Shown piece after piece: positions 1 through 64,000 of a stretch of DNA of 64,000 bases. The translations under genes were made by a program, and so were the position numbers. Numbering within the stretch: position 1 is the stretch's first letter; the number at the start of each line of letters is the position of its first letter. Under the pieces are notes generated by a model, which was given only the letters and a program-made list of their open reading frames with translations, had not been told where the DNA came from and ran no database searches. The stretch comes from a virus: the IMG/VR virus record IMGVR_UViG_3300030419_007002, positions 40,347-104,346 of that record, one strand, 5' to 3'.

Positions 1-2
1 AA

Positions 3-686
3 TGCGACGAACTAACAGACATGGCGAAATCGAAAGGCTTAACCATAATGATAGCGCATACATTTTTATTTACTGGCGCAGTAAGAAAACTTAAAGACCT
101 AGCAGACTCCAATCATTTAGGAAACTTAAAACATTTCGATTCCTGCAGGGTTAATCTAGGATTATTCCAAAGAGATTCTAATGTGGTTTGGGATTTAGCT
201 CCCCACGACTTTTCTATCCTGAGTTATATAATCGGGGATGAAAAACCGCTTTTTCTTTCTGCGGTCGGGTCCACGCATACGCCGAAGGGGAACGCTGACG
301 TAGCGAATATATCAATTCAATATGAAAATGGGTTTTCTGCGCATATCCACATAAGCTGGTTCTCTCCTATTAAGGTGCGTCAAATTTTGCTTAATGGAGA
401 TGAGCGGATGGCCGTATATGACGACAACAAACCCTCCGAAAAGATAATGGTTTACGATAAGGGGGTAAATTACGCAGATAGCGTTTTCGATTATCGAGTG
501 GGTGATATGTTCTCCCCAAAACTACCAAGCTCTGAGGCAATTGAGCAAGAGATAGAACACTTTTGTGAATGCATTCAGGGGGCAGAATGCATATCGGGCC
601 CAGACCTAGGGAGGAAAGTTGTTGGGTTAATAGAGGCAACCAATAAGTCAATAGGGCTGAAAGGAGAACCTTTCGATGTACAGTAG
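3..686 (+). CDS. Gfo/Idh/MocA-family oxidoreductase (WbpB/WlbA-like nucleotide-sugar dehydrogenase), 5'-truncated
   Basis: Frame is open from position 3. Motifs HTFLF..AVRKLK, NVVWDLAPHDFS and HISWFSPIKVR are typical of the Gfo/Idh/MocA C-terminal domain; next to acetyltransferase and aminotransferase genes. Confidence 0.8.
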   Translation, partial: CDELTDMAKSKGLTIMIAHTFLFTGAVRKLKDLADSNHLGNLKHFDSCRVNLGLFQRDSNVVWDLAPHDFSILSYIIGDEKPLFLSAVGSTHTPKGNADVANISIQYENGFSAHIHISWFSPIKVRQILLNGDERMAVYDDNKPSEKIMVYDKGVNYADSVFDYRVGDMFSPKLPSSEAIEQEIEHFCECIQGAECISGPDLGRKVVGLIEATNKSIGLKGEPFDVQ

Positions 687-1134
687 AGTCAAGGATTGCA
701 AGCTGGGCATGGGAGTATCCGTGCATAACTATGTAAATGTTTATGGTTGCGAAATCGGCGGGAACACTACTTTAGGATCATATGTAGAAGTGCAAAAGAA
801 CGCCAAGATAGGTAAAAATTGTAAAATTTCTAGTCATTCATTTGTGTGTGAGGGCGTGGAAATAGAAGATGAAGTTTTTGTAGGCCACGGAGTTATGTTT
901 ATTAACGATAAAAAACCAAAAGCCTGTAATGTCGACGGATCCAAGCAAAGGGATGGCGATTGGAAGCTAGAGAAAACCATCGTAAGGAAAGGAGCATCGA
1001 TAGGATCAAACGCAACTATTTTATGTGGCATAGAGATAGGCGAAAGCGCAGTGGTAGGCGCTGGGTCAGTAGTAACAAAAGACGTGCCCCCTAATTCTAT
1101 CGTTTATGGAAATCCAGCGAAAACTAAACAATGA
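676..1134 (+). CDS. Hexapeptide-repeat sugar N-acetyltransferase (WbpD/WlbB/FdtC-like)
   Basis: Left-handed beta-helix repeats (IGKNCKISSHSFVCEGV, GASIGSNATILCGIEIG, VGAGSVVTKDVP..VYGNPA). Confidence 0.9.
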   Translation: MYSRVKDCKLGMGVSVHNYVNVYGCEIGGNTTLGSYVEVQKNAKIGKNCKISSHSFVCEGVEIEDEVFVGHGVMFINDKKPKACNVDGSKQRDGDWKLEKTIVRKGASIGSNATILCGIEIGESAVVGAGSVVTKDVPPNSIVYGNPAKTKQ

Positions 1135-2420
1135 AAATACAATTCATAAATCATGCTAGCGTAATTTTTAAATGCGGCGAAACAAAAATTCTAACTGACC
1201 CTTGGTACTGTGGACACCCTTTTAATAACGGGTGGAGCCTGTTGGTAGAAAAAGATATAGATATCAATAAATTAGATTTTAATTATCTTTGGTATTCTCA
1301 CGAGCACCCAGATCATTTCAGCATAGCTGATATAAAAAAAATTAACGAAGATCGCAAAAAAGAAATAACCATCCTTTTCCAAAAAACTCCAGACCAAAAA
1401 GTTAAAGGCTTCTGTGAGAAGCTGGGGTTTAAAGTAAAAGAATTAGAGCCACTGAAGGAATACGAATTAGAAGGGGGTGTAAAAATAATCTGCGGCATAG
1501 AAGGCGGATTTGATTCTTGGATTTCAGTTAGTCACGAAGATAAAACAGCCCTAAATATTAATGATTGCAGGGTAGAAAACGAAGAAGAGCTAGATGAAGT
1601 TAAAAACCTTGTCGGAAAAATTGATGTTTTGTTAACGCAATTTAGTTGGGCTAATTGGGTAGGCAATAGCGGTGATGAAAAAGCTATTGAAACATCCAAG
1701 GGGATGGTATACCATAGGGTAGATAATCAAATTAAATTTTTAAAACCGAAATATATTATACCCTTTGCTAGCTTTACTTGGTTTTCTCATGAAGAAAACT
1801 ATTTTTGTAATCACAATGCAATAACGGTAGAAGAATTCGTGGAAAGATACCCCGACGAGAATATGATTACGATGTACCTCGAAGATGAATGGGAGGTCGG
1901 AGAAGACAGGGATTGCGCAGATTCCATATCTAAATGGATGAAAGCAATATCCCAGAACAGAACCCCCAAACACACGAGCTATACCGTACCAATAGAAGAC
2001 CTATTAGACTCATTTAAAGAAATGAAATCTAAATTGCAAAAAGACAATGACTGGCAATCTATAATTGAGCTACATGAATCAGGAAATCTAGAAGACTGCA
2101 TAGTTCACCTTACGGATACGGACCAAAATTTTATATTTAACATAGTTAAAGAAGCATTAACAGAAACCCAAGAACCTCACGACATAGAAATGGGAAGCGA
2201 ATCTTTTCATTACTTAATGAAGCATGCTTGGGGAAGGGGGACGTTAATGATCAACGGCAGGTTTCAAGCTAATTACGAAACCTTATATAGATTTTTAAGG
2301 CAAACCCACATATATTACGGCAACAATATAGGAAAAAGTTTCCCGAAAGACATAAGCCCAGAACAGATAATTAACCCTAAATGTTTTGTCTTCGAAACGA
2401 TAGGGGAAATGAATAATTGA
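1131..2420 (+). CDS. Metallo-beta-lactamase-fold protein (UlaG / CMP-Neu5Ac hydroxylase-like)
   Basis: NHAS, ILTDPW, SHEHPDH metal-binding motif, NDC, IIPFAS. Confidence 0.7.
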   Translation: MKIQFINHASVIFKCGETKILTDPWYCGHPFNNGWSLLVEKDIDINKLDFNYLWYSHEHPDHFSIADIKKINEDRKKEITILFQKTPDQKVKGFCEKLGFKVKELEPLKEYELEGGVKIICGIEGGFDSWISVSHEDKTALNINDCRVENEEELDEVKNLVGKIDVLLTQFSWANWVGNSGDEKAIETSKGMVYHRVDNQIKFLKPKYIIPFASFTWFSHEENYFCNHNAITVEEFVERYPDENMITMYLEDEWEVGEDRDCADSISKWMKAISQNRTPKHTSYTVPIEDLLDSFKEMKSKLQKDNDWQSIIELHESGNLEDCIVHLTDTDQNFIFNIVKEALTETQEPHDIEMGSESFHYLMKHAWGRGTLMINGRFQANYETLYRFLRQTHIYYGNNIGKSFPKDISPEQIINPKCFVFETIGEMNN

Positions 2421-2421
2421 A

Positions 2422-3519
2422 ATGAAAGTAAAATTCTTAGATTTATCAAAGCAAAATAAAGTTTTTAAAAGCGATTTCCTTAAGGAAGTTTCCGACATAG
2501 TGGATTCAGGGGCATACGTTTCCGGAAAAAGAGTTGAAAAGTTTGAGCAGGCGTTTGCTGAATATTGTGACTCGAAGTATTGCGTAGCTACTAGCAGTGG
2601 AACCTCAGCCTTACACGCGGCTCTTTCCTGCTTCGACCTAGAGGGGGACGTAGTAACTCCACCTAATAGCTTTATAGCCACAAGCGAGGCAGTTTCTTAC
2701 TGCGATAAATTAAAACATAAATTCGTAGATGTAGATAAAAGTGGGTGCATGGACCCCAAAAAAACTGAAAAACTAATAGGAGAGAAAGAAACTAAACTCA
2801 TTTTACCCGTAAGCCTTTACGGAAACCCATGCGATCTGATAGAGTACTCGAGGCTTTGTCAGCAACATAAAAAATTCTTAATACATGACGCTGCACAAGC
2901 TCATGGAGCAGAGGTGATGAATACGCCGATCTCTTGGTTTTCAATTGCTACGTGCTTCAGTTTTTATCCCGGTAAAAATTTAGGGACAGCAGGGGAAGGC
3001 GGCGCAGTTGTCACCAACTCTCGCCAAGCCTATGAATACATGAAGGCTTTCGTCAATCACGGACAAATTGAAAAATACAAACACGAAATAGTAGGTAACA
3101 ATTACAGGATGAGTGAAATAGAAGCGGCAGCTTTGAATATAAAACTAAACTACATAGACGAGTGGACAGATCAAAGGATTGAAGCAGCCGAAAGGTATAT
3201 CAATAACTTTTCCGGACACAAGAAAATAGGCCTAATCAAAACAAATCCACAGAACAAATGCGTATATCATTTATTTCCAGTTTTCGTTTCTAATAGAGAC
3301 AAAATTATCAAGAAGCTAAATGACAAAGGTGTCCAGACGGGAATACATTACCCTATACCCATCCACATGCAAGGAGCATACCAGAGCCTAGGTCACAAAA
3401 AAGGTGACTTCCCAGAATCAGAGAGGCAAGCTAGAAGAGAAATAAGCCTGCCTATTTACCCCGGAATAACCAACCAGCAGATAGATTACGTATCTGAATC
3501 CCTAATCGATTCATTATGA
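2422..3519 (+). CDS. DegT/DnrJ/EryC1/StrS PLP sugar aminotransferase
   Basis: SSGTSALH, DAAQAHGA, FSFYPGKNLG (PLP lysine), GNNYRMSEIEAA, ISLPIYP. Confidence 0.95.
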   Translation: MKVKFLDLSKQNKVFKSDFLKEVSDIVDSGAYVSGKRVEKFEQAFAEYCDSKYCVATSSGTSALHAALSCFDLEGDVVTPPNSFIATSEAVSYCDKLKHKFVDVDKSGCMDPKKTEKLIGEKETKLILPVSLYGNPCDLIEYSRLCQQHKKFLIHDAAQAHGAEVMNTPISWFSIATCFSFYPGKNLGTAGEGGAVVTNSRQAYEYMKAFVNHGQIEKYKHEIVGNNYRMSEIEAAALNIKLNYIDEWTDQRIEAAERYINNFSGHKKIGLIKTNPQNKCVYHLFPVFVSNRDKIIKKLNDKGVQTGIHYPIPIHMQGAYQSLGHKKGDFPESERQARREISLPIYPGITNQQIDYVSESLIDSL

Positions 3520-4418
3520 AGATAAAAACTTTCGGATATAAAAAAACCTCAGAGAACTACTTGCACTTACTTGAAGAAGAGTGGCTCAAAATGGGGCACG
3601 AAATTTTTTACGATGACGATACCTCTTCTGATTACGACTTCATTTTCAACATAGATAGATCTCAGTTAGACCTAGCTTATTCAGAGTCCATAAAACGGAA
3701 CAAGCCTCTACATTGTTTAATTTTAGATTTGTCTTATGGGTTTTTTAATGGGCAATTTAACATTTACGACCCCTCTCTCGTAGAAAAAGAAAGTCGAATA
3801 TATAAACACTGCGCTTCATTAATGGCGATCTCGAAGGAGACGGGGAGGGTACTAGAAAAGCTTACCGGACTTAGGGCTAACCACGTTGGAATACCCGCGC
3901 TTTCTTGTGATAAGTTTTATGAAGAAAGGGATAGGGGTGAATACATATATTTCTTTGGCAGACCCCTAGATCCAATTAAAAATATAACTACTGTTTTAAA
4001 AGCCATAAACGGCACAGGAGTTGAGCTTTACGTATCCGGAGAGCCATGCCCGCAAGAACTATTCACCTCTATCGCTCCAGACGTTAAAATAAAAAACTTT
4101 GGCTGGCTAGATAGGCAGGGGGTCAATGAACTAATAAAACAAGCCAGACTGCTGATAGCCCCAGAGCTCTATGGTGGACTAGGCATGCAGCCAATAGAGG
4201 GCGCACTAATGGGAACACCGTGCCTAAGCGCTGATATACCAATAAAAAGGGAGGTGTGGGGAGACACGCTACCCCTCTACGAACCCCAAGACCACGAAGA
4301 CTGTAGAGAAAAAATAATAAATTTTGATCAAGGATCTATCGATATGACAAAGGCAGCAGAGATAGCTGAATGGTACCTACCTAATAGAGTAGCAGAAAGG
4401 ATACTTAATAATATATGA
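3516..4418 (+). CDS. Glycosyltransferase, GT-B fold (GT4-like)
   Basis: FFGR...KN, GW(L), GGLGMQPIEGALMGTP..SADIP (EX7E-like region). Confidence 0.75.
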   Translation: MKIKTFGYKKTSENYLHLLEEEWLKMGHEIFYDDDTSSDYDFIFNIDRSQLDLAYSESIKRNKPLHCLILDLSYGFFNGQFNIYDPSLVEKESRIYKHCASLMAISKETGRVLEKLTGLRANHVGIPALSCDKFYEERDRGEYIYFFGRPLDPIKNITTVLKAINGTGVELYVSGEPCPQELFTSIAPDVKIKNFGWLDRQGVNELIKQARLLIAPELYGGLGMQPIEGALMGTPCLSADIPIKREVWGDTLPLYEPQDHEDCREKIINFDQGSIDMTKAAEIAEWYLPNRVAERILNNI

Positions 4419-5176
4419 AAATAGGCATTATATCCGCAGCGTATAATTGTGGTGAATACATTGATGAAGTTCTAGCTCCTTGGGTAGAGCTTAAAAAAGA
4501 GCACGATATATTTATTAGCATGATACATGTGTGCTTCAAAGAAAATCAAGAATTAGGCCTGTCGCCTAAATCAGAAGACAATACAGAAGAATTGTTGCAG
4601 CTTGCCCTAAGTGAATCAAAAATAGACTATTACGAATCTACGACAGAACCCCTTACAGAACCAGAGGCAAGGACTATATGCTTAAATAATGTTAAAAAAC
4701 ATGACATAGATTATCTTTGGCTCTTGGGCTTAGACGAAATATATACGACCGAAGAAATAAAAAAAATAATTAATTTTGTAGAATTTAATAAGTTCATATC
4801 TTGGTTTAGCATAAACTTTAAAAATTATTTATTCGAGAATAATACTTGGATAGATGGGTTCTCTCCCCCTAGAATCTTTAACGCAAGATGTAATGACGGT
4901 ATTAAGCAGCTTTATTACGATGACGATGTCGTTTATAATGATGGGGCAGACTATAAAGCGCTTTCTAATTTAGAGATACCCAGAGGGATAGCTCATGTCA
5001 AGCACATGACTTGGCTAAATAATGAAACCAGCAGGAGAAAATGTGAATACCAGAAATCTAGGTGGGGAGAAGATTTTTGTAGCTACCTTTGGGACTACGA
5101 CAAAAAAGAATTAAAATTCAATGAAAACTACTACAAGCTCCACAACAAACAAAAGCCAAAATTAAATTATGATTGA
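4415..5176 (+). CDS. Glycosyltransferase, GT-A fold (GT2-like)
   Basis: IISAAYNC, SEDNT, YLWLLGLDE (DxD-like), HVKH; sugar cluster context. Confidence 0.65.
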   Translation: MKIGIISAAYNCGEYIDEVLAPWVELKKEHDIFISMIHVCFKENQELGLSPKSEDNTEELLQLALSESKIDYYESTTEPLTEPEARTICLNNVKKHDIDYLWLLGLDEIYTTEEIKKIINFVEFNKFISWFSINFKNYLFENNTWIDGFSPPRIFNARCNDGIKQLYYDDDVVYNDGADYKALSNLEIPRGIAHVKHMTWLNNETSRRKCEYQKSRWGEDFCSYLWDYDKKELKFNENYYKLHNKQKPKLNYD

Positions 5177-6110
5177 TAAACCCAAGCTATGGTTATGCGG
5201 AATAACCCAAGACAGAGAAAAGGATGTGGAAGAAATGACTCGGCCAGAAGTCATGGAGCACTTTGATGGATTAGTTTTTACGGATGGTTATTCAAAAGAC
5301 GAAACTTATAGTATTCTTAACGAAAGAAAAAAAGAAGGAAAGATCGCTCGAAGAAAATGGACCAATGACCACGATTACCAAATGAACGAGTTCATGAGAT
5401 GCGGAGCAATGAGTAACGGAGATTGGTTTGTTTTATTAGATTCGCCAGATAGAGTAAACCTAGATTGGGCAGCTGGCCTAAGGGAAGAAATAGAAAAGCT
5501 AGAAGAAGAATCGGTAGGAGCCGTAAACATGGACAGCAAAATACATCTAGCAAAATATTTTGACCACATGTATTACGCCCCGAATCCTCACTGGGGCCTG
5601 CAAGGGGTCGTAAACAAAGTAGCATTTTACGACAAAGACCAGAAAGAGCAATGCATAGAAAGTAAAAGGTTTGATAATCCAGTAAAATCAGCTTTAGTTC
5701 ATCCCGTAAAATACTATTACGTATACGGAAGATCAAATCATTGCCAATTGCTTTACGGAAGATTTGGTGCAGAAGCAGTCAACTTCCACGAAGCTAATAG
5801 GTTAAGGTTCAGATTGCATTGCGAAAAAATCTTAGGGCTAGACATCTCCACGTTAGATTCTCTAGAAGAATTCTATAGGAAGGGAGATTTTAGCGACGAA
5901 TTCATAGATGCCGTGGAGCTAGAAGTAAACTTAAAAGATTACTTCAGATACAAAATACTAGAACAAGACTTCGTAGAAGAGATAGATAAAAATAGAATTA
6001 ATTGGAGTTTTAGACTATACTTAGATAGTGGAGACGCTAAACAAGAATCTACCGATTATAAGGGCCCGATAAATCAATACCTAGAACAGGTAGGACAACC
6101 AGAAGAATGA
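5169..6110 (+). CDS. Putative glycosyltransferase, GT-A-like
   Basis: VFTDGYSKDET and WFVLLDSPD resemble GT2 motifs; cluster context. Confidence 0.55.
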   Translation: MIDKPKLWLCGITQDREKDVEEMTRPEVMEHFDGLVFTDGYSKDETYSILNERKKEGKIARRKWTNDHDYQMNEFMRCGAMSNGDWFVLLDSPDRVNLDWAAGLREEIEKLEEESVGAVNMDSKIHLAKYFDHMYYAPNPHWGLQGVVNKVAFYDKDQKEQCIESKRFDNPVKSALVHPVKYYYVYGRSNHCQLLYGRFGAEAVNFHEANRLRFRLHCEKILGLDISTLDSLEEFYRKGDFSDEFIDAVELEVNLKDYFRYKILEQDFVEEIDKNRINWSFRLYLDSGDAKQESTDYKGPINQYLEQVGQPEE

Positions 6111-7171
6111 AAAAAGTATTAGTTACAGGAATCCTAGGGCAGGATGGCGCTAACATGGCGGAGTTTTTACTATTTGAAAACGAAGAGCCAGTCCAAGTCT
6201 ATGGAATGATGCGCAGAAGCTCTATACCTAATTTTACAAACACAGATAAATTTAGATATCATGAAAATTTTGAGTTTGTGCATGGTGATCTTTCTGATGA
6301 CGTCAGTCTCGATAACCTAGTAAAAAAAATTCAACCAGACTACTTCGTTAACTTCGCAGCAAACTCTTTTGTTGGTTGTTCTTGGGATATGCCAGAGCAA
6401 GTCATGGATGTTAACACCCTTGGCGTCCTTAGGTGCTTGGAGTCTATACGTAAGTTCAAGCCAGATTGTAAATTTTACAGCGCAGGAAGTAGCGAAGAAT
6501 GGGGGGACGTAGACTATTCACCCCAAGACATAAAGCACCCCATAAAACCCAGAAGCCCCTACGGAGCGTCAAAAGCAGCAGCTAGACATTTAGTAAAAGT
6601 TTACAGAGAATCGCACAATCTTTACGCAGTTCACGGAATACTCTTCAATCACGAAGGGACCAAGAGGGGGGAGGAGTTTGTTACTAGAAAAATAACGAAA
6701 GCAGTTGCAAAAATATATAACCAGAAACGGATTGGGCAAAAAATTACACCAGTTGAGCTTGGAAACCTAGACGCTAAACGCGACTGGAGCGATAGTAAGG
6801 ATTTTGTGAAAGGGGTATGGCTAATGCTTAACCAAGAATCCCCCAAAGACTATATATTGTCGAGCGGAGAAACGCACTCTATAAGGGAATTTGTAGAGCT
6901 AGCCTTCAAGGAGGCAGGAATAGAAGGTCAATGGAAAGGCGAGGGGGTGGAAGAAACTTACAATCTTAAAGATTCTGATCCTAGTCGATATTCTTCGGGA
7001 GAAACATTATTAAAAATAAATAAAAAATTTTACAGACCAGCAGAAGTAGACCTCTTATTAGGAGACTCCAGCCCCATAAGAGAAGAATTAGGCTGGAAAC
7101 CAGAAATTTCATTTGACAATCTAGTAGCAAGTATGGTACAATATGATATTGGATTGTTAGATGGCAAATAA
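6107..7171 (+). CDS. gmd: GDP-mannose 4,6-dehydratase
   Basis: TGILGQDG, AGSSE, PRSPYGASK, GILFNHE, FVTRKIT, LGNLDAKRDW, RPAEVDLLLGD. Confidence 0.95.
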   Translation: MKKVLVTGILGQDGANMAEFLLFENEEPVQVYGMMRRSSIPNFTNTDKFRYHENFEFVHGDLSDDVSLDNLVKKIQPDYFVNFAANSFVGCSWDMPEQVMDVNTLGVLRCLESIRKFKPDCKFYSAGSSEEWGDVDYSPQDIKHPIKPRSPYGASKAAARHLVKVYRESHNLYAVHGILFNHEGTKRGEEFVTRKITKAVAKIYNQKRIGQKITPVELGNLDAKRDWSDSKDFVKGVWLMLNQESPKDYILSSGETHSIREFVELAFKEAGIEGQWKGEGVEETYNLKDSDPSRYSSGETLLKINKKFYRPAEVDLLLGDSSPIREELGWKPEISFDNLVASMVQYDIGLLDGK

Positions 7172-7535
7172 GACGGATCATAATAAATGTAAAATGATTG
7201 TATCCAAGCTCGTCTCTCAGACGAGATGGGATGGCTCTAAAAATCCCATTAGTTGGCCTAAAGAAATCAAAATAGCCAAACAGTTAATTAAAAAGTTTCC
7301 ACAAGAAAAGTTTTGGAAAACTTTATTTATAGAAGAAAAACCCACTTCCTTGTCTTGGTTTTTGACCACGGAAGGTAACATAATTTTATGTCAGCACAAC
7401 CTGAAAACAAACAAAAAAGAAACCACGGGGCTAGCTAAAATAGCTGAAGTAAAAATGAACTCCACCAAGCTAGGTGAAGACAAAAACGTGTCGCTACCCC
7501 CGACAAACATTATGGAATTCATGAAGGATGACTAA
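7161..7535 (+). CDS. Hypothetical protein
   Basis: 124 aa ORF overlapping both neighbours. Confidence 0.6.
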   Translation: MANKTDHNKCKMIVSKLVSQTRWDGSKNPISWPKEIKIAKQLIKKFPQEKFWKTLFIEEKPTSLSWFLTTEGNIILCQHNLKTNKKETTGLAKIAEVKMNSTKLGEDKNVSLPPTNIMEFMKDD

Positions 7536-8616
7536 GAAAAAAACAGATAACGTTTCTCCCCTCCAACAGATACAAGCTTACTTGGAGCAAAACAAAGGAG
7601 ATCATTACAACTTTGAAGAAGAGAGGGTATATACCGTCTCTAGCGGCAGCTTATTATTAGATATAGAAATGGGTGGTGGAATAAAACCCGGAGTAGTAAG
7701 AGCCTCTGGAGTTACAGAGGGAGGCAAAACCTCTTGCGGCTTAGCTTTCGCCAAGAATTTCCAGAAGATGGATAACAGTATGGTTATCTATATCAAAGCA
7801 GAGGGTAGACTATCCGTAGACATGATAGAAAGAATGGGAATTGACACTAGCGAAGAAAAGTGGTTTGTTTTTAAATGTAATGTTTATGAAACTGTAATAG
7901 ATTTTATGAGGCAGATGGTGAAAGATAACCCATCAGATACTCGTTATATGTTCATCATAGACTCTATGGATGCTTTAGTCCCCAAGGGGGATCTCGAAAA
8001 AGGCGCAGACGAAGCACTCAAGGTCGGCGGCGGAGCTTTACTAAGCTCAGACTTCTTGCGCCGCATGGCGCTGGGGCTAGCGACAAGAGGTCATATATGC
8101 TACATGATTTCTCAAGTACGCAGCACAATAAAGATTAACCCATACGAAAAATCTGACCCGCAAGTCACAAACGCTTCGGGCGGAAATGCCGCGCTCCATT
8201 ATAGCGATTGGATTTTAGAATTTCAGCCCAGATATTTAAAAGACCTGATCACCACTCAGCCGAACGGCAAAGGTGATCATCTTGGACACTGGTGCAAGGT
8301 GGTTTTTAGAAAGACTCCTAACGAAAAAACTGGCGTGTCTGTTCGTTACCCTATCCGTTACGGCAGAAAGCACGGCAAGAGCATCTGGGTTGAAAAAGAG
8401 GTTGTCGACATGATGCTTATGTGGGGAATGGCCACAGCAAAAGGTGCTTGGGTTACAATTTCAGACGAAATAATAGAAGAAGTAAATAAAGAAACAGGGG
8501 TCGAGATTAAAAAGCAGCATCAAGGCATGGACAACTTTAGTAAATACTTCGAAGAAAACAAAGAAATAGGAAAATATTTATTTTATAAATTTAGAGAAAC
8601 GCTAAAAAAATCTTAA
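7528..8616 (+). CDS. RecA/UvsX-like recombinase
   Basis: SSGSLLLD, Walker A GVTEGGKTS, Walker B IIDSMDALVP, ISQVR, SGGNA; divergent, phage-type. Confidence 0.9.
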   Translation: MTKKKTDNVSPLQQIQAYLEQNKGDHYNFEEERVYTVSSGSLLLDIEMGGGIKPGVVRASGVTEGGKTSCGLAFAKNFQKMDNSMVIYIKAEGRLSVDMIERMGIDTSEEKWFVFKCNVYETVIDFMRQMVKDNPSDTRYMFIIDSMDALVPKGDLEKGADEALKVGGGALLSSDFLRRMALGLATRGHICYMISQVRSTIKINPYEKSDPQVTNASGGNAALHYSDWILEFQPRYLKDLITTQPNGKGDHLGHWCKVVFRKTPNEKTGVSVRYPIRYGRKHGKSIWVEKEVVDMMLMWGMATAKGAWVTISDEIIEEVNKETGVEIKKQHQGMDNFSKYFEENKEIGKYLFYKFRETLKKS

Positions 8617-8626
8617 GAAGAATTTT

Positions 8627-8703
8627 GCTCTCGTAGCTCAATTGGATAGAGCATCTGTCTTCTAAACAGAGGGTTCTGGGTTCAAGTCCCAGCGAGAGTA
8701 CCA
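8627..8703 (+). tRNA. tRNA-Arg(UCU) with encoded CCA
   Basis: Acceptor GCTCTCG/CGAGAGT, D arm GCTC..GAGC, anticodon arm TCTGT-CTTCTAA-ACAGA, T loop GGTTCAAGTCC, ends ACCA. Confidence 0.95.
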
Positions 8704-9827
8704 TGAATAAAAGCGATACAAAAAAACTTAAAAATTTTTATGAATCCTTAAAGAGGGAGAAAGAGAGCTTCATAGGCTACCCAGTAAACACCTCCTTTGA
8801 TTATTCCGAGCTCTTCGAGTTCCTGTCTATCCCGCTTAATAATGTGGGCGACCCATTCTCTTCGAGTTATTACGGCCTAGACTCGAGAGAATTTGAAAGG
8901 GAGGTTTTGAATTGGTTTGCAAAACTACATAACGCTCCCCTTGATAATTATTGGGGATACGTAACCAATGGCGGAACAGAAGGAAACCTTTATGGGCTTT
9001 ACCTAGCTAGAGAGTTGTACCCCAAAGGGGTTGTGTATTATTCCCAAGATACTCACTATAGCGTAAGTAAAAACATTCGAGTATTAAATATGGAAAATGT
9101 GATGATTAAGTCCCGTCGCAATGGGGAGATGGATTATCAAGACTTTAAAGACATGCTCTCTAGCTGGAGATCTGCACCGCCCATAATATTCGCTAACGTA
9201 GGGACGACGATGAGAGAAGCCTTTGATAGTGTATCTGAAATTAAAAAAGTCTTGAAAGAGTTAGCGATACCAGAATATTATATTCACGTAGACGCAGCGT
9301 TAGGTGGCATGACTCTTCCGTTTATTGAAGGCTCTCCCAAATTTGATTTTACAACAGGTGTTCAAAGCATGTCTATAAGTGGACATAAGTTTATAGGTTC
9401 CCCCATGCCCTGCGGCGTAGTACTAGCCCTTAAGAGCAACGTGGGCAGGGTATCCAGAGCCGTAGAGTATGTGGGTTCACTAGATAGCACCATTAGCGGG
9501 TCAAGAAATGGATTCACTCCGATACTCCTGTGGTACGCAATTAAAAGGTATGGATTTAATGGGTTCAAAAAAGTCGTAAGGCAATGCGTGAGAACCGCAG
9601 AGAAAGCCGTAAGGAAATTTAACGAAGCAGGTATAAAGGCTTGGAAAAATGATCACTCTATAACAGTTATTTTCCCTAGGCCAAGCTATAAAATAAGCAA
9701 GAAATGGAAGCTTGCCGTTCAAGATGACATCGCCCACATAATTTGTATGCCTCAGGTTGATGATAAAACCATAGACTCGATAATAAAGGATATCCTAGAA
9801 GATGAGCCAAAGAAAATATTTGGATGA
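8703..9827 (+). CDS. PLP-dependent group II decarboxylase, histidine decarboxylase (Morganella type) / serine decarboxylase family
   Basis: GYP, LNNVGDP, WGYVTNGGTEGN, THYSV, HVDAALGG, SGHKFIGSPMPCG, ISGSRNG; 374 aa. Confidence 0.9.
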   Translation: MNKSDTKKLKNFYESLKREKESFIGYPVNTSFDYSELFEFLSIPLNNVGDPFSSSYYGLDSREFEREVLNWFAKLHNAPLDNYWGYVTNGGTEGNLYGLYLARELYPKGVVYYSQDTHYSVSKNIRVLNMENVMIKSRRNGEMDYQDFKDMLSSWRSAPPIIFANVGTTMREAFDSVSEIKKVLKELAIPEYYIHVDAALGGMTLPFIEGSPKFDFTTGVQSMSISGHKFIGSPMPCGVVLALKSNVGRVSRAVEYVGSLDSTISGSRNGFTPILLWYAIKRYGFNGFKKVVRQCVRTAEKAVRKFNEAGIKAWKNDHSITVIFPRPSYKISKKWKLAVQDDIAHIICMPQVDDKTIDSIIKDILEDEPKKIFG

Positions 9828-9858
9828 CCCCAATTTCCACCGTATAATTAATAGCCTC

Positions 9859-10269
9859 ATGAATATAAAATTAACAACTGTAGCGGTGAGCGGATACTTT
9901 GACCCTCTCCACGTGGGGCATATAGAGATGCTAGAAAAAGCGAAATCCCTAGGGGATAAGCTAATTGTTATAGTTAATAATGACGCCCAAGCTAAACTTA
10001 AAAAAGGCAAGTCATTCATGAGCCAAGAGGATAGGCTAAAAATCATAAGGTCGCTGAAATGCGTAAATGAAGCGTTCATTTCAATAGATGAAGACTCATC
10101 TGTATGCAAGTCGCTAGCCGCCTGTAAGCCAGATATTTTTGCCAACGGTGGAGACAGAATAGAGGAGGAAATCCCCGAATCGCTTATCTGTAGGGAGCTC
10201 GGAATAGAAATGGTAGACGGACTTGGCGATAAAATAAGATCATCATCAGACTATACAGGACTTAAATGA
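9859..10269 (+). CDS. HIGH-family nucleotidyltransferase (HldE domain II / TagD-like cytidylyltransferase)
   Basis: SGYFDPLHVGH, LIVIVNND, FANGGDR, SSS. ATG at 9859 preferred over 9802, which overlaps the upstream gene. Confidence 0.85.
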   Translation: MNIKLTTVAVSGYFDPLHVGHIEMLEKAKSLGDKLIVIVNNDAQAKLKKGKSFMSQEDRLKIIRSLKCVNEAFISIDEDSSVCKSLAACKPDIFANGGDRIEEEIPESLICRELGIEMVDGLGDKIRSSSDYTGLK

Positions 10270-11036
10270 AATTTTTAGTAATAGGAGATAGCTGTACAGA
10301 CAAATTTATCTACGGCAAATGCGAAAGGATATGCCCCGAAGCACCCGTGCCAGTCTTTAATCCGATAAAGGAAACCACCAATGGGGGCATGGCAGCTAAC
10401 GTGAAAGCAAACGTTGAGTCTTTGGGCGTAGAATGTGATTTAATAACTCACGAAAATCAGATAGTTAAAACTAGATATGTAGATATTAAAACTAATCAAA
10501 TGCTTCTGCGGGTCGATGAAAACGATGAGGCCATGGGAAAATTCAACCACGGAGAAGTAGATTGGAAAAAATATGATGCAGTTATTATTTCTAATTACGG
10601 AAAAGGTTTTCTCAACGGAATGAGTGATGTTAGAAAAATATGTTTAGAGCATGATAATGTGTTTTTAGATAGTAATAAATGTAAGATAGATACAGATTTA
10701 CCTTTAAATTTAAGATTCTTAAAAATAAATGAGTATGAACTAGAAATTAATCCTCACCTCAAGAGTCATCTAGAGCCAGACGTTGGATTTATGACAAATT
10801 ATACTAGGCCAGATCAAATTATAATTACTCTGGGCCATAAGGGGTGCAGTTATATGGGTAAGACTTACCCGCCGCCCAAGCGCGTTGTCGCTCAAGATTT
10901 ATCTGGCGCAGGAGACACTTTTTTAGCAGCATTAGCCGTCTCCATAATGAAGGTCAACGAAGTAGAAATGGCTATAGAATTTGCAAACGAATGCGCTTCG
11001 AAAGTAGTTGAGAAAAGGGGAGTAAAAACAGTATGA
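10266..11036 (+). CDS. PfkB-family sugar kinase, HldE/RfaE domain I-like (heptose-7-phosphate kinase-like)
   Basis: VIGD..D, RICPEAPVPV, GMAANV, QMLLRVD, DLSGAGDTF. Confidence 0.85.
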   Translation: MKFLVIGDSCTDKFIYGKCERICPEAPVPVFNPIKETTNGGMAANVKANVESLGVECDLITHENQIVKTRYVDIKTNQMLLRVDENDEAMGKFNHGEVDWKKYDAVIISNYGKGFLNGMSDVRKICLEHDNVFLDSNKCKIDTDLPLNLRFLKINEYELEINPHLKSHLEPDVGFMTNYTRPDQIIITLGHKGCSYMGKTYPPPKRVVAQDLSGAGDTFLAALAVSIMKVNEVEMAIEFANECASKVVEKRGVKTV

Positions 11037-11968
11037 TTTATTTAGATGATTTAACAGTTAAAGAATTGCTTGATAACAAGTGGCTTGAAATTGCTGAAGC
11101 CGTTGAGGAAGCATTTGTTGACCCAACGGCAGACATGGTTCCTAAAGTTTACCTTGAAGCAGGTAACGCTGGGGATTATAGGGCCATGCCAGCAGCATTA
11201 GGTGGCTACGCCGCTTTAAAATGGATTGGTGTGTTCCCTGACAATAAAAAACACAGCCTTCCGACCACCATTGGTTCACTTATTCTTAACGATAGATACA
11301 CGGGTCAGCCATTAATAGCAATGGACTGTACGACACTGACTGCGTATAGAACCGCCGCCACTTCCGCGATTGCTGCAAAATATTGCGCTCCAGACGCGGA
11401 AGAGTTTGCAATTATTGGTTGCGGGATACAGGGGAGGTACCATATCGAAGCCTACGAAGCCATTTGTCAAGGCCACATGAAGTTAAGCATAGAGCTTTAC
11501 GATACCAACGAAAGCCCCATGTTGCAAATGTTTAATTGGCTTGGTAGAGAAAACCTTTGTCATGCTTGGGGCAGAAATAAGTCAGTAAAAGAAGCCGTTA
11601 AATACGCAGACGTTATCACGACACTCACGCCCTCGACTGAGGGCTATCTAAATATACTTGATCTTAAAAGTAATTGTCATGTAAATGCAGTTGGCGCAGA
11701 CGCCGTGGGTAAGCGTGAATTAATGACTAATGTAATTGACGGAGCCGCGAATATCATTTGCGATGACCCAACGCAAGCTCTGCACTCTGGAGAATTACAA
11801 TACAATGAGTGGCCTCATTTAGATGTTAGCTCCATGAATCATCTCATCAGGAATCATAAAACCATGCAGTTAGACAGGGGCGTGTCAATATTTGACTCGA
11901 CAGGGGTGGCGATAGAAGATATAGCTATCGCAGAATTAATCTATAGGCTTCACAATGGACAAAAATAA
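11033..11968 (+). CDS. Ornithine cyclodeaminase / mu-crystallin family protein
   Basis: RAMPA, LTAYRTAATSAIA, GCGIQG, AVGAD, FDSTGVAIED. Confidence 0.9.
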   Translation: MIYLDDLTVKELLDNKWLEIAEAVEEAFVDPTADMVPKVYLEAGNAGDYRAMPAALGGYAALKWIGVFPDNKKHSLPTTIGSLILNDRYTGQPLIAMDCTTLTAYRTAATSAIAAKYCAPDAEEFAIIGCGIQGRYHIEAYEAICQGHMKLSIELYDTNESPMLQMFNWLGRENLCHAWGRNKSVKEAVKYADVITTLTPSTEGYLNILDLKSNCHVNAVGADAVGKRELMTNVIDGAANIICDDPTQALHSGELQYNEWPHLDVSSMNHLIRNHKTMQLDRGVSIFDSTGVAIEDIAIAELIYRLHNGQK

Positions 11969-12101
11969 TTTACTAAAATGGAAAATTCGCCGTTTAGAAG
12001 CTAAAATAAGTAAGCTAGAAGAAGAAAAAAGAACCTTGAAAAAGCGTCATAAACATCAAAGAAGTCGTGATAGAAAGGTATATATTCAATGCCGATGCTG
12101 A
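11955..12101 (+). CDS. Possible small basic coiled-coil protein (48 aa), not in ORF track
   Basis: ATG at 11955, MDKNNLLKWKIRRLEAKISKLEEEKR..., fills a gap but overlaps the next ORF. Confidence 0.35.
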   Translation: MDKNNLLKWKIRRLEAKISKLEEEKRTLKKRHKHQRSRDRKVYIQCRC

Positions 12102-12474
12102 AGAATTATTTTATAATAAATTAAATAATTTACATGATAAGTATGTTTATCATCTTATATTAAGCGGAGTAGCAGATAAAGGCACGGATATTGAGTCTAT
12201 AAAAATGACCAAAAATCCGCTTGCAAACAAAAAATATTGCGAAAAAATAGTGGGCGGGTTGGTAAATATCAAACCACAAATAATATCGAGCCTAAAAGAA
12301 GATGGAAAAGCCAAACTAGAGTGTATTTTTACAAAGATAGAAGACAATAAATACTTAAACCATATCTACATGATACAGAATGTTATGGATTGGCCACAGC
12401 TAGACAAGTTCAGCTGCCAAATATGGTATCTCGGAGAGACTGGGCTTGAGGACATTAAAAAAATTTGGGATTAA
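12067..12474 (+). CDS. Hypothetical protein
   Basis: 135 aa ORF in co-directional gene run. Confidence 0.6.
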   Translation: MIERYIFNADAEELFYNKLNNLHDKYVYHLILSGVADKGTDIESIKMTKNPLANKKYCEKIVGGLVNIKPQIISSLKEDGKAKLECIFTKIEDNKYLNHIYMIQNVMDWPQLDKFSCQIWYLGETGLEDIKKIWD

Positions 12475-12479
12475 TTTAA

Positions 12480-12965
12480 ATGAATACTTTTACTAAATGG
12501 TTTCTGATTAATGCGGTCATGGGAACTGCCGTTTTTTTTGCAGAACAAAAGGGCGCGGTATCTACCGTAATTAAAAATGACTTATCATATATTTCTATTT
12601 TGATAATGGCACTATACGTTGGAGTTTCTATTTACGTAGGGAGATTATGTTACTTAGCTGACAAAATAAATAAGAAAAGAGAAGACGACGCCAGAGAATA
12701 TTTACTAAAACGATCAGACTTGGGGTGGTTCTCTGCGGAACATTTTTTCTCATTAGGGCTATTGGGTACGATCATAGGACTAATCTTCGCAACGAGAGGA
12801 AGTCTCGATTCATCACTACCAGTAGCAGATATAGTTGCGGGATTAAAAGAAGGGCTCAACACAGCCTTTTACACAACCGTGTGCGGAATTGTATTTAGCT
12901 TACCGCTACAGGTACAATTGGTAATTTTAAAATTTAAGCTAGAAACTCATGGCCATAAAACCTAA
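12480..12965 (+). CDS. MotA/TolQ/ExbB proton-channel family membrane protein
   Basis: Four hydrophobic segments; SLGLLGTIIGLI and GLNTAFYTTVCGIV match the conserved TM pair of the family. Confidence 0.8.
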   Translation: MNTFTKWFLINAVMGTAVFFAEQKGAVSTVIKNDLSYISILIMALYVGVSIYVGRLCYLADKINKKREDDAREYLLKRSDLGWFSAEHFFSLGLLGTIIGLIFATRGSLDSSLPVADIVAGLKEGLNTAFYTTVCGIVFSLPLQVQLVILKFKLETHGHKT

Positions 12966-13110
12966 CAGAAGCGAAAGGCTCATCATAGTCATTGTGGCTT
13001 CAGCTGCGATTGGCTTTACGCTAGGGGTTCTGTCCATGGAGCAAAAGGTAAAAGAAAAAGACGAACAAGTAGAAGAACTACTTGGCGCAGTAGAGGATTT
13101 ATTAAAATAA
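12949..13110 (+). CDS. Small single-pass membrane protein (53 aa), not in ORF track
   Basis: MAIKPNRSERLIIVIVASAAIGFTLGVLSMEQKVKEKDEQVEELLGAVEDLLK; TAATG coupling to the next gene. Confidence 0.65.
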   Translation: MAIKPNRSERLIIVIVASAAIGFTLGVLSMEQKVKEKDEQVEELLGAVEDLLK

Positions 13111-13703
13111 TGAGAAAATTTTTTTCATTCAGGCCATTCATTGACGTTTTGTTCTGCTGCCTTCTTATGTTGGTGGCGATCTTATTTCTGCTAAAGACAG
13201 AGGAAGAGAAAACTAAGTCTCGCCCTCCTAATGTGATTTATGAAATAGTACTGACTTGGGATGGAGACAGTGAAGATGATCTAGACATCTATGTGCAAGC
13301 TGCATCGGGGCACAAGGTATACTTCAACAATAGGGAGGGCGGAGAAGGCAGTCTTATAAGCTTAGACCATGACGCGTTAGGCAAGCGAAGAAATAATAGC
13401 CTATCCCAAGGGCAAGAAGGGACTGTTGTAAAATTCAACGAAGAGATAGTCTCGTTTAGAGGGGTAACCGAAGGAGAAAACATAGTCACCGTTCACGTAT
13501 ATTCGAAAAGAGATGAAGAACCAACAGTAGCCACAATTAAATTAATAAAAATTAAACCATTCAGAGAAGTCATCACCAAGCAAAGACAATTCTCCACCAC
13601 GGGGCAAGAAAAAATAGCCTTCAGGTTTAAAACAGACAAGGACGGAAACATCTTAGACGTAAATGAGTTACCAGCTAATTTAGTAAATCAATTAGGAGAA
13701 TAA
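13110..13703 (+). CDS. ExbD/MotB-like single-pass protein with YfaP/DUF2135-like extracytoplasmic domain
   Basis: N-terminal PFIDVLFCCLLMLV matches the ExbD/TolR TM with its conserved Asp; followed by LTW...DDLDIYV. Confidence 0.7.
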   Translation: MRKFFSFRPFIDVLFCCLLMLVAILFLLKTEEEKTKSRPPNVIYEIVLTWDGDSEDDLDIYVQAASGHKVYFNNREGGEGSLISLDHDALGKRRNNSLSQGQEGTVVKFNEEIVSFRGVTEGENIVTVHVYSKRDEEPTVATIKLIKIKPFREVITKQRQFSTTGQEKIAFRFKTDKDGNILDVNELPANLVNQLGE

Positions 13704-13705
13704 TC

Positions 13706-14704
13706 ATGAAACCATTAGTAGCAGTAGTAGACTGGAAGCAATCACCAAGAGGTGATGAAAGTTGCTATATAGAAAAAGAGGCTATTGGTAATAGGGCGCG
13801 AGTTAAATATTTTAAATGCGATACGGATAAAGACTGGAAAGGGGAAGTATTAAAATCGGACTATATCCTCTTATGGCACAATACAAGTATGCCCGATACA
13901 GTAATAAACAAGCTGGAAGACTGCAAAGCAATAATTAGAATTGGCACCGGATATGATTCAGTCGATTATATTGCGGCCGCAACCAGAGACATCCCAGTTT
14001 GTAACGTTCCAGACTACGGAACAGATGAAGTTGCAGATCACTCCATAGCCTTAGCGCTTGCCCTTTGTCGCCAAATTATACCCATTGACCAAGAATGTAA
14101 AAACCTTGGTTGGGACATACCAAACAAAAATAAGATTCAAAGATTTGGAGAAATGATGTTCGGGGTTATAGGGCTAGGCAGAATTGGAACATCTGTCGCC
14201 CTAAAGGCTAAAGCTCTCGGATTTGAAGTTCATTTTTATGACCCCTACCTTTCTAATGGCGTCGATAAATCCCTAGGTATAGCTAGAAGTAAAAATCTCG
14301 ATAATTTTTTAGGCATGATGGATATAGTGTCCATTAATTGCCCGCTAACCGAAGAAACTCATCATATGATTACGAAGAGGGAGCTTAAAATAATGAGAAA
14401 AAATGCTTTCATTGTTAATACAGCGCGTGGATCCATTATAAAAAAGAAAGATTTATTCTCCTCCCTCAGAAAAAATGATATAGGTGGCGCAGCCCTTGAT
14501 GTAATAGAAGACGAGCCATTGAAGACAAAAAAAGAAGCCGAAACCCCCAACCTAATTGTAACGTGTCATTCTGGATTTTACAGTATCCAAGCTGCATGGG
14601 AAATGAGACATAAGGCAGCATCAATCGCACGAGATATGATCTTAGGAGAAGATATAGAGAATTGTATTAACTGTAATTTTTTACCAAGGAATTTTATAAA
14701 ATGA
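13706..14704 (+). CDS. D-isomer-specific 2-hydroxyacid dehydrogenase (CtBP-like)
   Basis: GTGYDSVD, NVPDYG, GLGRIG, CPLTEET, VNTARG, LDVIEDEP, CHSGFYS. Confidence 0.9.
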   Translation: MKPLVAVVDWKQSPRGDESCYIEKEAIGNRARVKYFKCDTDKDWKGEVLKSDYILLWHNTSMPDTVINKLEDCKAIIRIGTGYDSVDYIAAATRDIPVCNVPDYGTDEVADHSIALALALCRQIIPIDQECKNLGWDIPNKNKIQRFGEMMFGVIGLGRIGTSVALKAKALGFEVHFYDPYLSNGVDKSLGIARSKNLDNFLGMMDIVSINCPLTEETHHMITKRELKIMRKNAFIVNTARGSIIKKKDLFSSLRKNDIGGAALDVIEDEPLKTKKEAETPNLIVTCHSGFYSIQAAWEMRHKAASIARDMILGEDIENCINCNFLPRNFIK

Positions 14705-15213
14705 TTTATTTATTATACGGACAACCGGGATCAGGCAAAACAACTCTGGGAAGTATGTTGGCCAGAGAAATAGACACCCCATTTTTTATAGATGGAGATG
14801 AATTTCGTAAAATGTTTTCACGCCAGAACCTCGGGTACGGAAAGGCGGGCAGAACCAAGAACATAAGGAATGTCAATGCGGTAGCAACCTTTTTAAATAA
14901 GAAAGGTAAAAGTGAAGACTGGATGTGCATTTATGTTCGTGACAAAAACAACCCCAACAGTATAGAGGGGATAAGCGTTAACAACGAAACTGATGTAGTT
15001 CTAAGTTTTGTTAACCCTTATGCAGAGCTAAGAGAAGAACTGAGGGTAGACAATAAAGGGCAAGTGGTAGAGATTTTATTAAAGTCAGACAGAGATCTAA
15101 GGAAAGAATATCATGTTGAAGACTTCGAAGAAGGCAACCCAGATCACAGCATATCCACAGACAAAGATGTTACAGAAGGTTGGGCTGAATTAAAAAATTT
15201 ATTAAAATTATGA
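14701..15213 (+). CDS. Adenylyl-sulfate kinase-like P-loop kinase (CysC-like)
   Basis: GQPGSGKTT, IDGDEFR, GY.K.GR..N, SFVNPY...R. Confidence 0.7.
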   Translation: MIYLLYGQPGSGKTTLGSMLAREIDTPFFIDGDEFRKMFSRQNLGYGKAGRTKNIRNVNAVATFLNKKGKSEDWMCIYVRDKNNPNSIEGISVNNETDVVLSFVNPYAELREELRVDNKGQVVEILLKSDRDLRKEYHVEDFEEGNPDHSISTDKDVTEGWAELKNLLKL

Positions 15214-15425
15214 AATTAATATTACTACTAGCAGCTTTTTATTTAGTTGGATGTTGCTGCCCAACATGTGAGCCAACTATATATTACAGCCCTAGCGGTA
15301 AACCATTCCCTACTAGTTGGGGTAGTCCTCCAGAGATACAGACTAAAGACTATCGACCCCTGCAAGAAGGTTATGGGCATGGCAGCAGCACCTTATATCA
15401 TTGGATAGAGGAGAATCAAAAATGA
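15210..15425 (+). CDS. Small putative lipoprotein
   Basis: Signal peptide with lipobox LVG-C. Confidence 0.6.
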   Translation: MKLILLLAAFYLVGCCCPTCEPTIYYSPSGKPFPTSWGSPPEIQTKDYRPLQEGYGHGSSTLYHWIEENQK

Positions 15426-15877
15426 AAATATTACTATTCCTATTACTTACTAGTCTCTCTACCTACTCTCAAGTAGCTAGACCAACGTACAACCCATTCA
15501 ATAATGGAGGCATTCCATTTTACGGTCAAAATCAAATGAGGCCGCAAAATAATTACTACAATAACAATAACTTGTACAACAGACCGCAGTTTCCAAATAA
15601 TACAAACCATCCTTTGAATTTTCATCGACCAAATAATTTTGGGTTTCAGAATAATTTTCAAAGACCCCAGCAGTTCTTCCCGCAGAGTCAGCCGCAGCAA
15701 AATTGGCAGCAACCCCAAGTACAACCACAACAGCCTCAACCGCAGCAACCCGCTCCCCCACCAATGTTTACTAGAAAGTTCCATCTTAATAATGGATATT
15801 TATTCGGTAGGCCTACGCTATGGTACGACTCCAAATCTAACAAGATGCAGCCTTGGGTTAGGAAAAACCTAAGATAG
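15422..15877 (+). CDS. Secreted Asn/Gln/Pro-rich low-complexity protein
   Basis: Signal peptide MKILLFLLLTSLSTYS followed by N-rich then QP-rich tracts. Confidence 0.6.
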   Translation: MKILLFLLLTSLSTYSQVARPTYNPFNNGGIPFYGQNQMRPQNNYYNNNNLYNRPQFPNNTNHPLNFHRPNNFGFQNNFQRPQQFFPQSQPQQNWQQPQVQPQQPQPQQPAPPPMFTRKFHLNNGYLFGRPTLWYDSKSNKMQPWVRKNLR

Positions 15878-15886
15878 CTAAGCGTA

Positions 15887-16153
15887 ATGAAAGCTAAATT
15901 TCCAGAAGGTTACGGGGAGTACAAAGAGTATGATTTTGATAACAGGATCAGCTACGAAGAAGACTCTGATTCAATGTATATCTACGTCGCTCCGCCCCAA
16001 GGGCAAGTGGGGGCAGTAATGGTTTACAATGAAGATGGGTGTATGGTATCAATAGATACGGACGAAGTGAATACTCAAGTAGGTATTGAAATAATTGGCG
16101 TGTCTAAATTAATGGATAAATTTAATCTAAAGAATATAATAAAGAAGAACTAA
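15887..16153 (+). CDS. DUF2283-like protein
   Basis: ISYEEDSDSMYI ... IDTDE...VGIEII pattern. Confidence 0.6.
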   Translation: MKAKFPEGYGEYKEYDFDNRISYEEDSDSMYIYVAPPQGQVGAVMVYNEDGCMVSIDTDEVNTQVGIEIIGVSKLMDKFNLKNIIKKN

Positions 16154-16154
16154 A

Positions 16155-16328
16155 ATGGAAAATAAACACAGAGAGCCTTGGGAAATCATAGGCATCATAA
16201 CCTCAGGATATTTAGGAGTATTATTAGTGCATTGTGTACTTACGGCTATGGAGTATGGAATGTTAATTGTAAATTATAAAAAAGAATTTAATTTGGGAGA
16301 CTGCTTTCACGTGCCCTTATTAGTATAA
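16155..16328 (+). CDS. Small membrane protein (57 aa), not in ORF track
   Basis: MENKHREPWEIIGIITSGYLGVLLV...; TAATG coupling to the next ORF. Confidence 0.5.
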   Translation: MENKHREPWEIIGIITSGYLGVLLVHCVLTAMEYGMLIVNYKKEFNLGDCFHVPLLV

Positions 16329-16489
16329 TGCTTAAAAAAATTATATTAATATTTTTTGCAGTTTTAACTATTCTTTTTGTTATACAGGCATTACCTGTTA
16401 TACTTGCTATCGTTTATTTAGGGGGTTGGATGATATGGTGCGTTCTAACAGGGGATTCTTTTTGGGGTGAGTATGGCCCGTTTTGGTAA
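16328..16489 (+). CDS. Small hydrophobic membrane protein (53 aa), not in ORF track
   Basis: MLKKIILIFFAVLTILFVIQALPVILAIVYLGGWMIW...; ends 1 nt before the next ATG. Confidence 0.55.
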   Translation: MLKKIILIFFAVLTILFVIQALPVILAIVYLGGWMIWCVLTGDSFWGEYGPFW

Positions 16490-16490
16490 A

Positions 16491-16787
16491 ATGGAAAGTC
16501 GAAAAAAATTTATAAAATGCAGTTGTCACGGCGAAGGTATGCTACTTGCCAAGTTTGACGGCGAAGAAGAAATCTATGTTAGCTTTTGGCGAGAGGGCAT
16601 AAACCCCGTCAAATTAACTTGGTGGATGAGACTGAAGCTGTGTTACTTGGCTTTATTTAAGGGCAATTATTATGACGACCAGTTAGTTTTAAGTAAAGAA
16701 GAAGCAAGACAGCTTTGTACGTGGATTCAGGATGAATACGACATGGACGCGGTGGAAAGAGAGATGGAAAAAGATGTGGAACAATAG
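16491..16787 (+). CDS. Hypothetical phage protein
   Basis: MESRKKFIKCSCHGE...; start placed at ATG 16491. Confidence 0.65.
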   Translation: MESRKKFIKCSCHGEGMLLAKFDGEEEIYVSFWREGINPVKLTWWMRLKLCYLALFKGNYYDDQLVLSKEEARQLCTWIQDEYDMDAVEREMEKDVEQ

Positions 16788-17010
16788 AATCATAAAGCAC
16801 GAAAAGGATGGAGTCACTTGGCATAGTGTCCATGAAGTCTTTTACAATGAAGACGGTAGCATTTATGGTCACACCGAAGACCCAATTACTATCGTTGGAG
16901 AAACCGAAGAAGAAGCGGTAGAACAAGCGGAACAAATATTGAGAGATATTAAAGATACGCCAGTTCTTGTGGCGTCTGAAATAGAATTTAAAGACCATGA
17001 AGAAATATAA
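16774..17010 (+). CDS. Hypothetical phage protein
   Basis: MWNNRII...HEVFYNEDG...; start placed at ATG 16774. Confidence 0.65.
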   Translation: MWNNRIIKHEKDGVTWHSVHEVFYNEDGSIYGHTEDPITIVGETEEEAVEQAEQILRDIKDTPVLVASEIEFKDHEEI

Positions 17011-17350
17011 AAAAGAACGATTAGAGAAAAAAGGCTGGTCTGTTGGAGATACGGATGATTTTCTAAATGACGAGTCTCTTGAAGAATTTATGTCTAGTGA
17101 TTTTCCGAGGGTTTATATACATGACGTTAAAAATAACCCAGACGATACCTGCTCTATAGAAATTTCTACTAATAAAGCTTTTGACGAACTCTTTAAGAAA
17201 GAAAAAAATCGTAAGCGAGTTAGCAATAAAGGAATACAGGAGTTTTTTATAGAGCTACTCGAAAAGGGTCTAGCTAAAGAAGATGGGTACGATTTAAAGA
17301 CATTAGACAAGCGTAAGTCAAGTCGTAAGGCAAGTAAACTTTACAAATAG
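16997..17350 (+). CDS. Hypothetical protein
   Basis: 117 aa ORF in gene run. Confidence 0.6.
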   Translation: MKKYKKERLEKKGWSVGDTDDFLNDESLEEFMSSDFPRVYIHDVKNNPDDTCSIEISTNKAFDELFKKEKNRKRVSNKGIQEFFIELLEKGLAKEDGYDLKTLDKRKSSRKASKLYK

Positions 17351-17376
17351 ACGGACAAATGTAAAAAAGCTAAAAG

Positions 17377-17571
17377 ATGTTTAAAAGACTTTGGTTAATT
17401 TGGTCGAGGACGGTAGATCATCGCATTGGCAAAACCGACGATGACGCCCCAGATATTCCAATTTTAAAAAACAAAGATGCGAATATTAGTTTGTTAATAA
17501 GGACCGTAATCGTTATAATAAATGTAGTAACTTGTTTTTTTATTATAGCTAATGTGATAAGGCACTGGTAA
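17377..17571 (+). CDS. Small membrane protein
   Basis: 64 aa with C-terminal TM ending IANVIRHW. Confidence 0.6.
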   Translation: MFKRLWLIWSRTVDHRIGKTDDDAPDIPILKNKDANISLLIRTVIVIINVVTCFFIIANVIRHW

Positions 17572-17573
17572 AT

Positions 17574-18152
17574 ATGAATATAGCATTACCAATTTTATTA
17601 TTAGTATTTGGAGCACTGAGCTTTTGGATACTCACTGAATCAAGCGTTAGGTGGTATATCAAAACGGCTTGCATTACAACGTTTTGTTTATTCACGATCG
17701 TTTTTTGGACAACTATACACACCTTCTTGGGGTGGTCGGCTCACGAAGAATATATGCCTCAAAAAGTTTTGGTTCATTGGGTAATAATCAAAGAGCCCAA
17801 TAAAGTAACCGAGTCGAAAGGCTCTATACACATTTTGATAGAGTCCATAGAAGACGCAAAAGGAAATATGATTTCCAAATTCTTCGGCTACAGAACGGAT
17901 AAAATTGAGCCAAGGCTATTTGAACTAAAATACAACAGAGAGCTTCACGAAAAACTCGAAAAATTAAAACAGAGACTTAAACAAGGCCAACCTGTAGCTG
18001 GTAAATTCACCAAAGAAGGAGAGAAAGGAAAGGCTAAGGGTGGAAAGGGAAAGAAAAACGACAAGAACGGAGAGGGCAGCGAATCTCAAGAGCAAAGCTG
18101 GGAATTCCACGAATTATTACCATCAGAAATACAAGGGAAACCAGAGCGATGA
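17574..18152 (+). CDS. Two-TM membrane-anchored protein, candidate partner of the ExbB/ExbD-like pair
   Basis: Two N-terminal TM helices, then GW, IKEP, EPRLFELKYNRELH and a G/K-rich tail. Confidence 0.6.
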   Translation: MNIALPILLLVFGALSFWILTESSVRWYIKTACITTFCLFTIVFWTTIHTFLGWSAHEEYMPQKVLVHWVIIKEPNKVTESKGSIHILIESIEDAKGNMISKFFGYRTDKIEPRLFELKYNRELHEKLEKLKQRLKQGQPVAGKFTKEGEKGKAKGGKGKKNDKNGEGSESQEQSWEFHELLPSEIQGKPER

Positions 18153-18325
18153 AAGAAAAAATAAAAGAAGTATTAAAGCGTTACGAAAACATGCAGGTCA
18201 ACTTAGGCTCAGAAGTAGCTAGAGATATATTAGCAGAAGAAATACTTTCGGCGCTAGACCCAGAGAAAGAAACCAAAGAGTGGCTAGATAAAAACGATAA
18301 GACTAGTGAATGCGGAGGAGTATAG
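18149..18325 (+). CDS. Hypothetical protein (58 aa), not in ORF track
   Basis: ATGA overlap with the upstream stop; MKEKIKEVLKRYENMQVNLGSEVARDILAEEI... Confidence 0.5.
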   Translation: MKEKIKEVLKRYENMQVNLGSEVARDILAEEILSALDPEKETKEWLDKNDKTSECGGV

Positions 18326-18516
18326 TGCACGAATTCAAACTACCCCCCTATATATGCCCCTACGAAAAACGCAAGAAATTTTGCAGAAAAATAAGAGACA
18401 CTGAAAAAGAAATCCAAAACTTGAAAAGCGAGGGGCGTTGGAAAGAGGTCGCCCACTTACAATGTGTCTTAAGAAACTCTTGGTGGGGATACAAAAGATT
18501 TGCCGAAAACAAATAA
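18310..18516 (+). CDS. Hypothetical basic protein
   Basis: 68 aa ORF; GTG at 18325 is an alternative start. Confidence 0.5.
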   Translation: MRRSIVHEFKLPPYICPYEKRKKFCRKIRDTEKEIQNLKSEGRWKEVAHLQCVLRNSWWGYKRFAENK

Positions 18517-18527
18517 TTGTGTATAAT
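18500..18527 (+). promoter_or_regulatory. Putative sigma70-type promoter of tmRNA
   Basis: TTGCCG-16 nt-TATAAT, ending 7 nt before the tmRNA 5' end. Confidence 0.55.
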
Positions 18528-18534
18528 AATATAC

Positions 18535-18948
18535 GGGAGCGTACTGGATTCGATTTAGGGTCTTACGCCAGATTGCAAGTAGAGGATGATAGTTGGCCTC
18601 TTTAATAATCTATCTAGGAAACTTCAACTGCCGATAATATTGTTGATATGGCTCCTTCGCTTGACGAAGCTGATGCGATTCTCGCTAAGTTTGGTTGGAC
18701 CGAAGAGGCCGCGATGGCAGCATAGATTGCCCCGTCCTACTCCGGATGCTCGTTAAGGAGATAGGGCGACGACAGCGAGCAAAACACTGGTTGAGTCTGG
18801 TTGAGTCTCCAGTTGCTTAAAAAAAGATAGACCAAACCTTACGTGAAGTTGTCGGTCACAGACACGTATTGCATTAGATCGACTAAGCTTGTAGTAATTT
18901 GAGCCGATGGCTTTAAAGACGCGGGTTCGATTCCCGCCGCTTCCACCA
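18535..18948 (+). ncRNA. ssrA: tmRNA (one-piece); tag ORF 18630-18725
   Basis: 5' GGGAGCGTACTGGATTCGA pairs with 3' CGCTTCC-ACCA including G3.U70; T arm GCGGGTTCGATTCCCGC; tag ADNIVDMAPSLDEADAILAKFGWTEEAAMAA* after AACT. Confidence 0.95.
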
Positions 18949-18956
18949 ATTTTAAC

Positions 18957-19376
18957 ATGAGACTGTACAATATAAAGGGGAGGCTTCAAAGCAGGAATGT
19001 CTCCAAGTATCTCATAGACTGGGATGGAAAATCTAGGTCAAAAATACAATTCTCAGTAAAACAATTCTTAAAATCATTCTGGAAGAATCAAATAGTTTAT
19101 GAAGAGTTCCCCGTATACGGGACAAGGCTCAAGGTAGATATTTTAAATGCTACAAAGAAAATAGCGATAGAAGTACAAGGTAAACAACATAGTGAATTTA
19201 ACAAATTCTTTCATAAAAACAGTGCATCTAATTACCTTAGCTCTATAAAAAGGGACGTACAGAAAAGAGAGTGGCTTGAATTAAATAATTTTAAAATACT
19301 CGAGATAGAACAAGAGGATATAAACCAACTTTCTTTAGAATATATAGAAAAAACATTTAATGTCTCTATTTTATAA
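18957..19376 (+). CDS. PD-(D/E)XK endonuclease (DUF559/Vsr-like)
   Basis: EEFPV, KVDIL, IAIEVQGKQH, RDVQK..W. Confidence 0.75.
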   Translation: MRLYNIKGRLQSRNVSKYLIDWDGKSRSKIQFSVKQFLKSFWKNQIVYEEFPVYGTRLKVDILNATKKIAIEVQGKQHSEFNKFFHKNSASNYLSSIKRDVQKREWLELNNFKILEIEQEDINQLSLEYIEKTFNVSIL

Positions 19377-19391
19377 ACAGTGTAATCCATA

Positions 19392-19691
19392 TTGGTGAAA
19401 AATAATAAATTTGTATTCCCGAAGCAAATCCTAGACCAAATAAATGAGTGCTCTAATGGAGGATTTATTCTATTTACTCTAAATGACGAAGGTTTACCAG
19501 AAGTACATAGCGACTTCGATAATCCTATTCATGCTATGGCTTTACAATATTATGTTAACAATTGGTCAAAAGCGGTTGAAATGCTGAACACTGAAGCGAC
19601 CACGTCTTCATTAGAACTTCAAGAGATGCCTCCACCAGATGAAGAAAGTGAGATTGAAGAACCAGAAGACAATGACGAAGATTGCATTTGA
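19392..19691 (+). CDS. Hypothetical protein with acidic tail
   Basis: 99 aa; TTG or GTG (19395) start. Confidence 0.6.
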   Translation: MVKNNKFVFPKQILDQINECSNGGFILFTLNDEGLPEVHSDFDNPIHAMALQYYVNNWSKAVEMLNTEATTSSLELQEMPPPDEESEIEEPEDNDEDCI

Positions 19692-19782
19692 CTTTTAGCT
19701 CACTTTATAATATCTTTCATAAGATTTTGCGACAAATTGTCCCCTCAAAAAAATGGGACTTACTGGTTGATGATATTATAAT
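19688..19782 (+). promoter_or_regulatory. Promoter region upstream of the helicase
   Basis: TTGACT-17-TATCTT at 19688-19716, and TATAAT at 19777-19782 just before the ATG at 19788. Confidence 0.5.
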
Positions 19783-19787
19783 ACGGC

Positions 19788-21287
19788 ATGAGCAACATAT
19801 ATTCCTTACAACTCGAAAAGCATGTCCTTGGAGGACTGATTAATCACCCCGACGTTTTCCCCGAAGTAGATAAATTTTTATCTGAATCAGACTTCTTTAG
19901 CGAAGTACATTATACAATTTTTTGCGTTATAAGAAAATCACTTTCAAAAAACGAGAAGGTAGATAAGGTCATCTTGGCTGACCAACTTAAGAACTGGGGG
20001 ATCAAATATAACGGAGATTTAGACATCTACGAATACATAGATGGCATAGCGTTTACTCAAATCAAGAAAAGCGCAGTTATACAAGCGGTAAAAGACCTCA
20101 AAAAGTACTCCCTCAGGAGGGACTACGAAAAAATCGGAGAAGAACTTAAGGATTCCATGCGCAAAAATGGAGAAAAAAAGTTCGAAGAGATTATAGAAAG
20201 TGCAGATAAAGTATGCAACCAATTAGTTACGAAATACACTGAGGCAGAAGAACCCACGAAGCTAACCACGGGATTAGTAGACCTCCTAGAAGACAGGGGG
20301 AATAACCCAGTCGAAGAAATAGGCCTAGCCACCCCATTCAAATGCTTAAACGAAATGTACGGAGGGTTAAGGGTGGGGCAAGCCTTCGCAATAGCAGCTA
20401 GACCAAAGCAAGGCAAAAGCACCTTCCTTAACCAAGTAGCCTTCGAGACGGCAAGGATAAATAAATGTAAAGTTCTTTTCCTAGACACAGAAATGGCAAC
20501 GGAGGAAGTAAAATTCCGAAGGTCAGCAGCTTTAACAGATATAAATCCTTGGTGGCTAGAAACAGGCAACTGGAGAAAAAATGAAGAGATGGTTAAAAAG
20601 GTTCGTTCGTGTGAGGGCTTGAAAGAGGATCATGATGTTTATCATCTTTACATTGGCAACATGAGCGTTGACAAGATTTGCTCTCTAATAAGAAGGTTTA
20701 AATATAACCACGTGGGCAGGGGCAATAATTTTTTAGTAGTTTATGATTACCTAAAAATAACCGGAGAAAAACTATCGGATTTTAACAAGGAATACCAAGC
20801 GATAGGTGATAAAATTAATATGCTTAAATCTGTATGCATGGAAACTGAAGCTTGCCTACTAACCGCTAACCAACTAAATAGAACCGGAGAGAACAGGGGG
20901 AGAAGGGGTGCCCAAGTAGTAGATGATATGTCTACGCTAGCTGGCTCAGATAGATTAGCTTGGTTCGGTGGCAATATATTCATCTTCAGAGCCAAGACGG
21001 AAGATGAAGTACACCTAGATAACAGGGGCGGCATAGATCGAGGTACTCATAAATTAATTTGCGTAGCCTCCCGTTACCAAGGCAAAAATGCAGCGGGTTT
21101 TAGGGACATGGTAACTAGGACATTAGAAGATGGCTCGCAACGAGCAGAGCCGAATTATATTAATTTTAATATAAGTAATTTTAGGGTAGAGGAGCAGGGC
21201 ACACTAGAAGACATAATCAGGAGAGAAGAGGGCATAGCAGATATATCAGACATAAGTGGAGATGACGGAGACTTTCTTTTAGAATGA
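19788..21287 (+). CDS. dnaB: Replicative DNA helicase, DnaB family
   Basis: EKHVLGGL N-terminal domain, Walker A AARPKQGKST, LDTEM, VYDYL, NQLNR. Confidence 0.92.
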   Translation: MSNIYSLQLEKHVLGGLINHPDVFPEVDKFLSESDFFSEVHYTIFCVIRKSLSKNEKVDKVILADQLKNWGIKYNGDLDIYEYIDGIAFTQIKKSAVIQAVKDLKKYSLRRDYEKIGEELKDSMRKNGEKKFEEIIESADKVCNQLVTKYTEAEEPTKLTTGLVDLLEDRGNNPVEEIGLATPFKCLNEMYGGLRVGQAFAIAARPKQGKSTFLNQVAFETARINKCKVLFLDTEMATEEVKFRRSAALTDINPWWLETGNWRKNEEMVKKVRSCEGLKEDHDVYHLYIGNMSVDKICSLIRRFKYNHVGRGNNFLVVYDYLKITGEKLSDFNKEYQAIGDKINMLKSVCMETEACLLTANQLNRTGENRGRRGAQVVDDMSTLAGSDRLAWFGGNIFIFRAKTEDEVHLDNRGGIDRGTHKLICVASRYQGKNAAGFRDMVTRTLEDGSQRAEPNYINFNISNFRVEEQGTLEDIIRREEGIADISDISGDDGDFLLE

Positions 21288-22204
21288 TGGATTACAAAAA
21301 CATCCTTGGCGAAATAGGCTATTCCAATATCGTGGATAACGGTAGAGAATTAAGAATGAAGCCTATCTATAGAGAGTCTAGCAGCAACACCGTGTTAAGT
21401 GTCCGCAAGGACAGCGGCTATTTTATAGATTTTAGTAAAAATATTAGTGGCTCATTTTACGACTTGGTTAAAATATCTTTAAAGCTAAAGTCCATAGACG
21501 AAGCAAAAACTTGGGTCTCCAAGGGGAACAGTATACCAGACGCAGAGAAGATAAAGCATCAGCCCAAGATCAAAACTCAAAGAGTTTTTTCCAAAGATCC
21601 TTTGTCTAAAATTCTACCCATCCACTCCTACTGGGTAAACAGAGGTGTCCCAGAAGACGTAGTAAAAATATTTAAAGGGGGAGAAATGAGGGAAAAGGGG
21701 AAGATGAAAGACAGATATGTTTTTCCTATTTTTAACTGGAAGGATGAGCTCATAGGTATAAGCGGCAGATATTTACTAGACCTAGAAAAGGGATCCAAGA
21801 TACCTAAATGGAAACATTATGGTGACAAAAGTAAATGGAATTACCCACTGTTCATTAACAGTAAGATTATTAGAAACAAAAAGGAAGTCATCCTAGTGGA
21901 AAGCATAGGAGATATGTTGGGATTATGGAAGGCTAACCACCATAATGTTATGGTTACTTTTGGATTAGATGTCAGCGTGTCTATGATAAATACATTCTTA
22001 AAAATGGACATGAATAAAATCATTATTGCATTTAATAACGATTCAGAAAACAACAGCGCAGGAAATGAAGCGGCAAAAAAAGCTCATAAAAAAATGCTAA
22101 AGTATTTTGACCCCCATCAATTGTCAGTAAATTTACCAGACAAAAAAGATTTTGGCGAGATGTCCATAGACGAAATTAACGCATGGGCCTCTTCAATTAA
22201 CTAA
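21284..22204 (+). CDS. DNA primase (TOPRIM)
   Basis: RYVFPI..., GISGR, KWKH, ILVESIGDML; directly after the helicase. Confidence 0.85.
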   Translation: MMDYKNILGEIGYSNIVDNGRELRMKPIYRESSSNTVLSVRKDSGYFIDFSKNISGSFYDLVKISLKLKSIDEAKTWVSKGNSIPDAEKIKHQPKIKTQRVFSKDPLSKILPIHSYWVNRGVPEDVVKIFKGGEMREKGKMKDRYVFPIFNWKDELIGISGRYLLDLEKGSKIPKWKHYGDKSKWNYPLFINSKIIRNKKEVILVESIGDMLGLWKANHHNVMVTFGLDVSVSMINTFLKMDMNKIIIAFNNDSENNSAGNEAAKKAHKKMLKYFDPHQLSVNLPDKKDFGEMSIDEINAWASSIN

Positions 22205-23223
22205 TGAATAATAAAGAAAGTATTTTATCTGCATCACGCATTAAAACGCTCGAAGCGTGTTCGTGGCTGTATTGGTGCAAATACAAGCTCAAACTGCCTG
22301 AGAAGACCAATTCCGGCGCATTAAGGGGCACTATATGCCATCTTATCCTAGAGCTTCTCCTCAAAAAAAGACATAAAAAACATTATAATTTAATAATTAA
22401 AGAAGGACATATAAAGGCTAGTAGCTCCGTAGATAAAGTAGTTAAAAAATACCTCAAGAAGCACAAGCTTTTAGACTCAAACGAAGACGAGGATCACTAC
22501 GGACTTTGTAGCGATATGATTTTAGTTGGGCTTAAAAATGATTTCTTTAGCGAGGGCGGAAAGATCTTAGACCCTGAATATGAATTCCTATTAGAGAGTG
22601 AAGACCCACCATATAAAGTGATGGGGTTTATGGATAAAACAGTTACCTATAGCAAGAAAAAAGAAATCTTAATATCCGATTATAAAACCAGCAAGAGTAA
22701 ATTTTCTGGAGAAGATTTAGATTCTAACTTACAAGGATTAATTTACAGCCTAGCTGCAAAAAAGATATGGCCTAAACTTAAATCTTCCATAAGGTTCATA
22801 TTCTTAAAATTCCCCAAAGACCCACTGCAAGAGTTATCCTTTAAAGATTCTCAGCTTAGCGGGTTAGAATATTACTTAGCTCATGTTTTTAAAATTATAA
22901 ATAATTTCTCGGAAGAAACAGCCTCTACAAATTATGCGGCAGATCAGCCTATGCCCCCTAAAGGGGGAGGCTTTAAAGGCCCACTGAACTGTGGCTTCGC
23001 CAAGAGGAAAGGTCAACTCAAAAAAGATGGCTCACTCATGTGGCATTGTCCGTTTAAATTTGATTTTGAATATCATGCTCTTGTCAACGAGCTCGGAGAA
23101 ACCATATCCTCAGCCTTCGATGAGGATAGCTTACCCACCCCCAAGGACGGCGAATCCATAGTTAAAAAGAAGTACGATGGATGCCCCAGACATAACAATA
23201 AAAATGATGATTTTGATTTTTAG
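22204..23223 (+). CDS. PD-(D/E)XK exonuclease (RecB/Cas4-like)
   Basis: LSASRIKT..C, GTICH, GFMDK, ISDYKTSK, QGLIYSLA, C-terminal cysteines. Confidence 0.85.
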   Translation: MNNKESILSASRIKTLEACSWLYWCKYKLKLPEKTNSGALRGTICHLILELLLKKRHKKHYNLIIKEGHIKASSSVDKVVKKYLKKHKLLDSNEDEDHYGLCSDMILVGLKNDFFSEGGKILDPEYEFLLESEDPPYKVMGFMDKTVTYSKKKEILISDYKTSKSKFSGEDLDSNLQGLIYSLAAKKIWPKLKSSIRFIFLKFPKDPLQELSFKDSQLSGLEYYLAHVFKIINNFSEETASTNYAADQPMPPKGGGFKGPLNCGFAKRKGQLKKDGSLMWHCPFKFDFEYHALVNELGETISSAFDEDSLPTPKDGESIVKKKYDGCPRHNNKNDDFDF

Positions 23224-23226
23224 AGC

Positions 23227-23255
23227 TTGACTTTCTTCTGCTTTTAGTTTATCAT
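23227..23255 (+). promoter_or_regulatory. Sigma70-type promoter, probably leaderless transcript
   Basis: TTGACT-17-TATCAT; ATG at 23262. Confidence 0.65.
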
Positions 23256-23261
23256 TAGTAA

Positions 23262-24017
23262 ATGAGTGTTTTACCGTTATTTAAGTCACATTATTCCTTA
23301 GGTAAAAGCATATTAACCTTAGAAAGCCCAGAGTCAGTATACCCAGAAGGCCCTGACTCCATTATAAAGATATGCAAAGACAATGAAATATCCTCTTTCT
23401 TCTTGATAGAAGATAATATGAGCAGCTTCCTTCAGGCCTATAAAAATTCCTGCCTAGAAAACATAAAGTTTAACTTTGGTTTAAGGTTAACCGTATGTAA
23501 TGACATGGAAGCAAAAAACCAAGACGAATTAACTAAATCCTGCAAGTATGTTATTATTGCAAATAATGATGAGGGGTACAGAAAGTTAATAAAAATTTAT
23601 TCTTTAGCTTCTCAGAGGGGCTTCTATTATGAGCCAAGAATAGATTTTAAAAATTTAAAATATATTTGGTCAGAAAAAGACTTGACACTGTGCGTTCCAT
23701 TTTACGATTCTTTCTTGCACAAGAACTCTTTGCATGATCATATATGTCAACCAGATTTTGATTTTACTTCTCCAGTTTTTATGGATGAAGATAATGATAA
23801 TTTTATTGATATTTTAATCAAAAATAAGATCAGAGATTTTTGTAAGGATAAATACGAAGTCCTAGATGCTAAAAGTATTTTTTATCATAAAAGAGAAGAT
23901 TTTAAAGCTTACCTGACCTTCAGGTGCATTAACCAAAGAACTACCTTGGACAAACCAAATTTTGACCATATGACCTCTAGAGAGTTTTGCTTTGAAAGCT
24001 GGAAGGAAAAAGTATAA
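23262..24017 (+). CDS. Stand-alone PHP domain of DNA polymerase III alpha
   Basis: KSHYSLGKS, IIANNDEGYRKLIKIYS.A...GFYYEPRID match the DnaE N-terminus. Confidence 0.8.
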   Translation: MSVLPLFKSHYSLGKSILTLESPESVYPEGPDSIIKICKDNEISSFFLIEDNMSSFLQAYKNSCLENIKFNFGLRLTVCNDMEAKNQDELTKSCKYVIIANNDEGYRKLIKIYSLASQRGFYYEPRIDFKNLKYIWSEKDLTLCVPFYDSFLHKNSLHDHICQPDFDFTSPVFMDEDNDNFIDILIKNKIRDFCKDKYEVLDAKSIFYHKREDFKAYLTFRCINQRTTLDKPNFDHMTSREFCFESWKEKV

Positions 24018-24655
24018 TGGACGAACACCTTTTAAGATTTGACGAAGAGAAAACCTTGGTTTTTATAGACCTAGAAACATTTAATTTATGTTTAAGCTTC
24101 GAACATAATCTTCCGTGGCAAGTAGCCATGATTAAAATAGAAGGAAAAAAGAAAGTATCCGAAAAAAACTTTTTTATTAAATGGGATACGAAACTAAAAA
24201 TCGGGAGTGAGGCAGCAAGGATAACCAACTACAACCCCAAGGTAGTAAAAGACAAAGGTCTGAAGCCGGACGAGGTGTTCCCCACTATAGAAGACTGGCT
24301 AGATAATGCGGATTATATATTAGGCCACAATATCATAGGTTTTGATATGTTTTTAATTAAAGATTTTTATAAATACATGGGTAAAGACTGGTCTCACTTA
24401 ATGGACAAAATGATAGACACCAACTGTCTAGCCAAGGGTATTAAAAACGGTATTTTTTATGATGGAAAAGAGTCTCTCTGTGAATACCAATACAGAATGT
24501 ACCACAAGAGGGTTAAAGGGGTCAAAACGAACCTAGATGCTCTGTCTAAAGATTTTGATATTAAATATGACAAAACGAAAAGGCACGATGCACTCTATGA
24601 TTTAGATCTTAACGTCAAAGTATGGGATAAATTAAAATGGCAGGTGGAAATTTGA
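24017..24655 (+). CDS. DEDDh 3'-5' exonuclease (DnaQ/epsilon-like)
   Basis: IDLET, GHNIIGFD, IDT, HDALYD. Confidence 0.88.
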   Translation: MDEHLLRFDEEKTLVFIDLETFNLCLSFEHNLPWQVAMIKIEGKKKVSEKNFFIKWDTKLKIGSEAARITNYNPKVVKDKGLKPDEVFPTIEDWLDNADYILGHNIIGFDMFLIKDFYKYMGKDWSHLMDKMIDTNCLAKGIKNGIFYDGKESLCEYQYRMYHKRVKGVKTNLDALSKDFDIKYDKTKRHDALYDLDLNVKVWDKLKWQVEI

Positions 24656-27279
24656 AAACTACATTAGAAAAAAAATCCAAAGGATACTCTTTACCCATGC
24701 ACGGGGTAAGGTTGCCTTCCTTTAGTATTGATATTGAGGATAAACGCGCTATCGGTGCGAGCGAAGATTGCTCTAATTATGATTTTCTTCGCACCCTATC
24801 CGCAAAGACTTTTAAAGAAAAGATTGCTCCGAACCTAAACAAAAAAGAAGCTCAAGAATATAAAGATCGAGCCAAATACGAACTAGAAACCCTTAAGGAT
24901 TTAGATTTTATTGACTACATCCTCTTGGTGTGGTATGTATGTAGGTACTGTGATAAAAATAAAATCGAAAAGGGGTTAGGGAGAGGTAGCGCGGCGGGTA
25001 GTTTGATCCTTTACCTAATAGGGGTCACAGGTATTGATCCAATTAAGCATGGTTTATTTTTTGAGAGGTTCGTTTCCAAGGTAAGGGCTAAAAAAGAAGT
25101 TCATGATGGTGTTGTTTATTTAGATGGCTCATTAATGGCTGATATTGATTTGGATATTTGTTATTATGACCGGCAAAAAGTTTTAGATCACCTAGAAGAA
25201 AAGTTCAAAGGTAAAACATCCAAGATACTTACGCTTAATACCCTTAGCTCTAAACTTCTTATAAAAGAATGCGGAAAAATAACAGGTCATTCATCGAAAG
25301 GCGACATTGGAATTCCATTGACCGAAGCAGAAATGAATAAAGTGTCAGCAATGATCCCGAAGATATACGGCAATGTTACTGACATTCAGGAGGCGTATTC
25401 AGAAGTACCAGAATTTAAAGAGTGGTGCGACGAACACGAGGAGGTGTACAAAATAGCACTAAAACTAAGAAATCTAATTAAGAACAAAAGCGTTCACCCA
25501 TCTGCCATAGCTCTTTCTTATTCTGATCTTGAAGACTCCTGCCCGACAGAGTTATGTTCGGACAAGGTAAGCACTGTATCTTCTTATGACATGAATTGGA
25601 TGCAGCTTTTCAATGTTAAACTAGACGTATTAGGCTTGAGATGCGTATCTGTGGTATCTAAAGTATGCGAAAGGATAGGCGTTAAGAAGGAAGATCTCAT
25701 CCCTTATGTCAATGGAGAGCATAAAGATTCTTACGATAAAATATATGCCCACCTCCAACAGTTAAGGTCTAAACATGGATTATTCCAAATAGAAGCAGAC
25801 ACAGGCTTTAAAGTATGCAAGAGCATTAAGCCAAAAAATCTAGAACAACTAAGTGCCGTGTTAGCTATCGCTCGTCCGGGGGCGCTTCAGTTCGAGCAAA
25901 CTTATGCTGATTGGGCTAATGGAGGGGAGTATCAAGCTATCCATCCATTCTTTGATGATATTTTGTCTGCGACCGGAGGCGTTGCTTTATACCAAGAGCA
26001 GTTAATGAAAATGGCACACAAAGTCGGATTCACCCTAGATGAAGCGGAGATCCTCAGGAGAATTGTGGGCAAGAAAAAGGTTTCAGAGGTTCGCAAATGG
26101 AAAAAGAAAATTAAAGACAAGGTAAAAGAAAATAATCTAGACCCCAAAATCTCTGATATTCTGTGGCAAATCCTAGAGGACTCAGCCAATTATTCTTTTA
26201 ATAAATCTCATTCGATAGCCTATGCTGCGCTATCAGCAATAACCGTTTATCTTAAGTTTAATTATCCTAAAGAATTTTTCTTAGAACTGCTTAGGATGAC
26301 CAAGCATGAACCAGACCCAACTGAAGAAATTTCATATATACAAAAAGAACTTTATTCTTTTGGTATTAAGTTGTTAAGACCTCATATTGTAAAATCTAAA
26401 GATGATTTTTTTATTGAGGATAATAATATCAGATTTGGCCTTCTGTCTATTAAGGGCATCTCAGAAAAATCTATTGATAAAATTAAAAAGTTCAGACCAG
26501 AGAAAGAATACTCAAATAAATTTGAGATTTTTCAAGCAGCAGAAGAAGCTGGCCTGAATATAGGAACTCTCTCCGCCCTCATACAAGCAGGAGCCCTAGA
26601 AGGGGGATACAATCAATCCAGAAGCAAGGTAGTATTAGAATCTCAACTGTGGAAGATCTTAACCCCGAGGGAAAAACAAAGGTGTTTAGTCTTGGCAGAA
26701 GAAAAAGATAATGATTTAATTAATATAATTAATTCGTTAAAAACCCCGAGTGGAGAAGGTGAAAAACCCTTCATTAAAGAATCCAGATACGGAACTATAA
26801 AAAGAAAATACGTACCCTATGTTCAAATATATAAGCAAAATAGTAAATACGAAAATTTTGCTAACTGGTATTATGAAAATAAATTATTAGGATACACCCA
26901 TGGACAGTCCTTAAAATCTATTTTTCAAGATGAAATACCTAATTTAATTTATGTTTCTGACCTAGAGGATGAACCAGATAACGCAAGGGTAAAATTAATG
27001 GCCTATGTTGGCAAAAAAAGTTGGACAGGCACATCTAAAAACGGTAATAATTACTATAAATGCAATATCCTAGATGAGACAGGGTCTTACCAAGCTATGA
27101 TCTTCGATACCAAAAACAGAAAACTTCTCTCTCAATGCAGGGATGCGAACGGAGCACTACCGAAAGAAGGTAATATCGTTTTCGTAGCGGGAGCAAGAAA
27201 AGATGGCGTTATTTTTGCTGATAAAATCACCATACAAGATTTAAAAATATATACCAAACTATCAGAACTCAAAGAATGA
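24637..27279 (+). CDS. dnaE: DNA polymerase III alpha catalytic core (lacks PHP domain)
   Basis: GRGSAAGS, FERF, DIDLD, KLDVLGL, RPG, YQEQLM, YSFNKSH, IRFGL..IKG, C-terminal OB fold. Confidence 0.93.
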   Translation: MAGGNLKTTLEKKSKGYSLPMHGVRLPSFSIDIEDKRAIGASEDCSNYDFLRTLSAKTFKEKIAPNLNKKEAQEYKDRAKYELETLKDLDFIDYILLVWYVCRYCDKNKIEKGLGRGSAAGSLILYLIGVTGIDPIKHGLFFERFVSKVRAKKEVHDGVVYLDGSLMADIDLDICYYDRQKVLDHLEEKFKGKTSKILTLNTLSSKLLIKECGKITGHSSKGDIGIPLTEAEMNKVSAMIPKIYGNVTDIQEAYSEVPEFKEWCDEHEEVYKIALKLRNLIKNKSVHPSAIALSYSDLEDSCPTELCSDKVSTVSSYDMNWMQLFNVKLDVLGLRCVSVVSKVCERIGVKKEDLIPYVNGEHKDSYDKIYAHLQQLRSKHGLFQIEADTGFKVCKSIKPKNLEQLSAVLAIARPGALQFEQTYADWANGGEYQAIHPFFDDILSATGGVALYQEQLMKMAHKVGFTLDEAEILRRIVGKKKVSEVRKWKKKIKDKVKENNLDPKISDILWQILEDSANYSFNKSHSIAYAALSAITVYLKFNYPKEFFLELLRMTKHEPDPTEEISYIQKELYSFGIKLLRPHIVKSKDDFFIEDNNIRFGLLSIKGISEKSIDKIKKFRPEKEYSNKFEIFQAAEEAGLNIGTLSALIQAGALEGGYNQSRSKVVLESQLWKILTPREKQRCLVLAEEKDNDLINIINSLKTPSGEGEKPFIKESRYGTIKRKYVPYVQIYKQNSKYENFANWYYENKLLGYTHGQSLKSIFQDEIPNLIYVSDLEDEPDNARVKLMAYVGKKSWTGTSKNGNNYYKCNILDETGSYQAMIFDTKNRKLLSQCRDANGALPKEGNIVFVAGARKDGVIFADKITIQDLKIYTKLSELKE

Positions 27280-28187
27280 AAATATTAGTTACAGGAGGCG
27301 CTGGCTTCATAGGCAGTCATTTAGTAGACCGCTTACACTTGTCGGGTCACGACGTCGTTGTCGTCGATAATGAATCTGCAGAATCGAATGAAAGATTCTA
27401 CTGGAAAAAGCGTGGCGTTAAAAATCTAATGGAGAGCATAGAGCATCAAGACTCTATGGAGTTTATCTTTAGGCAAGAAAAACCAGATGCCGTTTGCCAT
27501 TTAGCCGCAGAGTCGAGAATCCAAAAAAGCCTAAAAGAACCCTCCAAAGTTTGTTCTGTAAACTACGTAGGAACTGCTAATTTATTAGAGGCTTGCAGGA
27601 ACCATGGCGTTAAACGATTCATTTTTTCATCCACATCTTCGATATACGGAATAAGAAATAAGATTCCGCTTAGAGAAGATATGCCAGCAGATTGCCTAAC
27701 CCCTTATTCCATAAGTAAATTAGCTTCTGAAAGTTTATGTAATTTTTTTTACGAGAACTATGGGATAGAAACCATCTCCTTAAGATACTTTAATGTTTAC
27801 GGAGACAGACAACCGCTCAAAGGAATTTATGCTCCAGTTATAGGACTTTTCTTAAAGCAAGCCAAAGAAGGAAAGCCAATGACTATAGTCGGAGACGGAG
27901 AGCAGACAAGGGATTTTACCCGTGTAGAAGACATAGTGGAAGCGAACGTATTAGCGCTAACGACCGAGAACGATAAGACATTTGGTGAAGTTTTTAATAT
28001 AGGAACAGGCAAGGCCTACAAGGTCAATGAAATTGCCGAAATCATTGGTGGCGAGGTAGAGCATATTGCACCCAGACTAGGGGAGGCGCGACACACCCTT
28101 GCGGACACATCCAAGGCTAAAGAAATGCTGGGCTGGAGTGCTTCCAAAAATCTTGAAGATTATTTAAAAAATGAGTTGACTTTTTAA
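27276..28187 (+). CDS. NAD-dependent nucleotide-sugar epimerase/dehydratase (extended SDR)
   Basis: TGGAGFIGSH, SSTSSIYG, YSISK, RYFNVYG, GDGEQTRDF. Confidence 0.92.
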   Translation: MKILVTGGAGFIGSHLVDRLHLSGHDVVVVDNESAESNERFYWKKRGVKNLMESIEHQDSMEFIFRQEKPDAVCHLAAESRIQKSLKEPSKVCSVNYVGTANLLEACRNHGVKRFIFSSTSSIYGIRNKIPLREDMPADCLTPYSISKLASESLCNFFYENYGIETISLRYFNVYGDRQPLKGIYAPVIGLFLKQAKEGKPMTIVGDGEQTRDFTRVEDIVEANVLALTTENDKTFGEVFNIGTGKAYKVNEIAEIIGGEVEHIAPRLGEARHTLADTSKAKEMLGWSASKNLEDYLKNELTF

Positions 28188-28203
28188 CAAAGTTTGTTAA
28201 TAT
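28176..28203 (+). promoter_or_regulatory. Sigma70-type promoter containing an 8-bp inverted repeat
   Basis: TTGACT-16-TAATAT; TTAACAAA-G-TTTGTTAA at 28184-28200; ATG at 28209. Confidence 0.6.
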
Positions 28204-28208
28204 TAATT

Positions 28209-28766
28209 ATGATACAATTTTACAAACCGAACGCAAAAAACACTGGCTCCGCTTGCTCTTTTTGGGTTAATAGAGATGGTTCAGTTATGGCCTCGTTAAT
28301 TAAACAAGCCTCTTGGGACAGTCAGAGAAAGATCGGGTCTTTTTCTAAAAATAAGGAGAACCCTAAAGGGCGAGTTATTACTAAATTATCTCGTACTGAG
28401 GTCGGTGGAATTCTTGACTCTATTGAATCTAATAGGGAATTTTCTGCTTACCACAGCAGTCAGAAGCAGGTGGTTCAAATGAAGTTCGGCCCATACATGA
28501 GGGGTGATTCCCAAGTAGGCTTCTCTTACTCCGTTAATAAACAAGATAAAGAAGACTCCACCTTTAAGGCTAGCTTTGTTATTGGATTTACTTTTCCAGA
28601 AGCTAGGGTTCTAAAACATGATTTGCAAAATTTTTTAGATAAAACAGCCCCGAGCCTTCAAAATAATCAAGAGGAAGAGTCACCGGTAAAGGTGGTAGAC
28701 CTAGAAGAACCACCTCAAGCTCAAGCTCAATCGAGCGAGAATAGTGACGAAGAAATTCCTTGGTAA
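28209..28766 (+). CDS. Putative single-stranded DNA-binding protein
   Basis: Beta-rich core, Q/P/E linker, acidic C-terminus SDEEIPW resembling SSB tails; replication context. Confidence 0.55.
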   Translation: MIQFYKPNAKNTGSACSFWVNRDGSVMASLIKQASWDSQRKIGSFSKNKENPKGRVITKLSRTEVGGILDSIESNREFSAYHSSQKQVVQMKFGPYMRGDSQVGFSYSVNKQDKEDSTFKASFVIGFTFPEARVLKHDLQNFLDKTAPSLQNNQEEESPVKVVDLEEPPQAQAQSSENSDEEIPW

Positions 28767-28769
28767 GGT

Positions 28770-30680
28770 ATGCCAAGAAAGAAAATATTATTACAAAGCG
28801 ACTTCTCCCTCGCTAAGACCGGCTTTGGCAGGAATGCCAAAGCTATACTTACTTATTTACATAATACAAATAAGTATGACCTAGTACATTATTGTTGCGG
28901 CCTGAATTGGTCAAACCCCCAGTTGACAAGAACCCCTTGGAAATCCATAGGCTGTCTACCCGATAACGAAGAAGAGACTAAAAATCTTAACAAAGACCCA
29001 AACGTTGCCAGATTAGCATCATACGGAGCGCACTATTTAGATAGAGTAATAGAGCAAGAAAAACCAGATGTTTATATAGCAGCCCAAGATATATGGGGCG
29101 TAGACTTCGCAATAGATAAGCCTTGGTTTGATAAAATAAACTCCGTAATTTGGACCACTCTCGACTCTTTACCCATCTTACCCGCCGCGCTAGAAAAGGC
29201 TCCCAAAGTTAAGAACTATTGGATTTGGTCAAATTTTGCAACGAAAGCCATGAACAGCTTAGGGCATTCTAATGTAAAAACCATGCACGGAGTTGTCGAT
29301 GATAAATACTTTCGCAGACTAAAAGACTCAGAAAGGAAATCCTTAAGAAAGCAAAATAATTTACCGCAGGATATATTCATGGTCGGTTTTGTTTTTAGAA
29401 ATCAACTCAGAAAATCTGTACCAAATTTACTAGAAGGATACAAAATCTGGAAAGATAAATATTACGATAAAAAACGACCCACTGGATTACTTTTGCACAC
29501 ACATTTCTCAGAGGGGTGGAATATCCTTAAGCTCGCTGAGGAATATAAGATAGATAAAAAAGAAATTTTTACGACTTACATCTGTAGAAATTGTTTAACT
29601 TATAATGTACAAAATTTTGTAGGACAAGATATAAAATGTAACTGTTGCGGAGAAGAAAAAGGTAAAATTACCACCAACGTCAGCGTAGGGGTTTCAGAAA
29701 AAGAGCTAAATGAGGTATATAATCTAATGGACGTTTACGCTCACCCCTTTACTTCCGGAGGACAAGAAATACCCATACAAGAGGCAAAGCTTACGGAGCT
29801 AATTACGCTAGTAACAGATTATAGCTGTGGTCAAGAGATGTGCGAAAAGGGGGCCGCATCCCTAGCCCTAGATTGGTCGGAGTACAGAGAGCACCAGACC
29901 GAATTTATAAAAGCATCCACGAAGCCTAATTCTATTGCAAAAAATATACATAAAGTATATAGCATGGGTCAAAAGAGGCTCAGAGAAATGGGCGAGCAAG
30001 CTCGCCAATGGACTCTAGACAATTATTCCCCCCAAAACGTAGGCTCACTTATAGAAAAAGAAATTGAAAATTTTGATTCTATAAAATATGATTTTCCCAT
30101 CAAGGGCAAACCGAAAGATCCAAATGCGGAAATACCCAAGATAGATGATGATAAAGAATGGCTTATATATATGTATAAGCATATTCTAAACATGAGCGTA
30201 GACCAAACAGATGAAGGGCATCAATATTGGATGCAGGAAATTTCTAAAGGCAGAAAAAGGTCAGAGATAGAACAGTATTTCAGAAAGGTCGCGCAAGAAG
30301 AAGGGGATAAAAAATCTGTAGATTTTGAAAATCTTCTAGATAAAGAAGACAAGGGGAATCGGATGCTATATGTTATGCCAGAAAGTATAGGTGATGTTTT
30401 TCTCTCTACAAGTCTTTTTAAATCTTTAAAAAAACAATATCCAAAATATAATCTATATGTTGCTACTAAAGAGGCAAACGCAGAAGTGCTAGACGGCAAC
30501 CCATACGTACATAAAGTGATACCCTATGTCCAACAAATGGATAACCTTCTCTGGCTAGAGGGGCAGGGGGACCATAAAGGGTATTTTGAGGTTGCGTTCT
30601 TGCCCCACGTAGGAACACAAAGGATGTTTGATTACCAACACAACGCAAAAGATGAAATAGCTTTTGATTTAAAATATTGA
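28770..30680 (+). CDS. Multidomain glycosyltransferase: GT4-like domain, DUF4214-like linker, N-terminal half of a GT9 domain
   Basis: TGFGR, RNQLRK, YNLMDVY, GGQEIPIQEA; DEGHQYW; ESIGDVFLSTSLFKSLKKQYP, LDGNPYV. Confidence 0.8.
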   Translation: MPRKKILLQSDFSLAKTGFGRNAKAILTYLHNTNKYDLVHYCCGLNWSNPQLTRTPWKSIGCLPDNEEETKNLNKDPNVARLASYGAHYLDRVIEQEKPDVYIAAQDIWGVDFAIDKPWFDKINSVIWTTLDSLPILPAALEKAPKVKNYWIWSNFATKAMNSLGHSNVKTMHGVVDDKYFRRLKDSERKSLRKQNNLPQDIFMVGFVFRNQLRKSVPNLLEGYKIWKDKYYDKKRPTGLLLHTHFSEGWNILKLAEEYKIDKKEIFTTYICRNCLTYNVQNFVGQDIKCNCCGEEKGKITTNVSVGVSEKELNEVYNLMDVYAHPFTSGGQEIPIQEAKLTELITLVTDYSCGQEMCEKGAASLALDWSEYREHQTEFIKASTKPNSIAKNIHKVYSMGQKRLREMGEQARQWTLDNYSPQNVGSLIEKEIENFDSIKYDFPIKGKPKDPNAEIPKIDDDKEWLIYMYKHILNMSVDQTDEGHQYWMQEISKGRKRSEIEQYFRKVAQEEGDKKSVDFENLLDKEDKGNRMLYVMPESIGDVFLSTSLFKSLKKQYPKYNLYVATKEANAEVLDGNPYVHKVIPYVQQMDNLLWLEGQGDHKGYFEVAFLPHVGTQRMFDYQHNAKDEIAFDLKY

Positions 30681-30681
30681 C

Positions 30682-31329
30682 ATGAAAGTTTTAGTACCAT
30701 TATTACTTAGGCCAAACGGCCCAGAAGTCTGGATTAAAAATGCAGAAAAAATTAAAAATAAATTAACATACGAAGACAAAGATGTTGTTATTTTCGACGA
30801 AGAGGTTTCGTCTTACCAAAGCAAATTTGCAGCAGAGGCTAACGCCAGAAATGCAGTGATAGACAAACACCTGAAGGATGAGCACACCCACGTCTTTTGG
30901 ATAGATACTGATGTCGTAGAATTTCATGAGAACATAATAGAAATGCTTTCCACTATTCCCGGAGCAAACCCACTAAAAGATATAGTAGCCCCGTTTGTTT
31001 TCTTAGAGGACAATGACGCTTGGCCTTTTAAAAGATTTTATGATATATCCTGCTTCATAGATAGTAACGGCGAGAATTATGATTATAAAGAACCCTATAA
31101 CATGTGGGAAAAAGAACAACCCCTGCACCGATGCAAATGCGTAGGGACATGCTTCCTAATGCCAGCTAGTATATATAAGATGGGGGTAAGATATGATCCG
31201 TATGATGAAAGAAACGAACACATACCATTTTTTGAAGAAGCGAAAGAAAGGGGTTTCGGCATATGGTCAACCCCCTTGGTAGAAATACGCCACGCCTTTT
31301 TACCGAAATATGGAATAAACTTTAGATAA
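30682..31329 (+). CDS. GT-A glycosyltransferase (Anp1/GT2-like)
   Basis: ARN, VFWIDTDVV (DxD), FYDI, VGTCFL, EH..F. Confidence 0.7.
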   Translation: MKVLVPLLLRPNGPEVWIKNAEKIKNKLTYEDKDVVIFDEEVSSYQSKFAAEANARNAVIDKHLKDEHTHVFWIDTDVVEFHENIIEMLSTIPGANPLKDIVAPFVFLEDNDAWPFKRFYDISCFIDSNGENYDYKEPYNMWEKEQPLHRCKCVGTCFLMPASIYKMGVRYDPYDERNEHIPFFEEAKERGFGIWSTPLVEIRHAFLPKYGINFR

Positions 31330-31330
31330 T

Positions 31331-32515
31331 ATGCATTTAGTAGAAAGATATGCACTAGGTAGTGGGGCTAAAATAGACCAGCCTTATATTTTAGAAAAAT
31401 TTTTCCCCCACGACATGAATAGATACATAACGCTTCACCCAAGAAGCAAATATGATTCTAAGTGTTATGACTATTGGCAGGAAGTGGTTGACATCATACA
31501 TCCAGAATTATCCAAGCACGGGATCGACATCTTACAAATAGGAGTAGAAGGAGACCCCTTATTAAACCTATGCAAACACGCCGTAGGTGGAACAAGCATA
31601 GGGCAAACCGCATACATTCTTAAAGATTCGGAGCTTCATTTGGGTGCGGACAGCTTCCCTGTCCACGTAGCTTCTCATTATAACAGAAAAATAGTTGCGC
31701 TTTACTCTAACATTTATCCCAATCAAGCAAATCCATATTGGGGAAATAAAAAAGATCAAATACTTCTAGAAGCAGACAGGGAAGGCAAAAAGCCTAGCTA
31801 CGCAGCACAAGAAAACCCAAAAACAATCAATTCGATTAAGCCAGAAAACATTGCAGAGAAAGTCCTCTCGCTTTTAGGGCTAGAGTATTCTTATCCCTAT
31901 CAAACCCTAACGCGGGGACCGAACTTTTTATCTAGAAATATTCAATCTGTTCCTAGGGGAGTTTTGGATATACAAGGTTTGGCTGTGGACTCGATTATAA
32001 TGAGAATGGATTTACATTTTGATGAAAATGTATTAGCTAATCAATTGATGAGGACTAAATGTTCTATATTAAGCAATAAGCCCATATCGTTAGATATATT
32101 TAAACAGTTTAAAGAAAAAATTAATCAATTCGTCTACGTAATAGATGAGAACCATAACCCCTCGTTCATAGAAGATCTCATAAACACGGGGGCGGTTAGG
32201 CCGCTTCTCATATCTGAGATGAGTGCTGATAAGTTAAATAAGCTTAAAATTGATTACATGGATCACAGCATAATAATGCCGAAATCTTTGCCCAAAGAAA
32301 AAGATATAGAAGAAATAAAAAAGCACGGAATGGATAATCTTTATTATAAATCAAATAAATTTTTAATAGATAAAGGTCGCGTATATCCCAGCATAGCTGC
32401 ATGGCAACAAGAAGAATCTATACCCTCATTAGTAAATACTCCTCAAAAAGTTATCGACACAGATAATTTCTGGAAAGAAATACAAGATTATTACATTCTA
32501 AAGAAAAGCTCTTGA
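31331..32515 (+). CDS. GT9 (heptosyltransferase-like) C-terminal domain protein with extra C-terminal domain
   Basis: Starts HLVERY; YITLHP, K.YDYW, QIG, HLGADSFPVHVA, IVALYS. Confidence 0.7.
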   Translation: MHLVERYALGSGAKIDQPYILEKFFPHDMNRYITLHPRSKYDSKCYDYWQEVVDIIHPELSKHGIDILQIGVEGDPLLNLCKHAVGGTSIGQTAYILKDSELHLGADSFPVHVASHYNRKIVALYSNIYPNQANPYWGNKKDQILLEADREGKKPSYAAQENPKTINSIKPENIAEKVLSLLGLEYSYPYQTLTRGPNFLSRNIQSVPRGVLDIQGLAVDSIIMRMDLHFDENVLANQLMRTKCSILSNKPISLDIFKQFKEKINQFVYVIDENHNPSFIEDLINTGAVRPLLISEMSADKLNKLKIDYMDHSIIMPKSLPKEKDIEEIKKHGMDNLYYKSNKFLIDKGRVYPSIAAWQQEESIPSLVNTPQKVIDTDNFWKEIQDYYILKKSS

Positions 32516-32540
32516 CTTATTACCTCCTTAATGTTAATAT
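32512..32540 (+). promoter_or_regulatory. Sigma70-type promoter, probably leaderless transcript
   Basis: TTGACT-17-TAATAT; ATG at 32546. Confidence 0.65.
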
Positions 32541-32545
32541 AATAC

Positions 32546-33289
32546 ATGCCGAAAAAGAAAGTGGGCTTTTCCCAAAAAGAAGAAGAAGATGTTAGATTTT
32601 CTCCGCCGAAAGTTTTTACTAGAAACGAATACGGCCTAGTAGAAGACGACGACACAAAATATGTTTTCACTGACGAAGGCTTGATTGACTGGAGGAAAAT
32701 GGTTAAGCCAGAGTACCTTGTTTCCAATAGGCAAAGGACAAAGGAGCTCGACGTAACAAAGTTAGAAGACAAGGACCTTCTGATTTTATTGGGTGGGATC
32801 AAGGAGCTAGCCCAGATAAGGGGTTATACAGATTTAACATATAATGTAGTTTCGCCTAGCGCAGATTATGTTATAGCTACCTGCACAATAACTTGGACTC
32901 CCAATTACGAAACAGAGGGAAGAACAGTAAAATTTTCAGCCATAGGAGATGCATCCCCCGGAAACACTAAAAGTTTCGCAAGAAATTTTCTTGGCCCAAT
33001 CGCAGAAAATAGAGCTTTTGTACGATGCGTAAGAAACTTCTTGAGAATTCACATCGTAGGCTCAGATGAGATGGGTGATGTCAAAATGGGATCTGAACCC
33101 GTTCAGGAATCGGCGGCAGACCCCAAGGCACTTCTTAAATCTCTCATGAAAGATAAGGGTATCACATTCGAAAACGTGAAATCCAAATTACAGAAAGAGT
33201 CTTATGATGGCGCAGAGAATTTTTCTGCTATAGAAGACATTCCGAACATTAAAATATTCGAACTAATAGAAAGAATGAAGAAGGTTTAA
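32546..33289 (+). CDS. Putative Rad52/Sak-like single-strand annealing protein
   Basis: GGIKELAQ, beta-strand VIATCTITW, GDAS, IAENRAFVRCVR..L motif. Confidence 0.55.
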   Translation: MPKKKVGFSQKEEEDVRFSPPKVFTRNEYGLVEDDDTKYVFTDEGLIDWRKMVKPEYLVSNRQRTKELDVTKLEDKDLLILLGGIKELAQIRGYTDLTYNVVSPSADYVIATCTITWTPNYETEGRTVKFSAIGDASPGNTKSFARNFLGPIAENRAFVRCVRNFLRIHIVGSDEMGDVKMGSEPVQESAADPKALLKSLMKDKGITFENVKSKLQKESYDGAENFSAIEDIPNIKIFELIERMKKV

Positions 33290-33615
33290 TCCTTCGGGTA
33301 TTTTTCTTTCACTTGATTAATAAAATTTATTAATTCATTTAATTTCTCTGGTCGACCCATGGCGTTTTCAGTTAAAGCTTCGAACTGGGCCTCTATAGGC
33401 CAGCTTTCCATTATGTCATTTTTTCTATTTTCTTGTACCTCCGTCAAGGAAAGTTGGTTTTGAAATTCTTCCTGAGACCAAATATCATTTAGCTCTGTCT
33501 CCGTCGGCTTGGGGATAGAATTATTTTCTGACCAATTAAAGTTCTCATATCCCTCCCCCTTTAAAGACCATTCATATTCTAAATATTTAGATTCTAATAT
33601 TCTTAATAGATTCAT
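33286..33615 (-). CDS. XkdW-like tail fibre-associated/chaperone protein
   Basis: W.L.G..Y....W...IPKPTETEL and terminal VKEKYPK; follows a fibre-like gene. Confidence 0.6.
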   Translation of the reverse strand: MNLLRILESKYLEYEWSLKGEGYENFNWSENNSIPKPTETELNDIWSQEEFQNQLSLTEVQENRKNDIMESWPIEAQFEALTENAMGRPEKLNELINFINQVKEKYPKD

Positions 33616-35471
33616 TCTAATTCCTCCCTGACCTCTTCTATAGTCATGTTAGAGTATGCCTTTCCGCCCAATATTGTACTGGGATTGTTCATGTAGTGCG
33701 TTCTGTTAAGATATACCGACGCATTTCGACTCTGCCTTCTACCAGCCCTTATGCTCCAAGTCTGCTCACCTAAAGAATCTACTATGTGAACGTGTCTCAT
33801 TCTAACGATTTGCCCATACTCTCTGGCGTATACGTTATTTGACCACGCCCTCCTAGGCGTTGCTTCGTCATCTTTATATAAAGCTATTATGGCTTCAGAA
33901 TTGCCACCCGCGCTCAGATTTAACTCTGCATCTATTATCAATGTATGCCCCGTTTGCACGGGGGATATAGATAGGCCTGTTATTTCGGTCCCCTGAGAGC
34001 TTTGAGGATTTTCATAATCAATAATTTCTGTCGTCGAAAATGTGTCATTCCATCTAACCCCAGTCATTCTAACATATTTACCCGTTACCCCAGCTATACC
34101 CGTCATTGGCCCTATGCCAGAGACGGTTAAATCAGATACCCATATTCCGTCTCCGGTTGCGGTTAGCAAGCCCAATACATGAAGATCTTGAAACGTTCCG
34201 GTCCCATGAAAGAATTTGTTTCCACTTACTTCTTGATTTCCAGTAGTTAAAACTATTTTGTCGAAGAAATTTACTTTCTCCTCGGTTATTCCGCCATCTA
34301 TTACGCTGAACGCCCCTATTTCATCTCCCCCTGCGCCAGTAAAATTTATCGTTTCTCCATCAACAAACACTCCAAGGTCCAGAGTGTCTCCCATATATAC
34401 TTTTATATCTCCAGTTAATCCAGCGCCAGCATTTACGCTGAAGTAACCCGAGCCTGTTTCCAAAAATGTACTATACGCGACACCAGTCTCTAACAATATT
34501 CCTGTATCAACATTGACTGCTCCCCCAGAAATTATTATTCCACTTCCCTGAACTACGTTAGCTACAACGCTTTGGTCTCCGCTGAAAACAAAATCATTGA
34601 GACCTGATCCACCACTTATGTTATGCTTAAGACCTAATACCTTAAAAGCGCCTATAGCGTCCTCGCCCCCGCCAGTAAAGCCTATTGTTTCGCCATCTAC
34701 ATAAACGCCTAGGTCTAAAGTATCGCCCATATAAACCTTGGTGTCGCCAGTAAGTCCAGCTGCGGCATTGATGTTAAAGAAGGCACTTCCAGTGGTTAAT
34801 AAATATCCTGTGTCTAAATTCACAGAGTCTTCAGTAACTATGAGCCCCGTTCCCGGGCTTAGATCTATTCTTCTGGAACTGCTTAGGTTTCCTCCCCCGA
34901 CTAAGCCACTACCGGCAATCATCTCTACATATAGGGGGTTAAAGCCAGTTAGCCCGCTTAAGTTTAAGCCTCTATATTTTACCCTACTAGTGTCACCGTC
35001 ATCATTTATTGCTATAGTCAAAAATCCAGTCGTTTCTCCATCATAGTCTACATCCCTTATATCCAGAGAACCACTTATATCTATATTACTAAGCAAAGTG
35101 GTGTCAGGTTTTGTAACAGTAAAACAGCAAGCAGTATCTTGACCCCTGTCAGACTCAACCCCAAAAACCTGAGCGTTTCCGATACCCTTTATCTTTAAGG
35201 TGTCCTGAGAACCTATATGAGATCTTAGCTCGGGTACTTCCCCAGATAGCCCGTAGGCATAACCACCCGTTGAAGCATAACCAAATTCTTCGGAGTTTGC
35301 TCCGCTAATTGCATCAAAGTAATAAACATCGCCAAATTCATCTTCAAATCTTAAACCGGTTACATACTCTAGACTTTGACCAGTTATTAAAATATGAGAA
35401 CCGGTAGGGCCCATGGAGGGTATAATTCCGTCGAGCCTTATATCTGGTACAAATGTTAATCCTTCACCCAT
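33612..35471 (-). CDS. Tail fibre/appendage-like virion protein with internal repeats
   Basis: N-terminal IPT-like segment, AG.GL.G fibre-type repeats, C-terminal beta-sandwich ending SNMTIEEV; very rich in SG/TG. Confidence 0.6.
   Translation of the reverse strand: MGEGLTFVPDIRLDGIIPSMGPTGSHILITGQSLEYVTGLRFEDEFGDVYYFDAISGANSEEFGYASTGGYAYGLSGEVPELRSHIGSQDTLKIKGIGNAQVFGVESDRGQDTACCFTVTKPDTTLLSNIDISGSLDIRDVDYDGETTGFLTIAINDDGDTSRVKYRGLNLSGLTGFNPLYVEMIAGSGLVGGGNLSSSRRIDLSPGTGLIVTEDSVNLDTGYLLTTGSAFFNINAAAGLTGDTKVYMGDTLDLGVYVDGETIGFTGGGEDAIGAFKVLGLKHNISGGSGLNDFVFSGDQSVVANVVQGSGIIISGGAVNVDTGILLETGVAYSTFLETGSGYFSVNAGAGLTGDIKVYMGDTLDLGVFVDGETINFTGAGGDEIGAFSVIDGGITEEKVNFFDKIVLTTGNQEVSGNKFFHGTGTFQDLHVLGLLTATGDGIWVSDLTVSGIGPMTGIAGVTGKYVRMTGVRWNDTFSTTEIIDYENPQSSQGTEITGLSISPVQTGHTLIIDAELNLSAGGNSEAIIALYKDDEATPRRAWSNNVYAREYGQIVRMRHVHIVDSLGEQTWSIRAGRRQSRNASVYLNRTHYMNNPSTILGGKAYSNMTIEEVREELE
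34307..34780. repeat. Diverged direct repeat, two copies of about 138 bp (34307-34446 and 34644-34780)
   Basis: Both encode NAxAGLTGDxKVYMGDTLDLGVxVDGETIxFTGxGxDxIGAF. Confidence 0.85.
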
Positions 35472-35491
35472 GTTATTTTATTTCCTCTGAT

Positions 35492-37429
35492 TTAGTCATG
35501 ATAATCTAGTAACGTTAGCGTTGCATTACCAGTAGTAATTCCTGTGCACGGGTTAACGCCTATGTAAGCTATATAGTCATGATTTATATTACAATTGAAT
35601 GGATTTTGCGTTATCACTCCACTTACCCATTCTCCAGTGTTTATCAAGCATGTGGCACTAACTCCTTGTATTTTTACCCCAGTAACGTTATGGAAAAATC
35701 TTCCACTTATACCTAAGAGCGCAGTAGCGCTTACGGAATTAGAAGTTAAACCGCTAACCTCTGGCCTTCTTCCAGATATCTCCATCAAATCCCCAGTCAA
35801 ATTTCCAACTAAGTCGTGCATATCCGAAGTCATAAATCTAGAAGAAAAAGATTCTATTTTAAATATTTTTCCTTCATAAACTGAATTCAGCCTTGATGGT
35901 TCGTAATCATTACTTATTATTAAGCTGTCAGGCACTAAGAACGGAAAGCCTTCACCTAAGAATGAATTATTTATAATTCCCGTTATTATACTCACACCCG
36001 TCCTCACCCCAGAGAGATTTTCTCCAGTTATACTAGAATGATCTATTCCTAAATCGTAACCAAAATAATCAGTTAATCCTATATCTAATTTTTTATTAAG
36101 CAGGTGATCAATCACAATATTACCTTCGGTACCATATTTCATTGTGGTCGTCACTCGGTTATTATGAGATATAAACCTAATCCCCGTATCTCCCCTACTA
36201 GAGGACATTCCAGTTATACCTATCAATGGGGCAGCTTGGTAGGCATTTAAGCCAGTTATCCTAAAGCTTTGTCCGACGATTAAATTTTCTGTTTCTATTC
36301 CTGATATAGATGGAAGCACAGTAAAAATCTGATCAGATTCTTCGAAAATTTCATTTCCGCTGATGGTAATAGGTGAATTAATTATTTCTCTCGGTACCCT
36401 TATGTAAGCCCCCGTTCCATCTACAAAAGTTTTTTCTTTAGCGGGTATATACTCTGCAGATTCCCCGCTCCAAGCAGATCTAAATAAGAATTCAACCCCA
36501 GTTAATTGAGTCCCCGATATGTTTATTAAATCGTTATATTTGCCAGAAGAGGGCTCTATTATATTTATACCAGTATAAACAGAATGAAGCTCAGTCGGCG
36601 ATAAAGTACTTTCAGCTATTTGTCCACCGGTAATATTTATCAATTTAAATTTTTCTTTCTCTTTAATATTTGGCGGTATATTGAAAGACAAACCAGTTGT
36701 GCCTACTCCGGTAAATAACAATGAAGAGAGGGGCCTATTTCCAGAAACGGTGGACTGAACAATATAAGGATTACTTAACACTACGCTCGGTACCCTAGAC
36801 CCCGTAAATTCTAACTTGTCTATTTTATGAAGAGAAATACCAGATAAATCAACCCTAGTACCCGGAAATCCAGACAAAGGAGAAAAGCCTTTTACTTCAG
36901 TGTCAGGAACTCTTACTTCAAAATTTCCAGTTTGGCTTACTCCCGACTGACCGCTCAAGGTAGTGACTAACCCCCCCGTAGCATAAACGAATATTGGTCC
37001 AGAATTAGATTCATTAGGAACAGTAAACCTTATACCCGTTTCTCCATCTACGGAAAAATTATTAGAAAATGTCTCTGCTATTTGGACTCCAGTTATGTTA
37101 ACAAAATTTTCTCCGCTTATTAATACATCTTCCCCCCAATAAGCCCCAGTCGCTCTATCGAAACCAGAGATTTGTGGTTTATCTATGAACCTAAGGCCCG
37201 TACCGGATGCATAGTTTACTCCATTGTATAAAACAAATGTATTATGTTTTTCTAGACCATCGGGAATACGAAAACTTACAAAATTATGTGCGCTAGTAAA
37301 AGAACCACTGACTATGTCTGCCCGATTACCGCTTGTGCTATTAAAAAATATAGCCGTTTCAGGGGTATCATATATCCCCGAACCGCTAAGCGATAAAACG
37401 TCTCCTGCTATTCCACTTTTAAAAGCCAT
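35492..37429 (-). CDS. IPT/TIG-like repeat virion protein
   Basis: Repeated P.I.GF.P..G..G..V.ISG.N units; SG/TG-rich. Confidence 0.6.
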   Translation of the reverse strand: MAFKSGIAGDVLSLSGSGIYDTPETAIFFNSTSGNRADIVSGSFTSAHNFVSFRIPDGLEKHNTFVLYNGVNYASGTGLRFIDKPQISGFDRATGAYWGEDVLISGENFVNITGVQIAETFSNNFSVDGETGIRFTVPNESNSGPIFVYATGGLVTTLSGQSGVSQTGNFEVRVPDTEVKGFSPLSGFPGTRVDLSGISLHKIDKLEFTGSRVPSVVLSNPYIVQSTVSGNRPLSSLLFTGVGTTGLSFNIPPNIKEKEKFKLINITGGQIAESTLSPTELHSVYTGINIIEPSSGKYNDLINISGTQLTGVEFLFRSAWSGESAEYIPAKEKTFVDGTGAYIRVPREIINSPITISGNEIFEESDQIFTVLPSISGIETENLIVGQSFRITGLNAYQAAPLIGITGMSSSRGDTGIRFISHNNRVTTTMKYGTEGNIVIDHLLNKKLDIGLTDYFGYDLGIDHSSITGENLSGVRTGVSIITGIINNSFLGEGFPFLVPDSLIISNDYEPSRLNSVYEGKIFKIESFSSRFMTSDMHDLVGNLTGDLMEISGRRPEVSGLTSNSVSATALLGISGRFFHNVTGVKIQGVSATCLINTGEWVSGVITQNPFNCNINHDYIAYIGVNPCTGITTGNATLTLLDYHD

Positions 37430-37430
37430 A

Positions 37431-39071
37431 TTAATTAAATCCTATTTCCCCCGCTCCTCCGCCTTGGTTTATTGGTTTTTTCATAACAAAGACTGAGTTT
37501 TCCCAAGTCGCGTCTCCTATGGGTGTTTGAACCATTATAGAATAAAGCCCAGCGCCCGGATCTGGAGAGCTATCATGCGGGAAGCTAGCTTCCGCGGGAA
37601 GATCGAAAGAGACTACGTCTCCGCCTTCTTCGTCTCCCCCGATGAAGGTTCCCTCCCCGCCGTAAGGATTAGAAGCCTCTCCTTCGTAAGTTATGACTTC
37701 GCTTCCTATTAATTTTATGCCAGTTGCAATACCTAAATTTTTTCCACTTAACACAATCCTACTACCGCCCCGATAAGAGTCTGAGGGCTTAACGTTTATT
37801 GTGCCTTTGTTATATATTTCCGGTAAACCCGGATTAACTATGAATATACCCGTAGAAAAATAAGATCCTCTTCCCGCGTTTTCAGATTTTTTGATATAAA
37901 CTGGTCCGCTTTTCGCCCCCAAGGGTATGGAACCAGTTATTGTTGTGTTATTTATTTTGTTAAATTGAGAATAAACCTCGCTCCTATCATTCGAAGTAAA
38001 ATAAACAGATAGCCCACTGGGGTCCAATATCCTAAAGTATCCACTCCCTCCGTACCCAGTGTTTTTTACATCATAATAATATAATTTATCCGGAGCATCA
38101 TCGTAAAGAGTTAGTTGCGCATAAGGTTGCCACGAGATCCCCGTATGGGAATACCCAGTCACACCAGCGATGCCGTGTTGAGAAAAACCAGAGTAATCAT
38201 ACAAACCAGAAAAAACTCCAGTAGACCCAGTGATTGCGTGTGCACCGTCTACCCTTTCTGAAACCGCAAATGCATTACCCGAGTTTGAGATATGCATGGT
38301 ACTAAAATAGTATGTATGATTTCTAAACAAGGTAATTATCGGGCAGCCATCGGCAATGCCCGTACTATATCCACTGCGTTGAATATAATATTTATTACCT
38401 ACCCCAGAGGATTCGCCCTGATTAACACGAATTTCATATAGATTTCCAGAATCAGAAAAATCAGAAAATAATTCATCGAAAAAATATTGTCCATATATAC
38501 CGACAGAATTACCAGTGTCTCCACTAGTTAAACTAAATCCTGTTATTTTAACTTCTGGAATAAAAAATTGATCATGGTATCCCGTTACGCCAGACTGTCC
38601 GAATAAAGAAATTTTACCATATGTATTTCCAGAGGGTATAGTCAACGTTATTCCCGTATTTGAATCGACAGTTAAATCGCAATTTAAATTGTTTATGGTA
38701 GCCCCAGTTATCCCAGAAAAACAATTACCCGTAACAGAAACCGTTTCTCCAGATATACCAAATATAGGAGCAAAAGAATTGATCCTAGGCGCAGGCACAA
38801 ATTTGTCGATAGTATAACCACTAACGCCGGTGGAAAAACCAGAGGCCCCGCTTATGTCCCCTGACGCGTAGCTAACCAAATTGTCAGATACGAGCCAAAT
38901 GTTATCCCAAGCAGCGTTTTCCGGAACCGTAGTCCTTATTAAATTCTTGTCTATTATTTGAAAATCAGATTCAGCAGAAGAAAATAAAACACGCTCTACG
39001 GGTAACAAATAATCTCCAGATATAGATATCTGATCACCTATGCTGCCGCTAATTTCCCCTAAAGTAATCAT
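37431..39071 (-). CDS. IPT/TIG-like repeat virion protein
   Basis: PRINSFAPIFGISGETVSVTGNCF and similar units; APDKLYY segment; SG/TG-rich. Confidence 0.6.
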   Translation of the reverse strand: MITLGEISGSIGDQISISGDYLLPVERVLFSSAESDFQIIDKNLIRTTVPENAAWDNIWLVSDNLVSYASGDISGASGFSTGVSGYTIDKFVPAPRINSFAPIFGISGETVSVTGNCFSGITGATINNLNCDLTVDSNTGITLTIPSGNTYGKISLFGQSGVTGYHDQFFIPEVKITGFSLTSGDTGNSVGIYGQYFFDELFSDFSDSGNLYEIRVNQGESSGVGNKYYIQRSGYSTGIADGCPIITLFRNHTYYFSTMHISNSGNAFAVSERVDGAHAITGSTGVFSGLYDYSGFSQHGIAGVTGYSHTGISWQPYAQLTLYDDAPDKLYYYDVKNTGYGGSGYFRILDPSGLSVYFTSNDRSEVYSQFNKINNTTITGSIPLGAKSGPVYIKKSENAGRGSYFSTGIFIVNPGLPEIYNKGTINVKPSDSYRGGSRIVLSGKNLGIATGIKLIGSEVITYEGEASNPYGGEGTFIGGDEEGGDVVSFDLPAEASFPHDSSPDPGAGLYSIMVQTPIGDATWENSVFVMKKPINQGGGAGEIGFN

Positions 39072-40285
39072 GATATTTCTCTTTGCTTTACGTAGAGAAT
39101 TTTAGAATTAGATGGCCCGCCTATACCGTAAGCCCTGACCAATGCACGAGCATCAGCGGTCCAACCACGACTACGGCGGTGAATATCTTCTGGAATTTTT
39201 ACATATTGTATTTCAGATTCTTTTACGGCCCCGCTTATATCTGCATTAGAACCATTCATTTCTATTTCAGAGACAGTATCTAAACCAATACCATGTATAG
39301 TAATATATTCTCCCGGGTATACAAAATCTTTCGTTCCCGTGACAGAAAAATAAGTTATGCTAGGCGCTCTACCCACTGTAGACTGAGAAATATTTAATCT
39401 ACCCCCTACTTTACTATTTGGCTCTACCGAGTAACTCTTGTCTGTCAACTTACCAGATATTAAAAACTCATCATGTAAATTACCGTTAAAGTCATGGGTC
39501 TTTAAGCACAGGTTGACATGTTCACCAGAGTAAGGAATTTTTATCCCTGTGTCATTAGTATCTATAGTAAGATTTATATTCTTTTCTCCGAACCTTATTT
39601 CTTTAGGGTATATTTCTCCCACCCTTAAGCATGGTTCCACTGAGGATTCGAAGGAATAATCTAGGCCAAGGATATTGTCAGTAGTAATGCCGATGGGCTC
39701 GTCATAATAAAAATTATCTATAGTTAAGTCATCGTATTTTAGAAACTCTACTTCTTTTGGTAAAACATTATTTTCGCCATCTAAAACAACTGTCGATTCT
39801 TCTATTCCATGAAAAAAAGATATACTTGCTTTAACATCAATAGGGGTATTAGGTCTAGCGCTTAAAGAGTAAGATGTTAGATATCCACTTCTTATTATGT
39901 TTTCACCTATTTTGAAGGTCATGTTCGGAAACCCATCAAAATTTAAATTCTTATATAAAGGAAACGATGCATCGTCACTATTACCAATTTTTTCTTTTTC
40001 ATTTAAAAAATAATATTTTTTTAATGGATCCTGTCCAGTCAGAAGATAGCTTAATTGTATACTTCCCCTAGGGCTAGTATTAGCTAGCGGTTCTTCTGGA
40101 CTCCTTCTTTCAGTTAAATAAGAATTACTTAAGGAAACGCTATTAGAAATTTCTACAGAAGTTGCATATATGTGCTCTAACGGATAATCACCCTGCTGCT
40201 CCCAGCGGTCAATATCCCACCAAGGTTGATGCAAAGATGGCGCAAAAAATACCTTTACATCTTTAGATTGTAAATATTTACCCAT
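39068..40285 (-). CDS. Putative tail tube-like structural protein with C-terminal IPT-like domain
   Basis: GYLTSYSLSA..N.PI...ASI beta pattern resembling tube proteins; PSITYF...PGEYITIHG. Confidence 0.45.
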   Translation of the reverse strand: MGKYLQSKDVKVFFAPSLHQPWWDIDRWEQQGDYPLEHIYATSVEISNSVSLSNSYLTERRSPEEPLANTSPRGSIQLSYLLTGQDPLKKYYFLNEKEKIGNSDDASFPLYKNLNFDGFPNMTFKIGENIIRSGYLTSYSLSARPNTPIDVKASISFFHGIEESTVVLDGENNVLPKEVEFLKYDDLTIDNFYYDEPIGITTDNILGLDYSFESSVEPCLRVGEIYPKEIRFGEKNINLTIDTNDTGIKIPYSGEHVNLCLKTHDFNGNLHDEFLISGKLTDKSYSVEPNSKVGGRLNISQSTVGRAPSITYFSVTGTKDFVYPGEYITIHGIGLDTVSEIEMNGSNADISGAVKESEIQYVKIPEDIHRRSRGWTADARALVRAYGIGGPSNSKILYVKQREIS

Positions 40286-40315
40286 TAATTCCTTATTCCT
40301 TGATATTAATTACAC
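40286..40315 (-). promoter_or_regulatory. Conserved leader motif (putative late promoter + tandem AGG)
   Basis: Minus strand GTGTAATTAATATCAAGGAATAAGGAATTA-ATG. Confidence 0.6.
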
Positions 40316-41140
40316 CTATAGCTTGTATACTTCCTTGCTAAGAAGCTTATATTCTGCCCATAATTTATCTCTAACCCCCGGGTCCTCGTTAAAAGAAAGG
40401 CTCCCCTTTCTCCTAAAGTAAGTATAAGTTTCTACACCGTTAGCTGGACAAGCAAATATGCCAGCCTTATGCATCTCTTCCCACAGCAGAAGATCTTCAT
40501 GAGCCATTAAACCTTCATGAAATAATTTTCCGTCCTCTGGTATAAGGGATTCGTGCATGAGAGTTGCCCAAGGGCCGAACCTTTTATTCATCACGTTTTT
40601 TTTTGCTTGGTGAGTAGTCCTAATCCATTCTTTTGGGGTTTCGGCCTCTATAGTGTAGTCTCCTACTACAAATTTTTTATTATGTTTTTTAGCGAAACTT
40701 ATTAATCCCCTAGCTTTTCCATCGTGAACCTCGTCATCTGCATCGCAAAGCAATATAGCTGGATAATCTTTTCTATAATGATTTATTTCTTTAATTATTC
40801 TATTTTTTGCCTGTGCGGCGCTCTCCGCTTTGCTAAAATAATGGGATTCAAAAACGTCTGCACTACAATATTTTTTATTATGATCTATTCTATCTTGAGT
40901 TTCGTCTGTCGAGCCGTCATTTGCCAACAGAAAAACCCAATTTAAGCCACTCATGGACCGTTCTACGCTTTCCAAAGCTCTGGTCAACCACTCGTTAGCG
41001 TTATGGGCAGACATCACCACCTGAAAGCCTGTATTTTTCCATAGTTGTTCGGGGGCATTTTTATTTAAGTTTATAAATTTTTTATGCCTGTCTATTAGAG
41101 TTTCTTCGGGTTTTCTAGGCTTCTTCAGTACATGAGCCAT
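40316..41140 (-). CDS. Glycosyltransferase family 2
   Basis: VVMSAHN, ANDGSTD, AKN, LCDADD, HED. Confidence 0.85.
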   Translation of the reverse strand: MAHVLKKPRKPEETLIDRHKKFINLNKNAPEQLWKNTGFQVVMSAHNANEWLTRALESVERSMSGLNWVFLLANDGSTDETQDRIDHNKKYCSADVFESHYFSKAESAAQAKNRIIKEINHYRKDYPAILLCDADDEVHDGKARGLISFAKKHNKKFVVGDYTIEAETPKEWIRTTHQAKKNVMNKRFGPWATLMHESLIPEDGKLFHEGLMAHEDLLLWEEMHKAGIFACPANGVETYTYFRRKGSLSFNEDPGVRDKLWAEYKLLSKEVYKL

Positions 41141-41180
41141 ATTGAATATTACATTGTTTTCTGATCTAAAGCCAATAAAA

Positions 41181-41209
41181 GTGTAAATAAAATAAGGAAA
41201 AAGGAAAAA
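41181..41209 (+). promoter_or_regulatory. Conserved leader motif (putative late promoter + tandem AGG)
   Basis: GTGTAAATAAAATAAGGAAAAAGGAAAAA-GTG. Confidence 0.6.
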
Positions 41210-41779
41210 GTGCCATCTATATACGACATACCTAATTGGGTCTATTCAGCGACCCAGACATATGAGAAAAACTCTATAGTTTATTATCATATTGGGACTG
41301 CTGCAGAGAAAGAAGACCCCTATCATCCTAATGGCAAATATTATTATGCATCCGAATATTTAGACAAACATAATAATTGGAACCCAGTAGAATCACAGGG
41401 CAGGGCGTATTGGTACGGAAGGACGATCATGAATAATTTGAATATGCCTCATTTTTTTTGGTCGCCCTCTTATTCTGCCACGGTCTCTATGCAGCCAGCA
41501 AATAAAAGCATAGTGTTTGGGGACGGATACGAACAGAGTTCGTCAGAAAGCTTATCTGATCCACTCCTTATGCTAAACCTCAAATTTGAAAATAGGGATG
41601 ACTATGAAGCTGCTGCTATAAATCATTTTTTAGATAATGCTGGAGGAATTCAAAAATTTGTCTTTAGAGCTCCTCGCCCGTTTTCATCTAGAAAGGTTTT
41701 TGTATGTAGGGATTGGTCCAGTTCGTACACCTACAAAAACAATCATTCGATATCTGCTACATTCGAGGAGGTAATATAA
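41210..41779 (+). CDS. Lambda gpM-like minor (distal) tail protein, copy 1
   Basis: F.WSPSY, FGDGYEQ, LNLKFENR, I.HFL...G...F.F..P, FVCRDW, ISATFEEV. Confidence 0.8.
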   Translation: MPSIYDIPNWVYSATQTYEKNSIVYYHIGTAAEKEDPYHPNGKYYYASEYLDKHNNWNPVESQGRAYWYGRTIMNNLNMPHFFWSPSYSATVSMQPANKSIVFGDGYEQSSSESLSDPLLMLNLKFENRDDYEAAAINHFLDNAGGIQKFVFRAPRPFSSRKVFVCRDWSSSYTYKNNHSISATFEEVI

Positions 41780-42366
41780 TGTCGTCATCGATATATAATA
41801 TAGAAACTTGGGATGGAGATAGAAATTATAATCCTAATGATATAGTTGAAAAAAACGGTCACTATTATTACGCGAAACAGCACATTGTTAGCTGTAGTAC
41901 GTGCGAACCCCATCATAACGATGGGGAATGGGCGGGATATATTAAATCAAAAAATGATTGGCGCCCGCATTTTACTTGGATTCCCTCTTACGATTCATCA
42001 ATTAATTTTAAACCAAGGGCAAGGAGAGTAAGATACGGAGATTCATCAGTAGAGCAAAGACTAAAGGACGGCCTAAATACAGATTTAATAAGCTTAAATT
42101 TAAAATTTGATAAAAGAGAAATAAATGAATCAACTGCTATATTGCACTTCCTTCATAAACGAGCCGCACAGGAACCATTTGTTTTTGATCCTCCAGCACC
42201 ATTTAATTTTCCAGATGGCGCCGGAGGGATGAGCAACAATACAAAACATTATAGAATCTTTTTGTGCAAAGATTGGTCGAGTACTTATAATTTTCATGAT
42301 AATTATACCATTTCTGCCACCTTTACAGAAATAGCAAATTACCATAACAAGGGGGCAATATTATAA
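41779..42366 (+). CDS. Lambda gpM-like minor (distal) tail protein, copy 2
   Basis: TAATG-coupled start at 41779; FTWIPSY, YGD..EQR..DGLN, LNLKFDKR, FLCKDW, ISATFTE. Confidence 0.8.
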   Translation: MSSSIYNIETWDGDRNYNPNDIVEKNGHYYYAKQHIVSCSTCEPHHNDGEWAGYIKSKNDWRPHFTWIPSYDSSINFKPRARRVRYGDSSVEQRLKDGLNTDLISLNLKFDKREINESTAILHFLHKRAAQEPFVFDPPAPFNFPDGAGGMSNNTKHYRIFLCKDWSSTYNFHDNYTISATFTEIANYHNKGAIL

Positions 42367-42367
42367 A

Positions 42368-43672
42368 ATGAACAAACAAGAGGCAAAAGTTGCATCCAAA
42401 AGAATACGCGAGGAATCTTCTAAGCTTAACCACGCACCCTTGGTTACTCTTTTCGAGATAGATCTTTCAGAAATAGCTATTGACGAAACCCTATCTAGAA
42501 ATTTAAGGTTAGCATCGGCCACTCAAGCTTTAGCTGCTGTGCCGGATATGATATTTCGTTTTCATAATAATATGAGTTTACTAAAACCAACGGTGGGAGC
42601 AGGAGCAGTAATCGCTCCCCCCATATGGTTTGGGGGAGTAAAATACGTAGCCGCACCGATACAGGCGTCCGGCTTTGAGGTCAGCACAAAAGGTACATTA
42701 CCTAGGCCAAAGTTGAGCTTGACAGTAAACACAGAAGGGGTAGAATTTATTTCTATTTTAAAAAACCTAATGAAAGATTTGGGGGATTTATCGAACGCTA
42801 AGGTCACAAGGATCAGAACTTTTTCAAAATATTTAGACTACCAAAATTTTTATGTCACAAATGGGGATGGAAGCAAGGCTACCCCAGAAAGAACTATTGT
42901 AGAAAGAATTCCAGATGACTTGACTCCTGACCCCAATGCTACATTGCCGAAGGACATTTATTATATAGACAGAAAATCTATGGAAGATAAACAGTCTCTT
43001 GAATTTGAATTGTCTTCTATTTTAGAGCTAGACGGCATGGTTCTACCCTCTAGGCTCATGGCTCAGAGAAGGTGTACATTTAATTACAGAGGCGAAGGTT
43101 GTTGTTACGAATACGGACAAGATAATAATGATAACCAATGCTTTAGCGTAGCAGATTGGAAAAAAATCCATAGATCAACGGGGGCGTCTCATGAATTAAA
43201 TCTCCCAAATCTCGCCCCGCCAATGGCTAATGAAAAAGACGAACTGCTAGGTGGGAGTAAGGGGGTTGTGCGGAATAAAAAAACAGACAGCGGCGGAAAT
43301 GATATCAGCGATGATTTTTATGTTTCAAATAGTAACACCAACAAGCCAAACTGCTGGAAAAAGAACACGGTGTATCCGCCCAAGAGTGCAGTTTATATAA
43401 ATGTAGCTGGAATTAATTATTACTATGTAGCAAAATTTTGGGACTGTGATGCCGATGGTAACAACTGCGGCAACACAAGCGTCCCATCGAACGAACCCCC
43501 GCCTAATACTAAATACTGGGAACCCGACGTTTGCTCCAAAACGATAAAAGGATGTAAAATAAGATGGAATGCAGGTACGCCAGCAGGTATGTCATCTAGT
43601 AATCCATTTAAAGGGAGCGCGGGCGTTCATTTACCCTTTGGGGGTTGGCCCGGAATAAATAGAAAAGCATAA
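42368..43672 (+). CDS. Lambda gpL-like minor tail protein
   Basis: LFEIDL, PIQASGFE...GTLPRPKL, VTRIRT..KYLD..NF, FELSS, C..YRG..C, DVCSK...GC..R, PFGG.P (Fe-S cysteines). Confidence 0.9.
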   Translation: MNKQEAKVASKRIREESSKLNHAPLVTLFEIDLSEIAIDETLSRNLRLASATQALAAVPDMIFRFHNNMSLLKPTVGAGAVIAPPIWFGGVKYVAAPIQASGFEVSTKGTLPRPKLSLTVNTEGVEFISILKNLMKDLGDLSNAKVTRIRTFSKYLDYQNFYVTNGDGSKATPERTIVERIPDDLTPDPNATLPKDIYYIDRKSMEDKQSLEFELSSILELDGMVLPSRLMAQRRCTFNYRGEGCCYEYGQDNNDNQCFSVADWKKIHRSTGASHELNLPNLAPPMANEKDELLGGSKGVVRNKKTDSGGNDISDDFYVSNSNTNKPNCWKKNTVYPPKSAVYINVAGINYYYVAKFWDCDADGNNCGNTSVPSNEPPPNTKYWEPDVCSKTIKGCKIRWNAGTPAGMSSSNPFKGSAGVHLPFGGWPGINRKA

Positions 43673-44389
43673 ATGATTTTACACAGAAACATTAAAGATA
43701 AAATCAAGGACTACTCCCTTAGGGAAAGCCCAAATGAATGCTGTGGTCTTATTGTTAATGATCAATCTAAGGGTGATATAGTTTTTTTATGTAAAAATAT
43801 ATCAGATAACCCTAGAGTTCATTTCGAAATAGACACGAAGGATTATTTAAGGGCGAGCCAATTAGGGGAAATAGTTGCCGTTTTTCATTCGCACGTGAAT
43901 GGAGATAGTCAATTCTCAGAGCTAGACAAGCAGGTCAGCAATGGGTTAGAAATTCAGTCTATACTTTACTCCGTAAAAGAAAATAAATTTAATGTATATT
44001 ATCCTAACGATTATACAAATGAGTATGTGGGAAGAAAATTTGAAATAGGAAAATCTGATTGCTTTTCTGTAATGAGAGATTTCTTTATGAAAGAATTAAA
44101 CATTTTTGTAAATAATTATCACAGAGATCAAGACTGGCAAAAGAAAACTCCTCACATATATGATCATAGTTATGAAAAAGAGGGGTTTATAAAGGTAGAG
44201 GATGGAACATTGAAAAAATATGATTGCATTTTATTTAAGTTTTTAAAAAATACAGAACATATAGCAGTTTATTTAGGCGATGATTTAATATTACATCAAC
44301 CCAGAGGAAAAGAATCATTAATAGAAAAATATTCCCCCTCTCTCGAGAGGAGAAAAAGTTACATCATAAGACATAGGAGTCTAGCATGA
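43673..44389 (+). CDS. Lambda gpK-like tail assembly protein (JAB/MPN + NlpC/P60)
   Basis: PNECCG, HSH....S..D; GR.F..G..DC, H.AVYLG...LH. Confidence 0.9.
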   Translation: MILHRNIKDKIKDYSLRESPNECCGLIVNDQSKGDIVFLCKNISDNPRVHFEIDTKDYLRASQLGEIVAVFHSHVNGDSQFSELDKQVSNGLEIQSILYSVKENKFNVYYPNDYTNEYVGRKFEIGKSDCFSVMRDFFMKELNIFVNNYHRDQDWQKKTPHIYDHSYEKEGFIKVEDGTLKKYDCILFKFLKNTEHIAVYLGDDLILHQPRGKESLIEKYSPSLERRKSYIIRHRSLA

Positions 44390-45054
44390 AAAGCAATTTA
44401 ACAAAAATAAAACTTCACGGAAAACTCGGCAAGCAGGTGGGTAAAAATTTTAATTTATCTATCGGTAGCGTAAGCGAAGCCATGCATGCGGTAGATATTT
44501 GCTCTGGAAGAAAACTTTATAAAAACTTAATCGAAAACGACAAAAAAAATATAAAGTATCGAGTCCTAGTTAATGGAAAAGATATAATAGACCAAGACAA
44601 AACCCCCCTCGATCCGAATAAGCCGAACACAATAAGAGATTCAGACATAACATTAAATAGAAAAAATATAAAAAGCATAGATATAATACCCGTCGTAGAA
44701 GGAGCAGACTCCGGCTTTTGGGAAACTGCATTAGTTGTAGTAGGGGCAATACTTTTTATCGGTGGTATGTTTTATGGTTGGGGCGTTGCGACAGCAATGT
44801 TGGGGTCAGGGCTTTTACTACAAGGCATAAGTTCTATGATGATGGACCCGCCAGAGTTTGACGATTTTAGAGAGATTGAACAAGTAAATAAAAGATCTTC
44901 ATATCTTTTCAACGGACCCCAAAACACCGTAAATGAAGGAGGCCCAATTCCTGTTTTGTATGGCAGGCTTTTGATAGGGTCACAGACAGTAGGGGCGTCT
45001 TACGATATCCAATACGTGGACGCAGAAGAAGAAGGAAGTAATATAACCACATAA
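44386..45054 (+). CDS. Lambda gpI-like tail assembly protein
   Basis: IKLHGKLG, IDIIPVVEGA, hydrophobic segment, SYLFNGPQNT..EG.PIPVLYGRLLIGS. Confidence 0.9.
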   Translation: MKSNLTKIKLHGKLGKQVGKNFNLSIGSVSEAMHAVDICSGRKLYKNLIENDKKNIKYRVLVNGKDIIDQDKTPLDPNKPNTIRDSDITLNRKNIKSIDIIPVVEGADSGFWETALVVVGAILFIGGMFYGWGVATAMLGSGLLLQGISSMMMDPPEFDDFREIEQVNKRSSYLFNGPQNTVNEGGPIPVLYGRLLIGSQTVGASYDIQYVDAEEEGSNITT

Positions 45055-45060
45055 AATATT

Positions 45061-48000
45061 ATGGCAGAAGCACACGAAGGCGTAAAAGTTAATGGAGTAA
45101 AAAGCTATTCTGTGACAAGAATAGATACTCTTGATCTTCTTTCCGAAGGCCCGATAGAAGGCCTAGTAAGTGGAGAGCACACCTTCAAATCAGAAGAAGG
45201 AAAAATTGGATACACTCCCGACACCAGCCTAGGCGTAAGTGGTTATAAATATCAATCATGGGGAGGTGGCACATTAAACCCGAAAGGGGTATTGAGGTCT
45301 ATATACTGGAACCAAATGCCAATTGTAGATACGCAGGGTCTAGCAAACTTTCAAGATTTTACATGCGTAGATACGGAAGGATATCCTAATGGTAACCTAG
45401 ATTCCGGTGGGGGATCCAGACCAGAAACTACCAGAACCACCGCTATAAACGAAAGGCTAAGAGGACCTACTATAAGAGACGGAAAAAAAACTGGGGCAGT
45501 TTTCCCCAAGTATTATAGGATTCTCAATCCAGAGAGCGATAAAGCTCAAGTTAATATAAAATTAAATAGCCTCTTTAGAATAGAAAGAGATGAGCCGCAT
45601 GAATTTGGAGAACAAAAAGATACCTCTGTTCAGATAGCAATTTACTTTAAACCAATATTTTCAGACGGAACAGCTGAAGGCGTAAGCCACTATGCCCCAA
45701 CAGAAGGCGCGGTAAAAACAATCGAAGGCAGAGTAACTCACGGCTTTATTAGAAGCTATGAGATAACTTTACAGTATAAAGATTCTAATGGAAATGATTT
45801 AACAGATAATAATAACTTTTTGGGGTGGGAAATAAAAATAGAAAGACTCACGGGTGAATCTGAGACCGGTGACGTAAGGGACATCACAACTGTAGATTCA
45901 ATAACAGAAATATATGGATTAAAATTTGCCTATCCAAACTCAGCGATGGTTTCATCTAAATTTCAAGGCGAATACTTTAGCTCCATACCAGAAAGAGCAT
46001 TCGAAGCAAAAGGTATAAAAGTAAAAATACCCAGTAATTATGATCCAATAATGAAAAATTACGCCACCCCTCCAACCGCAAATGAAGCGGTTTGGAACGG
46101 GCTTTTCAAAGGGGAAATTACGGCTGGAGACGGCAACCATGAATTGCACTATACAGATAATCCAGCTTGGATTTTTTATGACCTTATAACTAACAGAAGA
46201 TACGGATTGGGAAAAACTGTAAGCCCGAACCTTATAGATAAATGGACTTTATATGAGATAGCAAGGTATTGCGACGAAATGGTTCCCGATGGCTTCGGTG
46301 GTTTTGAACCGAGGTTTGTATGCAATATGTATATAACCACCAGAGCAGAAGCGCATAAAGTTGTTAATGATATAGCATCTATTTTTAGGGGAATGGTATA
46401 TTATGCTGGAGGGAGCATATTCGCAGTGCAGGATTCTCCAAAAGAACCTGTTTTCCAATTTACAAATGCGAATGTAGAAGACGGAAACTTCAATTACCAA
46501 AACAGTAGCACGAAAGTAAGGCACACCTCAGCAGTCATAAGATATAATGATAAAACTAATTTCTATAGACCGGCCATAGAGTATGTAGAAGACGTAGACG
46601 GAATAAGAAAGTATGGTATAAGAGAAACTGAAATGTCAGCATTCGGCTGCACAAGCAGGGGTCAAGCTTCTAGATTGGGTAGATGGCTTTTGTTTACAGA
46701 AAATCTAGAAACAGAGAGCGTCACTTTTACAGCAGGGCTAGAGTCTACATTTTTAAAACCCGGAGACGTATTCGCTGTTTCTGATTCTAACAGAAATTCG
46801 AACAGGAGAGCCGGTAGACTAGCAGCAACACATGTCGGAACACATTCAGACGGAAGTGTTAGAACTACTTTAGTTTTTGACTCAAAAAAAGGAGATATAG
46901 ATTATACAATAGACCCTAATAGAATTTATAAATTATCTGTACTTACCCCCAGTTATCACTACGACCCCTCTATGTACGACGTAACTACTAGTGAAGATAT
47001 ACCAGACATAAGAAGGTCACAACTGCAATCTTGTCATTTTACGGGTAGCCAAATCGTTGCGGGAAATACGATTTATAGTACTGATTATTTTAATAATGAC
47101 GCAATACAATTATACACAGGCTTTAACACAGTAGATTATAAGCTAGATAAAGACTGTATTTGGATGATAGAGCCGGAGGGGACGAACTACAATGTTTCTG
47201 ATTTTGAAGAGTCTTTCACCACTGCTAGTAAATACAGAGTAGTTTCTATAAATGAAGTAGAACCTAATAAGTTCAGCATCGCTGGCGTAGAATATAAAGA
47301 TCAAAAATACTCATCGGTAGAGAAGGGTATAAGCTTTGACGACACAAACGTAGTTTTTACTCCGGGGCACCCCGGAGGAATAACAACCGTCGAACATACG
47401 CCTTGTCAAGATTGTCATACCAAAATAATAAGATACACGATAACACATTGTAGCTCTAATGCAAATCACACATGCAGAAAAGGATTAAATACATATTACG
47501 TATATTCAAAATACGCGGGAAACGGTAGCCAAGCTGAGAAATGGAAAGCCAGAGATTTCCTTACAAGATACAGCCTTTCTCAATTAGGGGCAGCTAGCGA
47601 GGATTCAGATATTACAGATGACAGTTTTATACCAGACGCTAAATATCTCATAGGTACTCCCGCTTGGAATGTACAACAAGGTAATCACCATGGAAGTTTT
47701 GTTCCAAGCCAAGAGGGGCATTACCAATTTAAAGCATTTGCGGTTAATGCTCATGGCACACATTCTTCTAGAAGTGCAAATACATCAAGGCACGTAGATA
47801 ATGTGCGCCCAGTCGAAGACGTTACAATTAATTCGTTAGCCTTTAGCGAAGATACTGACACAAATGCAGCTGGACAAGTAGTAGCAGATTGTGCGAAAAA
47901 AGAACCGCCGAATGACCCAACTAATGGATTAGGCTTTTCTTGGCTTGCGCAAATAGCAGATGGTTCATCTTTTAGCAGTAGCCTTTCGTATAGAATAACA

Positions 48001-49551
48001 TTTAGAGATGTGTCCTCCAATAATACCCCTAATGGAAATATATTTTATGAAATAAAAGATCATAAAGCTTCTCAAACGGAAGGAACTTATTTTTATATTT
48101 TTCCGTTCTCAACTCATGCCGTGGTTAATGGTGGACCAAGAAGGAATTTTGATATAGTTGTAGAAGCGCATGATGAATTTTATAATTCTTCTGCCGGAGG
48201 AAATGTAGAAAACGGAGATGGGAACTGGAGCAACAATCAAGGGTATGATATATTTAGAGTAACTGATCATAAAATACCTGCTCCAGTTTTGACAGATTGG
48301 AGCAGCACAAGCGAATGCACCAATACTACTTGGTGTACTGATGCAAATATAGAATTAAATGGTGATATAAGAGTTTTATTCACGAGGCTCAATCCGATAC
48401 ATAACGCGACCTCTAACCCCGGTGGATGGAGTTGTCTGGGAGGAGATATAGCTGGAGGCTATGTCTATGCTTGGCCAGAGAATGTAAACATAAACCCACA
48501 GACTCAAATCGCTGGAAAAACAATTTCCCAACTCCCATCTCAAGTAGAAGCTATGAGATTCCAAACTTCAGACAACCCTGTTTCAGTTACTCCTAAAAAT
48601 AGCAATATAAGATTAGCTAAAGAATTAAATGTATGTATGGGATTTTATGATAACTTTGGAAAAGCCAGATCCCTTACGGACTCTTCTTATAACGTAGAAG
48701 CAGATATAAATATATCCAATGATATAAAAATAACATTTAAAACAGACACTCTATATAGCTTAGTGGGTCAGGGAACAAACATATGGATCAGGATGAAGAA
48801 AAACGGAGACTGGATAGGAAGAGGGATAGTGTGTGTAGAAAAATTACCTCCGGATGGAGACGATGGTAGCGGGGCTATATATGGCGTTAATCAAGGTTTA
48901 TATGGGTTTAGAAGGTGGTCATGTGATTCACATGCTACATGGTATTTATCTCCATGGGGATCTCACGCTCTTATAACTTGGGCAGGCGGCGCCAATTATC
49001 CGGAGACACCAATTTGGAACTATTATTGTGGCTATGTTGAACCAAGGCTAGAAGGTGGCTTGTTAGAAAATAACAGTACCTTTACCAGCACTCAGATAAA
49101 TGCGGGGTTAGACTATAAAAGGTATAGAGTATATATAGCCACAGACTCCCTTCCCCCCGATGACAACTACGCCATAGTTGGTACAAATGCTAGAAATTCT
49201 GATTACAGAAGGCCAGATGACCCGATCGTAGGTTTTTTGAAAAATGCCTACGATAGCCCCGACCACGAAGATTCCTCTACTTGGATGAACCCCGATCCTG
49301 CTGGATCAACTTATGGCTGGGGGGAGGGTTATCCATTACTTCAGAGCAGCCCGGAATACGAACACCACCCAGCGGGCTTTGGGCAAGGCTTCGGGGGAAT
49401 GAAAAAAGAGAGAACATATTTTGACGTGCACATGGGTAGACTTATAGATGGAAGCTACCTAGATGAAGCGTACTTTAAGGTGGTAAGCAAGAGCTCAGCA
49501 CTTTCCGAAACGAATACTTGGGAAGATGCTAAGAATCTAGGAGATTGTTAA
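45061..49551 (+). CDS. Lambda gpJ-like central tail tip / host specificity protein
   Basis: LDLLSEGPIEGL, YPNSA, YTDNPAWIFYDL...RYGLG, IDKWTLY.IA.YCDE.V, EPRF.CN, AFGCTSRGQA.R.GRW. Confidence 0.93.
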   Translation: MAEAHEGVKVNGVKSYSVTRIDTLDLLSEGPIEGLVSGEHTFKSEEGKIGYTPDTSLGVSGYKYQSWGGGTLNPKGVLRSIYWNQMPIVDTQGLANFQDFTCVDTEGYPNGNLDSGGGSRPETTRTTAINERLRGPTIRDGKKTGAVFPKYYRILNPESDKAQVNIKLNSLFRIERDEPHEFGEQKDTSVQIAIYFKPIFSDGTAEGVSHYAPTEGAVKTIEGRVTHGFIRSYEITLQYKDSNGNDLTDNNNFLGWEIKIERLTGESETGDVRDITTVDSITEIYGLKFAYPNSAMVSSKFQGEYFSSIPERAFEAKGIKVKIPSNYDPIMKNYATPPTANEAVWNGLFKGEITAGDGNHELHYTDNPAWIFYDLITNRRYGLGKTVSPNLIDKWTLYEIARYCDEMVPDGFGGFEPRFVCNMYITTRAEAHKVVNDIASIFRGMVYYAGGSIFAVQDSPKEPVFQFTNANVEDGNFNYQNSSTKVRHTSAVIRYNDKTNFYRPAIEYVEDVDGIRKYGIRETEMSAFGCTSRGQASRLGRWLLFTENLETESVTFTAGLESTFLKPGDVFAVSDSNRNSNRRAGRLAATHVGTHSDGSVRTTLVFDSKKGDIDYTIDPNRIYKLSVLTPSYHYDPSMYDVTTSEDIPDIRRSQLQSCHFTGSQIVAGNTIYSTDYFNNDAIQLYTGFNTVDYKLDKDCIWMIEPEGTNYNVSDFEESFTTASKYRVVSINEVEPNKFSIAGVEYKDQKYSSVEKGISFDDTNVVFTPGHPGGITTVEHTPCQDCHTKIIRYTITHCSSNANHTCRKGLNTYYVYSKYAGNGSQAEKWKARDFLTRYSLSQLGAASEDSDITDDSFIPDAKYLIGTPAWNVQQGNHHGSFVPSQEGHYQFKAFAVNAHGTHSSRSANTSRHVDNVRPVEDVTINSLAFSEDTDTNAAGQVVADCAKKEPPNDPTNGLGFSWLAQIADGSSFSSSLSYRITFRDVSSNNTPNGNIFYEIKDHKASQTEGTYFYIFPFSTHAVVNGGPRRNFDIVVEAHDEFYNSSAGGNVENGDGNWSNNQGYDIFRVTDHKIPAPVLTDWSSTSECTNTTWCTDANIELNGDIRVLFTRLNPIHNATSNPGGWSCLGGDIAGGYVYAWPENVNINPQTQIAGKTISQLPSQVEAMRFQTSDNPVSVTPKNSNIRLAKELNVCMGFYDNFGKARSLTDSSYNVEADINISNDIKITFKTDTLYSLVGQGTNIWIRMKKNGDWIGRGIVCVEKLPPDGDDGSGAIYGVNQGLYGFRRWSCDSHATWYLSPWGSHALITWAGGANYPETPIWNYYCGYVEPRLEGGLLENNSTFTSTQINAGLDYKRYRVYIATDSLPPDDNYAIVGTNARNSDYRRPDDPIVGFLKNAYDSPDHEDSSTWMNPDPAGSTYGWGEGYPLLQSSPEYEHHPAGFGQGFGGMKKERTYFDVHMGRLIDGSYLDEAYFKVVSKSSALSETNTWEDAKNLGDC

Positions 49552-49552
49552 T

Positions 49553-50302
49553 ATGAATAATAATTTAATAATATTTTTAGAAAATGGAACTAAGAAAAAA
49601 TTATCTTTTCCGCTAAACGATAGCGAAGAAAAAGCTATAGAAAAGATGAATGAAATTTATGGTCACCTTAAAATAAAAAAATATTTTTACCTACCTCATG
49701 ATGAAAAATATTTAGATATAGAATCTTATTCTTTAGATAATTTTGAAAAGCTTAAAGTAGATGAAAGAATATCTATTATAAGAAATAAAATGTTACTTAT
49801 AAGAAGGAAAAGAGATTTGCTTCTTAAAGAGTTAGATTTGTCTTTCATGAGATCTTTAGAAGATGACTGTAAAATGTGTACAGAAAAAATAGTTGAATTA
49901 AAAAAATTCCTCAGAGATCTTCCGCAAAAATTAAGGTTTGACGAAATAGAAGATATAGAAGACTTAAAAGATTATAATCCGTTTAATAATATATTTGATA
50001 TACATGTGATACAACGGGGTAAAGAATATAAAACTCCTCCGAATATAAAAGTTTTACCTCCATCAGATCAATATTTTGGCTTCGAAGCGAAAGCTGTAGC
50101 CGAAATAGAAAATGGATCAATAAAAAACATTAAAGTTATTGACCCCGGTTGTGGATACGCCAGAAAACCAACGGTTATTATAGCCCCCCCGTTTGAAGGA
50201 GCTCCACCAAGCCATATCGGTGTTGCATCTGCTGGATTGCCACAAAATGCCACGGAAGACCTTAGAGGGATCGCTATGCTCTCTGATATTAAAATTGATT
50301 AG
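49553..50302 (+). CDS. Tail fibre assembly-like protein with C-terminal G.GY..P.V repeats
   Basis: IRRKRDLLLKELD...LRDLP chaperone-like motif; RGKEYKTPPNI and PGCGYARKPTVII. Confidence 0.55.
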   Translation: MNNNLIIFLENGTKKKLSFPLNDSEEKAIEKMNEIYGHLKIKKYFYLPHDEKYLDIESYSLDNFEKLKVDERISIIRNKMLLIRRKRDLLLKELDLSFMRSLEDDCKMCTEKIVELKKFLRDLPQKLRFDEIEDIEDLKDYNPFNNIFDIHVIQRGKEYKTPPNIKVLPPSDQYFGFEAKAVAEIENGSIKNIKVIDPGCGYARKPTVIIAPPFEGAPPSHIGVASAGLPQNATEDLRGIAMLSDIKID

Positions 50303-53300
50303 TATAAAAGACCACCCGGACGCTTCTCTTCTATAATGGTTCTTACTACAACCTGCTGCACTTTATCTGCTAGTGCTTTTCCTTGACCTTCTTGATCATT
50401 ACCGCCTTCAGTATTGGTTTGAGCATTTCCGGCTTCATCAATATTTATTGTGACACTAATATTGTTTGTCATTTCGCCAGCGCTTGGTCCACCTTCGCCT
50501 GTTCGTATTCCAGAATTATTGCCTACGTAACCGCCCTCTGCGAACTTCCAAACTTTGCCGCTATTCAATTTATTGAAAAACTCAAGGCCATATTTATCTA
50601 CTGCAGCCTTTTGCATTACGAACTCTCCATCAGTTAATAATGCTGCTATATCGTCCGTTTCCCCCGCTCTGGGAGAGCCCTTCGCGCGTTTGCCTATTTT
50701 CGGAGCCATGTATTGACCGAAGTAGCCTCTATTAACCGTACCCATCGGGCCAGTAGCACCAGAAGCGCTGAATCCCCACATGCCGCCTCTTGTATGTCTA
50801 GCCTGTATTTGTGAGCCACCCATTAGGCCTCTAGAATAATTTGGCATACCGCCAAGGTCTCCGCCCGGGCCAACCATTTTGTTATAGCTGCCTATATCAT
50901 TAGCTATAGAAGCTCTGGTTGCCGGATCCATAGCGTTATACAGGGGAGACCTAGGATTATTGATATCATGGTTCAATCTTTTTAGTTCTTTTGGAGATAG
51001 CTCTGCACCACTATTATATTTTTCTATTAATGTATTAGATCTTTTGGCTTGATAATTTTGTATTTGGTTAGCTAGACCCATAACGGCTAAAGACACACCC
51101 GCTTGTATAAACGCCCCTCTGGCCTGCCTCCTCTTTTGATCTTCAAAATCTTGAAGAGCTTGGGCTTTTTCTTTTTCAAAATCAGCTTTTTCTTTTATGT
51201 AATTTACAAGGTTTTCGTATCTTTCAAATTTTAATTCGTTCTGAGGGTTATCTGGATCGGTCAAAGCGAAAGCAGACATCCTAGGATCAACCTCGAAGTT
51301 TCCATGGGTTGGTCTTTTAGCATCATTATATACATATCTATTTATCATAGATGTTCCTTCTGGGGACTCAGTATAAACTGTCTTTCCAGTTTTTTCTGCC
51401 ATGCTCATCTCTTCAATATCTTTGTACTTAAGTAATCCACGGGCGGCGAATCCTTGCTTGTCATCGCCCATATGTACAAGGCCGCCAGTGTTCATCTTCA
51501 AAAATCTTCCGTTATTCAAAGACGCAAAGAACTCGGGGCCATAAGCATCTACCATACTTTTTCTTATGACGAATTCTCCAGCTTGGAGTCTAGCAGGAAC
51601 ATCATCCTTATACCCGCTACCCCCAGTAACCATGCCACCTTTTGCAAAGCCGGGGCCATATCCCATTGCTGCGCCCGCCATAGCGCCGAATAAACGCTGC
51701 ATAGCCATTTTCAACAGGCCACCTAGTATGTCTTTAGCTAAGTCTTTAAACAGATCTCTGAACGCGTCCTTGAGCTTCTTAGTGCCGAATATGGCTGCAT
51801 TTAAAGCGTCCGTTATGCCGTCCCTAAGATTAAGGGCTAGGGCATTTACCATGTTATCCAAATCATTGGTCATGTCTCTGTTATCGTATAACAGTGCGCT
51901 GCCGAAAGTTCTTCCTGCATTAGAAGCTCCATATCGTCCTTGCTGAATTGCTGTTTGATTTTCTGCAGCTATTCTGTTTCTAACGTCCTGAGTAGTACCT
52001 ATACCCATTCTGTATTGCTCTTCAGCTATCTCTCTCATAGCTGTTGCAATAACATGACTGTATGCTTGAGTTTTTTGTATTTCTGATAGCTTAGAATTAT
52101 TTAACTTTTCAGATGATTCAGCTAACTTTTTGTATAGTCTTATTTGCTCATCAACTGCTATGTTGGATTCTGCTATCGCAGTGCTAGCTTGCCACTGCAT
52201 ATCATTCAATTTGCTTTCAGCAGTAAATCCTTCCCCCCTAAAGGCGGGGCTAGTCATTGTCCGTGATGCGAAAGCTGCCCTTATCCCCTCGGCTGTCGTT
52301 AGTCTGTCTTTGCTCTTCTGAGTATTTAGCATCGTGCTTAACATGCCACCCCTAGTAGTTAAATCGCGCCTTAATGTTGCACCCAGCACAGGCGCCCGCT
52401 TAGCAAATTCTTTTGCAGCTTCTTTGTCCCCTTCTTTTGTGTTTCTATCAAGCACGTCTCCGGGAGGGGCATCTTCTGACATAGTGCCCTTATAGGCTCC
52501 GGCTAATTTCTTTATGAATTTGAACACTGGAGAATGCTCGAAGGTCCATGGTGCTTTGCTTGCGGCGCTTGCTTGTTCTTCTGAAATTTTCTTTCTAACT
52601 ACCGCCAATTTTGCTTCTAGAGCTTCTACAGTTTTAGTAAACTTCATGAAAGGGGACAGCTTCTCATTCCAAGTACTTTCGTCTATTAGGTCTCCGAAAT
52701 TCTCGTTAATAAGTTTATCCCAAGCTTCGTTGTTGCCCCGCCTAGGTAAGTCACCGAAGTGCTCGCTCTCTACTCTTGTTTTGGGGTCCGCTAACTGCAG
52801 GGTATGTATTGCTTTTGTGAGCCTTTGAGCTTCCGCTTGTAGCTTAGCTGTTCTTCTAAAATTTTGATTTGATAAGTTTTGAATTATTTTAACGGGGCTA
52901 TTTTGGCTCGCCTCGGCAGCATTAGCAGGAGTAGTTAGGTTTGCTCGCATTTGCGCCTGAGCCGCTTCCTTCTTTTCTACTTCTTCGGCAGCTTTACGAA
53001 CCGCCGCTTTTCTCTTTTCTTCAGCTTTGCTTGTCATACCTCCTGCAGACATAGGCAAAACTTCCGCTGCCAATGGGCCAAAGTTTTCATTGCCTCCTCC
53101 CACTCCTCTCATCTCCCGAAGTCTTTGTATTACCCCATCAATCATGGGATTAAGATTATCTACGGCAACGCCAAGATTATCAGCTACTTTACTCAAATCA
53201 TCGTCTTGCTTCTCCTGATTTTGAACCATTCTGTCCATTGATTCACCAACGTCGGGAGATCCATGCAGTCTACCATCTATAGATGATAACATGTCATAAG

Positions 53301-56300
53301 CCTCCCATATAGCATATTCCACATCTTGCACGGGTGCAACTAGATTACTTTGTGGCAAATTTTTAGGATCACCGTATTTTTTTTCAATTGCTTTTCTTAA
53401 TTTATTTTGATAATCCTCTATGCGCTCGCTTCCCATTTGGGGTCTGGGTAAGCCCCATTTATCTAGCTTTTTGAGAAATTCCAGAAACGCTTTGTTCTGC
53501 CTCTGGACTACCCTACTGTGCTCTTGTCTTTTCTGGTTATAGCTTGGGTTACCGCTCATAGGTGCATGTCCCGGGCCACCCTCATGGAAGCCATCCCTTA
53601 GGGCCTCTCCGGCGTAAAAATACCTAGGATGTTTACGCTTGCCACCCTTCATTTTGATTGCGCTACCGGCGTAGCTTCCATAATCTGGCTGATAAGGCAT
53701 AGTCCTTTCTGCCTCTCGTATAAGGTTGAATGCTTCCCATTTATTGGGGCCAGAGTATAAAGGTTTTTTTGGCTTTTTTGATTGAGGACCAAGAGCAGGA
53801 GATCCCGACAGGCCCGCACCACCCGGGCCGCCAGTGCCACCCGCCCCACCGCTAGGAGCAGGCATCGGCCCATAAGGCGCGGGGGGTACGAGGTTCGGTG
53901 CCCAAGGACCTTGAGGGTGAGCAGCTTTAGACCTAGCATGTATTTCTGCAGCCTCCTTCATTGCTTGGGCGGCCCTTTCCGCAGCTAAAGCTGCTGCTTC
54001 TTGTCTTAAAACGTTAGCCGTCCAGTCGTCTATCTTCATGGCCTCTTGTTGCTCCTTCGCTACCCGAGCCATTTCCTCTGCTGCTTCTTGTTTTTTTAAT
54101 TCTTTTTGTTCTGTGTCGAAAGCTTCATAATTTTTGTCTACATCGAACTGTTTTCTTATCCACTCTTTCAACTCTGGGCTAAACTGATCCATTCCCTGCG
54201 GGTGAAACCCTTGTTCATAGCCCATTCTTAAATTACTTTCTATAAGACTTCTTATAGCTTCAAAATCATCTAGTGTTGCGCCGCCCTCTTTGTCGGTATG
54301 GTGTTGATAATCTCTTCTAGACTGAGATAGATTCCCAAATATACCGGGGTTCATAGCGAGATCTCCCCCTTTGAGCGCGAACTGTTTTAATATTCTATCT
54401 GCAACTTCATCTATGTCAAATTTACCCCTTGCCATCTGCATCTCAGGCTTAACCTCTTTTGGCTCGGGCGTGGATAACAACGGTTTGCCGTCTGGACCCA
54501 TTTTTTCACTAGGAGGAACAACCCCTTTGACCGGCGGGGTTTCTGGGGCATCAGGTTTTGTCCTTGCTGATTCGGGTTTTCTTTGACTTGGGGTCATTCC
54601 GCCGCCCGGCTGAGCCATGCCTTGATTCGGGACAGATTGAGCGCCACGGGTTTTTACTTGCCTTATTATTTCTTTTACCGCGTCCCTAACTATCTTAAAT
54701 GTACTTTGTCCGGCAGCAGTTGTAGCGCCCATTAAATTACTTCCCATCGCGCTAAGCGACGGGGGAAGGGTGGGTTTACTAGTTCTTCCACCCTTCTGCT
54801 GCTGTGCTTGGCCCATGTTTTCGGGGCCCACCATTTCCGTTCCGGGTACGGCTCTTGCTCCGGTTCCCGGGACAACCGCTATTCCCGATCCCAAAGCGGC
54901 GCTTGCCATTTTGCTTATATTTTCAAATAAGCTGTTGTTTCCTTCGAGATATCTTCTAACTAGCTCTGCAGGGCTATCCTCCTTGAAAGTGGCCTCAAAC
55001 TGCATTGCAGCGCGTTTATAGGCCGTTTCTGGGTCCAAGGACGTTCCCAGACTTTGCATAAGGCGCATCTGATTTTCGGCATTTTTCTCAATCATTCTGC
55101 TTCTCATGTCCTCTGGAATGTCGCTCTCCCCATAGCCCAGAGTTTTGAGTTGTTTGGCCATAGCCAAATCTGTTTCTGCTCGCATTTGTTGTCCAATAGC
55201 GCTACCCTCTCCAAAGTGCTGGATCATATTTTGCTTGTCTTGAATGTTCATTACATTATTAAGACTGCTGCCTAATAGATTCGCTTCGAATCCTCCGCCC
55301 CAGTTTATGTTGCGTTGGATTTTTTGGACTTCCATTTGCTCACGCATCCGATCCCCAATGCTTTGCCTTTGTAAATCGTATGAGCGTTTGTTTAGTTCGA
55401 AATTAGCTTTTCCGTTTGTAGCTATTGATCTTAACTGCAAAAGAGTTTTTTGTCTTTGAGCTATTTCTTGTTGAAGCCGCTGACCCCCCTTTGAATAATC
55501 TGCGAATTGTCCGGTCGCAGCCTCTTCGCCAGAATAAATCTTGGCCATGTGTTTGGTTTCTGATTCTAGACTCGAAATAAATTCGTTTAATCTCCCTTGC
55601 CCGACTTCAAAAGAATGATTGAATCCTTCTGTTATGTGCTGCATGTTCCCTAAAGAGTCATAAGCTTTCTTTTCTCTTTCTGTTAGCTTTTCTCTTGAGA
55701 ATCCAGCTTGACCTAATCTACCATCCAGCTTTGCGAAGGTTCCCGCAAAGTCTTGCATAACCTTAGATACGCTTGTTGCAGAACCTATTCTTTCATCTAG
55801 GGCTGCCTCCTGTTGAGATCTATCTAATTCCCTTAATTGAATTTGCGCATCGAACTGAGTCATTGCCAGATCGTTTCCGAACATGCCAGCTTTTTTACTA
55901 GCAAAGCCTTCGAGCATAGAAGATCTTTCTCGCTCGTATTTTATAGCTTGCTTTAGGCCATTAATGTTTTGATTTGTTTGGTCGTTGAACGCCTGCATGG
56001 CAACTTGCATGTCATACATTCTATCAATGAAATTCATTGTGTTTGCTTTAAGTTGCTCTTGCCTTAAGTTCCACCTAGCTAATGCCTCTTTAAAATCCTC
56101 GACCTCCGATTTGCTATCTATGAGCCTCTTCTTGAGTCTTTCCATAGCTGCATATAAAATATTTGAACCGCCGCCATCTTCTCCGGCATCTGTTTGAAAT
56201 TTTTCTAAGTTGGCGACGATCTCTTTAATATGCTCTGAAGTAACGCCCACGCCCGTTGTCCCAGTTCCATCCTTGCCCGCTTGAAGTGTTCGTATTAAAT

Positions 56301-59300
56301 CATAAAACTCATTCGCCCACCTGCTTTGATCTTCTGATCCTCCGGCTTCGTCCCATTTACCGGCATCGGAAATCATCTTCATTGACGCCATTATGCCTGT
56401 CAGTTTTTTCTCAAATCTTATAAGCTGTTGCCCACTTAAGCCGCCCATTTCTCCCCAAATTGCCCGGCTCATTTCATTGCCCTGATCGTCGTGAGTTCTC
56501 CTAACTGGGGATTGCAAAATAGTATCAGCTATTAAATTAGCTTGGGTTCTTCCCTCTGCAGTTATGTCTGTTACGTTTTCCGGGTCCCCGCCGGATAAAA
56601 ACCTTGTCGGGACATAGGTTTCGTCTGATATAGCGTCAGAGCCCAATACTCTTTCTGCTATTACTCTGAGGTTATTTACGTCTGCTTTAGATTTGGCCAC
56701 TCTTTGCGCTCCGGCCGCCACCTGCTCTAGTTCCTTTGTATCTGCCCCGCCCCTTAATGCGTTTAAGAAATCTTTTTGGGTAGCTGGATCCATTCTGCCA
56801 ATGATATCAGCTTGTCTTTGTTCAAGGTTCCGCAGCGTATCTTCATTGGGTTTTTGAAAGCCCTGCATCATAGCGCTTATGTCAGAACTGGCTTTAAAAA
56901 ATTCACCAAACGTATCGCTCATTGATTGAAGATCTGAATTAGCTTGCTGTAGGGCATACTGAGCGCCCTGTATGTCGTCATTCCACCCAGCCATAACATT
57001 ATTGACTTCATAAAGCAGAGTTCCTATACCGGTTGCCCAACTCAAAACGCCCCCTCCTGCTGCAGCGCCAGTAAGCACTCTCGCTCCAATACCTCCCGCT
57101 CCTCTCGCCGCAATTGCGCCGGCAGTTCTACCGCCAAGCCCAGCGGCAGTTTTTCTAGCGGTTGCTCCTGCGGCCCAGCTGCCTCCTTGACCCATTAATC
57201 TTTGACCTACCGGACCATAGCCCATGCCCCTGCCTGCGCTAGCTAACTGTCTGGCCATTGCTCCTCGACTCATACCTTCCACGCTCTTTCCGCCGAGTGC
57301 GTTGGAAATTGCGCTTCTTGCTTGATCTTTTATTGCATCGCCCACAAAATGAGCCATAATGCCAGCCTGAAGAGAGGAGGATATAGCGCCAGCTATCTCG
57401 TCGCCCCTTCTAGCATTGATACTAGGAGGCCCTCCGCCGCCCCCTCTTGCGCCCGTAATTGACCCGACCATGCCCTGAACCATAGAGGGTAACATAAATG
57501 CGGCCATCATACCCACGCCACTACTCTCTGCCCCTGCTCTAATCATTCCTCCTCGCCACCCTGCGGCTTTTCCGGATCCGCCTGCCGCTGCGGTTGCTCT
57601 GGCCGTAGTAACTGCTCCGCCTCCCGTGCTTGTCGCTCCCCCGGCTGCTCCAGATAGCCTATCCAGAGCCCTACCTGTTGCTTTGGCTGCAGTTTTATTT
57701 TCTTTTGTTACTCTAGCTTGTTCTTTTAGTTGGGTAACTGTATTTTTTAATTCCCTATGGAAGGTTTTGACCGAGCTTTCGCTCATGTTTGCTGTAGTAC
57801 CGAACCTTCTAAAATTCTTATAAGCTTTATCTATAGCTTTTTCACCCTTGTCAACGGAGTTCAAAAGGTTATTAAAAGACTGGTTCATTCTTTCAAACGT
57901 TTTCGGATCAAATGAACTTACTCTCGTAGTAGCGTTTTGTCTCATCCATTTATGTAGTGGATCTTCAACAAAGTTGGGAATAAAGCCTGCGTATGCTTTG
58001 CCCTGCTTTTGAATATCGGATATAGTTTTACCTGTAGCCATATGGCTATCTATAGCTTTAGAAAGATTACCTTCAGTGCTATTGTAAACACCTATTCCTC
58101 CAGAGGCATAAAGTCTTTTATCAAAGCCAACTCTTACCTGACTTCCTGATACGCCGGGAGAGCCAGCTTCTCTTGCGACGGCTTCCGATAATGCTCCAGC
58201 AAAATTTGGAACGAACCCGGAAGAAAATGCCTTAAGGTTTCCTCTTGGTGCGGCGAACGCTTTCCCCTTGTTTGCATTAACGTTACCTGCTACGAGGTTT
58301 AGTTTTTCTTGTATAGTTGATCTTATTCCCGCAGTGCCCGTAAGCTTGCCCCTCATACTCTTTAGGGTTGCATCACTCCCCATTCCGGAAAGCTTAGAAT
58401 CTATATATTTATTACGAGAAATATGAACGCCTACTCCGCCCTTTCCTTCGTTGCCTATTAATGCATTTGTGACATCAGCATTGTTACCTAAAAATTGTTT
58501 AGGGCTATGATCCCATCTTCCACTACCAGCCATATCTTTTGACCATATAGCCGTGTTGATTGCTGCTTCAAATATTCTTCCTGCAAACTGGGGATAACCA
58601 GAAGTATCCTTTCTCACAAGCTTCATTATTTTTGACACGTTTGGAAAATCCTCTTTCCCAGAAGGCTTGAGCAATTTTTGGGATATTTGACGTACGGCTC
58701 CGCCGATAGGCTTTTTAATCATATCGTCGAATCGACTATTTTTACTGGGCTTTGATAGATCTCCCCGCTTAAGTGCTTGGGGTATATACTGTCTTATACC
58801 AGTAACGTTAACTAAGCTCTTTTTAGGCCCTACTGCCGACTCCATGTCTTTTGGTACTTTTATTCCGCCTTTTCTTAGGGCTTCGGCGGTAAAGCCCAAT
58901 CTTCCCATGGCTAAATCCTTAGAGGTTATAAGTGCCACACCGCCTAGAGATGCTGATGGTAAAGTTAAACTTCCTGCAACTGGTTTTTGTTTACCTTTAG
59001 GTGCGGTGAAGTTGGGGATGAACCCCTTTGATGCTTTATATGGATCATATCCATGCATCATTTCAAATGATTGTTTGTATCTATCTCCAGCCCAGCTGTC
59101 CCTTGGGGGAAGTATAGCGTCTTGGCCAAGACCTACGTCTTTCTTTTTTTCGTTTGAGTTATATACTACTTGACCTATCCCCTTTATGTGAGTCCTTCTT
59201 ATTTCTCCAGCCTCGTAACCATTCATTATAGCCCCGATCTGTTCCGCTCTTTCATCAGCCTTTTTGGCAAAATTTGGAATAAAACCCGAAGACTTTGACT

Positions 59301-59451
59301 TACCGCCCCTAGCAGATTTTCCTACTGATTTACCCGGTAGAGCTCCTCCCCCAGTGGTTCTCGCGGCGTTCTGAAGATTAGCAGCCATTGTCGCACTCAG
59401 TCTTGATGCCTCTGCAATTTGTTTGTTGCGCTGCCTAACTACATCGAGCAT
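50299..59451 (-). CDS. Tape measure protein, large C-terminal part (3050 aa)
   Basis: A/G/Q-rich helical and coiled-coil sequence; four GF(I/V)PNF repeats; FAKGG.V.GG.G.KDDVPA.L..GEFV motif twice; C-terminus EKRPGGLLY like lambda gpH. Confidence 0.85.
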   Translation of the reverse strand: MLDVVRQRNKQIAEASRLSATMAANLQNAARTTGGGALPGKSVGKSARGGKSKSSGFIPNFAKKADERAEQIGAIMNGYEAGEIRRTHIKGIGQVVYNSNEKKKDVGLGQDAILPPRDSWAGDRYKQSFEMMHGYDPYKASKGFIPNFTAPKGKQKPVAGSLTLPSASLGGVALITSKDLAMGRLGFTAEALRKGGIKVPKDMESAVGPKKSLVNVTGIRQYIPQALKRGDLSKPSKNSRFDDMIKKPIGGAVRQISQKLLKPSGKEDFPNVSKIMKLVRKDTSGYPQFAGRIFEAAINTAIWSKDMAGSGRWDHSPKQFLGNNADVTNALIGNEGKGGVGVHISRNKYIDSKLSGMGSDATLKSMRGKLTGTAGIRSTIQEKLNLVAGNVNANKGKAFAAPRGNLKAFSSGFVPNFAGALSEAVAREAGSPGVSGSQVRVGFDKRLYASGGIGVYNSTEGNLSKAIDSHMATGKTISDIQKQGKAYAGFIPNFVEDPLHKWMRQNATTRVSSFDPKTFERMNQSFNNLLNSVDKGEKAIDKAYKNFRRFGTTANMSESSVKTFHRELKNTVTQLKEQARVTKENKTAAKATGRALDRLSGAAGGATSTGGGAVTTARATAAAGGSGKAAGWRGGMIRAGAESSGVGMMAAFMLPSMVQGMVGSITGARGGGGGPPSINARRGDEIAGAISSSLQAGIMAHFVGDAIKDQARSAISNALGGKSVEGMSRGAMARQLASAGRGMGYGPVGQRLMGQGGSWAAGATARKTAAGLGGRTAGAIAARGAGGIGARVLTGAAAGGGVLSWATGIGTLLYEVNNVMAGWNDDIQGAQYALQQANSDLQSMSDTFGEFFKASSDISAMMQGFQKPNEDTLRNLEQRQADIIGRMDPATQKDFLNALRGGADTKELEQVAAGAQRVAKSKADVNNLRVIAERVLGSDAISDETYVPTRFLSGGDPENVTDITAEGRTQANLIADTILQSPVRRTHDDQGNEMSRAIWGEMGGLSGQQLIRFEKKLTGIMASMKMISDAGKWDEAGGSEDQSRWANEFYDLIRTLQAGKDGTGTTGVGVTSEHIKEIVANLEKFQTDAGEDGGGSNILYAAMERLKKRLIDSKSEVEDFKEALARWNLRQEQLKANTMNFIDRMYDMQVAMQAFNDQTNQNINGLKQAIKYERERSSMLEGFASKKAGMFGNDLAMTQFDAQIQLRELDRSQQEAALDERIGSATSVSKVMQDFAGTFAKLDGRLGQAGFSREKLTEREKKAYDSLGNMQHITEGFNHSFEVGQGRLNEFISSLESETKHMAKIYSGEEAATGQFADYSKGGQRLQQEIAQRQKTLLQLRSIATNGKANFELNKRSYDLQRQSIGDRMREQMEVQKIQRNINWGGGFEANLLGSSLNNVMNIQDKQNMIQHFGEGSAIGQQMRAETDLAMAKQLKTLGYGESDIPEDMRSRMIEKNAENQMRLMQSLGTSLDPETAYKRAAMQFEATFKEDSPAELVRRYLEGNNSLFENISKMASAALGSGIAVVPGTGARAVPGTEMVGPENMGQAQQQKGGRTSKPTLPPSLSAMGSNLMGATTAAGQSTFKIVRDAVKEIIRQVKTRGAQSVPNQGMAQPGGGMTPSQRKPESARTKPDAPETPPVKGVVPPSEKMGPDGKPLLSTPEPKEVKPEMQMARGKFDIDEVADRILKQFALKGGDLAMNPGIFGNLSQSRRDYQHHTDKEGGATLDDFEAIRSLIESNLRMGYEQGFHPQGMDQFSPELKEWIRKQFDVDKNYEAFDTEQKELKKQEAAEEMARVAKEQQEAMKIDDWTANVLRQEAAALAAERAAQAMKEAAEIHARSKAAHPQGPWAPNLVPPAPYGPMPAPSGGAGGTGGPGGAGLSGSPALGPQSKKPKKPLYSGPNKWEAFNLIREAERTMPYQPDYGSYAGSAIKMKGGKRKHPRYFYAGEALRDGFHEGGPGHAPMSGNPSYNQKRQEHSRVVQRQNKAFLEFLKKLDKWGLPRPQMGSERIEDYQNKLRKAIEKKYGDPKNLPQSNLVAPVQDVEYAIWEAYDMLSSIDGRLHGSPDVGESMDRMVQNQEKQDDDLSKVADNLGVAVDNLNPMIDGVIQRLREMRGVGGGNENFGPLAAEVLPMSAGGMTSKAEEKRKAAVRKAAEEVEKKEAAQAQMRANLTTPANAAEASQNSPVKIIQNLSNQNFRRTAKLQAEAQRLTKAIHTLQLADPKTRVESEHFGDLPRRGNNEAWDKLINENFGDLIDESTWNEKLSPFMKFTKTVEALEAKLAVVRKKISEEQASAASKAPWTFEHSPVFKFIKKLAGAYKGTMSEDAPPGDVLDRNTKEGDKEAAKEFAKRAPVLGATLRRDLTTRGGMLSTMLNTQKSKDRLTTAEGIRAAFASRTMTSPAFRGEGFTAESKLNDMQWQASTAIAESNIAVDEQIRLYKKLAESSEKLNNSKLSEIQKTQAYSHVIATAMREIAEEQYRMGIGTTQDVRNRIAAENQTAIQQGRYGASNAGRTFGSALLYDNRDMTNDLDNMVNALALNLRDGITDALNAAIFGTKKLKDAFRDLFKDLAKDILGGLLKMAMQRLFGAMAGAAMGYGPGFAKGGMVTGGSGYKDDVPARLQAGEFVIRKSMVDAYGPEFFASLNNGRFLKMNTGGLVHMGDDKQGFAARGLLKYKDIEEMSMAEKTGKTVYTESPEGTSMINRYVYNDAKRPTHGNFEVDPRMSAFALTDPDNPQNELKFERYENLVNYIKEKADFEKEKAQALQDFEDQKRRQARGAFIQAGVSLAVMGLANQIQNYQAKRSNTLIEKYNSGAELSPKELKRLNHDINNPRSPLYNAMDPATRASIANDIGSYNKMVGPGGDLGGMPNYSRGLMGGSQIQARHTRGGMWGFSASGATGPMGTVNRGYFGQYMAPKIGKRAKGSPRAGETDDIAALLTDGEFVMQKAAVDKYGLEFFNKLNSGKVWKFAEGGYVGNNSGIRTGEGGPSAGEMTNNISVTINIDEAGNAQTNTEGGNDQEGQGKALADKVQQVVVRTIIEEKRPGGLLY

Positions 59452-59465
59452 TTGTTTTTCAACGG

Positions 59466-60956
59466 CTAATAAACTTTCGCTACTAGTGGTTGCCTTATCT
59501 CAGGATTCTTTAATAAGATGTTTTGAATTAGCGTCTGTATACTCGCTTGCTCTTGCGCGGATTTGTTTAACCCAGTAAAAGTTTGGACGGCCTTGACCGT
59601 GAATTTTAAAAAGTTAGCACCTATTTTAGCTAAGAGCGCAGCAAGTAATAATAAACCCGGTCCAGATAAAACCTTACCTATACCAGCTAAAAGCCCTTCT
59701 CCCATTTTTGCGCCCCAGCTTTCTGGATCTTTAATAGTAAAGGCAGAAATTACGGCATTGATGGTCTTAAATATTTTTTCGATAGCAGGACCAACTGTCG
59801 TTTTCCCTACTGCCGCAGCAAACTCTGTTATGTTTGCCAAAGTTTCATTTAACATCGCGGCTAGAGTTTTATTTAACTCTTGATTTCTATCCATAGCCTC
59901 GTTAGTGGTATTTATAGAAGTTTGAAGCGCTTGGTTATAAATAGAAAATTCAGAACTTAAATCCGACATAGTAGCTTTCAAAACGTTGACTTGGAATACG
60001 CCACCAAGTAACTCAGCTGTCAATGCCTTCTGTGAGTCTGTTAAATTATCATAGGTTTTAGAAAACGACTGAAGGATTTCCATAGCGGGCTTCATCTTGC
60101 CCGCAGCATCTTGAGTAACCACGCCCAAGTCCTGCATCTGTTTTATAACCCTAGGTCTTTGTAGTCTTGTAAAGATGGTTTTAAAACTGTTACCGATTAC
60201 TCTACCGCCTCTAGCCGTTTTCTGCTGCGCTGCAGTAATAGTAGCTAACAAAGAATCAAAGCTTACATTAGCAGCTTGAGCCGAGCTACCAACACGCTTA
60301 ATGGCTTCAGCTAAGTCTTCAGAGCTTACAGCAAACTTAGCATCAACGTTAGCAAGCTTATTTACTATTGTTGTGCTATCTAACGCTGTCTGATTAAAGG
60401 TATTCATGGCCGCAGTAAGGGCTTCTGTTGCGGCAACAACATCCATACCAGCTAACCGAGCCAAAACCATGGCATCCTTAGTTCTCCTAAGGGTTTCCTC
60501 TACTCCAAGGCCTTGTCTAGAAAACTCAGTCGCCGATTTTGCTACTTCTTTAAATGCTTGACCAGTTTGACCAGCTATATTAAATAATTCTTTGCTAAAA
60601 CCCCTAAGGTCCGTAGTGGTTAACCCCAAGATTACGTTTATATCTTTGAGTTGCTTTTCGACTTCTATAGTAGTCTTGACTAATCTAGAGAAAGCCTCTT
60701 CGACGGCATAAATTGCACCCGCTGACGCACCGAACGCCAGAACACGAGCATTTGATGCTTCTAAGGATTTGGTAAATTCATCAGCGGATGCAGTTATGCG
60801 ACCTAAAGGTTGGGTGTAAGCTGAACTAAGAAGTTTTCCACTGGCAGCTAGTTTTTGTACGTTACGAAAAGACCTTTCGACCTGCTTCTCCGCCCTAGAA
60901 AGTGAAGCCCGATCTACATGTACGCCAATTCTTAAATCAGTTGGTAATTCAGCCAT
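59466..60956 (-). CDS. Tape measure protein, N-terminal part (TP901-type core domain)
   Basis: A.EFSRQG, VDAKFAVS..DLAEA, IGNSFKTIF.RL, GGVFQ.N typical of the TP901-family core. Confidence 0.88.
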   Translation of the reverse strand: MAELPTDLRIGVHVDRASLSRAEKQVERSFRNVQKLAASGKLLSSAYTQPLGRITASADEFTKSLEASNARVLAFGASAGAIYAVEEAFSRLVKTTIEVEKQLKDINVILGLTTTDLRGFSKELFNIAGQTGQAFKEVAKSATEFSRQGLGVEETLRRTKDAMVLARLAGMDVVAATEALTAAMNTFNQTALDSTTIVNKLANVDAKFAVSSEDLAEAIKRVGSSAQAANVSFDSLLATITAAQQKTARGGRVIGNSFKTIFTRLQRPRVIKQMQDLGVVTQDAAGKMKPAMEILQSFSKTYDNLTDSQKALTAELLGGVFQVNVLKATMSDLSSEFSIYNQALQTSINTTNEAMDRNQELNKTLAAMLNETLANITEFAAAVGKTTVGPAIEKIFKTINAVISAFTIKDPESWGAKMGEGLLAGIGKVLSGPGLLLLAALLAKIGANFLKFTVKAVQTFTGLNKSAQEQASIQTLIQNILLKNPEIRQPLVAKVY

Positions 60957-60983
60957 TTCCCCTTTTTCCTATTATAATTACAC
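60957..60983 (-). promoter_or_regulatory. Conserved leader motif (putative late promoter + tandem AGG)
   Basis: Minus strand GTGTAATTATAATAGGAAAAAGGGGAA-ATG. Confidence 0.6.
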
Positions 60984-60991
60984 TTAATTAT

Positions 60992-62008
60992 TTAAGCATC
61001 ATGTAACTTTATAAGATCTTCCATGCTTAATTTTCCGCCCTTTTTATGAGCTTCTTGAGCTAAGCTAACTGGTCTTTGATGATTTTGATCACCAGAAAGA
61101 CCCATCCTCTCCATGTCTTCTTTTGTAGCGCCTACTATGCTAGTGGCTTTTCCTTCGCCCTCTTTTTTCTGTGTCTTCGAGGTTATTTTTTCTACGTTTT
61201 TACTGGCATTAAATAAATCAATTATCCTATCGGGATCATCTAGCTCTTCAGCAGTCAAGGATCTTTCCATGTTTTGAATCATAGTTTTAAAATATCTTCC
61301 ATAACTAAATAAATCAACTTGGTTAAAAGTCAATTCAACGATTGGCCTACCATAGAATGTCATTGGGTTATCGTCACTTAGGGAAAAAAAGTTCATAAAA
61401 TAAGTGCATAAAGAAATTCTTTTTATGTTTTCTTCTGAAAATTTTTCAGAATCTTTCACGAAAACTTCCGTTAAAGACATAATATCTTCATCTTGTAGAT
61501 AATTAAAGTCCTCTTCTTCTATTAATCTTTCGTTCAACTGCTTATCCTTAAAAGACGTAGTAACTAAATAATGTTCATTTACTTTTTTGGCGGCATAAGC
61601 TTCGGCTGTATACCCTATTAGTGCCTGTTTTTCTTCTTGAAGATTTTGAAGTTTACCTGAAGACTCTTTTATGTCTTTATTGATAGAGTCTATTTCTGCT
61701 TTCAGAAGAACTTTTGATTTTGTATCCCTTAAATTAGACACGTAAGAGCGTAGGTCTCTCATCTCTGATTCTTCTTTTTCGCTCCAATCTCCATCTTTTA
61801 ATATATCTTTCTCCCTTTGTTTTAGCGTGGGAAGCCCTTCCTTAGTTGCTTTATTCATTAAGTTTTCTTTTAATTCATCTAGATCTTCAGATGAACTATA
61901 ATCAGTATGCTTAAGATAGAAAAACCCAAATTTTTCGCTCCTAACCATGGAATACCCACGAAGAATTTCCATATATACTTTCCTTAATTGAGATTTTTCT
62001 AGTTTCAT
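60992..62008 (-). CDS. Putative tail assembly chaperone (second)
   Basis: Position directly before the tape measure gene; helical, charged; YGRPIVELTFNQ. Confidence 0.5.
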   Translation of the reverse strand: MKLEKSQLRKVYMEILRGYSMVRSEKFGFFYLKHTDYSSSEDLDELKENLMNKATKEGLPTLKQREKDILKDGDWSEKEESEMRDLRSYVSNLRDTKSKVLLKAEIDSINKDIKESSGKLQNLQEEKQALIGYTAEAYAAKKVNEHYLVTTSFKDKQLNERLIEEEDFNYLQDEDIMSLTEVFVKDSEKFSEENIKRISLCTYFMNFFSLSDDNPMTFYGRPIVELTFNQVDLFSYGRYFKTMIQNMERSLTAEELDDPDRIIDLFNASKNVEKITSKTQKKEGEGKATSIVGATKEDMERMGLSGDQNHQRPVSLAQEAHKKGGKLSMEDLIKLHDA

Positions 62009-62014
62009 TTATAT

Positions 62015-62039
62015 AAAAAAAGCCCCATTGTTTGGGGCT
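62015..62039 (-). terminator. Rho-independent terminator
   Basis: Minus strand AGCCCCA-AACAA-TGGGGCT followed by TTTTTT. Confidence 0.75.
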
Positions 62040-62062
62040 AGGATTTAACTATGTATTTTATT

Positions 62063-62932
62063 TTATTCCCCCTCTTTTTTTGTTTCTTCTTCCCTTCTCT
62101 CTACTTGTTTAACTTCTTCTGGCTCTTCTTCAGGCTCTTCTTGAGCTTCCTGAATCATTTCTTCAGCGGCCTCGTCTAGCGGAACGCCACCAGATCTTTC
62201 AAATTCTGTTACTAAGTTTTTGAAATCTTCTTCTGAGCTAGCTCTCCCTACGTACCAAAAACTTATATAATATATTAACTTTTTAGAAAGAGTTACCCAG
62301 AAATCATTTTCATCCTCTTCTAATTCGTCATATTTTTCTAATCTTTGGTCGTACGTTCCCTCTCCATAAATAGAGGTATGGCTTCCGTCCTGCTCTAAAA
62401 AATAAGATAGATGAAGAACCCACCATAAGATAGTTTTATTGCGTGCCCTGTTTTCTGCCGTATTATCAAATAAAGAAGCTTGATCTAGTTCAAATGATTG
62501 AATTTCCTCTCTAACTACAGAGGCCTTTTTGATAGCATTTGAAAAAGTTTCTTTTTCTTCTTCTGTTCTATCTGACTCAGGGATCATGGTTATTTTTTCT
62601 ATATCGTTTTGAGATTCGAACATAGCTAAATAAAGCTCTGCATATCTATCCTTATCTCCTTCACTTAAAACCCCGCCATCATTAGAGAACCTCTTGGATA
62701 GCATTTGTCTAGTTAATAATCCAGCTTTAATACCTTCTGAAAGCTTTATTCCAAAAAACAGATCACCCTCATCGAATAAAGATCTAGTAGGTTTCTTAAG
62801 TATAACTGTTTTGTTAATTACCTTCTCGACCTCTTTCTTGGTGGTAATTTCTTCTCCATTTTCGCCAGTTGATTTTACTTCTTCAACTTCCTTGATCGTC
62901 TGAGGTATAGTAAATTCAAATAATTTTTTCAT
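62063..62932 (-). CDS. Putative tail assembly chaperone (first)
   Basis: Between tail tube and tape measure genes; acidic and helical. Confidence 0.5.
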   Translation of the reverse strand: MKKLFEFTIPQTIKEVEEVKSTGENGEEITTKKEVEKVINKTVILKKPTRSLFDEGDLFFGIKLSEGIKAGLLTRQMLSKRFSNDGGVLSEGDKDRYAELYLAMFESQNDIEKITMIPESDRTEEEKETFSNAIKKASVVREEIQSFELDQASLFDNTAENRARNKTILWWVLHLSYFLEQDGSHTSIYGEGTYDQRLEKYDELEEDENDFWVTLSKKLIYYISFWYVGRASSEEDFKNLVTEFERSGGVPLDEAAEEMIQEAQEEPEEEPEEVKQVERREEETKKEGE

Positions 62933-62934
62933 AA

Positions 62935-63183
62935 TTAATCTTTTAATTTTATATCGAAGCTTGACAAGTCTTCTTCTATTTCTCTTATTGTGTCGTTGCC
63001 ATAATCTAGCACCCTTTTTCTACCGCGCCTATATGCTTCTGAAGATATCTTTGTCCCTTCAGATTCCTGAAGGTCCTCTAAGATGAAAAGAAAATTTTTA
63101 TAAAGATTTGTTACTTTTCTTCTAACTTGAAATTGAAGAAAATTACTATCGGGATTACCCTCCCGTTCATTATCCTTTTCCAT
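62935..63183 (-). CDS. Hypothetical protein
   Basis: 82 aa ORF preceded by the conserved leader motif. Confidence 0.65.
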   Translation of the reverse strand: MEKDNEREGNPDSNFLQFQVRRKVTNLYKNFLFILEDLQESEGTKISSEAYRRGRKRVLDYGNDTIREIEEDLSSFDIKLKD

Positions 63184-63211
63184 AACCTTTTACCTTCATT
63201 GTTTTTTACAC
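63184..63211 (-). promoter_or_regulatory. Conserved leader motif (putative late promoter + tandem AGG)
   Basis: Minus strand GTGTAAAAAACAATGAAGGTAAAAGGTT-ATG. Confidence 0.55.
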
Positions 63212-63230
63212 CCAAAAATAACATGAGAAC

Positions 63231-63260
63231 AAAAAAAAAGCCCCCCAAGAAGGGAGGCTT
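63231..63260 (-). terminator. Rho-independent terminator after the tail tube gene
   Basis: Minus strand AAGCCTCCC-TTCTT-GGGGGGC followed by nine T. Confidence 0.85.
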
Positions 63261-63279
63261 GATTGTTAAGTTTAATAAT

Positions 63280-63999
63280 TTAAGCAGTATTGCCCGGGGA
63301 GTTAGCAAGGTTACCCTTGTCGTAGACTCCGCTCATGAACAATCCTCTATCGGTTTGTTTAGTACCACCAATTTGAGAACTGAACGTTAACGATACGGAC
63401 TTGTTACTACCGATATCGGAGGTGTACTCCTGACTGTCAATTTTGCAGTTTCTAAGCTCGTACCTAGCTACTGGCAGTGCACTCGCACCGGCCTGAGGAC
63501 CTCTCAAGTCTAGCATAAGATCGTAATTGATATTCGTGTCTTCGTTAACTACGTCAGACAAATTACCACTATAAAGATCTCCAACGTTTGCGTCGATCGT
63601 ACAGGTAACGGTTACCGGGAACGTGATCTCTCTAGAGAACGCATATCTGCTTCCCAACTTCTGGAGCGGATCACGAGCCAAATCGAAGCTTAAGCTGTAG
63701 CTTTGAATCTTAGCGTCATCGATCATTAATCCAGTCAAGGAGGTCATCTCGGTACCTGCCGGGCCAGCACCCTTCTTAAGGATCTTAACGGTAATATCTC
63801 CCGGACGGAGAGCGCTAAGCTGGTTACCAACAGGAATGGATCCAGTGTGATTACTGATACCACTAGGCAGAACATATTGAACCGATTGGTTCTTCGCTCC
63901 ATCTACAGGATTAACAGCAGGAACAAAGTTACCACTAGTACCGATATCGAACGCCATGTTTAGACCTTCGACACTACAAGAAGCCGTTGGGAAATCACC
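63280..63999 (-). CDS. Probable major tail tube protein, 5'-truncated
   Basis: Frame is open to the window edge (GDFPTASCSVEGLN); IQSYSLSFDLAR.PL.KLG, FPVTV, S.IG.NKSV.LTF beta pattern; followed by a strong terminator, chaperones and tape measure. Confidence 0.65.
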   Translation of the reverse strand, partial: GDFPTASCSVEGLNMAFDIGTSGNFVPAVNPVDGAKNQSVQYVLPSGISNHTGSIPVGNQLSALRPGDITVKILKKGAGPAGTEMTSLTGLMIDDAKIQSYSLSFDLARDPLQKLGSRYAFSREITFPVTVTCTIDANVGDLYSGNLSDVVNEDTNINYDLMLDLRGPQAGASALPVARYELRNCKIDSQEYTSDIGSNKSVSLTFSSQIGGTKQTDRGLFMSGVYDKGNLANSPGNTA

Positions 64000-64000
64000 C

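What the first reader, a model, noticed from the sequence alone, without database searches (positions are those of the whole stretch)
3..41140. Candidate phage-encoded virion protein glycosylation system
Seen: at least seven glycosyltransferase-like genes, a dehydrogenase/acetyltransferase/aminotransferase trio, gmd, an epimerase and HldE-like kinase and nucleotidyltransferase genes. One GT2 (40316-41140) lies directly upstream of, and co-directional with, the minus-strand virion genes that are very rich in Ser-Gly/Thr-Gly. Known: these families make activated rare sugars (amino/acetamido sugars, GDP-6-deoxy sugars, nucleotide-heptose). Inference: the phage makes its own donors and glycosylates its virion appendages. 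Host surface remodelling or DNA modification are alternatives.
Basis: partly seen in the sequence, partly recalled or inferred. Interest (0 to 1): 0.8.

Follow-up and report, generated by a model that had tools for sequence, protein, structure and literature searches.

The report
Marine phage with huge glycosylation toolkit
An abundant, uncultured marine tailed phage carries about a dozen sugar-transferring enzymes plus the machinery to make and decorate unusual sugars, most plausibly to coat its own tail fibres with sugar, though the target is inferred and not shown.

Summary
The window is the last 64 kb of a 104-kb IMG/VR phage record (about 60% complete; lambda-type tail tip, DnaE replication module). 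It has five well-supported and two weak glycosyltransferase (GT) genes, an oxidoreductase/acetyltransferase/aminotransferase trio, Gmd, a GalE-like epimerase and HldE-like kinase and nucleotidyltransferase genes. Just upstream lie five more GT-like genes (one GT60-like polypeptide GlcNAc-transferase), four sulfotransferases, a carbamoyltransferase, an FkbM methyltransferase and a phosphomannomutase.

The three fibre proteins are truly [S/T]G-rich: 6.0-7.4 per 100 residues against about 0.8 elsewhere, z 6-10. T4 and lambda fibres and bacterial IPT-repeat homologues lack this.

New here: a GT9-like enzyme split across two genes, conserved in about 60 relatives.

Virion glycosylation is the best reading (about 0.45) but unproven. 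No enzyme is membrane-bound, and no flippase, polymerase, ligase or priming transferase is encoded. No hydroxymethylase, TET or C5-methylase for DNA glycosylation was found.

Against it: the conserved GT pair sits in the replication module, [S/T]G sites map to beta-strand ends, and three relatives keep the GT pair beside fibres without the motif.

The scan's first-stage readers had already noted this arsenal and the [S/T]G bias in overlapping windows of this same genome.

The parts
3..686 (+). Gfo/Idh/MocA sugar oxidoreductase, C-terminal 227 aa. The gene starts 294 nt upstream of the window.
   Evidence: PF22725, 43.6 bits. Best NCBIfam match is UDP-GlcNAc 3-dehydrogenase.
676..1134 (+). Hexapeptide-repeat sugar N/O-acetyltransferase
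   Evidence: Hexapep 75.6 bits; NeuD/PglB/VioB subfamily 84 bits. Absent from relative G001.
2422..3519 (+). DegT/DnrJ/EryC1 sugar aminotransferase
   Evidence: PF01041, 341.9 bits. Best NCBIfam match is PseC, 252 bits, below its cut-off.
3516..4418 (+). GT4-type glycosyltransferase
   Evidence: Glyco_trans_1_4 38.3 bits and Glycos_transf_1 35.1 bits, both over their cut-offs.
4415..6110 (+). Two weak GT2-like genes (4415-5176 and 5169-6110)
   Evidence: PF00535 at 16.1 bits and 21.6 bits, both under the 23.3 cut-off. Both are conserved in G001 at 69-76% identity.
6107..7171 (+). GDP-mannose 4,6-dehydratase (Gmd)
   Evidence: PF16363 362 bits; TIGR01472 347.7 bits. Conserved in G001 and G002.
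9802..11036 (+). HldE-like nucleotidyltransferase (9802-10269) and PfkB sugar kinase (10266-11036), as separate genes in reversed order
   Evidence: TIGR02199 78.3 bits (cut-off 181.5) and TIGR02198 128.3 bits (cut-off 345). No GmhA was found.
14701..15213 (+). P-loop kinase, APS-kinase-like only over the N-terminal P-loop. A possible PAPS supplier for the four sulfotransferases.
   Evidence: PF01583 40 bits, covering residues 4-69 only. The role is inferred.
27276..28187 (+). GalE-like NAD-dependent sugar epimerase/dehydratase
   Evidence: PF01370 215.9 bits; TIGR01179 200 bits, below its cut-off. Absent from the G002 lineage.
28770..30680 (+). 636-aa multidomain GT. Residues 1-435 are a retaining GT4 fold with an inserted Cys4 ribbon. 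A DUF4214-like helical region follows. Residues 530-634 are the N-lobe of a GT9-like enzyme.
30682..31329 (+). Anp1-like (GT-A) glycosyltransferase, inserted between the two halves of the split GT9
   Evidence: PF03452 38.7 bits. Present only in G000, G001 and L067.
31331..32515 (+). 394-aa protein. Residues 1-182 are the C-lobe (donor-binding half) of the GT9-like enzyme. Residues 190-394 are an unknown domain.
   Evidence: PF01075 29.9 bits over profile positions 106-229. PDB 1psw WaaF, residues 242-343. hhalign against WaaC residues 165-290 gives 91% probability. In L083/L084/L086 the two halves are stand-alone adjacent ORFs of 119 and 184 aa.
33286..33615 (-). 109-aa protein at the end of the fibre operon, a possible fibre assembly factor
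   Evidence: phrog_9114. Syntenic in most relatives. The role is inferred.
33612..35471 (-). 619-aa distal fibre / receptor-binding protein. It has an N-terminal IPT-like domain, an [S/T]G-rich repetitive shaft, and a Pgp3/TNF-like C-terminal head that is nearly free of the motif.
   Evidence: PF05475 25.6 bits over residues 492-616. [S/T]G is 7.1 per 100 in residues 1-491 and 1.6 per 100 in residues 492-619. z = 6.4.
35492..37429 (-). 645-aa fibre built as a string of Ig-like/IPT domains, with 48 [S/T]G sites
   Evidence: z = 10. AF2 pLDDT 77, all-beta. Foldseek matches plexin IPT, titin and S-layer arrays. Homologue P0005 carries PF01833. A 67-residue repeat was found by iterated HMM search.
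37431..39071 (-). 546-aa fibre with four IPT-like repeats and 37 [S/T]G sites
   Evidence: z = 7.0.
39068..40285 (-). 405-aa first gene of the fibre operon, with one C-terminal IPT-like domain and no [S/T]G enrichment. Probably the tail-tip adaptor.
   Evidence: It is preceded by the structural-gene leader GTGTAA...AGG-N4-AGG. It is retained in L033, which lacks the fibres.
40316..41140 (-). GT2 (GT-A) glycosyltransferase directly upstream of the fibre operon
   Evidence: PF00535 55.2 bits. The nearest solved relative is TarP, 6h1j. The same position is kept in G001, L021 and L006-L009. The gene is absent in the G002 lineage and in the commonest lineage.

Best explanation
The phage builds a complex, heavily decorated glycan in the host cytoplasm with its own enzymes. 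It most likely attaches that glycan to its own structural proteins, with the [S/T]G-rich Ig-like tail fibres as the best candidates.

Shown by sequence analysis:
- Nucleotide-sugar modules: phosphomannomutase plus Gmd for GDP-6-deoxyhexoses; an oxidoreductase/aminotransferase/acetyltransferase set for acetamido sugars; an HldE-like kinase and nucleotidyltransferase for a heptose-like donor; and a UDP-Glc/GDP-Man dehydrogenase-like gene.
- About twelve soluble GT-like genes of GT2, GT4, GT9-like, GT60-like and Anp1-like types.
- Tailoring enzymes: four sulfotransferases, a carbamoyltransferase, an FkbM methyltransferase and an acetyltransferase.

Inferred:
- A priming GT puts the first sugar on Ser/Thr of the folded or folding fibres. 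Candidates are the GT60-like polypeptide GlcNAc-transferase, the split GT9-like enzyme (by analogy with autotransporter heptosyltransferases, which modify Ser in an SGG context) and the fibre-adjacent GT2.
- The other GTs then extend the chain and the tailoring enzymes decorate it.
- The receptor-binding head is left bare.
- The coat would shield the long fibres or tune adsorption.
For: 1. Size and content of the toolkit.

2. No ORF with more than 4 TM-like segments in G000, G001, G002 or the 210-kb relative C4, and no GT with a TM segment. Wzx, Wzy, WaaL, priming phosphoglycosyltransferases and ABC exporters are therefore absent.

3. PF11397 (GT60) scores 234.6 bits. Its characterised members are polypeptide GlcNAc-transferases (PMC6939170).

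4. The GT9-like enzyme is conserved in about 60 relatives. TibC, a GT9-related enzyme, heptosylates Ser313 in the context NSGG of TibA (PMC4358343).

5. A GT2 heads the fibre operon in four lineages.

6. [S/T]G enrichment has z 6.4-10. It is absent from T4 gp34-37 and from lambda J and Stf.
   - It is absent from bacterial IPT/TIG homologues, which show observed/expected 1.0-1.5 with [ST]G about equal to G[ST].
   - It is present both inside and outside the IPT-like repeats, at 7.7-8.7 versus 5.6-6.0 per 100.
   - It is preferentially conserved: 83% of sites are kept at 54% overall identity, against 48% of other Ser/Thr.
   - It is nearly absent from the receptor-binding head.
   - It is depleted in gpJ, at observed/expected 0.42.

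7. A 210-kb distant relative also combines the GT pair, a large glycan cluster and [S/T]G-rich ORFs.

8. Precedents, from my own knowledge and as cited in PMC12619734: mycobacteriophage capsid and tail-tube glycosylation. From my own knowledge only: chlorovirus and mimivirus self-encoded glycosylation. The best Foldseek hit of the 636-aa GT is a chlorovirus GT, although it is tied with bacterial GT4s.
Against: - There is no direct evidence that any virion protein is modified.
- In the AF2 model the [S/T]G sites sit at beta-strand ends or starts, so a purely structural role is possible.
- The only universally conserved GTs, the 636-aa and 394-aa proteins, lie between DnaE with a Whirly-like SSB lead and an SSAP/Rad52-like lead.
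- None of the GT or sugar genes has the GTGTAA...AGG-N4-AGG leader that precedes structural genes.
- L074 and L078 keep the GT pair next to fibres at 1.3-1.6 [S/T]G per 100, and L033 has no fibre there.
- The G002 lineage lacks the GT2, the epimerase and the Anp1-like GT, yet keeps 4.7-7.0 [S/T]G per 100.
- The GT60-like gene is absent from the 210-kb relative.
- The enzyme families are equally typical of O-antigen and capsule loci.
- The head module of the genome was not available.
Confidence: 0.45

Rival explanations
1. Host envelope remodelling. The phage enzymes feed into the host's own lipid-linked O-antigen, capsule or exopolysaccharide pathways during infection. This changes the cell surface, for example to exclude superinfecting phages, to stop progeny re-adsorbing to lysing cells, or to alter aggregation. 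The 'LPS gene clusters' of marine cyanomyophages have been proposed to work this way.
For: - The families present are those of O-antigen, capsule and Nod-factor decoration loci: Gfo/Idh/MocA + DegT + hexapeptide acetyltransferase, PMM + Gmd + SDR, GT2/GT4/GT9, HtrL_YibB, carbamoyltransferase, sulfotransferases and an FkbM methyltransferase.
- The nearest solved relative of the fibre-adjacent GT2 is the prophage wall-teichoic-acid GT TarP.
- Peripheral GTs of such pathways need no TM helices of their own.
- The sugar cassette varies between close relatives, as serotype loci do.
Against: - No flippase, polymerase, ligase, priming transferase or exporter is encoded in about 460 kb of four related genomes.
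- No integrase or lysogeny module was seen, so there is no long-term seroconversion benefit.
- A GT60-like polypeptide GT does not fit.
- The strong, lineage-specific [S/T]G bias of the fibres is left unexplained.
Confidence: 0.25
2. DNA hypermodification. The conserved GT-B enzymes embedded in the replication module glycosylate phage DNA bases to evade restriction, using phage-made donors. Phage gene clusters that put heptose and other sugars on 5hmC work this way.
For: - The 636-aa and 394-aa GT genes lie between DnaE with an SSB-like gene and an SSAP-like gene, in about 60 relatives.
- Nucleotide-metabolism genes are interspersed with the sugar genes: RNR, dCMP deaminase, a dNMP-kinase-like gene, dUTPase and a deoxyribosyltransferase-like gene.
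- A published phage cluster of kinase + cytidylyltransferase + GT-B makes mono- and di-heptosyl-5hmC (bioRxiv 10.1101/2023.12.21.572611).
Against: - No ThyA-type hydroxymethylase, TET/JBP dioxygenase or C5-methyltransferase is present in G000, G001 or G002.
- The 210-kb relative contig C4 has no ThyA-type hydroxymethylase or TET/JBP dioxygenase; the only ThyA hit in that MAG lies on a bacterial contig. C5-methyltransferase was not searched there.
- G001 has an ordinary ThyX.
- Twelve GTs, four sulfotransferases, and carbamoyl- and methyltransferases far exceed any known DNA glycan.
Confidence: 0.12
3. The [S/T]G bias is purely structural and unrelated to the GTs. The glycan machinery makes a soluble or secreted product, such as a sulfated oligosaccharide, or serves host metabolism.
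For: - [S/T]G sites fall at strand termini in the model. Ten lie two residues before a strand end, and many lie just before a strand start.
- The 67-residue repeat consensus itself carries about ten [S/T]G.
- Relatives exist with the GT pair but without motif-rich neighbours.
Against: - Bacterial proteins with the same repeat fold lack the bias.
- The bias also holds outside the repeats.
- No exporter for a secreted product is encoded.
Confidence: 0.1

Closest known systems
Mycobacteriophage virion glycosylation (Freeman et al. 2023, Cell Host Microbe; cited in PMC12619734, paper itself not held)
   Same: Phage-encoded GTs act in the cytoplasm on the phage's own structural proteins. A GT gene lies next to structural genes.
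   Different: That system has one to a few GTs, uses host donors, and targets the C-termini of capsid and tail-tube subunits. This phage has about twelve GT-like genes, its own donor synthesis, and sulfo-, carbamoyl- and methyl-tailoring enzymes. The proposed targets here are Ig-like fibres with an internal [S/T]G motif. Nothing has been shown experimentally.
Chlorovirus (PBCV-1 Vp54) and mimivirus fibril glycosylation (own knowledge; chlorovirus NY2A GT structure 3oy2)
   Same: The virus encodes both nucleotide-sugar synthesis and cytoplasmic GTs to decorate its own virion. The glycans are methylated and contain rare sugars. 3oy2 is the top Foldseek hit of the 636-aa GT.
   Different: Those are eukaryotic giant viruses. 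The structural hit is tied with bacterial GT4 enzymes, so it does not indicate specific kinship.
Bacterial autotransporter heptosyltransferases (TibC/AAH; PMC4358343)
   Same: They are GT9-related enzymes that use ADP-heptose to hyper-glycosylate Ser residues of a beta-rich surface protein in the cytoplasm. A modified Ser lies in an SGG context. A Cys4 metal finger helps grip the substrate.
   Different: There is no sequence hit to TibC. The phage enzyme is split into two polypeptides. Its Cys4 motif lies in the fused GT4 domain, not in the GT9 C-lobe. No N-terminal beta-barrel was identified.
LPS heptosyltransferases WaaC/WaaF (GT9)
   Same: Both lobes are recognisable by profile comparison and by PF01075.
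   Different: The N-lobe and C-lobe are on different proteins, each fused to other domains. The phage encodes no lipid A-core context. The donor and acceptor are unknown.
Phage DNA-glycosylation gene clusters (bioRxiv 10.1101/2023.12.21.572611; PMC13326640)
   Same: Phage GT-A and GT-B enzymes work with a sugar-activating kinase and cytidylyltransferase, in a replication-proximal genome position.
   Different: The defining partners were not found: a ThyA-type hydroxymethylase, or a C5-methyltransferase plus TET.
'LPS' gene clusters of marine cyanomyophages such as P-SSM2 (own knowledge)
   Same: A large marine phage carries many polysaccharide-type genes of unproven function.
   Different: This is a different phage type, a siphophage with a lambda-like tip. 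Here the genes are accompanied by a GT60-like gene, a split GT9 and motif-rich fibres that suggest a protein target.

Membership tests
Phage-encoded virion protein glycosylation system | GT genes encoded by the phage and linked to structural genes | tested here: met
   The GT2 at 40316-41140 heads the fibre operon in G000, G001, L021 and L006-L009. The other GTs are not linked to structural genes.
Phage-encoded virion protein glycosylation system | Glycan demonstrated on virion proteins | not testable with these tools
   This needs glycoproteomics or glycan staining of virions or of co-expressed proteins.
GT9 heptosyltransferase (PF01075; WaaC/WaaF type) | C-terminal donor-binding lobe matches the family model | tested here: met
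   PF01075 scores 29.9 bits against a cut-off of 22. hhalign against WaaC residues 165-290 gives 91% probability.
GT9 heptosyltransferase (PF01075; WaaC/WaaF type) | Both Rossmann lobes in one polypeptide | tested here: not met
   The N-lobe is residues 530-634 of the 636-aa protein. The C-lobe is residues 1-182 of the 394-aa protein. In L083 they are separate ORFs of 119 and 184 aa.
GT9 heptosyltransferase (PF01075; WaaC/WaaF type) | Uses ADP-heptose | not testable with these tools
   HldE-like genes are present but score below the equivalog cut-offs. No GmhA was found.
Bacterial autotransporter heptosyltransferase (BAHT: TibC/AAH) | Sequence similarity to TibC, and an iron finger inserted in the C-lobe | tested here: not met
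   The PDB sequence search returned only WaaF (1psw), with no TibC hit. The invariant Cys4 lies in the GT4 domain of the other protein.
GT60 polypeptide GlcNAc-transferase (PF11397) | Match to the family model over its cut-off | tested here: met
   234.6 bits against a cut-off of 21, for the gene at G000 21742-23061, outside the window. The acceptor specificity was not tested.
Wzx/Wzy- or ABC-dependent O-antigen/capsule locus | Priming phosphoglycosyltransferase, flippase or exporter, polymerase or ligase | tested here: not met
   No ORF has more than 4 TM-like segments in G000, G001, G002 or C4. This was a hydropathy scan only, and the genomes are incomplete.
Phage DNA glycosylation cluster | ThyA-type (hydroxy)methylase, or C5-methyltransferase plus TET/JBP, to create the acceptor hydroxyl | tested here: not met
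   PF00303, PF12851 and PF00145 are absent from G000, G001 and G002. PF00303 and PF12851 are absent from the 210-kb contig C4. ThyX is present in G001. G000 and G001 are only 60-66% complete.
HldE (ADP-heptose synthase) | Equivalog-level match of the kinase and adenylyltransferase domains | tested here: not met
   128.3 bits against a cut-off of 345, and 78.3 bits against 181.5. These are nevertheless the best hits of both proteins.
IPT/TIG Ig-like repeat proteins (PF01833) | Match to the family model or fold | tested here: inconclusive
   The window fibres gave no Pfam hit. Homologue P0005 carries PF01833. NCBI names a distant homologue an IPT/TIG protein. The AF2 model matches plexin IPT and Ig arrays.

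The most novel reading that the evidence does not exclude
The fibres are 'phage proteoglycans'. Ser/Thr of the [S/T]G sites would carry sulfated, methylated, carbamoylated 6-deoxyhexose/uronic glycans resembling algal fucoidan or glycosaminoglycan.

The phage would make these glycans entirely with its own enzymes: PMM-Gmd-SDR, a UDP-sugar dehydrogenase, four sulfotransferases and a split GT9.

Such a coat could act as bait for the polysaccharide-capture receptors of marine Bacteroidota, or could shield a very long tail apparatus.

The host lead is weak: 6 of 14 mis-binned MAG contigs are Bacteroidota.
Probability: 0.08. Interest if true: 0.95.

Novelty: new variant of a known kind. Interest (0 to 1): 0.66.

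Why it matters
Self-encoded virion glycosylation is established for giant eukaryotic viruses and, on a small scale, for mycobacteriophages.

A very abundant marine phage group devotes tens of kilobases to glycan synthesis, sulfation included. The 636-aa GT has at least 3,473 metagenomic homologues and the GT60-like GT at least 7,766.

If this group uses that machinery to decorate its fibres, several things would follow:
- Glycan coats would be a mainstream feature of ocean phages.
- Adsorption, grazing, aggregation and immune-like recognition could all be affected.
- A candidate O-glycosylation motif, hydrophobic-[S/T]-G-hydrophobic, would be available to test.
- A natural two-polypeptide GT9 enzyme would be available for enzymology.

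Even if the target proves to be the host envelope or DNA, the enzyme set is an unusually rich, self-contained glycan pathway.

Tried and rejected
SEARCHES THAT FOUND NOTHING USEFUL
- Megablast of 22 kb against 50,697 phage records: no match.
- DnaE tblastn against the same records: only hits below 30% identity. No cultured relative exists.
- Single-protein search for related loci with the 645-aa fibre and with gpL: nothing. Alignments were needed.
- PHROGs gave almost nothing for the fibre block.
- PDB sequence searches of the 636-aa GT, both single-sequence and profile, gave nothing. The GT60-like protein also gave nothing.
- VIA wide search of the 636-aa model was filled by the GT4 domain. 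The C-terminal GT9-N-lobe claim therefore rests on hhalign and on the stand-alone ORFs, not on a fold match.
- Literature searches for marine phages with sulfotransferase plus GT sets found nothing relevant. The Freeman 2023 paper is not held.

TOOLS OR RECORDS NOT AVAILABLE
- The larger relatives' contigs, including the 175,849-bp one, are not held for whole-record searches.

IDEAS REJECTED
- The 267-aa and 272-aa ORFs that occupy the GT2 position in the commonest lineage are not GT2 homologues. They are S/T/N-rich structural-looking proteins and an HMM search gave no hit.
- The 190-aa and 247-aa neighbours of the GT pair are not sugar enzymes. Atlas leads point to a Whirly-type SSB and an SSAP/Rad52-like protein. 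These are leads only.
- The 'PLP decarboxylase' is not a sugar-pathway enzyme. It is a histidine decarboxylase equivalog.
- The 'APS kinase' is supported only over its P-loop.
- A strict correlation between GT number and [S/T]G density could not be tested. Flanks are limited to 10 kb, and in the 210-kb relative the motif-rich ORFs lie 60 kb from the GT pair.

Full report
WHERE THE WINDOW LIES

The window is bases 40347-104346 of a 104,346-bp virus record. CheckV estimates the record to be about 60% complete.

It is a tailed phage with these features:
- A lambda-type tail tip: gpM, gpL, gpK and gpI-like genes and a 1496-aa gpJ at 41210-50302.
- A tape measure of 3050 aa, plus a 496-aa ORF just upstream that may belong to it.
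- A replication module of DnaB, primase, PD-(D/E)XK nuclease, PHP, exonuclease and DnaE at 19788-27279.

No cultured phage is close. Relatives are plentiful in marine metagenomes. The 636-aa GT has at least 3,473 homologues, and hundreds of them are about 65% identical over the full length.

I obtained these related sequences:
- A sister contig G001 of 114 kb, with proteins 42-89% identical to the window's.
- A 28-kb fragment of a third lineage, G002.
- 67 further IMG/VR loci with 10-kb flanks.
- A 210,818-bp long-read contig (G003:C4), mis-binned into a bacterial MAG. It is a distant, near-complete relative.

CHECKING THE OBSERVATION

Five GT genes are well supported:
- 3516-4418, GT4.
- 28770-30680, GT4.
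- 30682-31329, Anp1-like.
- 31331-32515, GT9 C-lobe.
- 40316-41140, GT2.

Two more are weak GT2 matches, at 4415-5176 and 5169-6110.

The kinase and nucleotidyltransferase have HldE domains as their best hits but stay well below the equivalog cut-offs. No GmhA is encoded.

The region also holds genes that are not sugar genes:
- A RecA-like gene.
- A histidine decarboxylase, 517 bits against a cut-off of 305.
- A tmRNA.
- The replication genes.

The arsenal is larger than reported. The 40 kb before the window add the following:
- A GT4.
- Two weak GT2-like genes.
- An 807-aa FkbM-methyltransferase/HtrL_YibB protein.
- A carbamoyltransferase.
- A GT60-like gene (PF11397, 234.6 bits).
- Four sulfotransferases.
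- A eukaryote-type phosphomannomutase.
- A UDP-Glc/GDP-Man dehydrogenase-like gene.
- A second cytidylyltransferase-like gene.
- A radical-SAM/SPASM protein.
- An ATE_C-like transferase.

Most of these are conserved in G001. The acetyltransferase, the MBL-fold gene, the OCD-like gene and the 2-hydroxyacid dehydrogenase are not, so the cassette varies between sister phages.

THE [S/T]G BIAS

The three fibres have 6.0, 7.4 and 6.8 [S/T]G per 100 residues. The rest of the proteome has about 0.8, with an observed/expected ratio of 1.03.

Measures of the bias:
- Observed/expected from composition is 2.3-3.3, z is 6.4-10, and none of 2000 shuffles reaches the observed count.
- The reverse dipeptide is rare. 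In the 645-aa protein 65% of all Gly follow Ser or Thr.
- The preferred context is hydrophobic-[S/T]-G-hydrophobic.
- T4 gp34-37 and lambda J and Stf show no such bias, with observed/expected 0.7-1.5.

The proteins are strings of a 67-residue IPT-like Ig domain. The evidence for this is an iterated HMM search, an AF2 model with pLDDT 77, and Foldseek hits to plexin IPT, titin and S-layer arrays.

The repeat consensus itself holds about ten [S/T]G, so the fold explains part of the bias. It does not explain all of it:
- Density outside the repeats is still 5.6-6.0 per 100.
- Among 147 representatives of the wider family the distribution is bimodal.
  - The phage-group fibres have observed/expected 2.0-3.6.
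  - The giant tandem-repeat homologues have 1.0-1.5, with [ST]G about equal to G[ST]. They include proteins that NCBI names IPT/TIG or tandem-95 repeat proteins of bacteria.
- The sites are preferentially conserved. At 54% overall identity, 83% are kept, against 48% of other Ser/Thr.
- The Pgp3/TNF-like head of the 619-aa protein is almost free of the motif, at 1.6 per 100.
- gpJ is depleted, with 9 sites observed and 21.5 expected. Depletion is similar in two homologues but not in the homologue from L033, the locus with no fibre genes beside the GT block.

In the model the sites lie at strand ends or just before strand starts. That placement is compatible with a structural cap and equally with exposed acceptor sites.

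A SPLIT GT9-LIKE ENZYME

The 636-aa protein has four parts:
- An invariant Cys4 ribbon inserted in that fold.
- A DUF4214-like helical stretch.
- A last domain whose profile aligns to residues 2-58 of E. coli WaaC/WaaF, with 95% probability.

The 394-aa protein begins with the GT9 C-lobe. The support is PF01075, the WaaF structure 1psw, and hhalign to WaaC residues 165-290 at 91% probability.

In most relatives the two genes are adjacent. In this window an Anp1-like GT gene is inserted between them. In L083, L084 and L086 the two lobes are small adjacent ORFs of 119 and 184 aa.

The enzyme is therefore a two-polypeptide GT-B. This is an inference from sequence, because a complex could not be folded here.

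COMPARATIVE GENOMICS

The block of 190-aa gene, 636-aa GT, 394-aa GT and 247-aa gene follows DnaE in about 60 loci. It usually converges on large minus-strand ORFs with 4-10 [S/T]G per 100 residues. The highest value is 10.0, in a 3067-aa protein.

Exceptions and qualifications:
- L074 has fibres at 1.3 and 1.6 per 100.
- L078 has a fibre at 1.3 per 100.
- L033 has no fibre genes at that place.
- In the 210-kb relative the motif-rich ORFs lie 60 kb from the block. A 10-kb flank therefore cannot prove absence from a genome.

The fibre-adjacent GT2 is present in G000, G001, L021 and L006-L009. It is absent in the G002 lineage, and it is replaced by unrelated ORFs in the commonest lineage.

The G002 lineage also lacks the epimerase and the Anp1-like GT. 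Its fibres still have 4.7-7.0 per 100.

Atlas leads suggest the 190-aa protein is a Whirly-type SSB and the 247-aa protein an SSAP/Rad52-like annealing protein. If so, the conserved GT pair sits inside the replication/recombination module.

The motif GTGTAA...AGG-N4-AGG precedes five genes. Four are tail or fibre genes and the fifth is a trypsin-like protease gene (possibly the prohead protease). It precedes none of the GT genes.

WEIGHING THE TARGETS

Against a lipid-linked polysaccharide:
- No protein in G000, G001, G002 or C4 has more than four TM-like segments.
- No GT has a TM segment.

Against DNA glycosylation:
- No ThyA-type enzyme, TET/JBP or C5-methyltransferase is present in G000, G001 or G002.
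- No ThyA-type enzyme or TET/JBP is present on C4.
- G001 has an ordinary ThyX.
- A published phage cluster does heptosylate 5hmC using a kinase, a cytidylyltransferase and a GT-B. Because the genomes are incomplete, this rival is weakened but not excluded.

For a protein target:
- The characterised members of the GT60 family are polypeptide GlcNAc-transferases.
- The GT9-related TibC modifies Ser in an SGG context of a beta-rich substrate in the cytoplasm.
- The GT2 is linked to the fibre operon.
- The fibres carry a lineage-specific motif.

My estimates are:
- Virion protein glycosylation: about 0.45.
- Host envelope remodelling: about 0.25.
- DNA modification: about 0.12.
- An unrelated structural motif plus some other glycan product: about 0.10.

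VERDICT

Relative to known systems this is a new variant of virus-encoded self-glycosylation. It is unusual in four ways:
- Its scale.
- Its sulfation capacity.
- The split GT9.
- The candidate sequon.

The decisive test is glycoproteomics of the fibres, from virions or from co-expression with the phage GTs.

Noticed in passing
window 18535-18948 (+): A phage-encoded tmRNA gene. Rfam RF00023 scores 124 bits against a gathering threshold of 47, and ARAGORN also calls it. It lies between small ORFs upstream of the replication module.
   Followed up: partly
window 8627-9827 (+): A histidine decarboxylase equivalog (NF002748, 517 bits, cut-off 305). Its ATG abuts the 3' end of tRNA-Arg(TCT). It is 86% identical in sister phage G001. 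A histamine-forming enzyme in a marine phage is unexplained.
   Followed up: partly
window 28770-32515 (+); L083:9655-10555: A GT9-like glycosyltransferase is split into an N-lobe and a C-lobe on two polypeptides. In this window the two genes are separated by an inserted Anp1-like GT gene. In distant relatives the lobes are adjacent ORFs of 119 and 184 aa.
   Followed up: yes
window 50299-60956 (-): The tape measure is in two ORFs, of 496 aa and 3050 aa, in different frames and 14 nt apart. In G001 a single 3611-aa ORF covers both. This is either a real split or frameshift, or an assembly error. A tape measure of about 3,550 aa implies a tail of roughly half a micrometre.
   Followed up: partly
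window 45061-49551 (+): gpJ is significantly depleted in [S/T]G, with 9 observed and 21.5 expected (Poisson P 0.002). Homologues in G001 and L005 are also depleted (0.62 and 0.54). The homologue in L033, the locus with no fibre genes beside the GT block, is not (0.86).
   Followed up: partly
G000 1-40000 (L001, L002), upstream of the window: Four sulfotransferases, a carbamoyltransferase, an FkbM methyltransferase fused to an HtrL_YibB domain, a GT60-like GT with at least 7,766 metagenomic homologues, a radical-SAM/SPASM protein, an ATE_C-like aminoacyl-tRNA transferase homologue, a saccharopine-dehydrogenase-like gene and an aldehyde dehydrogenase.
   Followed up: partly
window 12480-13703 (+): A MotA/ExbB-like 161-aa membrane protein is followed by a single-TM 197-aa protein. 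Both are conserved in G001. First-stage readers also noted this module.
   Followed up: no
window 40291-40315, 41181-41204, 60961-60983, 63186-63211; G000 26166-26190: The leader GTGTAA-N(8-12)-AGG-N4-AGG occurs five times in 104 kb. Four copies lie directly before tail or fibre genes. The fifth lies before a trypsin-like protease gene, possibly the prohead protease. It is probably a late promoter or translation signal.
   Followed up: partly
L047, L055, L057 (relatives), DnaE gene: In some relatives DnaE is interrupted. Pieces of 602 and 396 aa flank an opposite-strand 285-aa ORF, which suggests a mobile insertion such as a homing endonuclease.
   Followed up: no
L090-L103 (genome contigs): Contigs of this phage group are binned into MAGs of many phyla, including an Asgard archaeon. 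Six of the 14 are Bacteroidota. This is probably a binning artefact and is only a weak host lead.
   Followed up: no

Follow-up and report, generated by a model that had tools for sequence, protein, structure and literature searches.

How can a tRNA gene and a protein-coding gene both be expressed when the last nucleotide of the one is the first nucleotide of the other, and how does such an arrangement come about? The question is raised by a junction in a 64,000-nucleotide stretch of viral DNA (hereafter the window), in which a tRNA-Arg gene runs directly into the start codon of a decarboxylase gene, hdc. The window covers the last 64 kb, at the 3′ end, of a 104-kb IMG/VR virus record that is estimated to be ~60% complete. 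The phage is uncultured and marine, with a tightly packed genome.

The shared nucleotide and the genes on either side

ARAGORN identified a single tRNA in the window, a tRNA-Arg (anticodon TCT) at 8627-8703 with the CCA at 8701-8703 included, together with a tmRNA at 18535-18948, and Rfam agreed on both. The anticodon was placed at position 35 by ARAGORN, and Rfam RF00005 matched over 8627-8700, up to the discriminator, with 70.9 bits against a gathering score of 29; on both counts the gene belongs to the tRNA-Arg(UCU) family. The letters at the junction read CGAGAGT-A-CCA-TG-AAT. Nucleotide A8703 serves twice, as A76 of the tRNA and as the A that opens the hdc ATG, and the shared A that an earlier note had pointed out is therefore borne out by the sequence, by ARAGORN and by Rfam. 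It is also correct, as that note had held, that the decarboxylase has no leader beyond the tRNA: the upstream recA-like ORF stops at 8616, 10 nt 5′ of the tRNA and 87 nt 5′ of the hdc ATG. The feature of translational coupling, an upstream ORF stop within a few nucleotides of the start, is absent from hdc in the window. The features surrounding the junction are:

7113..7142, + strand: sigma-70-like promoter match, TTGACA-18-TACAAT with TG before the second hexamer (11/12 matches, consensus only)
7528..8616, + strand: recA/UvsX-like recombinase ORF, 362 aa (Pfam RecA PF00154, E 3e-18), a core gene of the clade
8627..8703, + strand: tRNA-Arg(UCU), 77 nt, with a G1.U72 pair, discriminator A8700 and encoded CCA at 8701-8703 (ARAGORN, Rfam)
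8634..8636, + strand: in-frame TAG inside the tRNA, which closes the hdc frame upstream
8703..9827, + strand: hdc, gene for a histidine/serine-decarboxylase-type PLP enzyme, 374 aa (NF002748, 7erv, 8jij; same-codon start in relatives)

An encoded CCA ends all 25 tRNA and tmRNA genes of nine related contigs (25/25), and thus the CCA at 8701-8703 is not a chance trinucleotide. The CCA-adding enzyme family PF01743 was absent from the four genomes searched for it, the complete genome G004 included. Given this uniform CCA encoding and the lack of a CCA-adding enzyme gene in these four genomes, the overlap joins two functional elements.

The second of these elements, hdc, is the sole long ORF at the locus. 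Residues 2-368 of its product correspond to positions 4-372 of the 382-position NCBIfam histidine decarboxylase model NF002748 (517 bits vs a cut-off of 305), residues 6-367 align with residues 8-372 of the solved histidine decarboxylase (HDC) 7erv (E 3e-105), and Pfam PF00282, the group II PLP decarboxylases, matches with E 4e-26. The S-x-H-K motif carrying the PLP-binding lysine is present (SGHKFIGSP vs SGHKMIGSP in 7erv). With an E value of 2e-100, the plant serine decarboxylase 8jij matches nearly as well as 7erv. The product is therefore best described as histidine-decarboxylase-type, an assignment to type only, since the HDC and the serine decarboxylase score almost equally.

Several observations bear on where this protein begins. 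No ATG, GTG or TTG occurs in the hdc frame between the TAG at 8634-8636 and 8703. The later in-frame starts are a GTG at codon 48 and an ATG at codon 130, so the earlier note was right to place the next in-frame ATG about 128 codons downstream. Other start codons for hdc were rejected: none lies between the TAG and 8703, and codon 48 is already inside conserved sequence, such that a start there would delete the conserved GYP...FDY block. At two loci of relatives (L002 and L005), the codon that corresponds to the window ATG is a TTG start with an in-frame TAG immediately 5′ of it. The closed frame, the NF002748 and 7erv alignments and the same-codon starts of relatives together indicate that 8703 is the true start of hdc and that the N-terminus is complete.

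To what extent both genes are maintained can be read from a comparison of the window with G003, a relative that has the same junction. For hdc, dN was 0.096 and third codon positions were only 47% identical, for which reason a Nei-Gojobori dS was not computable. The recA-like gene shows the same pattern, and the third positions of flanking genes are 47-48% identical. The tRNA-Arg, in turn, is identical at 75 of its 77 nucleotides. This indicates that hdc and tRNA-Arg are both functional and have been under purifying selection since the window and G003 split. With hdc under purifying selection and the junction unchanged, HDC must be translated from the ATG at 8703. Differences at the G003 junction are confined to the discriminator, a G in place of the window's A, and to the spacer before the tRNA, which is 9 nt instead of 10 nt and differs in sequence as well. 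That the junction itself has stayed unchanged in two lineages, despite 47% third-position identity, could also reflect selection for exact spacing.

These data leave little credit for the idea that translation begins elsewhere than at the ATG at 8703, or that hdc is decaying and no longer translated. What speaks for it is that no ribosome-binding site is available and that a folded tRNA abuts the start codon. It is contradicted by profile and structure alignments that begin at residues 2-6, by relatives that start at the same codon right after an in-frame stop, by the conserved block that would be lost with a start at codon 48, and by the purifying selection evident from the low dN at diverged third positions.

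The junction and its island in related genomes

Viral contigs were scanned by protein, which yielded four hdc relatives with 79-86% identity. A metagenome scan added 25 further hdc relatives, mostly marine going by the record names. Among the four viral relatives, only G003 (locus L004) has a tRNA beside hdc. The tRNA-hdc junction is thus present in 2 of ~30 hdc-bearing phage contigs (the window and G003), and no adjacent tRNA was found at the remaining 28 hdc loci (25 metagenomic and 3 viral). Most of the relatives start hdc at the same codon, as TTG or GTG, and a few use an ATG or GTG close by. At L002 and L005, the TTG start overlaps the stop codon of the preceding ORF and reads TAG-TTGAATAA, the commonest form; ~13 metagenomic loci show this TTGAATAA coupling to a preceding ORF as well, with GTG starts in most others. 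At L003, hdc begins two codons earlier, downstream of a terminator-like hairpin. Cultured phages offered only distant matches when the phage collection was searched with DNA and protein: tRNA-level matches, an hdc of an Acinetobacter phage with 45% identity, and recA matches of at most 28.5%.

In addition, homologues of the tRNA-Arg were located by a DNA-pattern scan for the T-arm and acceptor arm, and whole contigs were then compared. The acceptor stems of the tRNA-Arg in G002 and G004 differ by paired changes, so that pairing is preserved by compensation, which together with the near-identity to G003 marks the tRNA as functionally constrained. What follows the tRNA-Arg CCA in each case is given here, with the spacer between them:

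Window and G003: hdc, spacer -1 nt
G004: homologue of an ornithine cyclodeaminase/mu-crystallin family (OCD) gene, spacer 6 nt
G002: methyltransferase-like ORF, spacer 7 nt
L009: another ORF, spacer 12 nt
G006: homologue of the cytidylyl/adenylyltransferase-like gene cyt, with no hdc between, spacer 38 nt
G007: promoter-like intergenic region, spacer 107 nt

The spacer is therefore variable in relatives (6, 7, 12, 38 and 107 nt, ahead of unrelated genes), and 28 hdc loci do without the tRNA altogether. Both results count against the reading, put forward as a possibility in the earlier note, that tRNA processing and translation of hdc are mutually exclusive at this junction, and a variable spacer is an outcome that the note itself had named as refuting. 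As far as the contigs compared here can tell, the junction is lineage-specific, not general.

The genes downstream of the junction are part of an island of variable content:

8627..18948, + strand: variable island of ~10.3 kb that starts with tRNA-Arg and ends with the tmRNA, flanked by the core genes recA-like and orf139 (synteny)
9802-10269, + strand: cytidylyl/adenylyltransferase-like gene, cyt (profile match)
10266-11036, + strand: PfkB/HldE-kinase-like gene, pfkB (profile match)
11033..11968, + strand: OCD gene, whose G004 homologue (72%) starts 6 nt after the tRNA-Arg CCA
18535..18948, + strand: tmRNA with encoded CCA (ARAGORN, Rfam)

Relatives have the core order gmd - orf124 - recA - orf139 - ... 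in common, and in G002 the distance from recA to orf139 is 17 nt. Homologues of the recA-like gene are 88% identical in G003, 81% in G004 and 45% in G002. Within the island, the order tRNA-Arg, OCD, orf161, orf197 and onwards is as in G004, except for the inserted hdc-cyt-pfkB. Relative to G004, hdc-cyt-pfkB (8703-11036) forms a block that parts the tRNA-Arg from the OCD gene. The alternative that the earlier note had allowed for, an insertion at the 3′ end of the tRNA that left the junction as its scar, gains support from this comparison, as hdc-cyt-pfkB sits exactly at the tRNA 3′ end when set against this complete relative. We infer the direction of the change, insertion in the window lineage or deletion elsewhere, from the commonness of the arrangements and not from a rooted tree.

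How unusual is a spacing of -1 nt in such genomes? Co-oriented ORF pairs overlap or abut in 33-43% of cases and lie within 13 nt of each other in 57-62%. After 13 of the 25 tRNA and tmRNA genes in the nine contigs, the next ORF starts at a distance of ≤13 nt (-1, -1, 4, 6, 6, 6, 7, 8, 8, 11, 12, 12 and 13 nt). Since the gaps between ORFs are equally tight, the -1 spacing is unremarkable: RNA genes are packed like any other gene, and this spacing is not statistically unusual for the genome. We therefore rejected short post-tRNA spacers as a special feature, their distribution being the same as that of ORF-to-ORF gaps. An overlap of one nucleotide is also the sole overlap that preserves both the CCA and the ATG.

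Origin of the overlap and expression of hdc

We consider it probable, at roughly 60%, that the overlap is the junction of two functional genes produced by cassette shuffling in a compact genome, and that it is tolerated rather than selected for control. The hdc(-cyt-pfkB) cassette would have come to adjoin the 3′ end of the tRNA-Arg inside the variable island of tRNA and auxiliary genes, and the -1 spacing would represent the tight end of the genome-wide gene spacing. Since the start codon of hdc differs from the common TTG/GTG in its first base only, and this base is A76, the rearrangement breakpoint may be placed at the first base of the start codon. An ancestral TTG or GTG, coupled to an upstream ORF, would thereby have become ATG, with A76 of the tRNA supplying the first base.

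The tRNA-Arg is probably transcribed within a polycistronic RNA from an upstream promoter, given that consensus scans found no promoter-like or terminator-like site bordering it (8300-8760) and that the best match is the one at 7113-7142. This match is the candidate start of an operon orf124 - recA-like - tRNA-Arg - hdc - and onwards; between 8300 and 8703, the consensus scan of the + strand gave no promoter-like site. In E. coli, RNase E cuts the transcripts of CCA-encoding tRNA genes 1-3 nt after the CCA and exonucleases trim them back (PMC2190699). Transcripts in which the tRNA matured in this canonical way, by an endonuclease cut just 3′ of the CCA and exonuclease trimming, would lose the AUG, and an RNase E-type cut 1-3 nt past the CCA would fall in the first codons of hdc. 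HDC would then be made from transcripts in which the tRNA 3′ end is not so matured or is cut 5′ of A76, and each RNA molecule would give either a mature tRNA or HDC. That a CCA-ended tRNA and an intact AUG from one transcript exclude each other holds under the E. coli model, as a matter of logic, not evidence, and this may not be the machinery of the host. Nothing indicates a regulated partition between the two products or any other regulatory use of the junction, given that the tRNA-hdc pairing is not conserved and that hdc is not enriched in AGA.

If there were such a use, ribosome loading at the AUG would compete with tRNA 3′ maturation on each transcript, and HDC would fall when tRNA-Arg matures fast, or the reverse, so that the enzyme would follow the state of translation in the infected cell. 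We regard this as improbable. The two fates do exclude each other per molecule under canonical processing (PMC2190699), AGA makes up 51% of the phage's Arg codons so that the tRNA matters to the phage, and the junction has been kept in two diverged genomes. However, the pairing occurs in only 2 of ~30 hdc contigs, relatives express hdc through ordinary translational coupling, AGA accounts for just 7 of the 17 Arg codons of hdc (41%, vs 51% genome-wide), and no sensing element is visible. More improbable still is a separate primary transcript from a promoter inside the tRNA, starting at or near 8703 and giving a leaderless hdc mRNA independently of tRNA processing. A leaderless ATG would fit a leaderless primary transcript, and sigma-70-type promoters seem to be used in the clade, at 7113-7142 of the window and, by our reading of the sequence, ahead of the G004 tmRNA. 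Yet the consensus scan found no hexamer pair on the + strand within the tRNA, a start at 8703 would put AGCGAG at -10, and a tRNA constrained to 75/77 identity in G003 could hardly encode a promoter too. With no hexamer pair upstream of 8703 on this strand, we rejected a tRNA-internal promoter as the source of a leaderless transcript.

A more serious competitor, though still unlikely, is that the tRNA acts as punctuation and hdc is translated from a leaderless mRNA. An endonuclease would cut 5′ of A76, either behind C75 or, as RNase Z/BN does, behind the discriminator, releasing an mRNA that starts with AUG or CCAUG; the CCA-adding enzyme of the host would repair the tRNA, and one transcript would give both products. 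The same logic would apply to the other ORFs of the clade that start 4-13 nt after tRNAs or tmRNAs. In its general form, in which 3′ processing of tRNA and tmRNA genes throughout the clade frees leaderless or near-leaderless mRNAs of auxiliary genes 0-13 nt further on, and the cut at the window junction falls inside the CCA with the host enzyme completing the tRNA, the proposal is a little less likely again. In the minimum-free-energy fold of 8610-8760, the acceptor stem extends as far as the AUG; the z-score is -0.7, and the fold adds nothing to the tRNA model. A tRNA folded immediately 5′ of the AUG is expected to impede binding of the 30S subunit, and efficient HDC synthesis from unprocessed RNA is not obviously possible. 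This favours some processing-dependent translation and keeps the punctuation proposal alive, as does the purifying selection on an hdc that is fused to the tRNA and so is translated despite a folded tRNA at -1. Further points in its favour are that ORFs start within 13 nt of 13/25 tRNA and tmRNA genes of the clade, too close for a ribosome-binding site to fit between RNA gene and start codon, and that most genes of this genome do without a Shine-Dalgarno sequence (no 4-mer match in 80 of 105 ORFs). For the latter reason, we gave no weight to the GAGAG in the acceptor arm as a Shine-Dalgarno sequence. In G002, our reading of the sequence places a promoter-like TTGACA-18-TAGCAT just 5′ of the tRNA-Arg, with the ORF 7 nt after the CCA, such that the tRNA would be the whole leader. 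A precedent exists in mitochondria, where tRNA punctuation with nucleotides shared by tRNA and mRNA is described (PMC8601606).

On the other side, the post-tRNA spacers match the ORF-to-ORF distribution and no special selection is needed to account for them. The start codon is ATG in 13 of 13 short-spacer cases (≤13 nt), but 90% of tightly packed ORFs use ATG anyway, and the prevalence of ATG behind tRNAs was therefore discarded as a sign of leaderless translation. RNase Z is normally inhibited by a CCA that the gene encodes. The consistent encoding of CCA (25/25) and the lack of a CCA-adding enzyme in the four phage genomes searched both speak for direct use of the encoded CCA; the absence of PF01743 from these genomes likewise led us to reject cut-and-repair by a phage-encoded enzyme. 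Moreover, a search for phage or bacterial tRNA punctuation, or for an overlap of a tRNA with a start codon, in the literature outside subscription journals returned only mitochondrial work and general RNase reviews, and no such phage or bacterial case.

Relation to known arrangements

The arrangement offers an easily testable question on translation beside a tRNA. As a tolerated by-product of cassette shuffling, which is the best reading, its general importance is modest. It is nevertheless a clear example from nature of a nucleotide that belongs both to a bacterial-type tRNA with its CCA encoded and to a conserved enzyme gene, with both genes functional. That both function, despite third positions that have diverged to 47% identity, implies that a start codon set against a tRNA is usable in some bacterial host. 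The junction is thus a ready substrate for asking how mRNAs that begin right after tRNAs are translated, and whether leaderless mRNAs arise from tRNA 3′ processing outside organelles. If the tRNA does act as punctuation, this would be the bacterial-virus counterpart of the mitochondrial system. For annotation, the rule that tRNA and protein genes do not overlap can strip a correct start codon.

The nearest functional analogue would be mitochondrial tRNA punctuation, and the nearest by origin ordinary gene overlap in compact phage genomes. As in animal mtDNA, the tRNA would lie in a polycistronic unit, no spacer precedes the coding sequence, one nucleotide is claimed twice, and the downstream mRNA would be leaderless. 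Unlike the window, where the shared nucleotide is the A of an encoded CCA, mitochondrial tRNA genes encode no CCA, and their shared nucleotides are restored after cleavage. Mitochondrial punctuation is also genome-wide and conserved, whereas the present case is one lineage-specific junction. With the start/stop overlaps of ORFs in compact phages (ATGA, TAATG), the junction has in common the packing pressure and the spacing, and the TTGAATAA start of hdc in relatives is of this very type. However, at an ORF-ORF overlap the terminating ribosome can re-initiate, whereas no ribosome arrives after a tRNA, so that a processing conflict would take the place of coupling.

Co-transcription of CCA-encoding tRNAs with a protein gene is well known from the thrU-tyrU-glyT-thrT-tufB operon of E. 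coli, in which RNase E and RNase P part the tRNAs from the mRNA. There, the tufB leader of ~100 nt has its own ribosome-binding site and both products come from one transcript, whereas in the window no spacer at all parts the tRNA from hdc. The tRNA region of phage T4, which is hyperplastic and has parallels in other large phages, likewise contains tRNA genes among variable accessory genes whose content differs between close relatives. The window island resembles it in mixing a tRNA with variable accessory genes, but differs in that no homing endonuclease or repeat was identified at the window junction and in that the island is bounded by the tRNA and the tmRNA. Packing at the far end of the island is as tight as at the tRNA-Arg, with an ORF (18957-19376) that begins 8 nt after the tmRNA.

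Clade tRNAs and a possible tRNA-Arg leader

In the viral contig G002, a relative of the window, a sigma-70-like promoter (TTGACA-18-TAGCAT) ends ~10 nt 5' of tRNA-Arg (locus L003, 2388-2520), and a methyltransferase-like ORF starts 7 nt past the CCA. As judged from sequence, the promoter would be tRNA-Arg's own. Given its position just before the tRNA and the closeness of the ORF, tRNA-Arg would constitute the complete 5' leader of the methyltransferase-like mRNA. The flank of this tRNA reads CCATGA, as at the window junction.

An acceptor stem topped by a G1.U72 wobble pair, which is unusual among bacterial-type tRNAs, was found in 15 of 20 tRNA genes of the phage clade, counted across window 8627-8703, five related contigs (G002, G003, G004, G006 and G007) and two further loci (L009 and L051). 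After this pair, position 73 is A or G, followed by the encoded CCA.

G1.U72 by tRNA type
Arg: 7/7
Ile: 3/3
Leu: 4/5
Val: 1/2
Gly: 0/3

The clade set comprises Arg-UCU, Ile-UAU, Leu-UAA, Val-UAC and Gly-UCC. That these tRNAs mostly read A-ending codons suggests a host with higher G+C. Among the Arg codons of the phage, AGA accounts for 51% and AGG for 31%. On the contig G000, which carries the window, 80 of 105 ORFs lack a Shine-Dalgarno 4-mer match; despite this very low Shine-Dalgarno use, its promoters look sigma-70-like.

An island with auxiliary genes

The core genes recA-like and orf139, 17 nt apart in the relative G002, are separated in the window by a 10.3-kb island (8627-18948) whose ends are exactly tRNA-Arg, 10 nt past recA, and tmRNA, 8 nt ahead of orf139. 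Its auxiliary genes include the histidine-decarboxylase-type gene hdc, an HldE-like pair, an ornithine cyclodeaminase-family gene and ExbB/ExbD-like genes, and the whole could represent a mobile or hyperplastic cassette region.

Phage-type hdc, 73-84% identical, was detected in at least 24 metagenome contigs (L037-L061), mostly marine going by record names (Tara Oceans-type, JGI), and appears widespread in this phage group as an auxiliary gene. There its usual start is TTG, overlapping the stop of the preceding ORF. This preceding ORF contains FGGTCFPKD, which resembles the UDP-glucose-dehydrogenase active-site motif.

Downstream of hdc, the cytidylyltransferase-like ORF as listed shares 26 nt with the hdc 3' end (window 9802-9827). 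Its homologues at two further loci (L011 and L012) have GTG start codons, and their alignment begins only at residue 24, so the real start in the window probably lies further downstream.

tmRNA tags

Phage tmRNAs
window 18535-18948
G004 70910-71327
G002 16002-16402

The phage tmRNAs encode long tags of 30-31 residues (ADNIVDMAPS...AAMAA). For the copies in G004, G007 and G001, ARAGORN predicts a shorter tag beginning EADEILAKFG; these differing starts indicate that the resume codon may be miscalled in one of the two groups.
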